From: an uncultured Chloroflexia bacterium
GTDB taxonomy: Bacteria; Chloroflexota; Limnocylindria; Limnocylindrales; CSP1-4
Length of the DNA: 64,000 nucleotides
Reading direction: 5' to 3'
Assembly (NCBI GenBank): GCA_963808895.1
Contig: CAWEHL010000004.1
Coordinates: 697,715-761,714, forward strand
Under the pieces are notes generated by a model. It had not been told where the DNA came from. It ran no database searches and saw only the letters and a program-made list of their open reading frames with translations. Positions 1 to 64,000 of the stretch are shown here, in pieces (the stretch's first letter is position 1; the number at the start of each line of letters is the position of its first letter). The position numbers were made by a program, and so were the translations under genes.

Positions 1-1549
1 CCACGGCCGCTCCCCGTCCGGGCCGATGATGGAGCGCTCGTGGCCCTTCCCCGCCAGCAGGACGATGTCGCCGGGTCGGGCCGCGTCGAAAGCCGCCGCG
101 ATCGCCTCGCGGCGGTCCGGGATGAGCAGCAGGTCGTGCTCCCGCCGCCGGCCGGCAGCCTCGGCGCCGCGTGCGATGTCGTCGAGGATCGCGCCGCGGT
201 CCTCACCGCGCGGGTCCTCGTCGGTCACCACGACGAGGCGAGCACGCTCACCGGCGATGCGTCCCATCTGCGGGCGTTTGGCCGTGTCCCGCTCGCCGGC
301 CGACCCGAAGACCGCGATGACCCCGCCGCCGCGCGCCGCCGCGCTCGGGGCGAGGAGGTCGAGCACCGTGGTCAGCGATGCCGGGCTGTGCGCGAAGTCC
401 ACAACGACCCCGAAGGGCTGACCGAGGTCGATCCGTTCCATCCGTCCGGGCACGACGCCCGAGGTCCGCCAGCCCGGCCCGCACGCGCTCCGCGTCGAGC
501 CCAAGGGCCTCACCGAGGGCCACGACCGCGAGCGCGTTGTGGACGTTGAAGCGGCCGGCAAGGCGAAGGTCGATCGTCGCCTCGCCGCCGGACGTGACGA
601 TGTCGGCGTGGACGCCCGCCCCATCCTCGCTGACGCGGGTGGCGCGGATGTCGGCCGCCGGCTCCGTGCCGTAGGTCATGACGTGCGCCCCGGCGTCGCG
701 GGCGGTGCCGACGAACAGCCCCGCCGACGGGTCGTCGAGGTTGACGATCGCCGTGGCGGGCACTGCCCGTGGCTTCTGGATGCCGCGACCCTCGCGCAGG
801 CGGTCGAAGAGCGACAGCTTGGCGTCGCGATACGCCTCCCACGACCCGTGGAGCTCGAGATGCTCGTGGGTGATGTTCGTGAGGATCGCGACGTCGTAGA
901 CGACGCCGACCACGCGATCGAGCGCAAGCGCGTGGGAGGTCGTCTCGATGACCGCCGCCTGATCGCCGGCATCGACCATCGCCCGCAGCGCGGCCTGCAA
1001 CTCGGGCGCCTCGGGCGTCGTCGCGTGCTCGGCGTGATCGTCGGTCTGACCGCCGATCCGGGTCGCGATCGTCCCGATCATCCCGGTCCGGACACCCGCT
1101 GCCTCGAGTGCCGCGACGGCCAGGTACGAGGTCGTGGTCTTGCCGTCGGTGCCCGTGATGCCGATGACCGTCAGCTCGCGTGAGGGATCGCCGATACCAC
1201 CAGGCCGCCGCGGATCCGAGGGCCGGGCGAGACGCATCGACGACGATCTGCGGCGCGGCGACCCCGGGGATCGGCCGCTCGACGATGACCCCCGCCGCGC
1301 CGGCCTCGATCGCCGCCGGCACGAAGTCATGCCCGTCGCACGCGAGCCCGGGCATGGCCACGAACAGCATCCCGGGCCCGACGGCCCGCGAATCGTGGGT
1401 GACGCCGGTCACCTCGACCTGTCGCGAGCTCGGCCGTCGGCACAGGCCGGCCGCCGGCGCGTGTGCCATGCAGGTCGTCCCTCGGCGGAGAGCCGCTCCA
1501 CGAGCGCCCCGAGCGGCCGCCGCTCCGTCGAGTCGCCCGCCCCGCTCAC
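1..1549 (-). CDS. murE: UDP-N-acetylmuramyl-dipeptide:diamino acid ligase MurE (frameshifted, runs off the window start)
   Basis: Fragments across frames: VTHDSRAVGPGMLFVA, P-loop GITGTDGKTTT, ETTSHAL, TNITHEHLELHG, GRFNVHNALA, VVVDFAHSP, VVTDEDPRGED. Start approximate. Confidence 0.93.
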
Positions 1550-1553
1550 GCCG

Positions 1554-2705
1554 TCACCGTGCGACCAGCCGATCGAGGCGCGCCGCGACCCGCCCGAGCG
1601 ACGTAGCGCGACGGCCGCATCACCCGCTCGTGCGCGCCGGTCATCGCGACCCAGTGCGCCCCGAACGAGCGCTTGTGCTCGTAGAGGCCCGCCATCGGGT
1701 GACCCTCGCCGGGCTCGGCGTGGTCCGGCGCCGCTGTCCACGCCGCCCGAGGTCCATCTCGTCGCAGCCCTCACGGATGGCCAGCTGGATCGCCCGCCAG
1801 CGCAACAGGTGCATGACCCCGGGATGCGTCTCGCGCACGCCCGGCGGCGTCGGCCGAGTGGACCGTCGAGAGGCGCGTCCCGTGGCGATACAGGATCAGC
1901 CCGCCGAGCGAGCGCGAACGATCGCTGCCGTCCCGTGCATCCAGGTACACGAGCATGCCCGCCTCGAGCGCGGCCAGCCACCAGTCGATGAACACGTCGC
2001 GCGGCCCGAACCGGAACCCGCGCCGCTCGCCGGTCCCCTCGAGCAGCGTCGCGAAGCGCGTCGAACGCCTCACGCGGCGGCCTGCCTCGGGCCGCTCGAA
2101 GAGATCGGATGGCGACGCTCCCAGCCGCCGCGTGTCGTGGCGTTCGACGATGACGCCGTCGCGTTCGGCCCCGGCGATCCGCTGCCGCGTGCTCTTGGTG
2201 AACACGGCGCGCACGGCCTCGTCGTCCGTGTCCCTCGGCGAGCGAGACGCTGACCCGGTGGCGCGACGGCTGGATCTCGGCGATCGGGTGGAACCCGAGC
2301 CGTCGCAGACGCGAGCCGTACGCGGCATCGGACGCCGGGACCTCCGCATCGGTCGCGACGACGACGACACCCGCCTCGACCAGCCAGTTCGCCAGCGCGT
2401 TGACGCGCTCGGCGGCACGGTCGCCGCCGTCGCGCTGATCGCCCTGGTCGCGGGCGTCGACGACCGGCCCGCGCGGCACGTAGGCGCTCGCGCCGCCGAC
2501 GATCGGGAACGATCGCAGCAGGACGAGCGCCGGGTGCTCGTCGTCGAGCATGACGAACCGTGGCTGCCAGCCGAGTCCGCGCCCGTTGCGCGGCCCACAC
2601 GGTCGACTGGTAGACGTGGCCACCCGGCGAACGGACTGCGCGATGGTCCCAATCCGCGATCTCGTCGTCGCTCGCGTCGCGCGGATGGGCGCCGGCGGCC
2701 GTCAA
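1554..2705 (-). CDS. FemABX-family peptidoglycan interpeptide-bridge aminoacyl ligase, copy 2 (frameshifted)
   Basis: GGHVYQSTVWA, AYVPRGPV, IQPSRHRVSV, FTKSTRQRI, HLLRWRAIQLAIREGCDEMDLGG spread over several frames. Confidence 0.85.
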
Positions 2706-3773
2706 TCCGCCCCCTCGCTGGTGATACGCCGCTGGCGCTCGATCCGCCATCCAGGCCATGGCGCCGGCGCGCCCACCACGTCCGCGCGCTCGACCGCCGC
2801 GCCGTAGACCTGGCGTCCGAGCCGGTCGAGCACGAGGTCCCAGGCGCCGATGTAGCGGACCTCGCGGCCACCGAACCCGGTCTTGAAATGGGCGATGCCG
2901 CCGGTGGCGAGGCCCCACAGGTCGTAGGCCTCGGCACCGGCCTCTCGCGACGAGCGGATCGCCTCCCACTTGAGGAGGTAGTTGGCGCGGGTGTCGGCGC
3001 CGGCCTGGGTCATACCGCCGTACGGCTCCACGACACGCTGTGCCGGAGCGGACGAGGAACAGCGTTGCGAGCGGTTCGCCGTCGCTCGACTGGGCGAACA
3101 GGAGACGCGCACGCCCGGACGGCCGGAACGCCTCCCAGACGTCGCGGTATGCCGACTCGGCGCGGATCAGGAACCCGGCGCGATCGGCGGTCTCGCGATA
3201 GATCCGATAGAACTCGCCGAGGCGGTCACCCTCGGCATCGACGACCACCACGCCCGCCGAACTGCGCCTTGTTGACGTACTGGCGCCATTTCTTGCGCAG
3301 GTCGCCCCACAGCGCCTCCTCGTCCGGGCGCGAGGTCGATGACCCGGGTCGAGCTCGGCTGGATCGGCGGCGCCGGGCGCCAGCCTTCCGCGCTGAGCGC
3401 GCGTCGGGTGGCGCCGTCGGGGTCGTGCGGTCCGTCGAGCTCGACCTCGGGGTCGATGCGTAGGTGCGAGATGCGGCCGGCGACGCTGCGGCAGCTGGTC
3501 GCGAACGGCGTTCGTGAAGGCGCCCAGCTCATCGGCCGACCAGCCTCCGCCGAGCGGGCCACGCGGGGCGTAGGCGAAGCCCCACGGCAGCGGCCGCGGT
3601 CGGCGGACGAGGATCTGCGCCCCGACGCGTGTCCGGTGCGCCAGGATGCGGCGCGACGACCAGCCGTTGACGGCCTTGACCCGGGCCCAGCCGGTCAGTC
3701 TGGAGATAGGAGCCCGGATCGCTGGCTGTCGACGAGCGCGTCCCAGGCGTCCGGGTCGGTCGGCGGCCGTCAC
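2702..3773 (-). CDS. FemABX-family peptidoglycan interpeptide-bridge aminoacyl ligase, copy 1 (frameshifted)
   Basis: GSYLQ..GWARVK, AYAPRGPL, LRIDPEV, IQPSSTRVIDL, EPYGGM, ANYLLKWEAI, YDLWG, HFKTGFGG, YIGAWDL. Confidence 0.9.
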
Positions 3774-5359
3774 GCCGCGCGGGGTCGGCGGAGCGCGTCG
3801 ACCATGATCGCGACGATAGAGCGCAGTTCCTCGATCCGCAAGGCGAGCGCGGATGTCGACGAAGATCGCCCCGAAGCACGACGGAGACCACGACGATGAC
3901 CGTGACGAGTCGCACCGTCCCGCCAGGGCCCGGTGATGCCGGATCGGGCAGGAGCGCCGGCTCGAGCAGCAGGCGGGTCACGACGCCGACGAGCGTCGCG
4001 AGGGCCGTCGCGACAAGCGTGCGGGCGGCGACGGACGCGACACTCGTGCCAGCCCGAGCCTCCCCTCGCGCCGGCGCAGGAGGACGATCAAGGCGACCGC
4101 CTCGACCCAGGCGGCGACGGCGATCGCGAAGCGCCATCCCGGGCAGCCCGAACGGGTCCGACGAGGATGACCGCAAGCGTCGTGTTCACGACGACCGCGC
4201 CGACCGCGGCGAGGACCGGCGTGATCGTGTCCTGTCGCGCGTAGAAGGCGCGAGCCAGCACCGCGATCAGCGCGTGGGCCGGAGCGCCGAGCAGGAACGC
4301 GAGGAACGTGTTCGCGGTGACCCGGATCGCATCGGGCTGGAAGTCGCCGAAGAGGAGCGCGACGGTCTCGACACGCAGGATCCCGGCGAGCGCGGCGACC
4401 GGGATCATCGCCACCGCGAGCAGCCGCATCGCCCGGTTCAGCAGGCCGATGAACGCATCACGGTCGCCGATGGCGGCCCCGCGCGAGAGCGACGGGAACA
4501 GGACGACCCCGAGCGGGACGCCGATGACACCGATCGGGATCTGCAAGAGCGTGAACGCGATCGTGAACGAGGTGACCGCCCCGAGCCCGAGCGTCGTCGC
4601 CAGCGCCGTCGTGACGACGAACGTGATCTGGCTGGCGCCGAGGCCGACCGCCCGCGGGACCATGAGACCGAGCGCTCGCCGTGCCGCGGCGTCCGAGAAG
4701 TCGATCCGCGGGGTGTAGCGAAAGCCGAGTGCCTGCAGCGGACGGATCTGGACGAGGACGTGCCCAAGGGACCCAGCCACGACGCCGACGGCCAGCCCGA
4801 CGGCACCGAGCGTCGGGGTGAGCAGGAGCGCGGCGCCGATGATCGCGAGGTTGTAGACGATCGGGGCGATCGCCGCCGCCGCGAATCGACCCTCGCTGTT
4901 GAGCACGCTCGTCGCGATCGCCCCGAGGGCCAGCAGGATCGGGCTCAGGACCATGATCCGCGTCAGCTCGATCGTGCGGGCCATCGTCACCGGGTCGAAG
5001 CCGGACGTGTAGAGCGGGACGAGCTGGTCGGCGAACACGAACACGAACGCGGCGAGGATCAGCAGCAGCCCGAGCATCAGGTTGGTCACGGTCGACACGA
5101 CCCGCCAGGCCCGCTCGTGACCATCGCTGGCGATGAGGCTGGCGACGACCGGGATGAGCGCCGACGACACCGCACCGGCCGCGACGAGCTGGAACAGGAG
5201 ATCCGGGATCCGGAACGCGGCGAAGAAGGCGTCGAGCTCACGGGGATCGGGGACGGCGTTGACGACGACGACGAGCCGCAGCCAGCCAAGTACGCGCGAG
5301 ATGAGGAAGGCGCCCGAGACGATCAGCCCGGCGCGCGCGAGGGCCGATGCGGCCGTCAC
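3770..5359 (-). CDS. murJ: Lipid II flippase MurJ (MviN); frameshift near 4.1 kb
   Basis: SRVLGWLR, DAFFAAFRIPDLLF, LLQIPIGVIG, ARAFYARQDTITP; many hydrophobic segments. Confidence 0.93.
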
Positions 5360-5390
5360 GTAACGGCCGTCACGTAGCGCCCGTCACGTC
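5351..5390. repeat. Three imperfect 14-bp tandem units between xerC and murJ, each with a GTGA stop/start overlap on the minus strand
   Basis: Plus strand reads GGCCGTCACGTAAC GGCCGTCACGTAGC GCCCGTCACGTC. Confidence 0.85.
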
Positions 5391-6397
5391 GTCGTCGCCC
5401 GCCGGGCCCGAGGATGGGCGTCGCGATAGGCGGCTGCGAGGCGCCCCGGCGAGACGTGCGTATAGATCTGGGTCGTCGCCAGGTTCTCGTGACCGAGCAG
5501 CTCCTGGACGACACGCAGGTCGGCGCCACCGTCGAGGAGATGTGTCGCGAACGAGTGCCGCAGCGTATGCGGCGAGACGCCCTCGGGCAGACCGGCGGCG
5601 CGGCACAGCCGATCGAGCCGGTAGCGCAGGCCGCGCACGCCCAGCGGCCCACCAGCATGGTTCAGGAAGACGGCGGTCGGCAACGGCCCAGCCGGGGGCC
5701 GCCGGTCGACGAGCAGCGGCCGTCCGAGATCGAGGTACGCCTCGAGCGCTGCGATGGCCGGTCGGCCCAGCAGTCCGATCCGCTCCTTCCTGCCCTTGCC
5801 GATCACCCGGATCTCGCCTCGCCGGAGGTCGAGCGACCCGAGATCGGCGGCGGCGAGCTCGCTGATGCGCAAGCCCGCCGCGTAGGCCACCTCGACGATC
5901 GCCCGATCCCGCAGCGCGAGGGCGGTCGCCAGTACGGTCCCGTCGGGTGCTGCCGCGTCGGCAGCCTCGAGCTCGTGGTCGATCACGGCCAGCAGGCGAT
6001 CGACCTCGTCGACCTCGAGGACGCGCGGAAGGCGGCGCGGCAGGCGCGGCGTCGCGATCGCGCCCCACGGGTCGCCCGTCGTCAGACCCTCGCGCGCCGC
6101 CCAGCGATGGAACGAGCGGATCGCGGCGAGCCGCTGGGCGACCGTCGAACGCGACGCGCCCGAGCCCAACCGGGCGAGGTAGCCACGCAGCTGATGACGG
6201 GCAGGACGTGTCCAGTCGATGCCCTGGTCGGCCAGCCAGTCGAGATAGGCGCCCACCGCCGTGCGATAGGCCCGGATCGTGTGGGGCGAGGCGTCCCGCG
6301 CCGCGAGAGCACGGAGATATCGCTCGAGAACTGGATCGGTCCTGGGATCGCTCGGGACACTGGCGTGTCCGTCGCGCGGGGCTGAGCGCCCGGTCAC
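5384..6397 (-). CDS. xerC: Tyrosine recombinase XerC/XerD
   Basis: SPHTIRAY, AGLRISEL, GKGRKER, HTLRHSFATHLLDGGADLRVVQELLGHENLATTQIY; GTG start overlaps the topA stop; topA-xerC synteny. Confidence 0.9.
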   Translation of the reverse strand: MTGRSAPRDGHASVPSDPRTDPVLERYLRALAARDASPHTIRAYRTAVGAYLDWLADQGIDWTRPARHQLRGYLARLGSGASRSTVAQRLAAIRSFHRWAAREGLTTGDPWGAIATPRLPRRLPRVLEVDEVDRLLAVIDHELEAADAAAPDGTVLATALALRDRAIVEVAYAAGLRISELAAADLGSLDLRRGEIRVIGKGRKERIGLLGRPAIAALEAYLDLGRPLLVDRRPPAGPLPTAVFLNHAGGPLGVRGLRYRLDRLCRAAGLPEGVSPHTLRHSFATHLLDGGADLRVVQELLGHENLATTQIYTHVSPGRLAAAYRDAHPRARRATTT

Positions 6398-8814
6398 GCC
6401 TCCGCGGCCGGCTCGGTCGATCGCCTGGTCCCATTCGAGCGGCGCGCGCCGCGACGCGCCGTCCCGCGACCCGCGCCACCCGGCCCGCCACCGGTGCGAC
6501 GGGCCGGCCGCGCGAGCGCCTCGGGGTCGGGAGGCCCACCCGGATAGCTCTCGCCGGGCACGACGTTCTCGGGCGTGCTCTCGCTGGTGGAGCCGCACTT
6601 CAGGCAGATCGCCGCCTCGCCCTTGCGAGCGAGCGGACCCTGGTCCGCATCGTGCAGACCGCCGAGAGGCTCGTAGTTCGTCGTGAAATCGCACTTCGGA
6701 TAGTTCGAGCACCCCCAGAAGACGTTCCCCGTACGCCGGGCGCGACGCGGGACGAGGTGACCGTCATTGTTCTTGGGGCACGTGACCTCGAACGGCAGCG
6801 GCTCGGGTGGCGGTGGGCCTTCACGCTTGATGTAGTCGCAGTCGGGGTAGCGGGAGCAGCCGACGAACGGGCCGAACTTGCCGCGCCTGCCGACGAGCGT
6901 CCCCTCGCCGCACTTCGGACAGACCTCGCCCGTGCCCTCCTGGGGCGGCGGCTCGTCGCCGGGGAGTGGCCGGGTCTCCTTGTGCTCGGGATACATCGAA
7001 CACGCCAGGAACCGTCCGTTCCGTCCCAGGCGGATGACCATCGGGTGTCCCTCGGAGCACACCTCATCGGTCGGCTCGGTCGTGAAGTCGCTTCGGCGCA
7101 GCTCACGACGCTTCTCCGCGACGCGGTCGCGCAGCGGCGCATAGAAGGCCTCGAGCAACGGCACCCACGCCCGCTCGCCGCGGGCGATCTCGTCGAGCTC
7201 CTCCTCCATGCGGGCGGTGAACTCGAGGTCGACGTAGTCCCCGAAATGCTCGACGAGGAGGTCGGTGACGATCCCGGCGACGAGCTCCGGATGGAGTCGC
7301 CGTTCCTCGACGCGGACATATCCGCGGTCGATGATCGTGGAGATGGTCGCGGCATACGTCGAGGGGCGGCCGATGCCGTGCTCCTCGAGCGCCTTGATGA
7401 GGGTCGCCTCCGTGAAGCGCGGGGGCGGCTCGGTGAAGTGTTGCGTGGGCGTGATGTCGCGGACGTCGGTCCGGTCGCCCTCGGCGAGCTGCGGCAGCCG
7501 GCGGGCGTTCTCTTCCTCTTCCGCGTCGTCGTCGCGCCCCTCGGTGTACACCCGGGCAAAGCCCTCGAACAACGTGCGCGTCGAGCTCGCCCGCAGTTCG
7601 TAAGGACCGTCGACGAGGTCGACCGTCGTCGTCTCGAGCTCCTTGGGTGCCATCTGCGACGCCAGCGCGCGCTGCCAGATGAGGCGGTACAGCCGAAGCT
7701 CCTCGGGCTTGAGACTTCCCTCGAGGGAGTCGGGGTCGCGTCGGAAGCTGGTCGGTCGGATCGACTCGTGCGCCTCCTGGGCGCCCTTCGACGTCGTCTT
7801 GTAGACGCGGCCCTTGGGCATCGTGAACTCGTCGCCGTAGCGCCCGGCGATGACGTCGCGCGCTTCGCCCATCGCGACACCAGCCATCGACGTCGAGTCG
7901 GTCCGCATGTAGGTGATCAGGCCGACGTGCCCCTCAGGCGTTTCGACGCCCTCGTAGAGCCGCTGCGCGATCGACATCGTCCGCTTCGGGCTGAACGACA
8001 GCTTGCGGCTCGCTTCCTGCTGCAGGGTCGAGGTCGTGAACGGCGGAGACGGCGACCGCTTCTGGGTTCGGACGCCGACCTTGCGCACGACTGGGTGTGC
8101 ATCGCGCAACGCGGTGACATGACGGTCGGTGGTGTCCGCGTCGGGAAGATCGAGCGCCTCGCCGTCGATGCGGATCAGCTCGGCCGCGAAGGTCTCGCCG
8201 GCGGCGTTGGCCAGGATCGCCTCGATCGTCCAGTACTCGCGTGCCGTGAACGCCTCGATCTCGCGCTCACGCTCGACGACGAGGCGCACGGCCACCGACT
8301 GGACGCGGCCCGCGGACAGTCCGCCACGGACCTTGCGCGACAGGAGCGGGCTCAGCGTGTATCCGACGAGCCGGTCGACGATCCGCCGGGTCTGCTGTGC
8401 GTCGACGAGGTTCTTGTCGATGTCACGCGGGTTCGCGAACGCTTCGCGGATCGCGGGCTCGGTGATCTCGCTGAACGTGACCCGTCGGGTCTTGGCCTCC
8501 GGGACGTGGGCGGCCTCGGCGACGTGCCAGGCGATCGCCTCACCCTCACGATCGAGGTCGGTCGCGAGATAGACGAGGTCGGAGCCCTTGGCGGCCTTGG
8601 CGATGTCGTTGACCTGCTTGCGCCGGTCTTCGTTGATGACGTATTCGGGGAGGAACCCATGGTCGACGTCCACCCCGAACTTGCCCTTGCCGGGATTCTC
8701 GGGGAGGTCGCGGACATGGCCGTATGAGGCCAGGACGCGATAGTCGTCGCCCAGGTATCGCTCGATCGTCCGCGCCTTTGCCGGCGACTCGACGATCACG
8801 AGGTTCTTGGACAC
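6394..8814 (-). CDS. topA: DNA topoisomerase I
   Basis: LVIVESPAKA, ATDLDREGE, SAGRVQS, ITYMRTDS, GIGRPSTYA and C-terminal Zn ribbons; GTG start 7 nt after TAATAT. Confidence 0.97.
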   Translation of the reverse strand: MSKNLVIVESPAKARTIERYLGDDYRVLASYGHVRDLPENPGKGKFGVDVDHGFLPEYVINEDRRKQVNDIAKAAKGSDLVYLATDLDREGEAIAWHVAEAAHVPEAKTRRVTFSEITEPAIREAFANPRDIDKNLVDAQQTRRIVDRLVGYTLSPLLSRKVRGGLSAGRVQSVAVRLVVEREREIEAFTAREYWTIEAILANAAGETFAAELIRIDGEALDLPDADTTDRHVTALRDAHPVVRKVGVRTQKRSPSPPFTTSTLQQEASRKLSFSPKRTMSIAQRLYEGVETPEGHVGLITYMRTDSTSMAGVAMGEARDVIAGRYGDEFTMPKGRVYKTTSKGAQEAHESIRPTSFRRDPDSLEGSLKPEELRLYRLIWQRALASQMAPKELETTTVDLVDGPYELRASSTRTLFEGFARVYTEGRDDDAEEEENARRLPQLAEGDRTDVRDITPTQHFTEPPPRFTEATLIKALEEHGIGRPSTYAATISTIIDRGYVRVEERRLHPELVAGIVTDLLVEHFGDYVDLEFTARMEEELDEIARGERAWVPLLEAFYAPLRDRVAEKRRELRRSDFTTEPTDEVCSEGHPMVIRLGRNGRFLACSMYPEHKETRPLPGDEPPPQEGTGEVCPKCGEGTLVGRRGKFGPFVGCSRYPDCDYIKREGPPPPEPLPFEVTCPKNNDGHLVPRRARRTGNVFWGCSNYPKCDFTTNYEPLGGLHDADQGPLARKGEAAICLKCGSTSESTPENVVPGESYPGGPPDPEALARPARRTGGGPGGAGRGTARRGARRSNGTRRSTEPAAEA

Positions 8815-8919
8815 GGCCGGGATATTAGCACCGGCCCCTTGGCGCACCCTTAACGGCCGAGGGGCAGCGGGTCCGATCCGGCTCAGCGCCGATGCCCGGG
8901 CGAGCGCTGACGCCCTCGG

Positions 8920-9285
8920 TCAGACCTCGCGGATGCGCCGCAGGAAGTCCTCGTCGATCTCGAGCTCGTCGTCCTCGGCGGGGGTGTCGGCAGGCAGTGC
9001 CGCGTGGACACCGGCCCCGACCGGGATCGGCATCGTCGCCGGGGCCTCGACGTCGCCGCCCAGCTCGGCGGCCGCCATCGCGGCGTGCGGGATCTCGATG
9101 AACGACACGCGGTGATACGGGAAGAGGAACACCGACTTGGAGTCGTCGACGAAGACCGGCCGCTTGCCGTCGAGGGTGCGCAGGTTCGTCAGGCGCACCA
9201 CGAGATCGGTCGGGTTCGGTAGTTCGAAGAGGTCGGCGATGAGCGGCTGCTCGTTGCTGATGTGCAGCACGGCGTTGCGGAGCAT
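8920..9285 (-). CDS. Hypothetical 121-aa protein with a beta-rich N-terminal domain and acidic tail
   Basis: Clean ORF with protein-like composition; CATGAT -10-like hexamer 6 nt before the ATG. Confidence 0.75.
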   Translation of the reverse strand: MLRNAVLHISNEQPLIADLFELPNPTDLVVRLTNLRTLDGKRPVFVDDSKSVFLFPYHRVSFIEIPHAAMAAAELGGDVEAPATMPIPVGAGVHAALPADTPAEDDELEIDEDFLRRIREV

Positions 9286-9337
9286 GGCCGCATCATGGCG
9301 ACGCTCGGCGTCAGCGAGAGGTGGCCCGAAGGTCCCC

Positions 9338-10978
9338 CTACGGGTGGTAGAAGTCGATGACGAGGCGGACGCGCCCGTGCGACACCCATACGCCGATGCC
9401 GACTCGGTCGTACATCGAGTTCATCAGGTTCACGTAGTGGCCGCCGCCGTAGGGGCGTTCGCTCTGGAAGAAGAGATGACTCCCGAGCACGGCGCTGTAG
9501 GGATTGCCCGAGCGGCAGCCGAGGTTCTCGCCCCAGCGGTAGCTGTGGTATCCGGCTCGGCGCAGACGGTCGCCGGGGTTGCCGCCGCTGAAGTGGGTGC
9601 ACATGTTGTTGACGGCGAGCTTCTTGGCGTACGGCCGTGACACCTTCGAGCTGATCCCGGCGTCGAGCCGGAGCGGGGCGACGTTGCGCCCACCCGGGCT
9701 GCTGCAATCGCCGCCGGACGTCACCCAGCCACCGGTCCGGGTGCAGTTCATCAACTTCAGGTAGTAGCGCTCGACCGCGCCCCAGCTGCCGCTGCCGACG
9801 GTCCCGCCGCCGGTCCGCGGGATGTGGTTCGTCGTCGCCCGTGCGGCGGTCGTCGCAGGCTTCTTCGCCGCAGCGGGCTTGGGTACGACCGTGAACGTGC
9901 CCTTGGCGACGGCTCCGAGGGGGATGTCACTCCTGCTCGTGGCGGTGGCGGCGACCGTCGCTACCACGGATGCCCCGTACGGAAGGTTCGACGACGGGTC
10001 GAACAGCAGCACGTGGTCGTCCTCGACGAACTGGAGCGTTCCGGGGACCCGCTTGCCGTCGGCGGTCACCGTGAACGCCGCCTTCGTCGAGGCGTGGTCC
10101 ATCTTGTCGGTGAACCGGACCGAGATCATCGAGTCTCGGAGGATGTCGCTCGACCCGTCACGCGGCCTGAAGCGCACGACGCCCGGAGCTGCCACGGTTC
10201 GCATCGCCATCGTCAGGGGTGCCAGGGCGATGCCCGAGGCATCCTTCACGCCATCGACGACGAGGCGGTACTTCGTATCCGGCGCGAGCGGCTGGCTCGG
10301 GATGAACGTGTAGGTCGACGCACCGCCGGCGGCGGTCGTGCGTGTCAGCGCACCTGGGACGGGCGGATCGATCCGGATCGCCGGCCCGACCGAGGCGAGG
10401 TCGACCGGCTGGTCGAACGCGATCGTGAACGACGAATCGACGGTCGCTCGCTTGTCCAGCATGCCCGTCGCGGCGAGCAGCCCGGTCGCCGTGTCACGGG
10501 TGAGGAAGGCGGCGCGAGCGGGCTTGGTCATCGGCCGTCCGCTCGCGGCAAGCGCGCCGGCGCCGACCGTGACCGTGTAGTAGGTCGATGGCTGCCAGGC
10601 GCCCGTCGGGACGATCGAGACGCGCGTGTCGTCCTCGCTCCACTCGAGCTGGAACGGGACCGCCGGCTGGATCGAGACGCTCGACCCGACCGAATCGCGC
10701 TGCATCGGGGCGCTGAACAGGATGCTGGTGGGCGACCGAAGGTCGATGTTCGTCGCGACGGCCATCCTGAACGCGGCCTGCGTCAAGGGGACGATGTCGC
10801 TCGTCGGCGACGCGTTCGTGACAGCCGGACGAGCGGACGCGATGGCACCGAGCGCCACGATCCCACCGAGGGCGATCGCGACCCCGCCGCGGATGAACCT
10901 GGATCTGCCAAGGACCGTCGACGCGTACACGCCGAGCAGCACAGGCAGTGCCAGGATCGCGATGAGGAGCTTCCGCAA
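9338..10978 (-). CDS. Membrane-anchored protein with about three bacterial Ig-like (Big_5/SbsA-like) repeats and a C-terminal CAP/SCP domain
   Basis: Two N-terminal hydrophobic segments; repeats of the type ISVRFTDKMD...P...L...TYTVTV; CAP motifs WGENLG and GHYVNLMNSMYDRVGIGV. Start TTG at 10978 or 11026. Confidence 0.8.
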   Translation of the reverse strand: MRKLLIAILALPVLLGVYASTVLGRSRFIRGGVAIALGGIVALGAIASARPAVTNASPTSDIVPLTQAAFRMAVATNIDLRSPTSILFSAPMQRDSVGSSVSIQPAVPFQLEWSEDDTRVSIVPTGAWQPSTYYTVTVGAGALAASGRPMTKPARAAFLTRDTATGLLAATGMLDKRATVDSSFTIAFDQPVDLASVGPAIRIDPPVPGALTRTTAAGGASTYTFIPSQPLAPDTKYRLVVDGVKDASGIALAPLTMAMRTVAAPGVVRFRPRDGSSDILRDSMISVRFTDKMDHASTKAAFTVTADGKRVPGTLQFVEDDHVLLFDPSSNLPYGASVVATVAATATSRSDIPLGAVAKGTFTVVPKPAAAKKPATTAARATTNHIPRTGGGTVGSGSWGAVERYYLKLMNCTRTGGWVTSGGDCSSPGGRNVAPLRLDAGISSKVSRPYAKKLAVNNMCTHFSGGNPGDRLRRAGYHSYRWGENLGCRSGNPYSAVLGSHLFFQSERPYGGGHYVNLMNSMYDRVGIGVWVSHGRVRLVIDFYHP

Positions 10979-11061
10979 TACAGGACCTGGCTGCGTCGGA
11001 GGGGGCGGACGGGATGGGGGCTCCACGTTTCGCCCGCATCACGCTGGGGCGGATGCGCCCG

Positions 11062-12356
11062 TCAGGGTAGCAAAGGCTGTCCAGCTCGGGCAACCACCCG
11101 TCTCCGACCCTCACTGGCCCCTGCCCAGAACGATGACTGGGAGCCGAGCATCGTGCCCGCCGGTCGGTACCGGCCGTGAGCGCCCGTGACGAGCCCCTTT
11201 CGTTGGAGCAGCGTGAGGGCCGCGAGAACCGTGGCGACCGGCAGTTCTGTCGTCGCCACGAGTTCATCTACGGTCGCAAGCCCCCCGAGCAGTGCCGAGG
11301 CGATGAGCGCCTCGGTCCGTCCCAGCTCCTGCATCGAGGCGCCCGCAAGGGCGTCGACGTCCGGCTTCGGCGCCCCCGTGTACCCGAGGTCCGCGATCAA
11401 CTGCGGGATCCCTGTCACGAGCGCGGCGACCGGCGAGAACTCGCGCAGGAATGCGAGGCAGCCGGCCGACGCCCGGCCGTCGAGCGGACCCGGTACGAGG
11501 AAGCAGCCCCGTCCCTGCTCGAGCGCCCACGACGCGGTGATCAGCGCGCCTGACTTCGCGGGCGCCTCGATGACGACCGTCGCGTCGCTGAGTCCGCTGA
11601 TGATCCGGTTCCGCCGCGGGAACGTGCCCTGCGTCGGCGCGACGTCCGGCGCGAGCTCGGACACGATCGACCCGCCACGAGCCACGATCGCGTCGGCGAG
11701 CCGGCGGTGGGCCGCCGGACCCAGAGAGGCATGGCCGCCACCGATGACCGCCACGGTCGTGCCTCCGGCACGGAGGGTCGCGTCATGGGCCGCCCCGTCG
11801 ATGCCGAAGGCGAGGCCCGAAACGACGGTCGCGTCGGCAGCCGACGAGCGCCGTCGCGACGCGTGTCGCGATGTCGCCGCCCGGTAACGGTCGCGCGTCG
11901 CGTGCCGACGACCGCGACCGAACGGTCGCGCGATAGGGTGGCGATGGGACCTCGGACGTAGACCACATGGGGAGGCATCGCGATCGCCGCGAGTCGGTCC
12001 GGATAGGTCGGCTCCTCGACGGTGACGACGTGAACGTCGAGGGCGTGGAGACGCGCGAGGATCCGTCCCGTCGCCTGCGCCGCTTCGACGATCCGCCCCG
12101 CGACGTCGTCGTCGATCGGCCGTTTGCGCACCCCGATATCCGCCTGGGGGGTGTCCATCAGCCGTCGGCTCGCACCCGGGCGCGACGCCTCGAGGAGCAC
12201 GTCCTGTGCCGACCCGTAGCGTTGCAGCAGCGCCGCGAACCCGATCGGACCGAGCCCGTGGACCGATGCCAGTACGGCCCACGCGTCTCGCTCGGGGGCG
12301 TATGGGTCCAGGTCGCTGGCCGGCGTGTCATCAGGGCGCGTCCCGATGCCGATCAC
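11062..12356 (-). CDS. dprA: DNA-processing protein DprA (frameshifted)
   Basis: YPDRLAAIAMPP, VAVVGTRRAT, VSGLAFGIDGAAH, FPRRNRIISGLS, EAPAKSGALITA, C-terminal winged helix. Confidence 0.93.
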
Positions 12357-12357
12357 C

Positions 12358-13929
12358 TCAGGACGCCAGCGCGGCCTGCTTCAGGATCGGCGAGCGGTAC
12401 CACGCCGCCTCCTCGAGGTGCGCGACATCGACGCCGACCGCGCCGTCCAGGTCGGCGATGGTGCGAGCGACCCGGAGCAGGCGCTCGGTCCCGCGCCCGC
12501 TCGCGAACTCGGCCTCGGCGAGATCCGCGACCCGTCGCGCCGCCGCGTCGGAGAGGCGGCATGCGCGGCGCAGCGCACGACCGCGGAGACGGCCGTTGAT
12601 GCGCCCACGATCGAGTCCGGCACGCGCTCGGGCCGCGCTGATGCGCGCACTGACCGTCGCCGAGTCCTCGGGATCGTGGCCCGAGATGAGCGTCGCCGAC
12701 GGGACGCGCGGCATGGACACCCACAGATCGATCCGGTCCCGGAGCGGACCCGAGACACGCCGCGCGTACCGGTCGACCTCAGGGATCGTGCAATGGCAGC
12801 GGTCCTCCGGATAGGAGCCCGCGAACCCGCACGGGCACGGGTTCATCGCAGCGATCAACTGGAAGCGCGCCGGGAACGTCATGACGCGCCCGGCCCGGGC
12901 GATGAGGATGCGACCCTCCTCGAGCGGCTGGCGGAGCGCCTCGAGGACGTCGCGGTCGAATTCCGCCAGCTCGTCGAGGAAAAGCACGCCGTCGTGCGCA
13001 CGGGTGATCTCTCCGGGCGAGAGGGTCGGCCCGCCGCCGACCATCGCGGCATACGAGAGCGTGTGGTGCGGCGACCTGAACGGCGGCTGTCGGCGGAGCT
13101 CCGTGATCGGCCCCTCGCCGGCCGCCGATGCGACGATCGAGACCGACAGGGCCGCGGCGTCGTCGAGCGGTGGCAGCAGGCCGGGGATGGTCCGCGCGAG
13201 CAGCGTCTTGCCGACGCCCGGCGGGCCCGTCATCAGCAGCCCGTGGCCACCGGCGAGGGCGATCTCGAGCGCGCGTCGCGCCTGCGCCTGGCCGCGCACC
13301 TCGCCGAAGATCCGGGATCGCCTCGCCCGGGACGAGCACTCGCCGGCTCGCCGACTCGCTCCGAGGGTCGCCGCGATCGTCACCCGTGGTCATCGCGACC
13401 GGTGGGTGCACCGGGCGCCTCGCGCGGACGACCGCGGCGGCCTCCGCGAGGGTCGGCGCTCCGATCGACCTCGATGCCACTCGACGAGCCGCGCCTCGTC
13501 GACGGCGCCGGCGGCCACGCACGAGGCGCTCGATGCCGCGGGCAGCCAGGGCCGCGACCATCGGCAGGATCCCCGGGACCGGCCGGACCTCGCCGTCCAG
13601 CCCCAGCTCGCCGATCAGCGCCGACGGCCGCCGGTCCGGCGCGGACCTGCTCCGACCCGAGCAGGATCCCGATCGCCATCGCCAGATCGAGCGACGCGCC
13701 GGTCTTGCGCAGCTCGGCCGGCGCGAGGTTGACCGTGAGTCGGCGCGGCGGGAAGGCGAACCCGGCGTTGCGGATCGCGCCGCGGACCCGCTCGCGCGCC
13801 TCCTGGACGGCGGTGTCGGCCAGACCGACGACGGTGAAGCCGGGCAGCCCGGGCGCGACGTCGACCTCGACGCGGATCGGTCCGGCCATCGAGGCCGTAC
13901 AGGGTGGCGGAGGGGACGACGGCCAACAT
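12358..13929 (-). CDS. comM: YifB/ComM Mg-chelatase-like AAA+ ATPase (frameshifted)
   Basis: [68 protein letters not shown]. Confidence 0.93.
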
Positions 13930-14020
13930 GGCCGCCACGCTATCGGCGGCCGCTCACCGCGGACTTATGCGCGCCTCATCGCCGCGACGAAACCGGCACT
14001 TGCCGGCGGACGCGAGCGGA

Positions 14021-15193
14021 TCAGCGCGCCCCGACCGGCTGCGCCTGTGCCGCGGCCGCCGAGCCTTGTCGACCGAGCGCACGAACTGAAGCACCGACGC
14101 GCCGAGCGGCGAATCGGCCTTCGTGAACATGAACGGCGCGCCCGAGTTCAGCGCGCTGATCGCGCCGCGGTACTCGTTGACGACCTGGTGGTCGATGTTC
14201 CGGCGCAGCGCGCCCTCGGCGTTCTTGACGTTGATGCCGGTGAACGCGTTCGAGCGGTTGAGGACCAGCTGGACCTTCTCGGGCCCGTAGCCGAGGTGGC
14301 CCATCGTCTCGAGGATGAGCCGCACGTTCTTGAGGCACGACAGGTCGGCGGTCATCACCACGAACACGGTCTCGGCCGCCTCGAAGACGCCGAGGTTGAC
14401 GTCGTCGAGCCGCTTGTCGACGTCGACCAGGATGTAGTCGTACATCGACGTCAGCTGGTCGGTGATGAACGGCAGGTGCTCGGGCCGGACCAGCTCGGCG
14501 GTCTCCGGCGACGGCGGCGCGAGCAGCAGGTCGACGCCCGAGTCGTGCTTGACGATGACGTTGCGGATGAGGTCGGCGTCGATCGACGGCGCCGTGACGA
14601 TGTCGACGATGCTCTTGCGATCGAGCCCGAGGTCGAGGAAGACGCGGTGGTCGCCGAACTGGAGGTTGCCATCGACGAGGCAGACCTTGCGGCCGAGCTC
14701 GCGGTGGAGGGCGATCGCCGCGTTGATCGCGATGGTCGTCGTCCCGACGCCGCCCTTCGCGCCGTAGAACGCCAGGATGCGGCCCATCGGCGGGCGGGCC
14801 AGGAGCGTGTCGCGCGGCGCGAAGCGCGCGAGCAGGCTCTTGATCCGCGCGAGCAGCTCGGCCGGGTGGAACGGCTTGATGAGGTAGTCGTCGGCGCCGG
14901 CGCGAAGACCGCGGACCTTCTGCTCGACCTCGCGCTCGGCGGTGAGCATGATGATCGGCACGTGGGAGCCGCCGGCCTCCTGCTCGCGGATCTTCTGGGC
15001 GACCTGGTAGCCGTCGAGCTTGGGCAGCATGACGTCGAGCAGGACGAGGTCCGGCGATTCCTGGCGCCCACAGTCGGAAGCCCTCGGCGCCGTCCCCGGC
15101 GATGACGACGTCATAGCCCTCCTGCTTGAGCGTGTACTGCAGGAGACGCTGGACGTTCGGATCGTCATCGACGACGAGGATCTTGGCTGCCAT
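14021..15193 (-). CDS. Receiver domain fused to a CpaE/TadZ-like MinD/ParA ATPase (frameshift near 15.07 kb)
   Basis: KILVVDDD, DLVLLDVMLPKLDG, GADDYLIKPF; YGAKGGVGTTT, LVDGNLQFGD, LVLNR. TATAAT at 15256-15261 and a GGAGG RBS. Confidence 0.88.
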   Translation of the reverse strand: MAAKILVVDDDPNVQRLLQYTLKQEGYDVVIAGDGAEGFRLWAPGIAGPRPARRHAAQARRLPGRPEDPRAGGRRLPRADHHAHRRARGRAEGPRSSRRRRRLPHQAVPPGRAARADQEPARALRAARHAPGPPADGPHPGVLRREGRRRDDDHRDQRGDRPPPRARPQGLPRRWQPPVRRPPRLPRPRARSQEHRRHRHGAVDRRRPHPQRHRQARLGRRPAARAAVAGDRRAGPARAPAVHHRPADVDVRLHPGRRRQAARRRQPRRLRGGRDRVRGDDRRPVVPQERAAHPRDDGPPRLRAREGPAGPQPLERVHRHQRQERRGRAAPEHRPPGRQRVPRRDQRAELGRAVHVHEGRFAARRVGASVRALGRQGSAAAAQAQPVGAR

Positions 15194-15256
15194 CAGACCT
15201 CCAGGGCATCGACGCGGGGGCGCCGGGGTCGACCGACGGCCACCCCGGCGCGGCGA

Positions 15257-16279
15257 TTATAGGTCGCGTCCCTCGTCGCGCAGATCGTCGTCGCGAGCGG
15301 CGCGGAACGCCATCCGCAGATGGTCCGTCACCCGACGCTCATAGTCCTGTCCCGCGACCGCGTGCGAGCGGCTGTGGTCGGCGCCGGGGACCGTCCAGTG
15401 CTCCGCCGATCGGCCCGGCCGCGGCCGCCAGACGGCGGCCGTCCTCGAGCGGCACGGTCGTATCGGCTTCGCCGTGGATCAGCAGCAGCGGGACGGGCTC
15501 GACGAGACCGATCACGCGGACGGGCTCGGTGTCGCGCGGGTCCGCGCCGAGCCTGCGCGCCGCGGCGTCGAACGCCCGCGCCGCCAGGAACCGCCGGAAC
15601 GGGCGTGGGCATCCGGTTGGCGACCGGGAGCTCGGCCTCCGGGCGGGCCGAATCGGCGACGACCGCGACGATCAGCGGTCGCGGCGGGTCGAGCGTCGGC
15701 GCGTGTCGCGTCGGGCTCGGCGTCCGCCGCTGCCGAGCGACCCGTCGCCCAGGACGGCGACGGAGGCGATCGCGGCCATGCCGCCCATCGACGTGCCGAA
15801 CAGCGCGACCCGGCGGATGCCGCGTTCTCCGAGCCAGGCCGAGTGCGCCGGCGATGTCCTCGACCTCGAGCATCCCGAACGTCGACGGTCCGGCGTCCGA
15901 CTCGCCATGCCCGCGGAAGTCGATGCCGAGGACGCCCGCCGTCCGGCGCAGGAACGGCGCGTACTCGACGAGGTCCGGGGCGATCGAGCCCGAGTAGCCG
16001 TGGAGCAGCAGGATCGCCTCGTGCGGATCGGATACCCAGTCCGTCGTCGCCGGCGTCGGCCGGGCAGCCAGCGACCGGCCAGCCGCAGCCCGTCACGTGA
16101 GCGGAAGCGGACGACCTCGCCGCCGAGCGCGTCGAGCTGCGTCCGGCGAGCGCCGCCTCGCTCGGGCGCGACCCGCGGCGCATCGAGCAGGCGGTCCGCC
16201 GCGCGCCTGCCCACGACGCGCAGCCCGACGACCGAGACGGCCGCGGCCGCCGACGGCCGCCGCCGTCGCGACTGATCAT
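15257..16279 (-). CDS. Alpha/beta hydrolase with N-terminal membrane anchor (heavily frameshifted)
   Basis: FRSRDGLRLAGRW, LLLHGYSG, DFRGHGES, nucleophile elbow GTSMGG, LLIHGEADT. Confidence 0.8.
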
Positions 16280-16885
16280 CGGCGGCCGACCGTCGTGCCG
16301 GCCGCCTCGAGCGCGTCGAACACGATGCGGCTCCACGTCTCGAGGTGCTCCGCGCCGGCGGCGACCTCGTCCGGCGTCGCGAACGCGCCGGACAGCTTGT
16401 CGGTCTCGCGCACGCTGACCGGCCGGCCCTCGGCCTCGGCGAGGACGACGACGCCGAGGTGGACGGCGCCGACCTCGGTGGTGTCGTCGTTGAGCAGCGC
16501 ATACGGCGTGAAGGCGGGCTCGAAGTCGGCGACGAGCTCCTCGTGCCACTCGCGCCGCAGGCCGCCCGCCAGCCCGTCGTCGCCCGGGTCCACGTGCCCG
16601 CCGACGCCGATCGACCAGCGGTCGTGGAGCCGCGCGTCGCCTCCGGCCCGTGGTCCGGCGCATGAGGAAGTAGCGCTCGCCGTCGCGCAGGACGAGGTAC
16701 GGGATGATCTGCTTGAAGCTGGGATCGACCTCCATCGCGGCGCGCGGCTCGTAGCGGCCGTGCGCCTGCGACGACCGCGAGGAACGCGTCGATGCCCGTC
16801 GGTTCGCAGGCCGTACCAGCCGGCCCGATCCGGGACCAGCGTCGCGCGGCACGACCAGGACGCGTTCGACGGTCGCGTCGCTCAT
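16276..16885 (-). CDS. NUDIX-like phosphoesterase (COG4112/YmaB-like, frameshifted)
   Basis: MEVDPSFKQIIPY, SIGVGGHVD, GLRREWHEEL, LLNDDTTEVGAVHLG, LETWSRI. Confidence 0.8.
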
Positions 16886-17780
16886 CGAGCCGTCGCCTCC
16901 AGGCGGTCGCGGGCCGCCGCGCAGCCGCGCCTCGACCGCGTCGACGTCCGGTCCACCGTCGGCCGATCGAGCTCGTCGAGCCACGCCTCGAGGACCGCGA
17001 CGAGGTCGCGGAGCCGCGTCCGCGATCGGGCCGGCGTTGGTCGCGACGATCCCGCTCCCCATCGCCGACGTCGCCCCGTGCGAGGCGGGTCATGTCGCGC
17101 CAGCCGGTCGCCGCGAGCGCCGCGGCAGCCGGTCCAGCCCTCGCGCGTCGACTCCCGGGCGGCCCGGCGACGGCCTCGACGAGCGCCGCGGCGAGGACCA
17201 GCGGGAGGTGGGAGATCGCGGCCACGGCCGCGTCGTGTCGGTCGCGGTCCATCCGCGTGGGGCGAGCCCCGTGCTCCGCGCGAGGGACTCGACCCGCTCG
17301 ACGCGGCATCGTCGGCCGGCCCGGGCACGACGACCCACGGCCGGCCCACGAACAGGTCCGGCTGCTGCGGCGCGCGTAGCCAGCTCGTCTCGCGACCGGC
17401 CATCGGGTGTCCGCCGACGAATCGCAGCCCGAGCCTCCGCCGCGCGCTCCACGATCGCCGACTTGGTGCTGGCGACGTCGGTGATGACGGCATCCGGCGC
17501 GAGCGCCGAGCTCCACGGGCCTGCGAGCTGCATCCAGCTGCTCGAGGCACGACGGGCGCGGGGCCGGCGAGGACGACCAGGTCGGCGCCGTCGATGCGCC
17601 TCGAGCGGCGTCGCGGCAGCCGCGTCGATCGTGCCGTCGCGTTCCGCCGACGGCCGTGCCCCTCCCGCTCGGCGACCAGGCGACGATCTCGACTGGCCGT
17701 CACCGGCCCGATCGACGCTCACGGAGTGCGCGGGCGATGGATCCGCCGATCAGCCCGAAGCCGAGGAACGCGATGCGCAT
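16882..17780 (-). CDS. tyrA: Prephenate/arogenate dehydrogenase (frameshifted)
   Basis: MRIAFLGFGLIGGSIA, ITDVASTK, FVGGHPMAGRE, HDAAVAAISHLP, GWRDMTRLA. Confidence 0.88.
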
Positions 17781-17861
17781 CCGCCCGAGTATCGCAGCCG
17801 GGCGACGACGTCGAGGCTCCGCGGCAGCCATCGACGCCGACGACGACGAGCACGGCGCCGG

Positions 17862-18107
17862 TCAGCTCGGCGGCGATCGCCTCCGGCCGGTCCGACGCTC
17901 CGCGATGCGCCGCTCGACGCCCTCAGGCGGCCCCGGGCTGTCGGGCGGGTTCTGGCGACGGTTGCGTTCGCGCCGTTCCTCGCCACGCCGTTCCGTGTCG
18001 AGGAACGCGCCGCACCGCGGGCAGCGACGCTCCTCGGCGAACAGCGAATCGAGCGGCGAGACCGTATAGATCTGGCGTCCGCACGACCAGCAGGCGAGAT
18101 GGGGCAC
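17862..18107 (-). CDS. 81-aa Zn-ribbon protein with Arg-rich ERR repeats
   Basis: CWSC-x19-CPRC, then [13 protein letters not shown] and [13 protein letters not shown]; GTG start just downstream of trpB2. Confidence 0.7.
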
Positions 18108-18132
18108 GGGTGTCGATCGAGCCCTGTTCCGG

Positions 18133-19515
18133 TCAGCCGACGGCAGGCAGACCCGCGAGCGCGGCCTCGACCTTCTCGCGCGGGTACTCGTAGTCCTCGA
18201 GCGTCCCGTCGAGATAGCGCTCGTACGCCGCCAGGTCGAAATGACCGTGGCCACACAGGTTGAACAGGATGACCGCGACTCGCCCGCCTCCTTCGCGGCG
18301 AGCGCCTCGTCGATGGCGACGCGGATCGCATGGGTCGGCTCCGGCGCCGGGAGGATGCCCTCCGCGCGGGCGAACGTGACGCCCGCGTCGAACGCCGACC
18401 GCTGATGGACGGCCCTGCGCCTCGATGTGGCCGCCCTCCTTGAGCAGGCTGACCAGCGGCGACATGCCGTGATACCGCAGGCCGCCGGCATGGATCGGCT
18501 CCGGGATGAAGTCGTGGCCGAGCGTGTGCATCTTGATCAGCGGCGTCATCTGCGCCGTGTCGCCGAAGTCGTAGGTATATGACCCCCGGGTCAGGCTCGG
18601 GGCGGCCTCGGGTTCGGCGGCGATGACGCGGTACTTGCGGCCGCCACGGAACGTGCGACCGAGCCATGGGAACGTCAGGCCGGCGAAGTTCGAGCCACCT
18701 CCCGCGCAGCCGATGATCACGTCCGGCTCCTCGCCGGCCATCCCCATCTGTTCGATCGACTCCTGGCCGATCACCGTCTGATGGAGCAGCACGAAGTCGA
18801 ACACCGAGCCGAGCGAGTACTTGGTGCCCGGGTGGGAGACCGTGTCCTCGATCGCCTCACTGATGGCGATGCCGAGTGAGCCCGTGTTGTCGGGGGTCGC
18901 GGCGAGCACCTTCCGACCGTACTGCGGTGTCGGGGCTCGGGCTAGGGACGACCTCGGCTCCGTACGTCTCCATCAGGATGCGCCGGTACGGCTTCTGGTC
19001 GTAGCTGGCTCGCACCATGAAGACCTTGACGTCGAGGCCGAAGACGGAGCCCGCGAACGCCAGCGCACTGCCCCATTGGCCGGCACCGGTCTCCGTCGCC
19101 AACCGGGTCACGCCCTTCAGCCTTGTTGTAGTAGGCCTGCGGCGAGGGCGGTGTTGGGCTTGTGGCTGCCCGACGGGCTGCCGCCCTCGTACTTGTAGTA
19201 GATGTGCGCGGGCGTATCGAGCGCCTTCTCGAGCCGGTGCGCCCGGTACAGCGGGCTCGGCCGGTAGAGCGCGTACGCGTCCCGGACCTCATCGGGGATC
19301 TCGATCTCCCGGTCCGTCGAGACCACCTGCTTGATCAGCTCCATCGGGAACAGTGGCGCCAGGTCGCCAGGGCCGATCGGCTGGCCGGTCCCGGGATGAA
19401 GGACGGGCGGTGGCGCCTCTGGCAGGTCGGCCGCGATGTTGTACCAGGACCGCGGGATCCGACTCTCGTCGAGGACGAACTTGGTCTGGCGTGGACCGGC
19501 GGCGATGGCGGACAT
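18133..19515 (-). CDS. trpB2: TrpB2-type PLP enzyme (tryptophan synthase beta-like, frameshifted)
   Basis: [74 protein letters not shown]. Confidence 0.93.
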
Positions 19516-19571
19516 CCGTGACCCTCCCGGAGGTCCCGCCGCCGTGAGTTGGTGCGGTCGGGGTGGCGAGC

Positions 19572-20464
19572 CTAGCGCGAGCGGCGGCGAAGGCGCAACC
19601 GCCCGGGCCGGACGGCGTAGGCGGCGGTCATCACGGTCATCGGCAGCACAAGGACGATGCCGCCCTTCGTGTCCTTCCCCTTCCCCTTGGCAGTGCTCTG
19701 CTTGCCCTTCGCCTTGCCGCACGGATGGTGATCACCGCCGACCTTGGAATGGCCGGGCGGTGGCCCCCATTTGGTCGGGCACGGCGGGTGGTCCTTGTCG
19801 GCCTTGGGCGGGTTGACCGCGATCTCGGTCGGGCGGGGCGTCGGTTTCGGCGTCGGTTTCGGCGTGGGCTTCGGGCGGTCGGTGTCTTCGGCGTGGGCTT
19901 CGGGGTCGGTTTCGGCGTCGGCTGGGCTGTCGGGCGCGCGGTCGGGACCGGCGTCGGCTGGGCCGTCGGACGCGGGGTCGGCACGGGTGTCGGTCGGGCG
20001 GTGGGTCGGGGCGTCGGAACGGCCGTCGGCCGCGTCGTCGGCGCCGGGGTGGGCGTCGGTGGCTGCGCCGGGCGCTCGGTCGAGACGGTGTGCCAGTCGA
20101 CGTCGGCGTGGGCTGGACCGTCGTCGGCGTGCCGCTCGCGATCGGCGCGAGCGTCGGCGTCGCCGGCGCGAGCAGCGAGCCCGTCGGGGTGGGCGTCGGA
20201 CTCGAGGGCGGCGTCGATCCGAGCCCACCCGGCGACCCGGTCGGACCCGACCGCCGGCGAGGTCGTCCCGCCCGGCGTCCCCGATGGGCCCGGCGCGGCC
20301 GTCGCGGTGGGCACCGGTGTCGGCACGACCGCGACGGGCGGCGGCGACGGGGATGTCGACCGTCCGGACAGCCCGAGCCCGCCAGCGCCGAGCACGATCG
20401 TCGCGAGCACGAGGTTCAGGATGCCGAGGCTCAGGACGAGTCGGGCGCGCTGGGCGGACGTCAC
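19572..20464 (-). CDS. Pro/Thr-rich surface protein with N- and C-terminal hydrophobic segments (frameshifted)
   Basis: [21 protein letters not shown], long PTxxPT/KPTP repeats, C-terminus [30 protein letters not shown]. Confidence 0.7.
19835..20060 (-). repeat. Coding tandem repeats (KPTP and PTAxPTPx units)
   Basis: Repeated plus-strand units such as ggcgtcggtttc and ggcgtgggcttc. Confidence 0.75.
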
Positions 20465-20526
20465 GAGTCGATCCGGGACTCCGTGGACGGTCGGACAGGT
20501 CAGGGGCCCGCTGATGGTACACGTCG

Positions 20527-21148
20527 TCATCCGCCCCGGCGATGGACCAAGGGCGAAGAGCGCGACTGGGACATAACGCGCGGGGCCGCCGCCGGTGATG
20601 CTCTCGAACAAGCCGAGCTGGTCGATCGTGCACCGGATCCGACGGTCGGCCATCGCCGTCGCGAGTCGGTCCGCGACGAGTGCGCCGGCGGGGACGCCGT
20701 CCGACCGGGCGACCGTGAGGTGCGGACGGAACGGACGTTCCTCGCCCGGCCAGCCGGCGTCGACGAGGGCATCCTCGCGTCGAGCGGGCGAGATCGCCGA
20801 GGGCTTCCGTGCCGTCGGCGATCCCGATCCATAGCGTGCGTGGACGTCGTCCCGGCGGGAAGTGACCCGGCCCCGGCGAGCTCGAGCTCGAACGGCCCGG
20901 CCGCTGACTGCGGCCGCTCGTCGACGGCCGCCGTGGTCGCGTCGAGCCGGTCGGGGAGCGTCGGCCCGAGGAACCGGAGGGTCAGGTGCAGCCCGTCGAG
21001 GCGGACCCACCGGACGTCGCGTGCGCCCGTTGCGAGCGGCATCGCCCGCACGCCTTCGACGATCGATCCGATCTCCGCTGCCGCCTCGTGCGGGCAGCGG
21101 CACGCCGACGAACAGGCGTTGACCCGGGGCATCGCGCGTCCGGGCCAT
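20527..21148 (-). CDS. thpR: RNA 2',3'-cyclic phosphodiesterase (2H family, frameshifted)
   Basis: [25 protein letters not shown] and [11 protein letters not shown] (two HxT motifs), LFES...GPARY. Confidence 0.9.
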
Positions 21149-21169
21149 CGCCGAGCCGCCTGTGCCCGG

Positions 21170-21700
21170 TCAAGGCCTCGGCGGCCCTGGCCTCGAGCTC
21201 GCGCTGCCATGTCTCGCGGTCGTCGCGCAGGACCTGCAGGGCCTTCTCGCGGTCGCTCCAGCCGATCACCTCGACCGCCTTGTCCTCGAGCGTCTTGTAC
21301 GTCGCGAAGAACTGCTCGATCTCGACGAGTCGATGGGGTCGCACCTGGTCGAGCTGCTCGATGTGCTGCTGATGGGGATCGCCGAGTGGCGACGCACAGG
21401 ACCTTGAAGTCGTGGCCCTTCTCGTCGCGCATCTCGAGACCGCCGATGGGTCGCGCCCAGACGTGGCAGCCCGTGAAGGTCGGCTCGTCGATGATCGAGG
21501 AGCGCGTCGGATGGTCGCCGTCGCCAGAGCGCGTCTCCTCGACGAACCCGTAGTCGAAGTTGTAGAAGACGGCGCTGCTCAGGACTCGATCGAGCCGATA
21601 GACCCCGACTGTCTCGTCGAACTCGTACTTGTTGCGCGATCCTCGCGGGATCTCGACCACGATCTCGATGACGTCGGGGTACTCGCCCAGGACTTCGCAT
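21170..21700 (-). CDS. ppa: Family I inorganic pyrophosphatase (frameshifted)
   Basis: VEIPRGSRNKYEFD, LDRVL, DYGF, GDGD, EMRDEKGHDFKVLCV, EIEQFFATYKTLE. End approximate. Confidence 0.92.
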
Positions 21701-21723
21701 GCCGGCACGATACCGCGGCGGGC

Positions 21724-22680
21724 TCAGGTCCCCCCGGGAACGTCGAGTCGGATCACGAGCCGGTCATCGATCGCGCTCATCCACAGGTGCTCGCCATCCC
21801 GGACCACATCGCCGCCCGTCTTGAACGGGGCGCTGATGGTGTGGCGGATGGCGCCGGACGCATCCACGTTGGTCAGGAACGGATCGAATTTGCGGATCCA
21901 CACCCCGGTTGCGTCCGCCCAGATGGAGCCGAACTGCCCGGTTCCCATCCCCGTGACCGTGTGGACCGTCTTGAGACTCAGGGGATCGACATGGAGGAGG
22001 TCGTTGCCCGCCGTCACCCAGACCCCGCTGTCACCCGCGCTGACCCAGTTCGGGGCCTCGATCTCCGCCTGCGCAGTCACGCTCCGGGTCGTGAGGTCGA
22101 CGCGAAGGACGCGGTCACCGGTCTCGCAAACGACATAGACGACCTCCGCAAAGGCGCCGAGATCGTTGCAAGCGACGGGTAGCCCGATCGCGTCGCCCAT
22201 CCGGCCGGTCGTCTCGTCGATGCCGACCAGCTGGTCGCCAGCACCGGTCAGGACGTAGATGCGGCCACCCACGACAACGAGTCTGCCCTGGACGGCGATC
22301 TTGCCGGCGGGGATCGGCTGGGCCGCGTCGTTCGTCGCTGGATCGATCCCGACGAGGTCGCCGGTGTCGCACGCCCACATCGCAGTCGCGCCGGTTCCGA
22401 TGCCCTCACACGGCTCGCTACCGGTCTCGTGCACGCGGATCTCGGCCGCGACGGTCGCGCTCCGCGCGTCGATCCGGTCCACGAAGCCCTCGGGCCGCTT
22501 GAGCCAGATCGAACCGAAGCCCGCCACCAGCCAATCGGGGTCGCTCTTGACCTTGACTTCGACCGGCGCGAATGAGTCGTACGGCTCGGCTGGTGGTGGC
22601 GTGGCGGGCTGGCCAGCGCACGCTGTGACGACCAGGGCCGCGACCCCGAACAGGCTCATACCACGGACAGCTACGCCCAT
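21724..22680 (-). CDS. Lipoprotein with YVTN/Vgb-like beta-propeller repeats
   Basis: Lipobox VVTAC; repeated G.VWV....V.RID blades; GGGAGG RBS. Confidence 0.75.
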   Translation of the reverse strand: MGVAVRGMSLFGVAALVVTACAGQPATPPPAEPYDSFAPVEVKVKSDPDWLVAGFGSIWLKRPEGFVDRIDARSATVAAEIRVHETGSEPCEGIGTGATAMWACDTGDLVGIDPATNDAAQPIPAGKIAVQGRLVVVGGRIYVLTGAGDQLVGIDETTGRMGDAIGLPVACNDLGAFAEVVYVVCETGDRVLRVDLTTRSVTAQAEIEAPNWVSAGDSGVWVTAGNDLLHVDPLSLKTVHTVTGMGTGQFGSIWADATGVWIRKFDPFLTNVDASGAIRHTISAPFKTGGDVVRDGEHLWMSAIDDRLVIRLDVPGGT

Positions 22681-22736
22681 CTCGACTTCCCTCCCACTCC
22701 CCACCATAGCGGGCCGCGTGACGGTCGCCACACGGA

Positions 22737-23195
22737 TCAGTCCTCCGGCTCACCCCGTCGAGCGATCGGCAAGGCCAGCCACAACACGCCATAGACGAGG
22801 ACCGCCGCGACCGTCGCTATGGCGGCCGCCGCCGCGCCCTGGACGACATCGACCACGAGGTAGACCGAGCAGGCGATCCCGATCGCGGTGCACACCAGTC
22901 CGGCGATGATCAGCTTGTTCGAGTCGAACAGCATCTCCTCCTTGATATCCCGTCGGAAGTTGAGCCGGTGATACGCGGAGGGCGCGATGAACAGGGCGGC
23001 GGCGACCGCGCTGAAGAGCAGGGCGATCGTGTAGATGAGGCGATCGAACTCGGACGTCTTCGAGAACCCCTGCTGGAACGGCAGGATCAACAGGAACGCG
23101 AAGAGCACCTGGACGCCCGGCAGGGCGACCCGGACCTCGTTGAGGAGCTCGATCAGCTCGCGGTTGACGCGCTCCCTCTCGGTCTCGTCCGCCAT
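22737..23195 (-). CDS. DUF6328-like membrane protein
   Basis: ELLNEVRVALPGVQVLFAFLLILPFQQGF, APSAYHR; four hydrophobic segments. Confidence 0.82.
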   Translation of the reverse strand: MADETERERVNRELIELLNEVRVALPGVQVLFAFLLILPFQQGFSKTSEFDRLIYTIALLFSAVAAALFIAPSAYHRLNFRRDIKEEMLFDSNKLIIAGLVCTAIGIACSVYLVVDVVQGAAAAAIATVAAVLVYGVLWLALPIARRGEPED

Positions 23196-23231
23196 GCGAG
23201 CAGGGTACGCGGCGCTACGGCGTGCTGCCCC

Positions 23232-24056
23232 TCAGCGACGCAGCTCCCCGCGAAGCTCGGCCACCTCGGATCGCAAGGCGGCGATCTCGTCGGCGAGGCG
23301 TCCGACGTCGGGGATCGGGTCGGTGCGCGGACCTGTCTCGCTCGTCGGCTGGGCTTCCTGGTCGGGCGGTGGGGGCACGAGCAGGCTCGCGAGGATGCTC
23401 GCGAGCGCCGCGATGATGCCGACACCCGTGAGCATCACGAACAGGCCGACGAGGCGGCCGGCGAATGTCACCGGGAACCGGTCGCCATAGCCGACCGTGG
23501 TGATCGTCACGAAACCCCACCAGATCGCGTCGGCCCCGGACCTGATGTTCGCGTCCGGGGAGCGGATCTCGAACTGGAGGACCAGGAAGCTCGCCGTGCT
23601 CAGGATCATCCCGGCCGCGAGCAACGTGATGAAGGATGCGTATTGGCCACGGTTGGCGACCATGTCGCGGACGAGCTCGCGACGGTTGTTGCCACGAAGA
23701 AGGCGCGTCACGCGGGCGAGTCGGCTGATGCGGGCGAGGCGGAACAGCGCGGTGAGCTCGAAGAAGCCGAGCGTCGGGATCGAACCGAGGAGATCGAGCC
23801 AGCCGCGCTCGTAGATGAAGTACTGACGGCGTGGGTGGGAGCCGGTCAGCGAGTACACGAAGTCGCCCAGGAAGATCAGGCAGATGACGAAGTCGTAGGA
23901 CTGCAGCAGCGTCTTCGACTCCGGATCGAGGGGCAGCAACAGCAGCACCATGACCACGAGCGAGAACAGCGTGAGGACGAGGATGAACAGGTTGTAGGCG
24001 TTGCCGTGCTCGCGCGCGGCTGGGCCGCTCCGCGGTCATCCTCGGTCCTCGCTCAT
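23232..24056 (-). CDS. 6-TM potassium channel / ion transporter
   Basis: Selectivity filter TITTVGYGD and S4-like RLARISRLARVTRLLR. The in-frame TGA at codon 7 is probably a local sequence error. Confidence 0.9.
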
Positions 24057-24133
24057 CGTCGGAGCCTAGGAGCGCGCCAACGCTCCACGAACGGGTGACG
24101 ACCCCCCAGCCTCGCGCCGTGCGGGCGCGAGGG

Positions 24134-25262
24134 TCAGTCGTTGTAGAGGCGTTCCTCGATGAGCTTCTCCTGGACCGTTCGACCGTTGGGGTCGAAGCAG
24201 GAGAACTCGAAGTGCTTCTCGAACTCGAGGTCGACGTTGTCCTGACCGCCGCGGTTCTTCTCGACCGAGACGACGACCCAGTCGCGGAAGCGCTGCGCCT
24301 GGTACGGGTTGAACTCGATGTTGACCTTGGCGACGATGTGGTACTTCTCGTTCAGGATCAGGATGATGTCGGCCTCGTAGTTGATCGCCGACGAGCCGCG
24401 CAGGTGGAAGTTGCGCAGGCGCGAGGCCTTGAGGCCTTCCTTGTCGGCGGCGACGATCGAGACCATCGGCACGTCCTCGGACAGGGCGATGTCCTTGAGG
24501 CCGTTGACGATGTACGTGACCTTCTCCGTCTCGTTCTCGGGCTCCGGGACCTGGGGCACCTTCTGCATGTAGTCGACGAAGACGACGAGTCGTCGCTCGC
24601 CCGACAGCGCGCGGTGCTGCTGGACGAGCTTGCGGATGTTGTCGATCGTGCTCGCCGTCTGCGAGCCGCGGAGCAGGAAGAGGTTCTGGCCGTAGCGGGC
24701 GATGCGATCGAGCGACGGGCGAAGGCGCGGGTTGTTGGCGAGCTGCGGCGTCGCGGCGCCCTCGGCCATCCACGTGCCGAGGATCTCCTTGCGGACGTCC
24801 TGGATCTTGATCGGCACCGGTCTTGTGCGGCAGGTGCGCGAGGGCCGACTCCATCGCGATCAGCCGGTTCATCAGGTACGCCTCGTCGTGCTCGAAGCAC
24901 AGGTAGAGGACGTTCGCCTGGCCGCCCGAGGCGATGTTGCGCGCCATCTGGAGGGCCATCGTGGTCTTGCCGGTGCCCTGGGCGCCGCCGATCAGCAGCA
25001 GCTCCCCGGCGCGCAGGCCGGAGCCGATGGTCTTGTCGATCGGCGTGAAGCCGAGGGGGACGGGCTGGTATTCGGCGAGCTGACCCGTCGTGACGCGTTC
25101 GTTGAGGTCGACGAGGACGTCGAGCGCGGATCTCGGCGCCATGCTCCCGTTATCGGTGTCGAGTCGCCACCCGCGTGCGGCGGGGGCGGGCGCAGCGTTG
25201 GCTTCGAGATCAGTGGTCACGCGGTCGGATCCTCCCCGGAGGCCGGCGCTCTTGGCGCTCAT
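24134..25262 (-). CDS. Stand-alone DnaB-like (SF4/RecA-fold) ATPase lacking the DnaB N-terminal domain (frameshift near 24.81 kb)
   Basis: Walker A GAQGTGKT, Walker B VFVDYMQ, LRGSSAINYEADIILIL, VEKNRGG. Alternative GTG start at 25220. Confidence 0.85.
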
Positions 25263-25363
25263 GCGGCGACTTTAGGGTAGCACCGGGGTCAGGCCGTATC
25301 ACCCATCCGTACTGCGCCAGTCCGGCCCGTTTCGCCGGAGTCCCGCAGCCCTTCCGACGGCTG

Positions 25364-26765
25364 TCAGGCCTCGTCCAGATGCAGCGATCTCGTCGAACGT
25401 CGACGGCGATCGTCCGGATCGCGCGCTCGTAGTTGTCGAGGTCGAACCACTCGTTCGGCGCATGTGCCAGGTCGTTGGGCTGGGTGAAGCCGAGCGAGGA
25501 CGACCGGCAACCCGAGGATCGACTGGAAGCTCGCGGCGACAGGGATCGACCCGCCTGAGTTGATGTACAGCGGCGGCTGTCCGAACACGCGCTCGAGCGC
25601 TCTGGATGCCGCGCCGACGTGCGGGTGGTCGAGCGGGGTCTGGCTCGGTCGGCCCGTGCCGAGCAGCCTGACGGTGACGTCGACGCCTGGCGGCGCGATC
25701 TCCTCGACGAACGCCTTGAGCTTGTCGTAGATGTCGGCCGGCTCCTGGTCGGCGACGAGACGCATGCTGATCTTCGCGTGTGCCTCGGCAGGGATGATCG
25801 TCTTCTGACCGTGGCCCTGGAACCCGCCCCAGATCCCGTTGACATCGAGCGTCGGGCGGATCGATTTCCGCTCGAGTGTCGTGTAGCCGGCTTCGCCGAC
25901 GAGCTTGGAAACCCCCGTGTCGGTCGCGGAAGACCTCCTCATCGAATGGCAAGGCGGCGATCGCGTCGCGCTCCGCCTGGGTCGGCTCACGGACGTCGTC
26001 ATAGAAGCCGGGGATCCGGATCCGACCGTCCGGGCCCTTGAGGGCCGCGATGATCTGCGCGATGGCGAAGGCCGGGTTGCCGATCGCTCCGCCGTAGCTG
26101 CCGGAGTGGAGATCGCCATCAGCGAGCCGGACGTCGATCTGCGCATACGTCATGCCGCGCAGCGACAACGTGATCGCCGGGACGTTCCCCTCGAAGAACC
26201 CGGTGTCGCTGATGATCGCGGCGTCCCCGTCGAGGCGATCGCGATGCTCGGCCAGCCACGCCTCGAGATGCGCGCTCCCGCTTTCCTCTTCGCCCTCGAA
26301 GACGTACTTGACGTTGACCGGCAGGCCGTCGCGCGTCGCGAGCAGTGCCGCTGCTGCACTGATGTGGGCGTGGATCTGGCCCTTGTCGTCGGCGGTGCCG
26401 CGGCCGATCAGCCGATGGCCGTCGACCACCGGCTCGAACGGGTCGGTGCGCCACTCTGCGAGCGGGTCGACCGGCTGGACGTCGTAGTGACCGTAGACGA
26501 GGACGGTCGGAGCGCCATCGGCGTGCAACCAATCGCCGTAGACCATCGGATGGCCGCCGGTCTCGCTGACCTCGACGTTCTCGATACCGGCAGTACGCAT
26601 CTCGTCCGCGAGCCACTCGGCGGCCCGACGGACGTCCGGGGCGTGCTGCGGCAGCGCCGAGATGCTGGGGATGCGGAGGAACGCCTTGAGGCGTTCGAGG
26701 CGCTCCTCACGACGCGGTTCGAGGTACGCGTCGAGGACCTGGTCGGTGGCGGTCGGGTCGGGCAT
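25364..26765 (-). CDS. M20/M25/M40 dipeptidase (frameshifted)
   Basis: LVYGHYDVQP, GRGTADDKGQ, FEGEEESGS, DLHSGSYGG, GGSIPV, HAPNE. Confidence 0.92.
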
Positions 26766-26907
26766 GGCCCGGAAGTCTATCGGTGGGGCCCGCTGCCCGT
26801 CGGGCGGATGCCTTCCCGCGCCGCCCGACCCTGCATGTGCCCAGGAATCGAACGAGCGGGCCGGGGACCGGCCCGCTCGAAAACGGGGACTGGATCGGCC
26901 GGTCGGG

Positions 26908-28821
<1,914 letters not shown>

Positions 28822-29074
28822 CTAGGAGCCTCCGGGGTGAAGTGGACGACGACCGAGCGCCGCCACGTGTCGCGAGTATACCGTCGGGGTCTGAAGGGAC
28901 CCCCTGACCGATGTCATGCCCTTGATCATCCCTACGGACGATCGCGAATGGTGGATGGGGACGGGAGACCGTGTGAAGAAATCGATACGACGGGGAGTGA
29001 CGGGCCCGCTCGTGTCGAGCGCCGGGACGACGAACCTGCGAAGGACGTCGAGCGACGTCGTGGGGATCGGGGAT

Positions 29075-29149
29075 TGGTAGCGGAGGGCGGATTCGAACCA
29101 CCGACCAAGGGCTTATGAGTCCCCTGCTCTACCACTGAGCTACTCCGCC
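29075..29149 (-). tRNA. tRNA-Met (CAT), probably elongator
   Basis: GGCGGAGTAGCTCAGTGGTAGAGCAGGGGACTCATAAGCCCTTGGTCGGTGGTTCGAATCCGCCCTCCGCTACCA folds as a cloverleaf with encoded CCA. Paired 1-72 argues against initiator; Ile2 is not fully excluded. TAGAAT lies upstream at 29160-29165. Confidence 0.93.
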
Positions 29150-29217
29150 GCGGCCGCCGATTCTAGCGCCGAGCCGCGCGATCCCGCCAGCGCAAGGACC
29201 CAACCTATACTCGGCCG

Positions 29218-30264
29218 ATGCAAGACGGGGCGCCGCGAGCGTCGACGACGGCGCCGCCCCCGCCGACTGATCCGCCACCGACGAACGCCGCCGCGGCTCC
29301 GTCGGGCGGCATGGGGCTCGACTCGATCCGACTGCAGGCCGAAGAGCATCCGGTCATCGAGGACACACCCGCGACATCGCCCGCGGAGCACTGTTTGCGC
29401 CTGATGCATCTCAAGGCCTACGAGGAGGCGGCGGGTCACGCCGTCAGCGCCGACGTGCTCGACGTCGGGTGCAACACGGGTTACGGGACCCTGCGCTTCC
29501 TCGAAGTGGCGCGGCGCGTCGTCGGGGTCGACGTGTCCGACCGCGCGATCGAGGTCGCACGGGCGTCGACGCGCGACGGTCGACCGGAGTTCGTCGTCAT
29601 CGACGGCATCACGCTGCCGTTCCCGGACGACTCCTTCGATCTCGTCGTCAGCTTCCAGGTCATCGAGCACATCGAGGATCCAGTGCCGTATCTGCGGGAG
29701 ATCCGGCGCGTCGCCCGACCCGGCGCGACCGTCCTGTTCACGACGCCCAACGCCGGGACGCGACTCTATCCCGGGATGAAGCCCTGGAACCGCTTCCATG
29801 TCCGGGAGTACCTGGCTCCCGAGCTTGAGGCCGAGCTGCGCGAGGTGTTTCCCGACGCGCGCGTTCGGGGCATGTTCGGGACGCCGACGCTATACGAGAC
29901 GGAGATCGACAGGGTCGACGCCGCGCGCCGGCGGATCCGCAAGGCAGAGGCAGCGGCAGTCGCGCCATCGAGCGTGGCCGGCGCGACCGCCGACGCAGCT
30001 CCGGCTCCGCGGGCCAGACGCCGGCGGCTACCGGTCCGTGTCGTCCGGGCGCTGATCCCCGGGTCTGTGCGCGGTCGACTGCGTGCCGCGCTCGTGGATC
30101 AAGCACCGCCCGCGACGAAGACGGCCAAGGCCCCGCCGCCGGCGCCCCCCGCCGCGGTGGCGATGTCACTCGAGACGTTCCGCGAGTTCACGGTCGACGA
30201 TCTCTACTACGCCGACCACGACCTCGATCGAGCGATGGACTTCATGGCGGTCTGTCGGGCCTGA
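29218..30264 (+). CDS. Class I SAM-dependent methyltransferase
   Basis: VLDVGCNTGYG, LPFPDDSFDLVVSFQVIEH, FTTPN, NRFHVREY; TATACT 6 nt before the ATG. Confidence 0.9.
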   Translation: MQDGAPRASTTAPPPPTDPPPTNAAAAPSGGMGLDSIRLQAEEHPVIEDTPATSPAEHCLRLMHLKAYEEAAGHAVSADVLDVGCNTGYGTLRFLEVARRVVGVDVSDRAIEVARASTRDGRPEFVVIDGITLPFPDDSFDLVVSFQVIEHIEDPVPYLREIRRVARPGATVLFTTPNAGTRLYPGMKPWNRFHVREYLAPELEAELREVFPDARVRGMFGTPTLYETEIDRVDAARRRIRKAEAAAVAPSSVAGATADAAPAPRARRRRLPVRVVRALIPGSVRGRLRAALVDQAPPATKTAKAPPPAPPAAVAMSLETFREFTVDDLYYADHDLDRAMDFMAVCRA

Positions 30265-30285
30265 TCGCACCGCCCCAGGTCCCGG

Positions 30286-32087
30286 TCAGCGGCCGATGAG
30301 CAGGATCCCCACCATCCGGTGGTAGTGCGAGATGAACGTGTCGCGGTGCACGACCCGGCCGTTGCCGTCGCGCACGGTCCGGGTGACCGAGACGTCCTTG
30401 CCATCGACCGGGTACTCCGTCCGCTGCTGCTCGCCGGGCCGCAGCGACGACGTGTACTGGGTCGTGTCGTAGCCCTGGACGACGTTCGTGACGATCGGCG
30501 TGGACCACGTCGTCGTCCGGCCGTTCGGCACGCTCCAGATCTCGAAATGCACGATACCCGGCGAGGCCTGCGAGCGGATCATGACCGGGTGGGCCGTGTC
30601 GTTCCGGAAGCGCATCGTCTGCGAGTCCGACACGGTGGCGTCGAGGCCGAGCGGATAGCGGGTGATGTAGTACCAGTGCGGCTGGCGCGTGACGATCTGG
30701 AGCCCGCCCCGAGCCGCTGCGTTGAACAGCGTCGTCGATGCCGCGCAGATGCCGCCCGCGAGCGCCTTGCCCTCGACGCTATGGCCGCCGACGATCGCGC
30801 CGCCGAGCCGGTAGCCGGTCCGGAAGCTGACCTCGCCGAGCGCGCGCCAGAAATCGAACGTCTCGCCGGGCCGCACCACCAACCCGTCCAGCTTGCGCGC
30901 CGGAACCGTGATGTTCGCGGAGAACCCGTTGTGTGCACTGACCTGGTAGTACGTCGTCCACGACCCGACCCGCTCGACGAGCGGCGCCTTCTTGGTCGCC
31001 TCGCTGGTCGTGACGTCCGGCCCGACGGCCTTGGTGGCGACGGCCACCTTCGATGGCGTCTTTGCGCCGACCGCGCGGCCATCGAGGATGTTGACGATCG
31101 AGTCGACCGTCGCCTCGACATCGAGCTCGCGGCCGGCCGATGACGCGCTGACGCCGAAGATCCGCCCGCCGCGATCGCGCACGAACGTCGCGTTCGTGGG
31201 CTTGATCGCGACGTGCTTCTTGATGCTCTTGAGGATCGCGGTCGCGCGACCCGTGTCGATCGCCGGGCCGAGGCTCGCCCCGCTGCCCTCGAATGTCATC
31301 CAGCCGGTCAGGACCTTGGACGTGATCGACCACGAGCGGTTCGCGGTCGCGAGCTTGATCGGCGCCGCGATCCGGCGCGCCTGATCGATGGCTCGGGCCA
31401 CGTCCTCGTCGGACGTCGTCGGCGGCAGCACCGTCGACGCCGCCTCGTACCGGATCACCGGGGGGTCGTGGGATCGAGCAGCGCCGCGTCGATCTGCGGC
31501 TCGAGGCCGCTCGTGTCGACCGCCACCCCATCGTGTGCGGGCATCGTGGTGAATGATCCGTGGACGATGCGGGCCTGTGCATCGATCGGCTGCCGCTCCC
31601 CGAGGAGCCGGAACGCGGCGAGCTTGGCGGCCAGCGTCGGCCGGTCGTAGCCGATCCGGATCGGCACCGTCGTCGGGCGCAGCAGTCCTTGCAGGCCGGC
31701 GATCGCCTCTTCGAACCTCGTCCCGGTCCGGCCATGCGCCAGCGCCTCGTCGAGCATCCCATCGTCGTCGATCGCGCGGCCGACCTCGGCGTACGAGATC
31801 ACACCCGTGGTCCGGCTCGAGACGAGCTGGATCTGGCCGTCCTCGAGCGCCCCGAGCGCGTCGTCGAGCGCGCTCCGCGCCTGCGCTTCGGTCATCCCGC
31901 CGACGGCGACCCCGCCGACGACGACGCCCGGGAGCACGCGGCCTTCATACGACCGGCCGAAGGCGACCAGGGCAACGACCCCTGCCAGAGCGAGGAAGAG
32001 CACAAGGATCACGGACCAGCGCGCGACCCGGCCGACGCTCCACCCGAGGGCGCGCGGTGCCGTGGCGACAGGTTGTGTGGTGGCCAT
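30286..32087 (-). CDS. VanW-family protein with PG-binding repeats and G5-like tail (frameshift near 31.46 kb)
   Basis: N-terminal TM, VLPGVVVGGVAVGGMT, VRPGETFDFW, AGGICAASTTLFNAA, YPLGLDATV, MRFRNDT. Confidence 0.88.
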
Positions 32088-32200
32088 CCGTGATCAACCC
32101 CGAGAGCAGACGCCGGGGTAGCCCCGTCGTCGAGGCCGGGACTCTACGTCACGCGTGTCATCGTGGGAAGAGGGCCGAACGGCCTACTGGCCGATCACGG

Positions 32201-33097
32201 CTACTGGGCGAACGTGTCGCAGTCGTCCGAGTTTCCCGACTTGTACCCGCGCGAGAACCAGGCGACCCGTTGCTCGGCCGAGCCGTGCGTCCATGTCTCG
32301 GGGTTCACCCGGCCGGTGGTCGACTGCTGGATCCGGTCGTCGCCGACCGCGGCGGCGGCACTCAGCGCCTCCTCGATGTCGCCAGCTTCGAGATCGGCCT
32401 GATCCGAATGCGCCCATACGCCGGCCAGGCAATCGGCCTGCAGCTCCTGGCGAACGGAAAGGTCGTTCCGCCGGCTCGGATCCTGCTGGGCCATCTGCTG
32501 GACCTGGTCGGAGATACCGAGCGCGGTCTGGATGTGGTGGCCGAACTCGTGCGCCACGACATACGCCATCGCGAAGTCGCCACCCTTGGCGCCGAAACGT
32601 GACTTGAGCTCGTCCATGAAGCCCAGATCGAGATAGACCTTCTGATCCGCCGGGCAATAGAAGGGCCCTGTTGCCGCCGAGGCCGGTCCGCACTCCGACT
32701 GCGTGGAGCCGTCGAACAGGACGAGCTTGGTCTCCGGGTAGTCGCGCCCGGACTGGCTGAACGTGGTCGCCCAGTACGTCTGGATGTTGTCGACGATGTA
32801 GGCGAGCTGTTGGTCGGTGTCGCTCTGGGGATCCAGGGTGCCGCCCGGTTCGACGGCGCCACCACCCGACAACCCGCCGAGCCCCGGGATCGAGCCGCTG
32901 CCGCCGAGGACGCCGCTGAACAGCAGGAACAAGACGACGAAGACGATGATCCCGCCGAGCCCGCCGCCCGCCTTGCCGGGGAGCGGGATCGGGATGGCCG
33001 ATCCGCTGCCGCCCGTCGGGAATCCGAACGAGGCACCACCGCCCTGTCCGCGGCGGTCCTCGATCTGATCGAAGCCCGTATTCCGCTTCCATCTCAT
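32201..33097 (-). CDS. Neutral zinc metallopeptidase (YpfJ-like)
   Basis: IEDRRG, TGPFYCPAD, YVVAHEFGHHIQ, ELQADC, THGSAEQR. Confidence 0.92.
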   Translation of the reverse strand: MRWKRNTGFDQIEDRRGQGGGASFGFPTGGSGSAIPIPLPGKAGGGLGGIIVFVVLFLLFSGVLGGSGSIPGLGGLSGGGAVEPGGTLDPQSDTDQQLAYIVDNIQTYWATTFSQSGRDYPETKLVLFDGSTQSECGPASAATGPFYCPADQKVYLDLGFMDELKSRFGAKGGDFAMAYVVAHEFGHHIQTALGISDQVQQMAQQDPSRRNDLSVRQELQADCLAGVWAHSDQADLEAGDIEEALSAAAAVGDDRIQQSTTGRVNPETWTHGSAEQRVAWFSRGYKSGNSDDCDTFAQ

Positions 33098-33263
33098 CGT
33101 GAAGATGCCTCCTCCGTGCCGCCAGCAGGATACGAGGGGTCGGTCACCCGTGGGCTCGCGGATCGCGCCGTCGGCGTTGCAGCCGCATCGTCATGGCTTC
33201 GTACGAAATCAACCCGGCGGCGGAGCGTGCGGTGGTCTGTGCGAGCGCCGGGTGCTCGACGAC

Positions 33264-33779
33264 TCAGGCGAGTTCGCTCAACCGGCCGTCCGAGACATCG
33301 AACACGAGGCCGTGGATCGCGAAGCGCCCCAGGAACGGATGGTCACGCAGGATCGCGACCTGCCGGCGCAGGTTCTCCTCCAGATCCGCGAACCCGCCGA
33401 ACGCGAGGTCGACCGCATCGGCGTCGACGCCGCTATCCGCCGCGACGCGTGCCCTGAGCCTGTCTTCATCGAGGTCCTGGAGACCACAGCCCGTGTGCTC
33501 GATCAGCACGATCTCCTGGGTCCCGAGCAGCTCGACGCTGACGATCAGGGAGCGGATCACGTCCTCGGTCACGAGTCCGCCGGCGTTCCGGATGATGTGC
33601 GCGTCACCGGTCCGCAGGCCGAGGGTCTCCTCGACGTCCAGCCGCGCGTCCATGCACGCGACGATGGCGAGGCGCGATAGCGGCCGCGCGGTCAGGGCGG
33701 ATCGATCGAAGGCGTCGATATAGCGCCGGTTCTCCGCGAGGATGCGCGTGTATTCGGCTGTTCGGTCCGCGGCGGTCAT
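33264..33779 (-). CDS. Beta-class carbonic anhydrase
   Basis: CMDARL, IIRNAGG, HTGCG zinc ligands. Confidence 0.92.
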   Translation of the reverse strand: MTAADRTAEYTRILAENRRYIDAFDRSALTARPLSRLAIVACMDARLDVEETLGLRTGDAHIIRNAGGLVTEDVIRSLIVSVELLGTQEIVLIEHTGCGLQDLDEDRLRARVAADSGVDADAVDLAFGGFADLEENLRRQVAILRDHPFLGRFAIHGLVFDVSDGRLSELA

Positions 33780-33825
33780 CTGGCGCAGGATAGCGAGCAC
33801 GCCGATCGATGCGGGAGGTCCTCGA

Positions 33826-34074
33826 ATGCCGACATTCCGGGAATGGCTGGGGTCGCAACGCGGCCGCGAGGATGCCATCGGCGAGGTCGCCGATACCGTC
33901 AGCACTGACGAGACGCTGACAGCCGACGACTACGCGACGATCCGCCGACATCTGACCGACGGGAACGTCGACGGCAGCGCGATCGACGCGCTCGACGACG
34001 CGCACGCGGAGTACGAGCGATCCGATGATCCGCCGAAGCCTCCGCCGGAGCCGCTCTCGATGGACTGGTCCTAG
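33826..34074 (+). CDS. Small acidic YozE/SAM-like protein
   Basis: TFREWLGSQRGREDAIGEVAD...DYATIRRHL resembles YozE; GGGAGG RBS. Confidence 0.6.
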   Translation: MPTFREWLGSQRGREDAIGEVADTVSTDETLTADDYATIRRHLTDGNVDGSAIDALDDAHAEYERSDDPPKPPPEPLSMDWS

Positions 34075-34154
34075 GCCCGCCCCGCGGGACCCTGACAGAT
34101 GCTCGCCGAGCGAGACAGGGCGGGAAACGCCGCCAAGCCCGTGCCGGGGGTCGG

Positions 34155-34649
34155 CTAGCCGGACGGCCCGAACAGCACCGTCAACCAGCGCTCGAGCGGG
34201 CTGACATCCTCGACCTCGGCGCCCAGCCGGACAGCGGCGGAGCCCGGGGCATTCGCCGCGAGCGGGGGTGAATCCGGAGCGAGGGTGAACGCGATCTCGT
34301 CGACCCCGCCGACGCCGTGCGCCCGGGCCTCCTGCTCGACGAAGCGCTGGCGACCGATCGACTCGAGCTCGCGCTCCATCGCCGCCACCTCGAGGCTGAG
34401 CATCGCGTTGCCGCTCGCGATGTCCTGAGCGCGCGTCGCAGCCTCGGACGCCTCGGCGACCTGCCGCGCGAAGGCGATGACGATCCACGCGGCCAGCATC
34501 GCGGCCGCGATCATCGCCATGCGGCGTCGCGTCAATCCGACGATCGGGAGCGTCGCAAGGTCGACGGTGGGGCGGGTTCCGGCGGCCGTCGCCGGATCGA
34601 GCTCGTCGGCGTCAGGCGCGGGCGGCTCGGGGTCGATCGAGCGCGACAT
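34155..34649 (-). CDS. Septum-formation initiator (FtsB/DivIC-like)
   Basis: Single TM, coiled coil, then FVEQEARAHGVGGVDEIAF. Confidence 0.7.
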   Translation of the reverse strand: MSRSIDPEPPAPDADELDPATAAGTRPTVDLATLPIVGLTRRRMAMIAAAMLAAWIVIAFARQVAEASEAATRAQDIASGNAMLSLEVAAMERELESIGRQRFVEQEARAHGVGGVDEIAFTLAPDSPPLAANAPGSAAVRLGAEVEDVSPLERWLTVLFGPSG

Positions 34650-34656
34650 CGGCGGG

Positions 34657-34685
34657 AGCGTAGCTACGCGTAGCTACAGTGTCAA
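34657..34685 (-). promoter_or_regulatory. Sigma70-type promoter TTGACA-N17-TACGCT for the FtsB-like gene, with an 18-bp palindrome in the spacer
   Basis: -35 at 34680-34685, -10 at 34657-34662, ATG 7 nt downstream; GTAGCTACGCGTAGCTAC at 34660-34677. Confidence 0.7.
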
Positions 34686-34751
34686 CCGCGATCCTGTGAC
34701 AGACAACCTGTCATCCGTGCGGTTGACGCTCCGACTAGACTGCCTTCATTC

Positions 34752-34770
34752 CGAACAGGTGTTCTAGAAT
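34752..34770 (+). promoter_or_regulatory. LexA (SOS) box GAAC-N4-GTTC abutting a TAGAAT -10
   Basis: CGAACAGGTGTTCT at 34752-34765 directly upstream of a DNA-repair helicase; matches the Gram-positive/Chloroflexota-type LexA motif. Confidence 0.75.
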
Positions 34771-34785
34771 CGGAGATACTCGCCG

Positions 34786-37090
34786 ATGCGAACCTACGCC
34801 CCCGCCGACGCTGCGACGGTCCTCGGTCGCGTCCTGGAGGAGCCGTCGCTGACGCGCGGCGTCGTCCACCACGAGGTCATCCCAGCGCGCGAGCCGTCGT
34901 ACGCGGACATGCCCGCGTGGCTCGACCCGCGGATCGTGCAAGGGCTCGCGAACCGCGGCATCGAGCGGCTGTACACGCACCAGGCCGAGGCGATCGAGGC
35001 GGTCCACGCTGGCGAGGATGTTGTCGTCGTGACGCCCACGGCGTCGGGGAAGACGCTCTGCTACGCGCTTCCGACCCTCCAGGCGATCGCGCAGGATCCG
35101 GCGGCGAGGGCGCTGTTCCTGTTCCCGACGAAGGCGCTCGGTCAGGACCAGGTGACCGAGTTCGGGGAGCTCGCGGCATCGGCGGACCTCTCGATCATCA
35201 CGTCCACCTACGACGGCGACACGCCGGCACCCATCCGCTCGACCGTGCGCGCCGCCGGGCAGGTCGTCGTCACGAACCCCGACATGCTCCACTCGGCGAT
35301 CCTGCCGCACCACACCAAGTGGTTCCAGCTGTTCGAGCAGCTCCAGCTCATCGTCATCGACGAGCTACACACATACCGAGGCGTCTTCGGCAGCCACGTC
35401 GCGAACGTACTGCGGCGGCTGATGCGGATCTGCGCGCACTACGGCAGCAAGCCGGTGATCGTCTGTTGCTCGGCGACGATCGGGAACCCTGCCGAGCTCG
35501 CGGCGATGCTGACCGGTCGACCGGCACGCCTCGTGGATCGCAACGGTGCGCCATCGGGCGAGCGGCACGTCCTGCTCGTCGACCCGCCGGTCATGGAGCC
35601 GGCCAGCGGAGCGCGCGGCTCGGCGGTGACGCTCGCCCAGCGCTGGGCGCTGCCGTTCCTCCGCGCCGGACGACAGACGATCGTCTTCGGCCGATCGCGG
35701 GTCGCGGTCGAGCTGCTGCTGACCGGGTTGCGCGAGGCGCTGCGCGAAAGCTTCGGTCCACGCAGCCGCGTGCGAGGGTATCGGGGCGGCTACCTGCCGA
35801 CGGAACGGCGGTCGATCGAACGCGGGCTTCGTGATGGCGAGATCCTCGGCGTCGTCTCGACGAATGCCCTCGAGCTCGGCGTGGACATCGGGCGGCTCGA
35901 TGTCTCGATCCTCGCCGGCTACCCGGGTTCGGTGGCTGCCACGTGGCAGCAGTTCGGCCGGGCCGGCCGGCGGCAGGGCACGAGCGTCTCGGTCCTCGTC
36001 GCATCCGGCGCCCCGGTCGACCAGTACGTCATCCACCATCCCGAGTTCCTGCTCGAGAACGCGCCCGAGGAGGCGCGGCTCGACCCGGACAACCTCCATG
36101 TGCTCCTCGCACACCTCCGGGCGGCGACCTTCGAGCTGCCGTTCGAGCCCGGCGAGGTCTTCGGGCCCAGCGCCGGCCGACGATCTGCTGGCGTTCCTCG
36201 CCGAGGAAGGGCACGTCCGCCAGGCGGCCGATGGCCGCTGGTATTGGTCGAGCGAGAACTTCCCGGCGTCCGAGATCTCGCTACGGACGGCCGCGCCGGA
36301 GAACGTCGTGATCATCGACACGACGCCGGATCGCCCGCGCGTACTCGGCGAAGTCGACCTGTTCAGCGCCCAGGTCCTCGTCCACGAGCGGGCGATCTAC
36401 ATCCACGGATCCGTCCAGTACTACGTGGACCGCCTCGAGTGGCACGAGCGCAAGGCGTACGTCCACAAGATCGACGTCGACCACTACACGTACGCCAATC
36501 GAGCGGTGACGCTGAAGCCGCTGGAGGTCTTCGCGGAGGCGCCGTCGACCGGCGGGACACGAAAGCACGGCGAGGTGATGGTCGCCAGCCTCGTGACGCT
36601 CTTCAAGAAGCTCAAGTTCATCACCGACGAGAACGTCGGCTGGGGTCCGATCGACCTGCCCGAGCTGGAGCTCCAGACCACCGCGTACTGGCTGACCGCC
36701 GACCGCGCCCGCGATCACTGGCGGCGCGACGACCTCGATATCGCGCTGCTCGGCGCAGGTCGCGCGATCCAGACGATCGCGTCGGTGCTGCTGATGGTGG
36801 ACCCACGCGACCTCGGCCTGGTGACCCAGGTCCGCTCCCCGCACGCGGAGGAGCCGACGATCTACCTGTACGAATCGGTACCCGGCGGGATCGGGCTCTC
36901 GGAACGGCTCTGGCAGCGCCACGACGAGCTCCTCGCCGGGGCGGCAGACCTGATCGCGGCCTGTTCGTGCGACGCCGGCTGCCCCTCGTGCACCGGTCCC
37001 AGGCTCGAGCCGAACGTCGATGCGAAACGCCTCGCGCTGCGGTTGCTGACAGAGCTCGGAGCGGGCGCGCGCCTCGCCAAGGCGGGATGA
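34786..37090 (+). CDS. mrfA: DEAH helicase with DUF1998 Zn domain (MrfA/YprA/SftH/Hrq1-like; frameshift near 36.17 kb)
   Basis: LYTHQ, TPTASGKT, DELH, STNALELGVDIG, QQFGRAGR, YESVPGGIG, CSCDAGCPSC. Confidence 0.88.
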
Positions 37091-38489
37091 CCGCGCCGTC
37101 CGCCGCCCCGTCCGTCCGCTCGTCTCGCGCGCCGACTCGCGCGCTACCGAGCGGCGACGCCCGGGCCGGGAACGGCGGCCGACCCCCTGCCCTACCGGCC
37201 GAGCGCCAGCCGTGAACTGGCCCGGCGCCTCGCGGACGCGGTCGACGGCGACGTCGTCGATGCGGCGAACGGCGGTCTATGTGCGCGTCGAGCGGCCGGC
37301 GATCGACCTCCCGTCGACCGCGCGCGACTCGCGACCCTGCCGGGCCAACCGCCGGCCGACCGCCCCCTCGTCTGCCTCGATACGGAGACGACCGGACTCG
37401 CGACGGCCGCCGGGACGCTCGCGTTCCTGATCGGGCTCGGTTGGTGGTCCGGGACGTCGTACCGGCAGGTCCAGCTGCTGCTGCCCGACCAGGGCGAGGA
37501 GGGCGTGCTGCTCGACGAGGTCGGCCGGCATCTGCCACCCGACGCGTGGCTCGTGACGTACAACGGCCGCGGCTTCGACTGGCCGCTGCTCGTGACCCGC
37601 TACCGGATGGTCCGCCGGGCGGCGCCACCGATCGGCGGCCACCTCGATCTGCTGCCGCATGTGCGGCGGTTGTTCCGACATCGCCTCGACGACGCCCGCC
37701 TCGGGACCGTCGAGCGGATGCTGCTCGGGCTGACACGGGTCGATGACGTCGACGGCTGGGAGATCCCGGGCCGGTATCTCGGGTTCCTGCGCGGCGGTCC
37801 CGCTCAGCCGCTGGCCGCCGTCGTGCGCCACAACGACGAGGATGTGCGCTCGCTCGCACGCCTGCTCGCACACGTCGAGCAGCGCCTCGGCGATCCCGAG
37901 GTCCGTTCGTCGGCGCCACGCGGGGACCTCGCCGGTCTGGCCCGCGCCTTCCGACGCGAGCGACGGCTCGAGGAGGCGATCGACTGTCTCGATGCTGCCC
38001 TCGCAGTGGAGCCGACCACCGAGCCGGCCGCGGAACCCGCCGCGTCAGCGATCGCCGCGCCGCGGGTGCCAGAGGAGCCGTGGTGGTCGCCTCGGCGACG
38101 AGCCGACTTCGGCGGCCGGCCGGAGACCCGGCGCGTCACGACCGGCTGGGACCGGCGCGAGGCGTTCAGCCGGCCGTGGGACGAGGGGCGGATCGCCGTC
38201 GATCGGGCCCATCTGCTGCGACGCCTGGGACGTGTCGACGAGGCGATCGAGGCATGGGACGCGCTGGCCTGCGGGCCGGGACGGACCGCGGTCGTCGCTG
38301 CCATCGAGGCCGCGAAGCTGCGAGAGCACCGACTCGGGCGATCCGGCCGGGGCGATGGCCGCCGTCGAACGCGGTCTGCACCTGGCCGACCGCCGGCGAG
38401 CCCGGGGGATGCCGGAACCGGCGCTCGAAGCCGACCTTCGCCATCGCTGGCGACGCTTGCGTGATCGACTCGCCCGAACGGCAGCCTGA
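37087..38489 (+). CDS. mrfB: RNase H-like exonuclease with TPR-like tail (MrfB/YprB-like, frameshifted)
   Basis: CLDTETTGL, VTYNGRGFDWP, HLDLL, RHNDEDVRSL, AKLREH; follows the DUF1998 helicase. Confidence 0.82.
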
Positions 38490-38490
38490 G

Positions 38491-39479
38491 CTAGGCGCGT
38501 GCCCCGAGGGCCGCTCGGACCGGGCCGGCGAGGGCCTCGAGCGTCGCGCGGTCGTATGGCGACGGAAGATCGAACATCACGGCGCTCGCCCCCGCGTCCC
38601 GATAGCCCGCAGGTCGAGCGATGACGGCCTCGGCCGTGTCGGTGAACGGCGACGCGAGTGCCGCTCGTTGGGCGGCGGCGCGGTCGACGGCGTGCCGCTC
38701 GAGGATGTCCGTCAACGCCTCGACCGCGGCATCCCGGCTCGCCCGGATCATCGGTGGTGGCAGGCCCACGGTCCGCTCGATCGCCGCGGGATCCCGCCCG
38801 ACGTCGCGGCAGTGGTCGTCGAGGATCGCGCTCCGCCGGGCGAACGACGCGGGCGAATCGCCATCGGCATTCCAGATGTCGGCGGCCTCCGCGACGATGC
38901 GGAGCGTCCGCTTCTCGCCGCTCCCCCCGATGACGAGCGGCAGCCGAGCCTGGACCGGCGGCGGGTCGTTCCGGGCCCCGTCGGCGGTGAACCAGGTCCC
39001 ATCGACCGTCACGGCCTCGCCGTCCAGCAGACCTGCGACAGATCGTGGCCGCCTCGGCGAATCGGTCGATCCGCTGGCCGAGCGAGCGGGAATGGCCACC
39101 CGAACGCGCGATGCTCCGGCTCGAACCAGCCCCCGCCGAGGCCGAGTGCCGCGCGCCCGCCCGTCGCGTGGTCGAGCGCCGTCGCCATCTTCACGAGCAG
39201 GCCCGGGTTCCGGTACCCGGCGCCGGAGACCAGGCAGCCCATCCGCGCCTGACTCGTACGCGCGGCCCAGCCGAACAGGATCGACCAGCCCTCGAACACC
39301 GGTCCCGCGAGCCCACCGTCCGCACCGTCCGTCCCGGCCGCGAGCGGCAGGAAATGGTCGTTGCTCCATAGCTCGTCGAATCCGAGCGCGTCGATGTCGG
39401 CGCCGATCGACATCAGCTCATCCCAGGTGACGTACTGGCCCCAGACCTGGAGGCCGACCCGAAGGCGAGGCTGGGCCAT
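38491..39479 (-). CDS. LLM-class flavin/F420-dependent oxidoreductase (frameshifted)
   Basis: WSNDHF, FEGWSIL, YRNPGLLVKMATALDHATGGRAALGLGGGWFEPEH, IGGSGEKRTLR. Confidence 0.88.
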
Positions 39480-39482
39480 GAC

Positions 39483-40545
39483 TCAGACCGCCGCAGGCTC
39501 GACGACGGCGCCCATCCGCGAGGAGGCGCTCGGCCGCCTCGAGCACGCGAAGGCCGCGGATCGCGTCGAGCGGGTCGACCGGCGGCGGGCTCCCGGTCCG
39601 CACCGCGTCCCGGAACAGCTCGTAGTAGCGCCGGTAATCGCCGGCTTCCGTCGGCACCGTGCGTGGTTCCTCGCCGACCATGTAGAGGCGCCCCCAATGC
39701 CCGGGCTCGTCGTCGCCGAAACCGGGATCCGACGGTCGCCTGCCGGCGAGGACGCGTGCCTCCTGGGGGTCGCGCTCGTCCTTGACGTACTCGCCGAGCA
39801 AGCCTCGGAGCCGGAAGCGCGGCCGGCCCCATGGGGAGATCAGCGACGTCCAGATGCGCGACCGTTCTCCGCCCGCGTGCTCGAGGGCGACGAAGGCCGA
39901 ATCGTCGACCGCAGTCCCGGGCCGGCGACGGTCGATCTGGGCGAAGACGCGGACCGGCTCACCGAACAGGAGCAGCGCCTGGTCGACCAGGTGCGCGCCG
40001 AGGTCACGATGCGGACCACCCGCCTCGTCCGCGTCCTCGCGCCACGCGTCGGCGAGCGGCGACGCCGATCTCGAAGCGCGACTCCATGCTGTCGATCGGC
40101 CCGAGCGTGCCCTCTCGCACGAGCGACCTGACGGTCAGGAAATCGCCGTCGAAGCGGCGGTTGTGATAGACCGACAGGACCTTTCCCGTCCGGTGCGCAG
40201 CGTCGACCAGCCGTTCCGCGTCGGCGATGCCGGTCGCGATCGGCTTGTCGACGACGACGTGGCGACCCGCCTCGAGTGCCCGGATGCCGAGCGGGACGTG
40301 GGTCCGATTCGGCGACGCGACCACGACGATCTCGACGTCGGCTCGGTCGAGCAGCTCGTCGAACGACTCCGACGACCGTCGCCTCCGGATGCTCCGCGGC
40401 GTGCATGCGCCTGCCGGTCGGGCCGCGAGGTGGCGATCGCCGCGACCCGGAGCCCGTCGACGGCTGCGATGAACGGCGCGTGGAAGGACCGTCCCGCCAG
40501 CCCGTAGCCGACGATGCCGACGCCGATCGATCCCGTCGAGGTCAT
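39483..40545 (-). CDS. Gfo/Idh/MocA oxidoreductase, IolW/YdgJ-like (frameshifted)
   Basis: VGYGLAGRSFHAPFI, HVVVDKP, VYHNRRFDGDF, DLGAHLVDQA, DPQE. Confidence 0.87.
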
Positions 40546-41798
40546 CGGTCGCCCTAGTTCCCGAGGTAGCGGCCCGGCCACCTCGCAGAACCGCTCGGCG
40601 ACGCGCTGGGCCGCCTCCGCGTCGTCGCGCATCCGCAGGCCCCACGGCGCGAGGTTGGTGTCGAAGATGCCGATGCCGATGCTCATCGACCGCGCGAGCA
40701 GCGCGTCGGTCTGGGGCAGCATCCCGGGCGCGTAGTCGCACGCCCTCGCTGCCGTAGCACGCGCAATCGAACGGGCAGCCCTGCCCGCTGACCGTCCGCT
40801 GCTCGATGAGGTGCTCCATGTTCGCGTAGACATGCCAGCCCGAGGCGGCGAGCGTGATCGAGCCGAGCTCGTCGGCCACGGCCTTCGCGATCTCCGGGGT
40901 CGGGAACGTGACGACGAGGTGCGTCGCGAGGTCGCCTTCGGGGTCGACGATGGTCCGGAAGCCGAGCCCCGGCAGGCCCGCGATCGTCGACTTGACGATC
41001 GCCTTGTTCTCTCGGAGGTGGTCGCGGATCAGGTCGAGCTTGCGGACCTGCGCCAGCAGCACCGCGCCCGACAGCTCGGTCATCCGGAAGTTCAGCCCGA
41101 GGAACGGCCGCTCGGCGTACTTCGATCCGAGGCGGTTCGGCGCGTGGCCCTGATCGTGGATCGCGAAGAATCGGCCGTACAGCTCCTCGTCGTCGGTGAC
41201 GATCATGCCGCCGTCGCCGCAGGTGATGGTCTTGTACTCGTTGAAGCTGTAGATGCCGGCCGTCCCGATCCCGCCGACGCCCTGCCCCTGGTACGTCGCA
41301 CCGAACGCCTGCGCGCAGTCCTCGATGAGCGCGATGCCGTGGCGATCGGCGATGTCCTTGAGCTCGTCGAGCCGCGCCGGCGCGCCGAGCATGTGGACGA
41401 CGAGGATGGCCTTGGTCCGCGGCGTGATGCGCGCCTCGACATCGGCCGGGTCGAGGTTGAACGAGTCGTCGACCTCGGCCAGGACCGGGATGCCACGGGC
41501 ATAGACGATCGCCGAGATCGAGGCGACGAACGTGAACCCGGGCACGATCACCTCATCGCCGGGCCCGACGCCGATCCCGAGCAGCGTCACGAACAGGCCA
41601 CTCGACCCACCGCCGTGCAGACCGAGGCCGTAGCGGACGCCGGCGAGCGACGCGATCTCCTGCTCGACCGTGCGGACCTTGGCGCCGAAGTTCGGGTCGG
41701 TCTCGCTGCCGTACCGGCTGAGCGCCCGGGCCTGTGAGGACCTGCATGACCTCGGCGATCTCTTCCTCGCCGATCAGCTCTACGCCGGGTCCGGGCAT
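40542..41798 (-). CDS. DegT/DnrJ/EryC1/StrS aminotransferase (frameshifted)
   Basis: GPGDEVIVPGFTFVAS, IEDCAQA, SFNEYKTITCGDGG, GLNFRMTE; GGAGG RBS. Confidence 0.9.
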
Positions 41799-41826
41799 GC
41801 CGGCCTCCCTCCGTCCGCGTGCCGTT

Positions 41827-41842
41827 GTGCAACCGATTGCAC
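41827..41842. promoter_or_regulatory. LacI-family operator in the divergent promoter
   Basis: Near-perfect palindrome GTGCAACCGATTGCAC with central CG. It overlaps the plus-strand -35 (TTGCAC-N18-TAATCT) and lies just downstream of the minus-strand TTGACG-N18-TACGGT. Confidence 0.8.
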
Positions 41843-41914
41843 GGCACCGTACCAGCACGATAATCTGACCGTCAACACGTCGAGCGCGGATGGAGTGAGG
41901 AGGGTCGGCAACAC

Positions 41915-42813
41915 GTGAGCGATCTCCTGGAGCGGGTGGCGGGCGCACCGATCACCTGGGGCGTCGACGGATCGCCCGGGTGGGGCTACCTGATGGATCG
42001 CGACCGCGTCCTGCGCGAGATGGTCGAGAGCGGGCTCAGCGCCACGGAGCTCGGACCCGACGGCTATCTCCCGACCGACCCGGGCGAGCTCAAGGAGTTC
42101 CTCGACCGGTTCGACATGAGCATCGTCGGGGGCTTCGTTCCGGCGCTGCTCTACCGCGACGACCGCATCGACGATCAGCTGGCCTACGTGACCCGCGCCG
42201 CGCGGCAGCTCGCGTCGACCGGCTCGAAGGTGCTCGTCCTCGGGCCGTCCTCCGCGAACCCCGGCTACGACACCCCGGTCGACATGTCGGACGACGAGTG
42301 GGCGACATTCCTTGCGAACCTGCCCCGGCTCGAGGCGATCGTCAGCGATGCCGGCCTCGAGACGGCCCTGCACCCGCACTGGGGTCTGGCGATCGCGACG
42401 GGACGCGGACATCGACCGGCTGCTCGACGTCATCGGACGTCGGGCATCTGCCTGGACACCGGGCACGCCTACCTCGGAGGCGCGGATCCGGTCGCGGTCG
42501 CCAGGGCCGCCGGCGATCGCGTCCTCCATGTGCACCTCAAGGACGTCGACGCCGCGAAGGCGGAGCGCGTCCGGAGCGGCGAGGTCGCCGTTCCGCCAAG
42601 CGGTCCTCGACGGCCTGTTCGTCCCGCTGGGTAAGGGCGGGGTCGACATCGCCGGCGTCATCCAGGCGCTCGAGGACCAGGGGTATCGCGGCTGGTATGT
42701 ACTCGAGCAGGACGTATCGCTGAAGTCGGATCCGCCCGACGGCGAAGGGCCCGAAGGCCGACGCGATCGACAGCGTCGCCTTCCTGCGCGGCCTCGCGGT
42801 CGCTCGCGCGTGA
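41915..42813 (+). CDS. iolE: Inosose dehydratase IolE/MocC-like TIM-barrel enzyme (frameshifted)
   Basis: GAPITWG, TELGPDGY, LHPH, CLDTGH, HVHLKD, FVPLGKGGVD, VLEQD. Confidence 0.75.
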
Positions 42814-43747
42814 CGCAGTCGTCGCCGTCCGACGCGACCGCGACGCTCGTCCTGCCCGCTCGCGCTCAGCTCGGCGAGTGCCCGCTCTGGAGCCCGACCG
42901 AGGCGCGCCTGTACTGGGAGGACATCGACGGCCGGGCGGTCCATCGCTTCGACCCAGCGACGGGCATCGACGAGAGCCGCGCGGCGCCCGGGCGACCCGG
43001 GTCGCTGGCCCTGACCGCGCACCCCGGGCCGACTGCTCGTCGCGATGGAAGGCCGGCTCGGCGTTCCTCGACTTGGCGAGGGCGGCACCTGGACCGACTG
43101 GATCCAGCTCGAGCCGGAGGGGCGCGGCAATCGGCATGAATGACGGGCGCATGCGATCCGGCGGGCCGGTTCTGGGTCGGGACGATGTTCGACCGCCGCG
43201 GCCGAGAACCAGGCGACGCGGCTCGCTCTATCGCGTCGAGTCGGACGGCAGCGCGCGCGGTGATGCGCACGGACATCGGCGTTCCCAACGGCCTCGCGTT
43301 CTCGCCGGACGGCCGGACGATGTACTTCGCCGATACCCACCGCGACACGGTCTGGGCGTACGACTACGACGTCGACACCGGCGAGGCGACCAACGAGCGG
43401 GTGTTCCTCGACTTCGCGACCCTGCCCGGGCGGCCGGACGGCGCCTGCGTCGACGAGGACGGCGTGCTACTGGATCGCCTGCGTCTACGGATCGGCGGTG
43501 CTGCGCGTCACGCCGGACGGCGTGGTCGACCGGCGGATCGCTGTCCCGACGTTGAAGCCGACGATGCCGGCGTTCGGCGGCCCGACGCTCTCGACGCTGT
43601 TCATCACCAGCGATCGGCGGCGGCGGCTCACACCCGGCGGACCCGACAGCGACCCAGAGGCCGGCGGCCTCTTCGCGGTCGAGACCGGCATCCGCGGGCT
43701 GGCCGGAGCCGCGTCTTCGCCGGCGGTCCGCGGCCGTGACGGCATGA
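42810..43747 (+). CDS. SMP-30/gluconolactonase-family lactonase (frameshifted)
   Basis: LGECPLW, MNDG.CDPAGRFWVGTM, PNGLAFSPDG, GRPDGACVDEDG, PTMPAFGG. Confidence 0.88.
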
Positions 43748-44762
43748 TCGGCGCCTGCCCTCCCGCCGGTCTGGTTCGAGCGACCCGTGCTGCCCGAGCT
43801 CGTCGAGCGTCGTCGACGCGGCGTGCACGGTGCTCGGGCCCGGCAACGGACGACGGATCGCTACGCGGGCATCGAGGACGCCGTCGGCGCCGTCGCCGGC
43901 GCCTGCGCCGTACGACGGGCGCGGTCATGGATCGCGCGCCCGGGCTGCGGGTCATCGCCCGGACCGGGATCGGCTACGACGCGGTCGACGTCGCGGCCGC
44001 GACCGCGCGCGGGATCGCCGTCTGCAACACGCCGGACGGCCCGACGATCTCGACCGCCGAGCACGCCGTCACGCTGATGCTGATGGTCGCCAAGAAGGTG
44101 AAGGCCGCCGAGGCGGCGCTCGCGGACCGGGACGTCGGGCGGCTACTACGCTCGCCACGCCGGGATCGAGCTCGACGGCAAGGTCCTCGGCCTGGTCGGC
44201 TTCGGTCGGATCGCCCGGCGGGTGGCGCGCGATCGCCGAGGCGACTCGGGATGCGGGTCGCGACGTTCGATCCGTACCTGCGACGCCGACCGCCATCCCG
44301 CCGGGATCGCGCGCGTCGACGACCCTCGACGCGCTCCTCGCGCGACGCCGACGTCGTCTCGGTCCACGTCCCGTTGACCGACGCCTCGCGCGGCATGTTC
44401 GACGCCGGCCGGTTCGCGCGATGAAGCCCGGAGCGGTCTTCATCAACACGGCGCGCGGCGGGCTCGTCGACCAGGACGCGCTGCTCGCGGCCCTCGATGC
44501 CGGGCCAGCTCGTTCGGCGCCGGCCTGGACGTCACGACGCCCGAGCCGCTCCCGACCGATCACCCGCTGCTCGGCCGCGACGACGTCGTGGTCACGCCCG
44601 CACGTCGCGTCGGCGACCGCCGATGGCAAGGTGCGCATCCTCCGGGCGCGCGTTCGAGCAGGCGATGGCCGTCGTCGCAGGGCGAACGCCCGGAGCACCT
44701 CGTCAATCCCGAGGTCTGGGACCGCGTCGCCGGCGCGACCGCTGCAGGAGTGGCACACGTGA
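43744..44762 (+). CDS. D-isomer 2-hydroxyacid dehydrogenase (SerA-like, frameshifted)
   Basis: [52 protein letters not shown]. Confidence 0.88.
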
Positions 44763-45945
44763 CCGACGATCGGGATCGGCGTCATCGGGTTCGGCTGGAT
44801 GGGCCAGGCGCACTCGCGGGCCTACCGCGACATCCCCGTCTACTTCCCCGAGAGCGGCATCCGGCCGCGACTCGTCGCCGTCGCCGACAACGTCCCGGCG
44901 CGGGTCGAGCTCGCGACGCGAGAACTTCGGGTTCGAGACCGGCACGCTCGACTGGCGCGAGCTCATCGCCCGCGACGACATCGACGTCGTCGACATCACG
45001 GCGCCGAACGCGCTCCACCAGCGAGACTCGTCGAGGCGGCGGCGGCGGCCGGCAAGCACATCGCCTGCGAGAAGCCGGTCGGGATCTCGCCGGAGGCGAC
45101 CGGCGGCGATCGAGGCCGCGGCGCGCCGGCGCCGGGGTCATCAGCGGCTGCGGCTACAACTACCGCTGGGCGCCGCTCGTCCAGTACACGCGCCAGCTCA
45201 TCGCCGACGGCCGGCTCGGCGACCTGACCCACTACCGCGGCCGCTTCTTCTCGATGTACGGGCGCGACCGGCTCGGGCTGCTGTCGTGGCGCTTCCTGCA
45301 GGAGGAGGCCGGCTACGGCGTCACTGAGCGACATCATGTCGCACGCCATCGACATGGCCCAGTTCATGTGCGGACCGATCGCGCCGGGTCGTCGCCGTGA
45401 AGGAGACGTTCGTCCGCGAGCGGCCGCTGCCGGTCCCGGGCAGGGCACGCACTACGACCGCGGCAAGCCCGGCGACCCGACCGGCGCCGTGACCAACGAG
45501 GACTACGTCGGCGCGCTGGTCGAGTTCGAGAACGGGGTCGCGCGGCACGCTCGAGGCGCGACCGCTCGATCTTCGGGCCGCAGAGCTCGATGGCCTTCGA
45601 GCTGAACGGCTCGAAGGGCGCCGCCGTCGTGGGATCACGAACGGCTCAACCAGCTGCAGCCTGTACCTGCCCGAGGAGCAGCCGACCGACGGCTTCATCG
45701 AGGTCCTCGCCGGCGACGCGCTTCCCGAACCAGGGCAACATCGTGCCCGGCGGCGGCAACTCCGCTCGGGTACGAGGACATGAAACTGATCGAGGCGCTC
45801 GAGTTCCTGCGTTCGGTCGAGGCCGGCCGCCGCCACCGCCCGGACTTCGGCGACGCCGCTGGCCAACGCCTCGGTCGCGGCGGCGATGGTCCGCTCGTGG
45901 GCGTCCGGACGGCTGGGAGGACGTCACAGCCTCCGGATCGACTGA
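44759..45945 (+). CDS. Gfo/Idh/MocA oxidoreductase (frameshifted)
   Basis: [41 protein letters not shown]. Confidence 0.87.
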
Positions 45946-45956
45946 GGGACGCGACG

Positions 45957-46723
45957 ATGCTGGAGAACCGGACCAAGGCGAAGCTCGCCGCCGGCGAGCC
46001 CGTCGTTCGGCTGCTTCGTCCGGACCGCCGAGCCGTCAGCTCATCGAGTACGTCGGCGATGCTCGGCTGGGACTTCCTCGTCTTCGACGCCGAGCACGGC
46101 ACGCTCCAGCCGCGCGAGGTCGAGGACCTGTGCCGGGCGATCGAGCCGCGCGGCACGACGCCGATGGTCCGCGTCACGACCAACGACGCGCCGACGATCC
46201 TGCGCTTCCTCGACACCGGCGCCCACGGCGTCCACGTCCCGTGGGTCAACAGCGCCGCCGAGGCCGAGCGCGCGGTCCGCTCCGTGAAGTACACGCCGCG
46301 CGGCGATCCGCGGGCTGGCCGGCAGCCGGGCGTCCGAGTGGGGCCTGCGCGAGCCGATCGGCGAGTACGTCCAGCGGGCGAACCGCGAGACGCTCGTCGT
46401 GATCCAGGTCGAGACGCAGGACGCGGTCGACGCGATCGACGACTACCTCGCGATCGACGGCGATCGACGTGCTGTTCCTCGGCCCGACCGACCTGTCGCA
46501 GTCGCTCGGCCATCCCGGCGACCTGCGCCATCCCGACGTCCTCGCGGCGATGGACCGCGTCGCCGACGCGGTCGTCGGCTCGGACAAGACCCTCGGGATC
46601 TACGCTGGCACCGTCGACATGACCAAGGAATGGCTGGACCGAGGCGCCCGCTACTTCACGACGTCGCTCGAGCCGTTCCTGCGCGACGGGATGCGCGCCC
46701 ACCTGCGCGACGTGCGAGGCTGA
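45957..46723 (+). CDS. HpcH/HpaI-family class II aldolase (frameshifted)
   Basis: DAEHG, LRFLDTGAHGVHVPWV, KYTPRG.RG, IQVET, FLGPTDLS. Confidence 0.88.
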
Positions 46724-46728
46724 CGGCC

Positions 46729-48587
46729 ATGGACACGATCCGACTGACCACCGCCCAGGCCATCGTCCGCTGGCTGCTCGCGCAGCGGACCCGGATCGAC
46801 GGCGAGGAGGTCGCCGATCTTCGCCGGGGTGTTCGGCGATCTTCGGGCACGGCAACGTGACGTCGCTGGCCGAGGCGCTCGAGCCGGTGCAGGACCGGCT
46901 GCCGACGTGGCGCGGCCAGAACGAGCAGTCGATGGCGCTGGCCGCGCGTGGCCTACGCCAAGGCGATGCGCGGTCGGCGGATCATGATCGCGACCTCGTC
47001 GGTCGGGCCCGGGCTCGACCAACATGGTGACGGCCGCCGCCGTCGCCCACGCCAACCGGCTGCCCGTCCTGCTGATGTCCGGCGACACGTTCCAGCACCG
47101 GATCGTCGACCCCGTCCTCCAGCAGGTCGAGCACTTCGGCGACCCGACGATCACGGTCGCGGACACGTTCAAGCCGGTCAGCCGCTACTGGGATCGCATC
47201 ACCAAGCCCGCCCAGATCGTGCAGTCGCTCCCGCAGGCACTGGCGACGATGCTCGATCCGGCGACCCGCGGCCCGGCGTTCTTCGCCCTGCCGCAGGACG
47301 TCCAGGCCGAGGCGTACGACTTACCCGACGCGGTTCTTCGAGCCGCGCGAGCACTACATCCGCCGGCCCGGGCCGGATCCACGCGACGTCGAGCGCGGCG
47401 GCGGACCTCATCGGCCGGGCGCAAGCGCCCGATGCTCATCGCCGGTGGCGGCGTCCACTACGCGGATGCGACGTCGAACGGTCCGGGCCTTCGCCGAACG
47501 CCACGCGCATCCCGGTCGTCGAGACGGTGGCCGGCAAGGCGACGCTGACCCACGACCACCCGAACTACGCCGGCCCGATCGGGGTCACCGGCTCGCGCGC
47601 CGCTAACGCCGTCGCCGAGCAGGCCGACGTCGTCATCGCCGTCGGGACGCGGCTGCAGGACTTCACGACCGGCTCGTGGTCGGTGTTCCAGCGATCCGGA
47701 CGTGCGGTTCGTCGGCATCAACACCGCGTCGTGGGACGCCCACAAGCAGGGCGCCCTCGCCGGTCATCGGCGACGCGAAGGTGACGCTCGAGGCGATCGA
47801 TGCCGCCCTCGGCGACTACACGGCCGCCGCCCGAGTGGCTGGCGATGGCCGACGAGCGCATCGCCGAGTGGCACGCCTATCTCGACTCGTGGTCGGGGCG
47901 GACAGCACGACGGCCCGCCCGCCTACGCCGAGGTGATCCAGGCGATCAACGCCGTCGCGCGATCCGGCGGACTACATCCTGTCCGCCGCCGGCGGCCTGC
48001 CCGGCGAGCTGAGCATGGGCTGGCGGTCGAAGTCGGTCGGCTCGTTCGACTCGGAGTACGGCTACTCGACGATGGGCTACGAGATCGCCGGCGCGTGGGG
48101 CGCCCGGCTCGCGCGGCCGACCGGCGACGTCATCGCCTGGGTCGGCGACGGCTCGTACCTGATGATGAACTCGGACATCTACTCGACCGTGATGACCGGC
48201 CAGAAGGTCATCTTCATGGTCTGCGACAACGGCGGCTACGCCGTCATCAACCGCCTCCAGGTCAACACCGGCGGCGCCGAGTTCAACAACCTCCTCTCGA
48301 CGACCCGCCACGAGCGCTACTTCCAGGTCGACTTCGTCAAGCACGCCGAGGCGATGGGCGCGATCGCCGAGCGCGTCGAGTCGCGTCGCCGACCTGCCGG
48401 CGGCGTTCGCGCGTGCCAAGGCGGCGGACCGGAGCTACGTGATCGTCGTCCCGGTCGACCAGTACACCTGGACCGAGGGCGGCGCGTGGTGGGAGGTCGG
48501 CGTGCCCGAGGTCAGCGAGCGGCCAGCGGTCCGGCCGCCCGCGAGGCGTGGGAGGACGCCAAGCAGCACCAGCGCGTCGGCGTCTAG
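46729..48587 (+). CDS. iolD: ThDP-dependent trihydroxycyclohexane-dione hydrolase IolD (frameshifted)
   Basis: IRLTTAQAIVRWL, IFGHGNV, GQNEQSMA, DPVLQQVEH, GTRLQDFTTGS, EYGYSTMGYE, VGDGSYLMM, WWEVGVPEV. Confidence 0.93.
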
Positions 48588-48595
48588 GCGCATCG

Positions 48596-49391
48596 GTGGG
48601 CGAGTTCGACGGCCGGGTCGTCATCGTCACCGGCGCGGCCTCGTTCCTCGGCGAGGCGCATCGGCAGCGTCCTGATCGACGGTGGCGGCTCGCGTCGATC
48701 CTGGCCGACCGCGACGCCGAGCACGGCGCGGCCGTCGCGGAACGGCTCGGCGTGCAGCGCCCGGTTCGTCGAGACCGATGTCGCGAGCGACGCCGACCTC
48801 GACCGGCTCGATCGCGACCGCGATCGACGGCTTCGGCCGGCTCGACGGCGTGGTCGGCGGCGAGCGCCAACTTCGAGGACGAGCGCCTCGCCAGCGACCG
48901 CGCGATGTGGCAGCGCGTGCTCGACGCGAATGTCGCCTCGGCCGCGATGCTGACCACGAAGGCCGCGGCCGTGATGCGGCCGGGCGGCGCGATCGTCCAC
49001 ATCGCATCGGTCAGCGGCCACGTCTCGCAGCCGCGCGGGTCGTCTACAACGTCTCGAAGGCCGGCGCTGCTGATGCTCGTGAAGAGCGCCGGCAACCACC
49101 TCGCGCACGCAGCGGCATCCGGGTCAACGCCGTCTCGCCCGGCTGGATGTGGAGCCGGAACATCGAGCGGCGCTACGGGACGCGCGAACGGGCCGACGCC
49201 CTCGCCGCGGAGTTCCAGCCGCTCGGCCGGATGGCGGAGCCGCGCGAGGTCGCCGAGGCGGTGGCGTTCCTGCTGTCGGACCGCGCCTCGTTCATCACCG
49301 GCGCCGAGCTGCTCGTCGACGGCGGCTACCGGACGCTCGGCCCGGAGGCGCTCGGCCAGCCGTTCGAGAAGGTCCGGACGATCGTAGCTAG
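48596..49391 (+). CDS. Short-chain dehydrogenase/reductase (frameshifted)
   Basis: VIVTGAA, YNVSK, IRVNAVSPGW, ASFITGAELLVDGGY. Confidence 0.88.
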
Positions 49392-52083
49392 CGTCCGCCC
49401 GAGTCAGCGGCGTCGTAGCGGTCGCGCGGGCCGAGTTCGTCGAGCGTCGCGCGACTCGACGCGAAGTACTCGGCCAGGCGCGCCCGCTCGGCCGGCGAGC
49501 GGACGGCCGCGATGGTCTCGACCCAGGTCCGCGCCCCATCGATGATCGTGCCGATCACCGCGGCGTCCTCGACGGCGAACGGACGCCTGCCCGCCGACGT
49601 CGAGATAGATCGGCGAGCTGTGGGCGCCCATGCTCGTCGCGAACGCCGAGTGGATGTGCGCGCGGCTCGTCGACCCGCGCCGCGAGCCAGCCGCTCGCTC
49701 GCGACCGTGACGCGCTCCGACGAGCTCCAGGCGGTCCGATCGGCCGCGGCTCCGCCGGACGTCGCGACGACCCGCCGTCGTGGATGAGCTCGATCGCGTC
49801 GATGACCGGCTGCGCGGCCCACGCCGTGCACCCGGACCTCGACCGTGCCGCCGCCGCGCACCGAGGCGCGACGACGTCGCCCGGCCCGTGGCCATCGACC
49901 TCGAGGTCGATGAACGCGCCCGACGACACGAACGTCCGGCCCGCCCGGACCGCCTCGGCCCAGGCCGGCGAACGACAGCGGCCGCTCGGGATCGAGTCGG
50001 GCGTACGTCCGGATCGCCCCGACCGGGACCTCGGCCGACATCTTGTCGGTGCCGCCCACGACCGGCAGCCGGTAGCCGCAGGCCAGGAAGCGGTACCACT
50101 CGCGGATCGACGGCCCGTCGACGCCCGGGGTCAGCGCCTGCATCTCGACCGCGTCGATGCGTCCGCAGACGATGTCGGCGGCGATCTCCGCGTAGGGCAG
50201 CGGGAAATGGACGGCGACGGCCAGGCCCCCCTGGGCGTGGGCCGCGTCCGCCCAGTCGCGCATCAGCCACTCGAGCGGATCGCCCATCCGGGCCTCCGGC
50301 GGGCCTGCGCTCGCCATCGGCAGGACCGGCATCGGACGCGCCGAGCAGCCCGATGTGGCCGAGCATGTTCTGGCGGTTCTCGCTGCCCATGACGACGAGG
50401 TGCTCGCCGGCGTGGTCGGCGACGACCTCGGCCGGCAGGTCGCTCAGGCTGGTGTGGTGGTCGCCCCACTGCGTCGCGAGCAGGTTCGACGATCGCCACG
50501 CCCTCGGCGCGGGCCTGGAGCAGCGCCGACGTCGGCGAGATGAAGTGGACGTGGCAATCGACCGCGGTCCAGCCGCCTCGGCCGTGCGACCGCGCTCGAG
50601 CGGCGAGGACCAGCGGTGCACGCGGCCGTCGCCGACCTCGATCGTCCGGCGGACGGGTCGGTGGCCGAACCCGTGGACGACCTCGACCTCGACGGGGCCG
50701 GCCGGCAGCGCGATCGGGAACCGGCCCGGGACGTACGCGTAGGTCGCATCCGCCGAGGACGACGTCCGCCCCGGAGTCCTCGTTGAGGCCCGGGTTGACC
50801 TCGTCCCGATGCCCGAGCGGCGGGAGGTAGCGGCCGTCGGGCGCCACGAAACGGACACGGGCGGGCATCGGCTCGCCGGTGGCCGCATCGACGATCTCGA
50901 CATCGACGCGCCGGGTCGGCGTCGGCAGCGACTCGATGGTGACCCGCGCCGAACCGCCGTCTGTCGCGCCCTCGGCCGGCAGGTCCGCTGCGGCCGGACC
51001 CGTGCGTCGACCCGATCGCGAGCGTCGCGTCCGGCGCGATCGCGAGGTCGACGAGCGACGGCGCTGTCGATGCCGTCGTCGTCGCGTCGGCACGCCCCAG
51101 CCGACGACGCCGTCGCCGGTGGAGCGCCGCGCCGCGAGCGCCGGCGCCGGGCGCTGCCGGAACACCTGCCCGAGGTCGACCGCCGACCTGCGGCTCGTCG
51201 CGCGTCGGTCGCCGTCGATCCGCAGCGTCCGCCGCGGCTGGATCGCGAGCGGCGAGGCCGTCCCGCGGAACGCCGTCACCGCGCCGACGACGACGCCGCC
51301 GCCCTCGTCGAGCGGTGCGAGCGGCTCCATCCGCAGTCGCACCAGCCGGCCGCCGGTCGCCGGGATCTCGAGTCGCGTACAGCCAGAAGACGATGTCGCC
51401 GGTCGGGCTCGGCACCGAATCCGCCACACCGGTCTGGGCCGGACCCCAGCTGCCGGGCAGGATGCCGAGCAGGCCGGCGTCGCCCGGCGCGGCATAGCCG
51501 GCCGGAGGCGGCACCGGGTGCGGGCCGCGCCAGTCGAGCGGCGCGTCGACGGGATGCGGGACCGCGGCGAACGCGCCCTGTCCCCAGCCGACGATGCCCT
51601 CGTTGACCTCGAACCGGCGCCGGACGACCCGCTCGACCGACCGGCCCGGACGCGAGCTCGACCGTGTAGCGGGCGAGCGGCTGGCCGACCGGCGTGACCC
51701 AGCCGATCGGCAGGTCGGCGGGCCGGCCCGTCGAGCGGGTCGCGCCACGCATCGCAGAAATGCGCGACGACGAGGTGGCTGGCCGGCCCGACCGCGTCGC
51801 GCAGGTCGACGCTCGGCCTCCCGGTCGAGCAGCAGCCAGCGGCGGTCGGCATCCGCGGCGGGCGAACGCGGAACGGCAGGCCGCGAAGGACCTGTCGAGC
51901 CCGCCGGCAGCCGTCCGATCGCGTCGCGATACGCCGGATGGAGGCGACGCGGCCGAGGTCGACGTCGCTGGTCCGTGCGCGGACGCCGCAGGTCCGACCG
52001 GGTCGCCAGCGAGCCCGGTCGCCCGCGGGGCTCGTCATCGCGTGCCGGTGGTCCGTCAGGTCGTCGCGCCACGGACCGCTCAT
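49388..52083 (-). CDS. Large CehA/McbA-family (PHP-like) metallohydrolase (heavily frameshifted)
   Basis: DCHVHFISP, NLLATQWG, GSENRQNMLGHIGLL, AHAQGG, WYRFLACGYRLPVVGGTDKM; GGGAGG RBS. Confidence 0.75.
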
Positions 52084-52104
52084 CCCTCCCGCCGACACGT
52101 CGCG

Positions 52105-52151
52105 TTGACCCTCCGTCGTCGGTATGCTAGCGTCCGCGCAACCGATTGCAC
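52105..52151 (+). promoter_or_regulatory. Promoter TTGACC-N17-TAGCGT (extended TG) followed by a second LacI operator
   Basis: -35 at 52105-52110, -10 at 52128-52133; GCAACCGATTGCAC at 52138-52151 is identical to 41829-41842. Confidence 0.78.
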
Positions 52152-52249
52152 AAGCCACTGGATGCAGCGCGAAGCGGAGGGGCATCGCTCGGTTGGATGT
52201 GTGGACGCTTCCAGCGGCCCGTCGGCGCGATCGCCGTGCGGCGCGATCG

Positions 52250-53403
52250 ATGACCCCGCGCCACGTCCGCGAGCTGAGCCGAGCCGGATGCGTCGACGCG
52301 CCCGAACGTCGGGTCGTCCTCGCGGACGTCGCCCGGCTCGCCGGGACGTCCGAGGCGACCGCGTCGCGCGCCCTCAAGGACGACCCCCGGATCGGTGAGG
52401 CGACGCGTGCCGCCGTCCGCGCCGCCGCCCAGAAGCTCGGCTACGTCCCGAACGCCGCGGCGCGGAGCCTGCGTGCGCAAGCGGACGCACATCCTCGGTC
52501 TTCTCCTCGACGACCTCGCCGATCCGGTCCACGGCAAGGTCGCCGCGGGCTTCGAGGAGGCCGCGGCCAGCCAGGGATACGCGGTCTTCATGATGACCGG
52601 CCTCCACGACCGGGAGCGCGAGCAGCGGGCCCTGACGGTCGCTCGTCGAGCACCGCGCCGACGGCGTCGCGCTCGCATCGTGCGTCAGCGACCCCGGCGA
52701 TGTCTTCCGGCGCCTGCCGAAGGACCGGGTCGTCTTCGTCCAGCCCGACTATCCCGGCTCTCGCGCGACGGCGCCGAGCCGCCGGCCCGGGGCGTGCTGC
52801 GCAGCGACGACACGCGGCGGTTTCACCGCCGCCGTCGAGCACCTCGTCGAGCGCGGGTATCGGCGGATCGCCTACGTCGGTCCGGGCAGCGGGCTCGGCC
52901 GACGCCTTGCGCCGTGCCGACCGCGAGCGAAGCTCATCGATCGTCACCGCTCGGCCCGATACGCTTCGTCGACTGCCGGCGCGGACGGCTGGCGCGATGC
53001 GTCGGGATGTCGCCGAACGCCTCGCCGCCGATCCGCCCGAGGCGGTCATCTGCTACGACGACAAGCTCGCGCTGAGCCTGCTCGACGCGCTTCGGTCGAC
53101 CCGGCTCGACGTCCCGCGCGACCTGGCGCTCGTCGGCTTCGACGGGATCCCGGCCGCCCGCCAGTCACGGCCGCGGCTCACGACCGTCGATGTGCCGTCG
53201 GTCGAGCTCGGCCGGCGGGCCGTCGAGATGCTGCTGGCATCGACGCGGGAGGGCGGCACGCCGGCATGCGTCGCAGGTCATGCCCGTCCGACCTCGTGAT
53301 CGGCGAGAGCACGCCGCCGCGCAGCCGTCCGACGCCATCGGCGGGTCGTCGCGACCGCTGCCGGACGGTCGCCGTGGCCGGGCGAGGGACGAGCCGTCGA
53401 TGA
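52250..53403 (+). CDS. LacI-family transcriptional regulator (frameshifted)
   Basis: [56 protein letters not shown]. Confidence 0.92.
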
Positions 53404-54560
53404 CGCAGGCCGCCGCCGCACCCGCGATCGAGCTCGTCGACGTCACCAAGCGCTACGGCGACGCCGTCGCCCTCGATGGCGTCTCGCTCCGCATCGACTC
53501 GGGCGAGTTCTTCTGCCTGCTCGGCCCGTCCGGGTGCGGCAAGACGACGACCCTCAACCTCATCGGCGGGTTCATCCCGCTCACGTCCGGCGAGCTCCGG
53601 ATCGAGGGCCGGCGCGTCAACGACCTGCCGCCCCACCAGCGCAACGTCAACACGGTCTTCCAGAACTACGCGCTGTTCCCGCACATGACGGTCGCGGAGA
53701 ACGTCGCGTTCGGGCTGCGGATGGAGGGCCTCGACGGCGCGCGAGATCGCCAGTCGCGTCGATGAGTACCTCGACCTCGTCGGCCTGGGCGCATACCACG
53801 ACCGCTACCCGACCCAGCTGTCCGGCGGCCAGGCCCAGCGGGTCGCGCTCGCCCGCGCGCTCGCGAAGCGACCGGCCGTGCTGCTGCTCGACGAGCCGCT
53901 CGGCGCGCTCGACCTCAAGCTGCGCAAGCAGATGCAGGTCGAGCTCTCGCGCATCCACCGCCAGGTCGGCACGACCTTCGTGTTCGTGACCCACGACCAG
54001 GAGGAGGCGCTGTCGATGGCGACGCGCATCGCCGTCATGGCCGGCGGGCACGTCCGCCAGATCGGGCCGCCGCGCGAGATCTACCATGCGCCCGGTCGAC
54101 CGGTTCGTGGCCGACTTCATCGGCGAATCGAACTTCCTCGACGGCACGCGTCACCAACGGCGGCGGCGCCGCCGGCGTTCCAGCTGCGCAACGGGACGAT
54201 CCTGCCGCGCCCGCGTGCCGTCCGACGGCGCCGAACGGGCCGGTGCAGCTGATGGTCCGGCCCGAATCGGTGTCGATCGGGACCGCGCCGCCCCAGGCCG
54301 GACGGTCGACCGGCCGTCGTCAAGGGCCGGGCGAGCCAACGTCGCATTCATGGGCAACCACACGAGGATCACGGTCCAGACCGACGCCGGGACCCTCGTC
54401 GCCTCCGCTTTCGCGAGTCGGACGAGCAGGGCAGTCGAGGAGGAGATGGTCGATCAGGAGGTGCACGTCTGGTGGGATCCGCGCGAATCGACGGTCGTCG
54501 CCGCCGGCGACGAGCCGCAGATCCGAGACGAGGAGACTGGAGGAGGAGCTGAGGCGATGA
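53400..54560 (+). CDS. ABC ATP-binding subunit, PotA-like (frameshifted)
   Basis: [67 protein letters not shown]. Confidence 0.92.
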
Positions 54561-55696
54561 CCGTGCTTCGATCAGATCAGCTGTCACGGCGACGGTTCCT
54601 GCAGGTGACCGGCGCCGTCGGCGCGACCGTCGGCGCTCGGCGGCGTCTCCGGCCGCCTGCAACGTCATCGGTCGGCGGCGCCGCCAGGGCGGGCACGTTC
54701 AACTGGATGACGTGGAGCGACCACTACATCGACACCCAGCTGACAAGGCCATCGAGGACTCCGACAAGATCATCGCCCGCGATCAGCGAGCTCGCGGGCA
54801 ACGCCGAGGGCTACGCCAAGCTCAAGGAGGTCAAGGGCCAGCTCGACAAGATGTCGGGCGACGCCCTGTGGGTGCCCGAACGCCTACTAGCCAAGGACGG
54901 CCTCATCGAGCCGTTCGACATCAACGAGCTGAAGGTCTCGTCGCAGCTCTATTCGTTCGCCCGCGAGTTCCCGTATCTGGACGAAGCCCGAGGGCTACCT
55001 GGCTACCCGTTCGGCTGGTCCCCGATCATGCATCTATTACGACCCGGCCAAGGTCAGCGGCGGCCCGACCGCTGGCAGGTCCTGCTCGACCCGAAGTACA
55101 AGGGCCGCATCGTCGTCGAGAACCAGCCCGAGGAGATCGTCGCGTACATGGCCCGCGCGGCCGGCTTCGACAACGCCGTACGACCTGACCGACGACCAGC
55201 TCGCGACCGTCAAGGGCTACCTCGAGAAGCTCAAGCCGAACGTCCTGAAGTTCGCCCAGCAGGCGACCGACAGCGTCAACTGCGATGGTCAGCGGCGAGG
55301 CCTGGCTGATCACCGGCAACCTCGGCAACGAGGACCGGGTCAAGGACGGCGGCGGGCCGGAGATCAAGGGCTATCGTCCCGAAGGAAGGCACCGTCGGCT
55401 GGCACGGACGCCGAGATGATCGTCAAGGAGGGCGCCAACAAGGCGCTCATCAAGCCGTTCCTCGAGAAGTCGCAGCAGGCCGAGAACATCGCCGAGAACT
55501 TCCTCGCCAACGGCCGCCCGCTCTTCAACGAGAAGGCCTACAAGCTCCTCGTCGACCAGGGCAAGCAGGACCAGGCCGACCGCTACCTCTACAGCAAGGC
55601 CGAGGACGATGCTCGCCGAAGACGGTCCTCAAGGGCCCGGGCACGTCGACCGACAAGTCGATCCAGCTCTTCAACGAGGTCTTCGGCGGAGGCTGA
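54557..55696 (+). CDS. Tat-exported PotD-like substrate-binding (lipo)protein (frameshifted)
   Basis: SRRRFL twin-arginine motif, probable AAC lipobox, FNWMTWSDHY, W..LLDPKYKGRI, PKEGTVGW. Confidence 0.8.
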
Positions 55697-55705
55697 TCGT
55701 CTGAC

Positions 55706-56633
55706 ATGACGGCCGAAGTGGTCACCGGGGTCGAAGCGGCCCCGGTCGGCCGTCGATCTCCCGCGGTCGCTCTGCGCGGCTGCGGCAGCTCGCGCCGTTC
55801 CTCCCGGCGGCGCTGCTGCTCGCGGATCCTGTTCTTCGTGCCCCTCGCGGTGATGTTCGTCTTCTCGCTGTGGACGACGAACGCGAACCTCGACATCGTC
55901 CCGGTCTGGAACCTGGACAACTACGCGCAGTTCTTCAACGAGCCGCGACGTACGTCCGGACGCTCGCTGCAAGACCGTGATCATCGGGCGCCGCGGTGAC
56001 GGCGATCTGCCTCGTCATCGCGTTCGCGGTCGCGTACTTCCTCGCCCGCTACGTCTCGCGACGGTGGGCGCGGCTCGCCCTGCTCGTCATCATCGTCCCG
56101 TTCTGGTCGAGCTACCTGCTGCGCGTCTACTCGTGGCAGGCGATCCTCGGCGAGAAGGGCGCGCTCAACCAGCTGCTGATGGGCCTCGGGACTCATCGCC
56201 GAGCCGTCGCGGCTGTTCGTCTACAACGACATCGGGACGTTCATCGTCCTGACCTACGTCTACATGCCGTTCGCGATCCTGGTCCTGTACGCGTCGCTCG
56301 AGCGATTCGACTTCACGCAGCTGACCGCGGCCCAGGACCTCGGCGCGAGCCCGTCCGGGCGTTCCGCCACATCCTGCTGCCCCAGATCCGGCCCGGCCTC
56401 ATCACGGCGTGCGATCTTCGTCTTCATCCCGATCCTCGGCGAGTTCCTGACGCCGTCGATGGTCGGCGGCGCGTCGGGATTGCTGATCGCCAACCTGATC
56501 CAGACGTTCTTCAAGAACGCGCTCGTCCCCGCAGGGCGCCGCGCTCGGATTCCTGATCGTGGCGTTCGTCACCGTGCTGCTGATCGTGTTCCGCAAGTAC
56601 CTGCGCGTCGAGGACGTGTACGCCCGTGGCTAA
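55706..56633 (+). CDS. ABC permease, PotB-like (frameshifted)
   Basis: LDNY, PFWSSYLLRVYSW, GALNQLL, YMPFAILVLYASL, AAQDLGAS. Confidence 0.87.
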
Positions 56634-57504
56634 GAGCGTCGATCCGCTCGAGACGATGCCGGTCAGCCGGTACGCCGGGCTGACCCGCTGGGGCCTGCGG
56701 GTGGTGTTCGCGCTCCTGGTCCTGTTCCTCTACCTGCCGATCGTCTTCATGGTCGGCGTTCTCGTTCGACGAATCGTCGACGCCGGGCCTGCCGATCCAG
56801 GGACCGACGCTCCACTGGTACGACGTCATGATCCACAACCGCCAGCTCCTGACGGCGGTCGGCAACACCGTGAGCGTGTCGCTCATCGTCTCCGATCCTG
56901 GCGACGATCATCGGGACGATGGCGGCCTTCGTCCTCGTCCGCGGGCGGCTCCGCTTCCCGAACGGCATCCGCATCGTCTTCACGCTGCCGATCATGGTCC
57001 CGGGCGTCCTGATCGGCGATCGCCCTGCTGGTCTTCTTCTCGCGCGCGCTGTCCACGCGAACCTGTCGCTGATGACCGTCATCGCCGGGCAGCTCGTCGT
57101 CACGGTCCCGTTCGTCGTCCTGATCGTCGCCTCGCGCCTGCAGAGCTTCGATCGGAAGCTCGAATGGGCGGCGGCCGACCTCGGCGCCTCGCCGCGACGG
57201 ACGCTCCGGCACGTCGTGCTGCCGCTGATCGCGCCGGCGATCCTGGCCGGCGCGCTGATCTGCATCACGCTCTCGATCGACGAGTTCGTCATCACCTGGT
57301 TCACGGTCGGCAACCAGCCGACGCTGCCGACCTACATCTACACGAAGGTCAAGTTCGGCGTGACGCCCGAGGTCAACGCGGTCGGCACGGTGATGCTCGT
57401 CGCGACGCTGCTGATCTTCGGGCATCGCCGGGCTGGCGCTCGGTCGGTCGCGCCGCTCGCCTGCCGCGCCGCCGCGCCGCCCCGCCTGCATGAGCCGCGC
57501 CTGA
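56626..57504 (+). CDS. ABC permease, PotC-like (frameshifted)
   Basis: FLYLPI, TLHWY, AAADLGASP, LSIDEFV, TLP, GVTPEVNA. Confidence 0.88.
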
Positions 57505-58516
57505 TGCGCGCCGCCGTCTTCAAGGGCGAGGGCGTCGTCGAGCTCGAGGACGTCCCGGAGCCCAGGGTCGAGGCCGATGACGACGTCGTCATCGAGGTCG
57601 AGGCGTGCGGGATCTGCGGCACCGACCTGCAGATCCTCAACGTGCCGCCGGGCCACCCGGCCGACGCCGGCGTCGTGATGGGCCACGAGTTCATCGGCCG
57701 GGTCAGCGCGCGTCGGCGCGAACGCGGCGTGGCGCTCGCGATCGGTCAGCGGGTGACGGTCGATCCCGATCCGAAGTGCGGCGTGTGTGGTCCGTGCCGC
57801 GCCGGCCGGCCGGCGAGCTGCGAGAACGTCCGTGCGCTCGGCATCTTCCGGGACGGCGCGCTTGCGCGCGAAGGTCAAGGCACCGGCCGACGCCGTGTTC
57901 CCGCTGTCCGACGCCCCGTCAGCCCGGATCGCCGCGCTGATCGAACCGCTCGCGTGCGTCGTGAACGGCGTGAACAAGGCGAACCCGCGGCCCGGCGAGT
58001 CGGCGATCATCTTCGGGGCCGGCGCGATCGGCTGCCTGTTCCTCGCGATGTTCAAGGCTGCAGGCGCCGGGCCGGTGATCGTGGTCGAGCCGCAGGCCGA
58101 TCGCGGGGCGGTCGCCACGGCCGTCGGAGCGGATGTCGTCGTCGGCCCGAACGACCTCGAGGCGCGCCGTCGGGAGCTGCTCCCCTACGGCGCCGACGTC
58201 GTCGTCGACGCGGTCGGCAGCCAGTTCGGTGCCGCCGTCGAGCACGCCGCGCTCGGCGGGCGGATCGTGCTCTTCGGGCAGAACCAGACAGGCGCGCCCG
58301 CCGATCCACCAGTACACGATCACCGAACGCTCGCTGACGGTCCTCGGGTCGTACGTGACGGCGTTCACGTTCCCGACAGCGATCCGGCTGGTCGAGAACG
58401 GAGCGCTGAACCTCGAACCGATCGTGACCCACGTGCTGCCGCTCGACCGGCTGACCGAGGGCCTCGATCTGCTCCGTTCCGGCGCGGCGACCAAGGTCGT
58501 CGTCACGCCCGCCTGA
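57504..58516 (+). CDS. Zn-dependent medium-chain (polyol/cyclitol) dehydrogenase (frameshifted)
   Basis: CGICGTD, GHE, CGVCGPCRAGRPASC, EPLAC, GAGAIG. Confidence 0.9.
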
Positions 58517-58538
58517 CCGGCCGGCGGGCGACCCCTCC

Positions 58539-59474
58539 ATGGAGCTCGGCCTCTATACCGACTCGCTGCCCGACCATGCCTTCGAGGAGGCGCTCGACGT
58601 GGCCGCGCGCGTCGGCGCGACCGGCGATCGAGATCGCGACCGGCGGCCAGTCACGGGCCCCGCATCTGCGGCTCGACGAGCTGCTCGGCGACGCGGCTCG
58701 GCGCGCCGCGTTCCGTGACGCGTTCTCCAGCCGAGGCCTGCGGATCGCGGCGCTCAACTGCTCGGCCTGGCCGCTCCACCCGGCCGTCGGCGAGCGGCAC
58801 GTGGCGATCATCCGCTCGACGATCCGGCTGGCCGCCGAGCTCGGCGTCACGCAAGCTCGTCACGATGTCCGGCAATCCGGGGGACGGTCCGACGGGCACG
58901 GCCGTCAACTTCGTCTGGTACCCATGGCCGGAGGAGTCGATGGCGCTCCTCGAGCGCCAGTGGGACGAGGCGATCGACGCTGTGGCAGGACCTCGGCGAC
59001 GGAAGCGAAGGCCGCAGGCATCGAGACGCTCGCGTTCGAGCTGCATCCGCTCCATCTCGTCTACAACGTGCCGACCTACGAGCGGATGCGCGACGCGGTC
59101 GGGCCGATCATCGGCGTGAACCTCGATCCGTCGCACCTCTTCTGGCAGGGCATGGATCCGCTGGCCGTGGTCCGGGCCCTCGGCCCGGCGATACGCCACG
59201 TCCACCTGAAGGACACCGAGATCGTGGCCGACCAGGTCGCCATCGCGGGCGTCCTCGACGCAGCGCCCGTTCGCCGACCCGACGCGCCGGGGCTGGGTCT
59301 TCCGGACGGCCGGCGCGATCCACGACCGGGCGTGGTGGACGGCGTTCGTCGACGCGCTGCGGGAGGTCGGCTACGACGACGCGTTGTCGATCGAGAACGA
59401 GGACGCGGGGCTGCCGCCCGAGGCCTCGGTCGAGCGGCGCCGCCGCATTCATGCAGCCGATCATCCGCGGGTAG
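58539..59474 (+). CDS. Xylose-isomerase-like TIM-barrel enzyme (IolH-like sugar epimerase/dehydratase/lyase, frameshifted)
   Basis: IEIATGGQS, ALNCS.WPLHP, FELHP, NLDPSHLFWQGMDP, HVHLKD, W.FRT, SIENED. Confidence 0.85.
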
Positions 59475-59502
59475 TCCGGCCGGACCGGCTCCGCGACCCG
59501 CG

Positions 59503-60881
59503 TCAGTCGGGCGCGGCCAGCTCGGCGCGATGCGCGACGAGGAACTCGCTCGTCGCCGCGACCAATCGATCGACGTCGTCCTCGGTGTGCGCGCCGGTGA
59601 GGAAGCCACGGATCATGTAGTGCGGGTGGACGTAGATCCCGCGCTCGAGCAGCCAGCCACGGTACGCGCGCTGGATGGGGTGGTCCTTGTCCATCGCGAA
59701 TCGCGCGAAGTCGCGGAACTTGCGGATCGGCGTGTCCGTGAAGTACACGGTCCAGACGCCCGCCATCTCGCGGACCTGGACGCGGGCTCCGGTCGCATCG
59801 ATGGCCGCCTGGATGCCGTCGGTGAGGCGCCGCCCGAGGGTCGCGAGGTGCTGGTGGATCGCGCGCTCCTGGACGATGCCGGTGACCTCCAGCGCCACCG
59901 CGACATCGAGGGTGTGGCCGGCGAACGTGCCGGCGAACAGGACGTCGCCCTTCGGCCCGAGCCGGTCCATGATGTCGCCTCGTCCGCACAGGACCGAGAT
60001 CGGGAAGCCATTGGCGATGGCTTTGCCGAGCGTCGTCAGGTCCGGGCGTGACGCCGAAGCGCTCCTGCGCCCCACCCGGGCGCGTGCCGGAAGCCCGGTG
60101 ATGATCTCGTCGAAGATGAGGAGGGTGCCTGCCTCGGTGCACGCCTCCCGGAGCGTCTCGAGGAACCCCGGGTCCGGCAGCACCACACCGGCGTTGTGGA
60201 AAACGGGCTCCAGGATGACCGCGGCGATCGTGTCGCCCTCGCGACGCAACGTCTCGCGCACACCCTCGGCGTCGTTGTACTCGCGGACGACGACGAGGTC
60301 CCGGACGGCCGCCGGGATGCCCGCCGACGCCGCGACCGGAGTCGGCTCGCCGTCGTCCTCGGTCGCGAAGTGGTGGCTCCACGCGACGTAGTCGTGCCAG
60401 CCGTGGTAGTTGCCCTCGAACTTGAGGATGCGCTCGCGGCCGGTGAACGCCCGCGCGAGCCGGATGGCATGGAACGTCGCCTCGGTCCCGGTGCACGCTG
60501 AACACGACCCGGTCGGCCGACGGGATCATCTCGACGAGCCGCTCAGCAAGCTCGACCTCGAGCGGGTTCGCGGTGGAGAACGACACGCCGTGCTCGTCCA
60601 TCGCGCGACGTGCAGCGGCGTTCATCGCGCGGGTCGTTATGTCCGAGCAGGACGGCGCCGAACGACGAGTGGAAGTCGACGTACTCGTTGCCGTCGACGT
60701 CGCGGATGCGTGACCCCTGCGCCTGGGTCATGAACAGCGGGTATGGCCGCGCACCCCTTCCCTCGCCCTGGACGCCGCCGGGCGACACACGACTGGCACG
60801 CTCATGCAGCGCCGCGGAGGCATCGGTCGGGATCGGCCACTCGAGCGCGTCCCGCTCGGGGCGGCGGTCGAGCGTCGTCAT
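59503..60881 (-). CDS. Class III aminotransferase, HemL/GSA-aminomutase-like (frameshifted)
   Basis: YVDFHSSFGAVLLGH, KFEGNYHGWHD, LIFDEIITG, TLGKAIANGFPI, AGTFAGH. Confidence 0.87.
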
Positions 60882-62101
60882 GCCGTGACCGCTCGTGGCG
60901 CGGCGGCCACCGGGATCGTCGACCGGGGTCCGGGCCCCGGTCGCCGCTGACGCATAGAGCGCATCGATGACCGCGCTGTCGCGGACACCGTCCTCGAAGT
61001 CGGCGTGGGCCCCACGACCCTCGTGGATGGCCGTCAGGAACTCGGCCCACATCGCGCACACCTGGCCGATCCAGCCGACCGACGTCCCGTCCGCGCCGCC
61101 GACGAGCAGCTCGGCCGCGCCGGGGTGCTGGGCGTTCACCAGGACCCGCCGATAGCCGAGCGTCGCCTCGTCGCTCGGGAGACAGACCTGGAACTCGTTG
61201 CCGCGCTCGAGCTCCCACCTCGCGGACCCGACCGTCCCGAACACCTCGACCTCCATCGCCACGCGCCGACCGGGCGTCACCCGGCTCGTCTCGAGGACCC
61301 CGTATGCCCCGTTCTCGAACGTGACGATCGCCGCGGCCGCGTCCTCGACGTCGACCGCGCCCATCGCCACCGCCCGGTCGCTGCCGCCCGGGCCGCCGCC
61401 GCGGTTGCCGATCGCATCCGCACCCGGCAAGGGCCGTTCCGGGTAGGCGATCGCCGTCAGTCCCTGGACGGTCTCGACCTCGCCGACCAGGTATCGGGCG
61501 GTATCGACGAGGTGGTAGCCGGTATCGATGGCGATGCCTCCGCCGGCGAGCGCCTTCTGGAATCGCCACAGGAGCGGCACATCGGGATCGGCGGCGTAGT
61601 CGAGCAGGAACGACGCCCGGAAGCTACGGACCTCGCCGAGCTCACCGCGCTCGATGAGCTCGCGGATCGCCCGGATCGCCGGCGTCCAGCGATATGCCGC
61701 TCCCAGCCCGTGGAACACACCCGCCGCCCGGCAGGCGGCCAGCAGTTCGGCCCCCGCCTCGGCGTCCGTCGCCAGCGGCTTCTCGCTCACGACGTGCTTG
61801 CCCGCTGCGGCCGCGCCGAGCACGACCTCACGGTTGTACGCCGGCGGCAGGCACGTGACGACGAGGTCGACGTCGGGCGCGTCCACGAGCGCACGCCAGT
61901 CCGCCGTCCACGCGCGCGTAGCCGTAGCGCTCGGCGAGGCGGGACGCCAGCCGGTCGTTGACGTCGGCGACGGACGACGAGTCGCGGTCGGATCGGCAGA
62001 TCGGCATACAGGGGCGCCAGCATCGATAGCGCGAGGCTGTGGGCACCGGCCATCGTCCCCGCGCCGACCATGCCGATGCCGAGCTCGCGCGCGGCGGTCA
62101 T
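60878..62101 (-). CDS. Gfo/Idh/MocA oxidoreductase (frameshifted)
   Basis: MVGAGTMAGAH, VSEKP, LWRFQK, DTGYHLVD, VDVED. Confidence 0.88.
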
Positions 62102-63232
62102 GCCGGGACGTCGCTGGCGCCGACCGACGCCGCCATCTCGTCGAGTCGTCACGCGGCGCTGCTCCGTCGCGGCCGTGATGACCGCGTCGCACATCAGCGC
62201 CGCCTGGTAGCCGTCCTCGAAGCTTGCCTGCTCGACGGCGGAGCGGCGGTCGTCGATGACCGCGGTCAGGAAGTCGCGCCACTCGTGGGCGAAGCTGTGC
62301 TCCCAGCCCACGGTGTGACCCGGCGGCCACCACATGTCCATGAACGGATGCTCCGGCTGGCTGACGAGGATGTCGCGGAAGCCGCCGGTCCCATCGGCCT
62401 CGTCAGCCGCGTAGAACACGTGGAGGCGGTTGAGGTCCTCCATGTCCCACCACAGCGATCCTTCGGTCCCGTTGAACTCGATGCCCTGGCGGCCCTTCCA
62501 GCCCCACGCCACCCGCGATGCCTCGAGCGAGGCGATACCGCCGCCGCGCAGCTCGACGGCCGCGACGTAGGCGTCCTCGAGATCGACCCCGATATCAGCA
62601 GGGGTCAGCTTGGCCGCCACCGCCTGGACCGCCTCCGCCTCGTTCCCGAGGTAGCGCATGAAGTCGATGATGTGGCAGTAGTCGGTGATGGCACGCGACA
62701 CGTTGGGCTTCCGGCTCGGGCACGGTCGCCGGCGGCATGGTCCTGGAGATAGACCGCCCGGAACTGCAGGCACCGTCCGAGCCGGCCGCTGTACGACGAT
62801 GTCGCGCGCCAGCCGCATCGCCGGCATGTACCGATAGTTGAACCCGACCGCGGCGTGGACCCCGGCTCGCCGCGCGGCATCGAGCATCGCCGCCGCCTCG
62901 AAGCGGTCGCGTCCGAGCGGCTTCTCGCACAGCACGGGCTTGCCGAGGGCCAGCGCCGCGTCGGTCGCCTCGAGGTGGGCGGTCTCGCCGAGCAGGACCG
63001 CGATGACGTCGATGTCCGGGTCGTCGACGACCTCGCGCCAATCGGTCGTGAACCGCTCGATACCGAGGTCGCGGGCCATCGCCGCCCCGCGATCGGGGTT
63101 GCGTGCGGCGAGCGCCGCCAGCTCGATCGGGCGCGCCAGCGGGGTCACGTGGTTGAGCGTGTGCAGCGCGTGCCCGTGCGCTCGGGTGATCCAGCCCGCG
63201 CCGAGGAGGCCGATGCGGATCGGGTCGGACAT
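62098..63232 (-). CDS. Gfo/Idh/MocA oxidoreductase (frameshifted)
   Basis: LLGAGWITRAH, LCEKP, GFNYRY, DYCHIID, WWPPGHTVGWEHSF. Confidence 0.88.
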
Positions 63233-63240
63233 CGTCGGGC

Positions 63241-64000
63241 TCAGGCGGGCACGGGCGGCGGGGTCGCCGCCTCGCCGAGGAATCGCTCCGGGTCGCCCAT
63301 CACGGCGCGGATCGTCTCCGCGTAGCGTTCGATCAGCTCGGTCGACTGGAGGAAGATCGGGTAGCGCGCCTCGCAGATGACCAGGGACGAATCGAGCATC
63401 GCGTTCGCCTCCGGGTAGTCGGCGGGGTCGTATCCGCGCTCCTGGAAGACCGGGAACGCCGGTGCCGGCTGGGTATGCCAGAGCTCGCACCCGACGCCTG
63501 CCGCGAGCAGCGTCTGCCCGAGCGCATCGCGGAACACCGTCGGCGGGACGTGACCGAGACCCATCGCGGACGGGTCCAGCCGCACCCGGTAGTGGTAATA
63601 GGACGAGGTGCGGTCGTTCGGGACGTACGGCGGCGTCATCCCCGGAAGCCCGCCGAGCGCCTCGTCGAGGATCGCCGCGTTCTGCTGGCCGGTGGCGATG
63701 TACTGGGGCAACCGCTGGAGCTGCGAGCGAGCCAGCGCGGCCGGCATCTCCTGATGGCGGTAGTTCCAGCCGATCGAATAGCCCGTGTATGGCCGGAAGT
63801 CCCAGCCCGTCAGCTTGCCGAGCTCCGGGATGTCCTCACCGAAGGTCCGCAGCCGGCGCGCGCGGGCGAGGATGTCGGGATCGTCCGCGACGAGGAGACC
63901 GCCCTCCCCGCCGGACAGGATCTTGCTCGAGTTCAGGCTGTAGCAGCCGATGAGCCCGATCGAGCCGACCTGGCGGCCGTGATACGTCGCGCCGTGGGCC
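63241..64000 (-). CDS. DegT/DnrJ/EryC1/StrS aminotransferase (5' part outside the window)
   Basis: AHGATYHG, YSLNSSKILSGGEGG, GWNYRHQEMPAALARSQL. Confidence 0.9.
   Translation of the reverse strand, partial: AHGATYHGRQVGSIGLIGCYSLNSSKILSGGEGGLLVADDPDILARARRLRTFGEDIPELGKLTGWDFRPYTGYSIGWNYRHQEMPAALARSQLQRLPQYIATGQQNAAILDEALGGLPGMTPPYVPNDRTSSYYHYRVRLDPSAMGLGHVPPTVFRDALGQTLLAAGVGCELWHTQPAPAFPVFQERGYDPADYPEANAMLDSSLVICEARYPIFLQSTELIERYAETIRAVMGDPERFLGEAATPPPVPA

Follow-up and report, generated by a model that had tools for sequence, protein, structure and literature searches.

A candidate catabolic regulon combining inositol ring-cleavage genes, aminotransferases and a Pot-type importer in Limnocylindrales-type Chloroflexota

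The gene cluster considered here starts at 38.5 kb of the window, the whole 64-kb stretch of DNA that was analysed, and extends past the window end to ~74 kb; its upstream neighbours are DNA-repair genes. In the following, G000 denotes the source assembly, G006 an intact congener, L numbers loci in relatives, and g numbers genes of G006. Chance does not explain the grouping, since the window is collinear with G006 at 79% nucleotide identity and conserved operators are common to both. Families were placed by frame-tolerant mapping (tblastn) of intact G006, L012, and L013 orthologs onto the window, together with Pfam and NCBIfam searches on the orthologs, which gave the following features.

38500..39464, minus strand: F420-type luciferase-like (LLM) oxidoreductase, g10, in three frame pieces (tblastn 66-87% identity; Pfam Bac_luciferase; ortholog 228.4 against the cutoff of 231.4 for the F420 LLM subfamily TIGR03560, NCBIfam)
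39499..40527, minus strand: Gfo/Idh/MocA oxidoreductase, g11 (nearest NCBIfam model PRK11579, 259.5 against 330)
40570..41783, minus strand: DegT aminotransferase, g12 type (Pfam DegT, 266.7 bits for the ortholog and 234.9 for the window ORF)
41829..41840, no strand: LacI-type operator copy 1, GCAACCGATTGC, in the divergent g12/g13 promoter
41915..42798, plus strand: IolE-like xylose-isomerase-type TIM barrel, g13 (Pfam AP_endonuc_2; TIGR04379, 170.7 against a cutoff of 290)
42831..43728, plus strand: SMP-30/gluconolactonase family protein, g14 (ortholog mapping, Pfam)
43748..44725, plus strand: D-2-hydroxyacid dehydrogenase, g15 (ortholog mapping, Pfam, NCBIfam)
44766..45942, plus strand: Gfo/Idh/MocA oxidoreductase, g16 (nearest model levoglucosan dehydrogenase, 287 against 650)
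45957..46720, plus strand: HpcH/HpaI-family class II aldolase, g17 (ortholog mapping, Pfam, NCBIfam)
46729..48584, plus strand: IolD, 3D-(3,5/4)-trihydroxycyclohexane-1,2-dione hydrolase, frame-broken in the window (ortholog passes TIGR04377)
48596..49383, plus strand: short-chain dehydrogenase (SDR), g19 (ortholog mapping, Pfam)
49433..51943, minus strand: 859-aa CehA/McbA-family metallohydrolase-like protein, g20 (NF038032 domain, 150.1 against 80)
52138..52149, no strand: LacI-type operator copy 2, GCAACCGATTGC, in the divergent g20/g21 promoter
52316..53322, plus strand: LacI-family regulator, g21, at the head of the importer operon (ortholog mapping, Pfam)
53400..54550, plus strand: PotA-type ABC ATPase with TOBE_2 domain, g22 (TIGR01187, 365.5 against 355.6)
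54584..55693, plus strand: SBP_bac_6 solute-binding protein, g23, a remote PotD relative
55706..57422, plus strand: two BPD_transp_1 permeases, g24 and g25 (ortholog mapping, Pfam)
57504..58510, plus strand: Zn-dependent medium-chain dehydrogenase (nearest NCBIfam model IolM, below cutoff)
58539..59449, plus strand: second xylose-isomerase-type TIM barrel (Pfam AP_endonuc_2; no NCBIfam match)
59527..60839, minus strand: HemL-like class-III aminotransferase, g26 (NF000818, 400 against 398)
60912..62101, minus strand: Gfo/Idh/MocA oxidoreductase, not in G006, present in L013
62144..63232, minus strand: Gfo/Idh/MocA oxidoreductase, g27 (ortholog mapping, Pfam, NCBIfam)
63274..64000, minus strand: DegT aminotransferase, g28 type, running on to ~64500, past the window

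All families named in the preliminary description were located between 38.5 and 64 kb by ortholog mapping with Pfam and NCBIfam, the IolH-like enzyme as a TIM barrel at the level of Pfam AP_endonuc_2 (58539..59449). Its list was without the LLM oxidoreductase, SMP-30 lactonase, D-2-hydroxyacid dehydrogenase, HpcH aldolase, SDR, CehA/McbA-like hydrolase, and LacI regulator. Upstream of the g28 DegT gene, on the same strand, lie IolB and then a TAL-like gene. Past 64 kb, where a cyclase was to count against the earlier reading, the cluster holds these two genes, IolE-like and IolG-like proteins, a complete sugar ABC transporter, LacI, and PfkB. The sugar transporter, IolG-like protein, LacI, and PfkB are found as in other Chloroflexota iol loci.

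Inserted bases (~1%) disrupt the reading frames of the cluster genes in the window. Almost all genes from 38.5 to 59.5 kb are split into two to six frame pieces, so that the raw ORFs are chimeras (DegT with a Gfo tail; permease with ADH_N) and the genes cannot be read as intact ORFs in G000. The preliminary description did not remark on this splitting. The breaks are assembly errors and not decay, because single bases of the window are missing at 96 places in 10 kb from the contigs of four short-read soil and rhizosphere runs, intact versions of the genes occur in G006, L012, L013, and L126, and the non-triplet indels relative to G006 are one-sided at 40-56 kb (15-33 extra against 1-11 missing per 2 kb). 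At the g12 frame switch (40737, ~40735), the base is omitted in three of the four runs; the 62-66 kb bins are balanced (7 extra against 6 missing, and 10 against 11). A truly pseudogenised cluster at 38.5-59.5 kb of G000 is very unlikely. It would fit the frame breaks being far denser here than in the 59.5-72 kb stretch or in some portions of 4-34 kb, the position of the inserted bases outside homopolymers, and the fact that the short-read contigs come from related populations, 90-99% alike, for which identity of strain is not provable. However, the in-frame pieces retain 82-93% amino-acid identity to G006, the excess consists nearly entirely of single-base insertions with full collinearity and no large deletions, both operators are exactly conserved, and G000, 71% complete in 8 contigs, looks like an error-rich long-read assembly.

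IolD and IolB, each single copy in G000, pass their curated cutoffs as G006 orthologs (840.6 against 715 for TIGR04377, and 276.5 against 205, respectively). IolE and IolG of G006 are only -like (170.7 against 290 and 291.7 against 355, NCBIfam), which would count against reading the locus as a ring-cleavage pathway for aminocyclitols. The four to five Gfo/Idh/MocA enzymes have their closest curated models among dehydrogenases that form 3-keto sugars (levoglucosan dehydrogenase model, 222-292 bits), and the locus has three TIM barrels in total. IolA/MmsA is encoded elsewhere in the genomes of G000, G006, and the congener G272.

The enzymes handling nitrogen were previously likened to those of aminoglycoside pathways, an analogy that the comparisons did not bear out. 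Both DegTs (NCBIfam, G006 orthologs) fall below all NDP-sugar equivalog cutoffs, so the grouping with NDP-sugar enzymes that was to speak against the earlier reading was not seen; their closest solved relatives are KdnA and Fic25, enzymes on non-nucleotide substrates (for g12, PDB 5k8b KdnA, 257 bits). They are about equally far from 2-deoxy-scyllo-inosose aminotransferases (140-181 bits) and from the NDP-sugar enzymes perosamine synthase, ArnB, and WbpE (130-189 bits; 140-195 bits in the overall comparison). Each has an invariant lysine (K184 of g12 in alignment A2; K193 of g28 in alignment A1) in an S-x-x-x-K stretch, which we take to be the PLP lysine. The g26 aminotransferase resembles HemL (305 bits) and GntE much more than it does a C-6' aminotransferase (149 bits); its identification as true HemL was rejected, as it scores 384.7 against the TIGR00713 cutoff of 527.3. 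For the Zn-dehydrogenase, the closest NCBIfam model is IolM, scyllo-inosose 3-dehydrogenase (194.9, far under the cutoff of 450), and threonine dehydrogenases are also near (PDB); the gene is missing from G006 and present in L012, L013, L126, L014, and L216. No specific grouping of any locus enzyme with aminoglycoside-pathway enzymes was found, and no similarity among the locus enzymes compared singled out an aminocyclitol substrate.

The PotA/SBP_bac_6/two-permease importer spans 53400-57422. Its binding protein g23 retains five of the seven PotD ligand positions, three of these being acidic, with the residue roles at the seven positions assumed by us; its TAT-signal match is weak (20.3 bits, under the Pfam cutoff of 22.7). 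The 859-aa g20 has no Pfam match and no PDB relative, and its relatives form a large family of ~860-aa proteins.

There are exactly two copies of the operator GCAACCGATTGC in the window and two in 46.8 kb of G006, all of them in the g12/g13 and g20/g21 divergent promoters; 0.23 matches were expected by chance against the 2 found, and 2 of 100 shuffles reached 2. Its presence at both promoters ties the importer, g12-type DegT, and IolD operons to what is predicted, from the shared operator, to be one LacI-type regulator. Related palindromes lie upstream of the g12-type DegT in L126, the IolB operon in a G272 cassette, and DegT in L137. Two tight same-strand strings, TAL-IolB-DegT28-Gfo-aminotransferase and IolE-like...HpcH-IolD-SDR, have gaps of -4 to 18 bp, except for 76 bp between IolB and DegT; four species have IolB and the g28-type DegT in one tight string.

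The cassette of G272 (contig C65), flanked by transposase genes, contains IolD (922.8), a split transketolase, a g12-type DegT, LacI, IolB (278.9), an IolE-like protein, a class-III aminotransferase, and a four-gene Pot-type importer, with no IolG, sugar transporter, Gfo/Idh/MocA enzyme, or second TIM barrel. IolD and DegT are also linked in L147 (IolD and LacI-DegT-...-PotA) and L033 (DegT, GH4, and 2HADH-HpcH-SDR-IolD-IolE-like). As the DegTs of these two loci belong to neither the g12 nor the g28 clade, the link with IolD arose with at least four DegT lineages, all found adjoining IolD. On the other side, G350 (95% complete) has DegT28-LLM-Pot importer-ZnDH-IolE-like-IolG-like-LacI, but no IolD over the cutoff was found there, and no iol gene lies within ~10 kb of LacI-ZnDH-Pot-aminotransferase-DegT in L014. 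Of 40 IolD loci surveyed in 38 Chloroflexota genomes, with DegT sought within ~9 kb, only two (L125 and L126) had one, both in G272, a congener of G000; the queries used found none at the other 38, of which 37 are from other genera. Therefore, the link is rare and partly inherited synteny. DegT stood without an iol or Pot gene nearby at 75 of 80 loci in the g28 scan and at most of 80 in the g12 scan.

The preliminary description is thus partly supported. Its proposal that the locus is catabolic rather than biosynthetic stands, given that true IolD and IolB occur together with two LacI regulators and a binding-protein-dependent importer. That the locus instead serves to make an aminocyclitol natural product is hardly credible. 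Inosamine and 2-deoxystreptamine are formed by a set of DegT, Gfo/Idh/MocA, and Zn-dehydrogenase enzymes, which the locus has, and plasmid relatives of the g12-type DegT (<=44% identity) sit in biosynthetic clusters. However, as noted before from the window, there is no cyclase or glycosyltransferase, nor a nucleotidyltransferase, among annotated g10-g36, g38, g39, and the G000-only genes (Pfam/NCBIfam; g37 has no Pfam match), and the annotated genes of the locus include neither an exporter nor a resistance gene; the sugar-phosphate cyclase of such a pathway is likewise absent from these genes, which include two binding-protein-dependent importers.

Among catabolic readings, an ordinary myo-/scyllo-inositol locus interleaved with an independent module for a non-cyclitol amine (an amino sugar, amino-polyol, or polyamine-like compound) that bypasses IolD is a serious though unlikely competitor. 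The conventional genes just past the window, the amine modules of L014 and G350, and the 38 IolD loci at which no DegT was found all favour it, as do the class-III aminotransferase and Zn-dehydrogenase pairs known from amino-polyol chemistry. It is opposed by the operator joining the importer, DegT, and IolD operons, by the IolB-DegT28 string, and by the IS-bracketed cassette, where ring-cleavage and amine genes travel without IolG or a sugar transporter. It is rather improbable that the substrate is an amino-glycoside of inositol, for example of glucosaminyl-inositol type, or another amine-bearing glycoside. Gfo/Idh/MocA enzymes and TIM barrels would then cleave it oxidatively, leaving the amino-sugar half to the aminotransferases, and only freed inositol would enter IolG-IolE-IolD-IolB. 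The dehydrogenases nearest to 3-keto-sugar-forming models, the three TIM barrels, the GH4 oxidative glycosidase linked with DegT and IolD in L033, the large metallohydrolase g20 within the regulon, and the presence of both amine-type and sugar-type importers agree with such a scheme, but all dehydrogenase matches are far under cutoffs, the G000/G006 locus has no glycoside hydrolase, and the minimal cassette dispenses with Gfo/Idh/MocA and the second TIM barrel.

For the reading that we favour, in which amines feed ring cleavage as first proposed, the shared operator, the IolB-DegT-Gfo-aminotransferase string, and the IolG-less cassette add support. The identities, order and spacing of the genes, the operators, their conservation, and the artefactual origin of the frame breaks are shown by the analysis; we infer what class of substrate is used, in which direction each reaction runs, and in what order the steps follow. 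The PotABCD-like importer would take in a cationic amino-cyclitol, for example an inosamine or diamino-cyclitol, whose C-NH2 groups the two DegTs and the HemL-like aminotransferase would convert to C=O, although two to three aminotransferases are more than this scheme accounts for. The Gfo/Idh/MocA enzymes and Zn-dehydrogenase may rearrange keto and hydroxyl groups to give an inosose, followed by ring opening and isomerisation by the IolE-like dehydratase, IolD, and IolB. The product would be cleaved by non-canonical enzymes, namely the TAL/FSA-like protein beside IolB, the HpcH aldolase and 2-hydroxyacid dehydrogenase beside IolD, and, in the cassette variant, the split transketolase, and malonate semialdehyde would pass to IolA. 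Each of the two LacI regulators would act through an operator of its own, and the two gene sets under their control would both mix iol and aminotransferase genes. We give an even chance to the possibility that the locus is a catabolic regulon extending inositol ring cleavage to amine-bearing cyclitols in soil Limnocylindrales-type Chloroflexota.

The gene content given in the preliminary description was confirmed, with a major caveat concerning sequence quality: every family it named is present in the cluster, whereas seven genes and a frame problem had escaped it. The locus consists of five strings of closely spaced genes on the same strand, together with single genes, and the term operon is used here by gene spacing alone. 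Within the strings, neighbouring genes are separated by -4 to 18 bp, except that IolB and the DegT gene of string D are 76 bp apart. The left boundary is a DNA-repair pair of the MrfA/MrfB type upstream of 38.5 kb; from this helicase and exonuclease and the content of the strings, the cluster is therefore taken to run, in window coordinates, from 38.5 to about 74 kb. Gene numbers (g) refer to the gene models of a congener, G006, and L-numbers to individual loci compared with the source genome, G000.

34786-37087: YprA/MrfA-type helicase (772.6 bits to 6znp), with one frame break in G000
About 37100-38464, after the helicase: MrfB-type exonuclease (117 bits to 8un9)
String A, - strand: DegT aminotransferase (g12), Gfo/Idh/MocA enzyme (g11), F420-type LLM oxidoreductase (g10)
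String B, + strand: IolE-like TIM barrel, SMP-30 lactonase, D-2-hydroxyacid dehydrogenase, Gfo/Idh/MocA enzyme, HpcH aldolase, IolD (g18), SDR
49433-51943 (L010:3176-5755), - strand: single gene for an 859-aa CehA/McbA-like metallohydrolase (g20)
String C, + strand: LacI (g21), PotA-type ATPase, SBP_bac_6 protein with a weak TAT-signal match, two permeases
String D, - strand: TAL/FSA-like protein, IolB, DegT aminotransferase (g28), Gfo/Idh/MocA enzyme (two copies in G000 and L013), HemL-like class-III aminotransferase (g26)
About 65.5-66.6 kb, just past the window (G000:C4 763171-764307; L009:9920-11071): the TAL/FSA-like protein of string D (g30)
String E, + strand: second IolE-like protein (G000, L012), IolG-like dehydrogenase (g31), sugar-type ABC transporter, second LacI
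After string E: weak PfkB kinase, then YchF

The tail of string C carries a Zn-dehydrogenase and a second TIM barrel in G000, L012 and L013, and a Zn-dehydrogenase in L126 from another congener, G272. G006 lacks both of these genes (57504-59449) and one Gfo/Idh/MocA paralog (60912-62101), all of which are present in G000 and L013. The accessory redox genes of the locus differ among close relatives.

The G000 assembly (3.54 Mb, 71% GC, 8 contigs) is 71% complete, and the named homologs of one window protein belong to MAGs of Chloroflexota and 'Candidatus Limnocylindrales'. In the region from 38.5 to 59.5 kb, GC3 and a codon model found only short pieces in alternating frames, in contrast to clean long genes in other parts of the window; GC3 alone was insufficient for gene calling, and the frequent frame switching was revealed by the codon-usage model. 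When the long ORFs of this region were compared with Pfam, 10 of 20 had no match and others were chimeras, joining DegT to a Gfo tail, an SMP-30 tail to the 2-hydroxyacid dehydrogenase, a TOBE domain and TAT signal to the binding protein, and a permease to ADH_N. The corresponding locus of G006 (93% complete) is collinear, shares 79% nucleotide identity and has clean gene models (g01-g40), and its proteins map on the window in 2-6 frame pieces per gene, with 82-93% amino acid identity within pieces.

Such pieces could arise from genuine decay of the 38.5-59.5 kb genes in G000 or from errors in the consensus. The non-triplet indels of the window relative to G006 are one-sided at 40-56 kb (15-33 extra vs 1-11 missing per 2 kb) and balanced in the 62-66 kb bins downstream (7 extra vs 6 missing and 10 vs 11). 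Over positions 40000-49999, one or two bases of the window are missing at 96 places from the contigs of four short-read runs on soil and rhizosphere (90-99% alike). These places include 40371, 40394, 40571 and 40737, of which the last coincides exactly with the frame switch of g12 and was seen in three of the four runs; these metagenomes shared 0.10-0.13 of sampled words and were used solely for indels, not for habitat or strain. None of the inserted bases checked lies in a homopolymer, and all nine examined are G or C; since the homopolymer test was negative, the insertion errors are not of the homopolymer type. The genes of G000 past 59.5 kb and past the window are mostly intact. We read the frame breaks, which amount to about 1% extra bases, as insertion-biased consensus errors, and genuine decay is considered highly improbable. 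Frame switching is also dense at 1-4000 and 15000-21700, and error-rich patches are therefore not restricted to the cluster. Insertion errors have made chimeras of the raw ORFs in this assembly, which is a warning for their use; functional annotation was based on the intact orthologs from G006, L012, L013 and G272.

The comparison with curated models (bit score vs cutoff) identified two true inositol-pathway enzymes. IolD of G006 passes TIGR04377 (840.6 vs 715), whereas the frame-broken window copy at 46729-48584 fails this model alone; IolB passes TIGR04378 (276.5 vs 205), its G000 copy lying just past the window at about 64.6-65.4 kb. Each is present in one copy in G000. The two IolE-like paralogs are below the cutoff of TIGR04379 (170.7 and 169.4 vs 290), as is g31 for the IolG model TIGR04380 (291.7 vs 355). 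The PfkB of the locus is far below the IolC model TIGR04382 (40.1 vs 300), for which the best score across G000, G006 and G272 was 201.3. No PF01116 match for an IolJ-type class-II aldolase was found among the locus genes, with one copy per genome elsewhere, and IolA/MmsA (737 bits, TIGR01722) is located at G000:C3, outside the locus.

The TAL/FSA-like protein adjoins IolB or IolD in G000, G006 and L012. It is divergent, scoring 84.6 vs 367 with the transaldolase model and 58 bits with its best match in the PDB. It is also found beside IolB or IolD in 5 of 40 surveyed Chloroflexota IolD loci (L099, L100, L110, L119 and L122), all from other genera, and is a candidate for a non-canonical last step of inositol catabolism. 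The HpcH-family aldolase recurs next to IolD in L033, L101, L112, L126 and L127, from several Chloroflexota lineages, often with a D-2-hydroxyacid dehydrogenase and an SDR; these neighbourhoods may represent an alternative lower branch from 5-deoxyglucuronate.

The amine genes and the ring-cleavage genes are linked by common operators. Operator 1, GCAACCGATTGC, has exactly two copies in the window (41829 and 52138), against a chance expectation of 0.23 matches (≤1 mismatch); 2 of 100 shuffles reach two copies. A 46.8-kb stretch of G006 likewise has two, and in both genomes the sites are the divergent promoters g12|g13 and g20|g21. In L012, it stands at the start of the LacI-importer operon, and related palindromes lie just upstream of the g12-type DegT in G272, of the IolB operon in a cassette of the same genome, and of the DegT in L137. 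Operator 2, GTAATCGATTAC, occupies the TAL|IolG divergent promoter in G000, G006 and L012. From these two operators, there therefore appear to be two regulons, each mixing iol genes and aminotransferase genes.

The large metallohydrolase g20 sits in the operator-1 regulon, and another genome, G001, has two paralogs of it near its g12-type DegT and IolD. Its protein-family clusters (about 860 aa, a large family) are unnamed or automatically named CehA/McbA and gave no functional lead, and the PDB gave no match.

The cassette is a paralogous cluster of 13.5 kb within L125 and L133 (G272:C65, 17.9 kb). Its inositol-pathway genes encode IolD (922.8 vs 715; 45% identity with g18), IolB (278.9 vs 205) and an IolE-like protein. 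With them are a split transketolase, LacI, a DegT of the g12 type (60%), a class-III aminotransferase (40%) and a Pot-type importer of four genes (47-60%), and neither IolG nor a sugar transporter was found. The flanking genes, for an IS481-like transposase at one end and IS21 IstA/IstB at the other, suggest that the module is mobile. The simplest source for the IolE, IolD and IolB of the cassette would be an inosose made by transamination rather than by dehydrogenation.

Similar neighbourhoods recur independently at other loci. In L147, IolD (55%) stands beside the order LacI-DegT-...-PotA, and in L033, from a Caldilineaceae MAG, a DegT and a GH4 glycosidase accompany 2HADH-HpcH-SDR-IolD (843 vs 715)-IolE-like. 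The order TAL-IolB-DegT abuts the importer operon in L012, and L014 has the order LacI-ZnDH-Pot importer-aminotransferase-DegT, with no iol gene within about 10 kb.

Concerning the direction of the pathway, no cyclase, glycosyltransferase, nucleotidyltransferase or exporter was found among g10-g36, g38, g39 and the genes specific to G000 (g37 had no Pfam match; g09 and g40 lay outside the scan), nor was any sugar-phosphate cyclase (2-deoxy-scyllo-inosose synthase, EEVS or MIPS) among the annotated locus genes. The locus instead carries two binding-protein importers and two repressors. The preliminary description had named, as speaking against its catabolic reading, aminotransferases that group with NDP-sugar enzymes beside glycosyl- or nucleotidyltransferases. 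Against the NDP-sugar aminotransferase equivalogs (PseC, ArnB, WecE, DesI and similar), the best scores were 181.7 vs 420 for g12 and 212 vs 423.5 for g28, below all cutoffs; from these scores and the nearest relatives of the two enzymes, there is therefore no such grouping, and no such transferase neighbours were found.

Both DegTs have an invariant lysine in an S-x-x-x-K stretch, which we take to be the PLP lysine. The nearest solved relative of g12 is KdnA (8-amino-Kdo transaminase, 5k8b; 257 bits), whose substrate, by the molecule name, is presumably not a nucleotide sugar. For g28 it is 8gyh (259 bits); 8GYJ is, in the excerpts of PMC11726168, Fic25, an aminotransferase of the ficellomycin pathway, the substrate of which is not a nucleotide sugar. 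KdnA and Fic25 are biosynthetic enzymes in gene contexts unlike the locus, and the scores imply a similarity at family level, not an orthologous one. A tree of 156 DegT sequences separates the clades of g12 (support 1.0) and g28 (support 0.997) and places the DegTs linked to IolD in L147 and L033 outside both. Plasmid relatives of the cassette DegT amounted to 307 records, all below 60% identity; the two examined, on plasmids of Roseibium and Rhizobium sp. SL42, have biosynthetic contexts and were uninformative.

The class-III enzyme g26 fails the HemL model TIGR00713 (384.7 vs 527.3) and passes the subfamily model NF000818 (400 vs 398); it is closest to HemL (305 bits) and the GntE model, with 149 bits to a C-6' aminotransferase. 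The Zn-dehydrogenase is nearest to the model of the scyllo-inosose 3-dehydrogenase IolM (194.9 vs 450), and is also near an uncharacterised Zn-dehydrogenase and threonine dehydrogenases. The 2-deoxy-scyllo-inosose aminotransferases score 140-181 bits with g12 and g28, a level similar to that of perosamine synthase, ArnB and WbpE. By PDB bit scores, a coarse placement used in place of a tree with BtrR, StsC, MosB, NtdA and RifK, no enzyme of the locus groups specifically with aminoglycoside-pathway enzymes.

In the importer, the ATPase passes the PotA subfamily model (365.5 vs 355.6) and is accompanied by two BPD_transp_1 permeases, and the SBP_bac_6 binding protein is a weak match to PotD (36.3 vs 582; 43 bits to the solved structure). 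In an alignment to PotD, five of the positions that we assume to bind ligand are conserved (W34, E36 as D, E171, W255 and D257), and two are not (D168 and W229).

Two known kinds of system come closest, the canonical iol pathway and the moc catabolism of rhizopine. With the canonical myo-inositol pathway of the Bacillus subtilis iolABCDEFGHIJ type, the locus shares true IolD and IolB, proteins like IolE and IolG, a repressor and an ABC importer of the sugar type; IolA is also present, encoded elsewhere in the genome. In contrast to that pathway, no IolC equivalog was found and the locus has no IolJ-type aldolase, the TAL-like protein and HpcH aldolase standing in place of the latter. It also adds two DegTs and a class-III aminotransferase, an LLM oxidoreductase, a Pot-type importer, a Zn-dehydrogenase and further Gfo/Idh/MocA enzymes, whose genes are interspersed in these strings and have an operator in common.

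The following is found for rhizopine (scyllo-inosamine or 3-O-methyl-scyllo-inosamine) in the excerpts of PMC6668481 and PMC10107442: mocRABCDEF of Sinorhizobium meliloti L5-30 is the only described aminocyclitol entry to the inositol degradative pathway, and comprises the Gfo/Idh/MocA-family MocA, the essential MocC of unknown function, the binding protein MocB acting with the inositol transporter IntBC, the MocR regulator (GntR/aminotransferase-fold) and mocDEF. The title of a cited 1998 paper ties a ferredoxin oxygenase complex to rhizopine catabolism, and these excerpts describe no aminotransferase among the moc catabolic genes and do not say how the amino group of rhizopine is lost (PMC6668481, PMC10107442). 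The locus has a Gfo/Idh/MocA-family enzyme in common with moc and differs from it in the Pot-type importer (SBP_bac_6/PotA), the LacI-type regulators and the three aminotransferases. MocC, in turn, we take to be IolE-like. By domain families rather than Moc sequences, no MocR-type regulator, MocB sugar-type binding protein or MocDEF oxygenase was recognised, and no Rieske/ferredoxin gene was found in the locus.

Aminocyclitol biosynthetic enzymes (BtrR/NeoB-type, MosB, C-6' class-III aminotransferases) belong to the same superfamilies as the locus enzymes, but there is no specific grouping and the context of the locus is catabolic. MosB, as given in the excerpts of PMC6668481, is a DegT-type enzyme interconverting scyllo-inosose and scyllo-inosamine with glutamate. 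In the literature searched (main texts), no paper joined inosamine with IolD, and matches for ring catabolism of aminoglycoside-type aminocyclitols concerned biosynthesis or were unrelated; the excerpts of a 2026 review in J Nat Prod (PMC12904256) likewise describe no catabolic pathway for aminocyclitol rings.

Several observations weigh against the link. IolD was found in 60 of 301 Chloroflexota genomes (a tally that includes the unpublished G222), and 38 of these supplied the 40 IolD loci of the survey; a DegT lies within about 9 kb of IolD only in L125 and L126, both from G272. In the g28 scan, 75 of 80 genome loci had a DegT but no iol or Pot gene nearby, as did most of the 80 metagenome loci in the g12 scan. 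The genome G350 (95% complete) carries, in L216 (G350:C21), the order DegT28-like, LLM, Pot importer, Zn-dehydrogenase, IolE-like, IolG-like and LacI, with no IolD above the cutoff found in the genome. The absence of iol genes within about 10 kb in L014 likewise speaks against the link. When the co-occurrence of g28 and IolD was compared across 61 genomes of the family, three g28 orthologs were found, too few to be informative, and one of them, in G350, counts against the hypothesis. The model also leaves the role of several aminotransferases without explanation, which we count against it.

Taken as a whole, the genomic evidence gives good support to the prediction that the locus extends the inositol pathway in a catabolic, amine-linked way. 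The earlier interpretation is supported in its catabolic and amine-linked part, based on the importers, repressors, IolD/IolB and common operators, and not in its kinship with aminoglycoside-pathway enzymes. An aminocyclitol would be the most economical substrate reading, to which we give about equal belief and doubt; an aminoglycoside as the specific substrate is speculative and unlikely. In a further proposal, which we regard as doubtful, soil Chloroflexota would import cationic aminocyclitols, deaminate them by DegT- and HemL-like enzymes, pass the ring through IolE/IolD/IolB and complete cleavage by a transaldolase- or transketolase-type step, the substrates including rhizopine-like inosamines and possibly streptamine or 2-deoxystreptamine cores. 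This putative route would exist in two forms, a regulon on the chromosome and, in one congener, a cassette between transposase genes.

If true, it would be the first aminotransferase-initiated catabolic pathway for aminocyclitols and would suggest a natural soil sink for aminoglycoside residues. The intact sequences of G006, L012 and G272 offer enzymes, a binding protein and a repressor with its operator for direct testing. Should the inference be correct, inositol catabolism would have an unrecognised entry by transamination instead of dehydrogenation and an unrecognised lower branch in which a TAL-like protein, HpcH or transketolase replaces IolC and IolJ, and this would explain the use of amine-bearing cyclitols, as carbon and nitrogen, by the uncultured and abundant Chloroflexota of soil.
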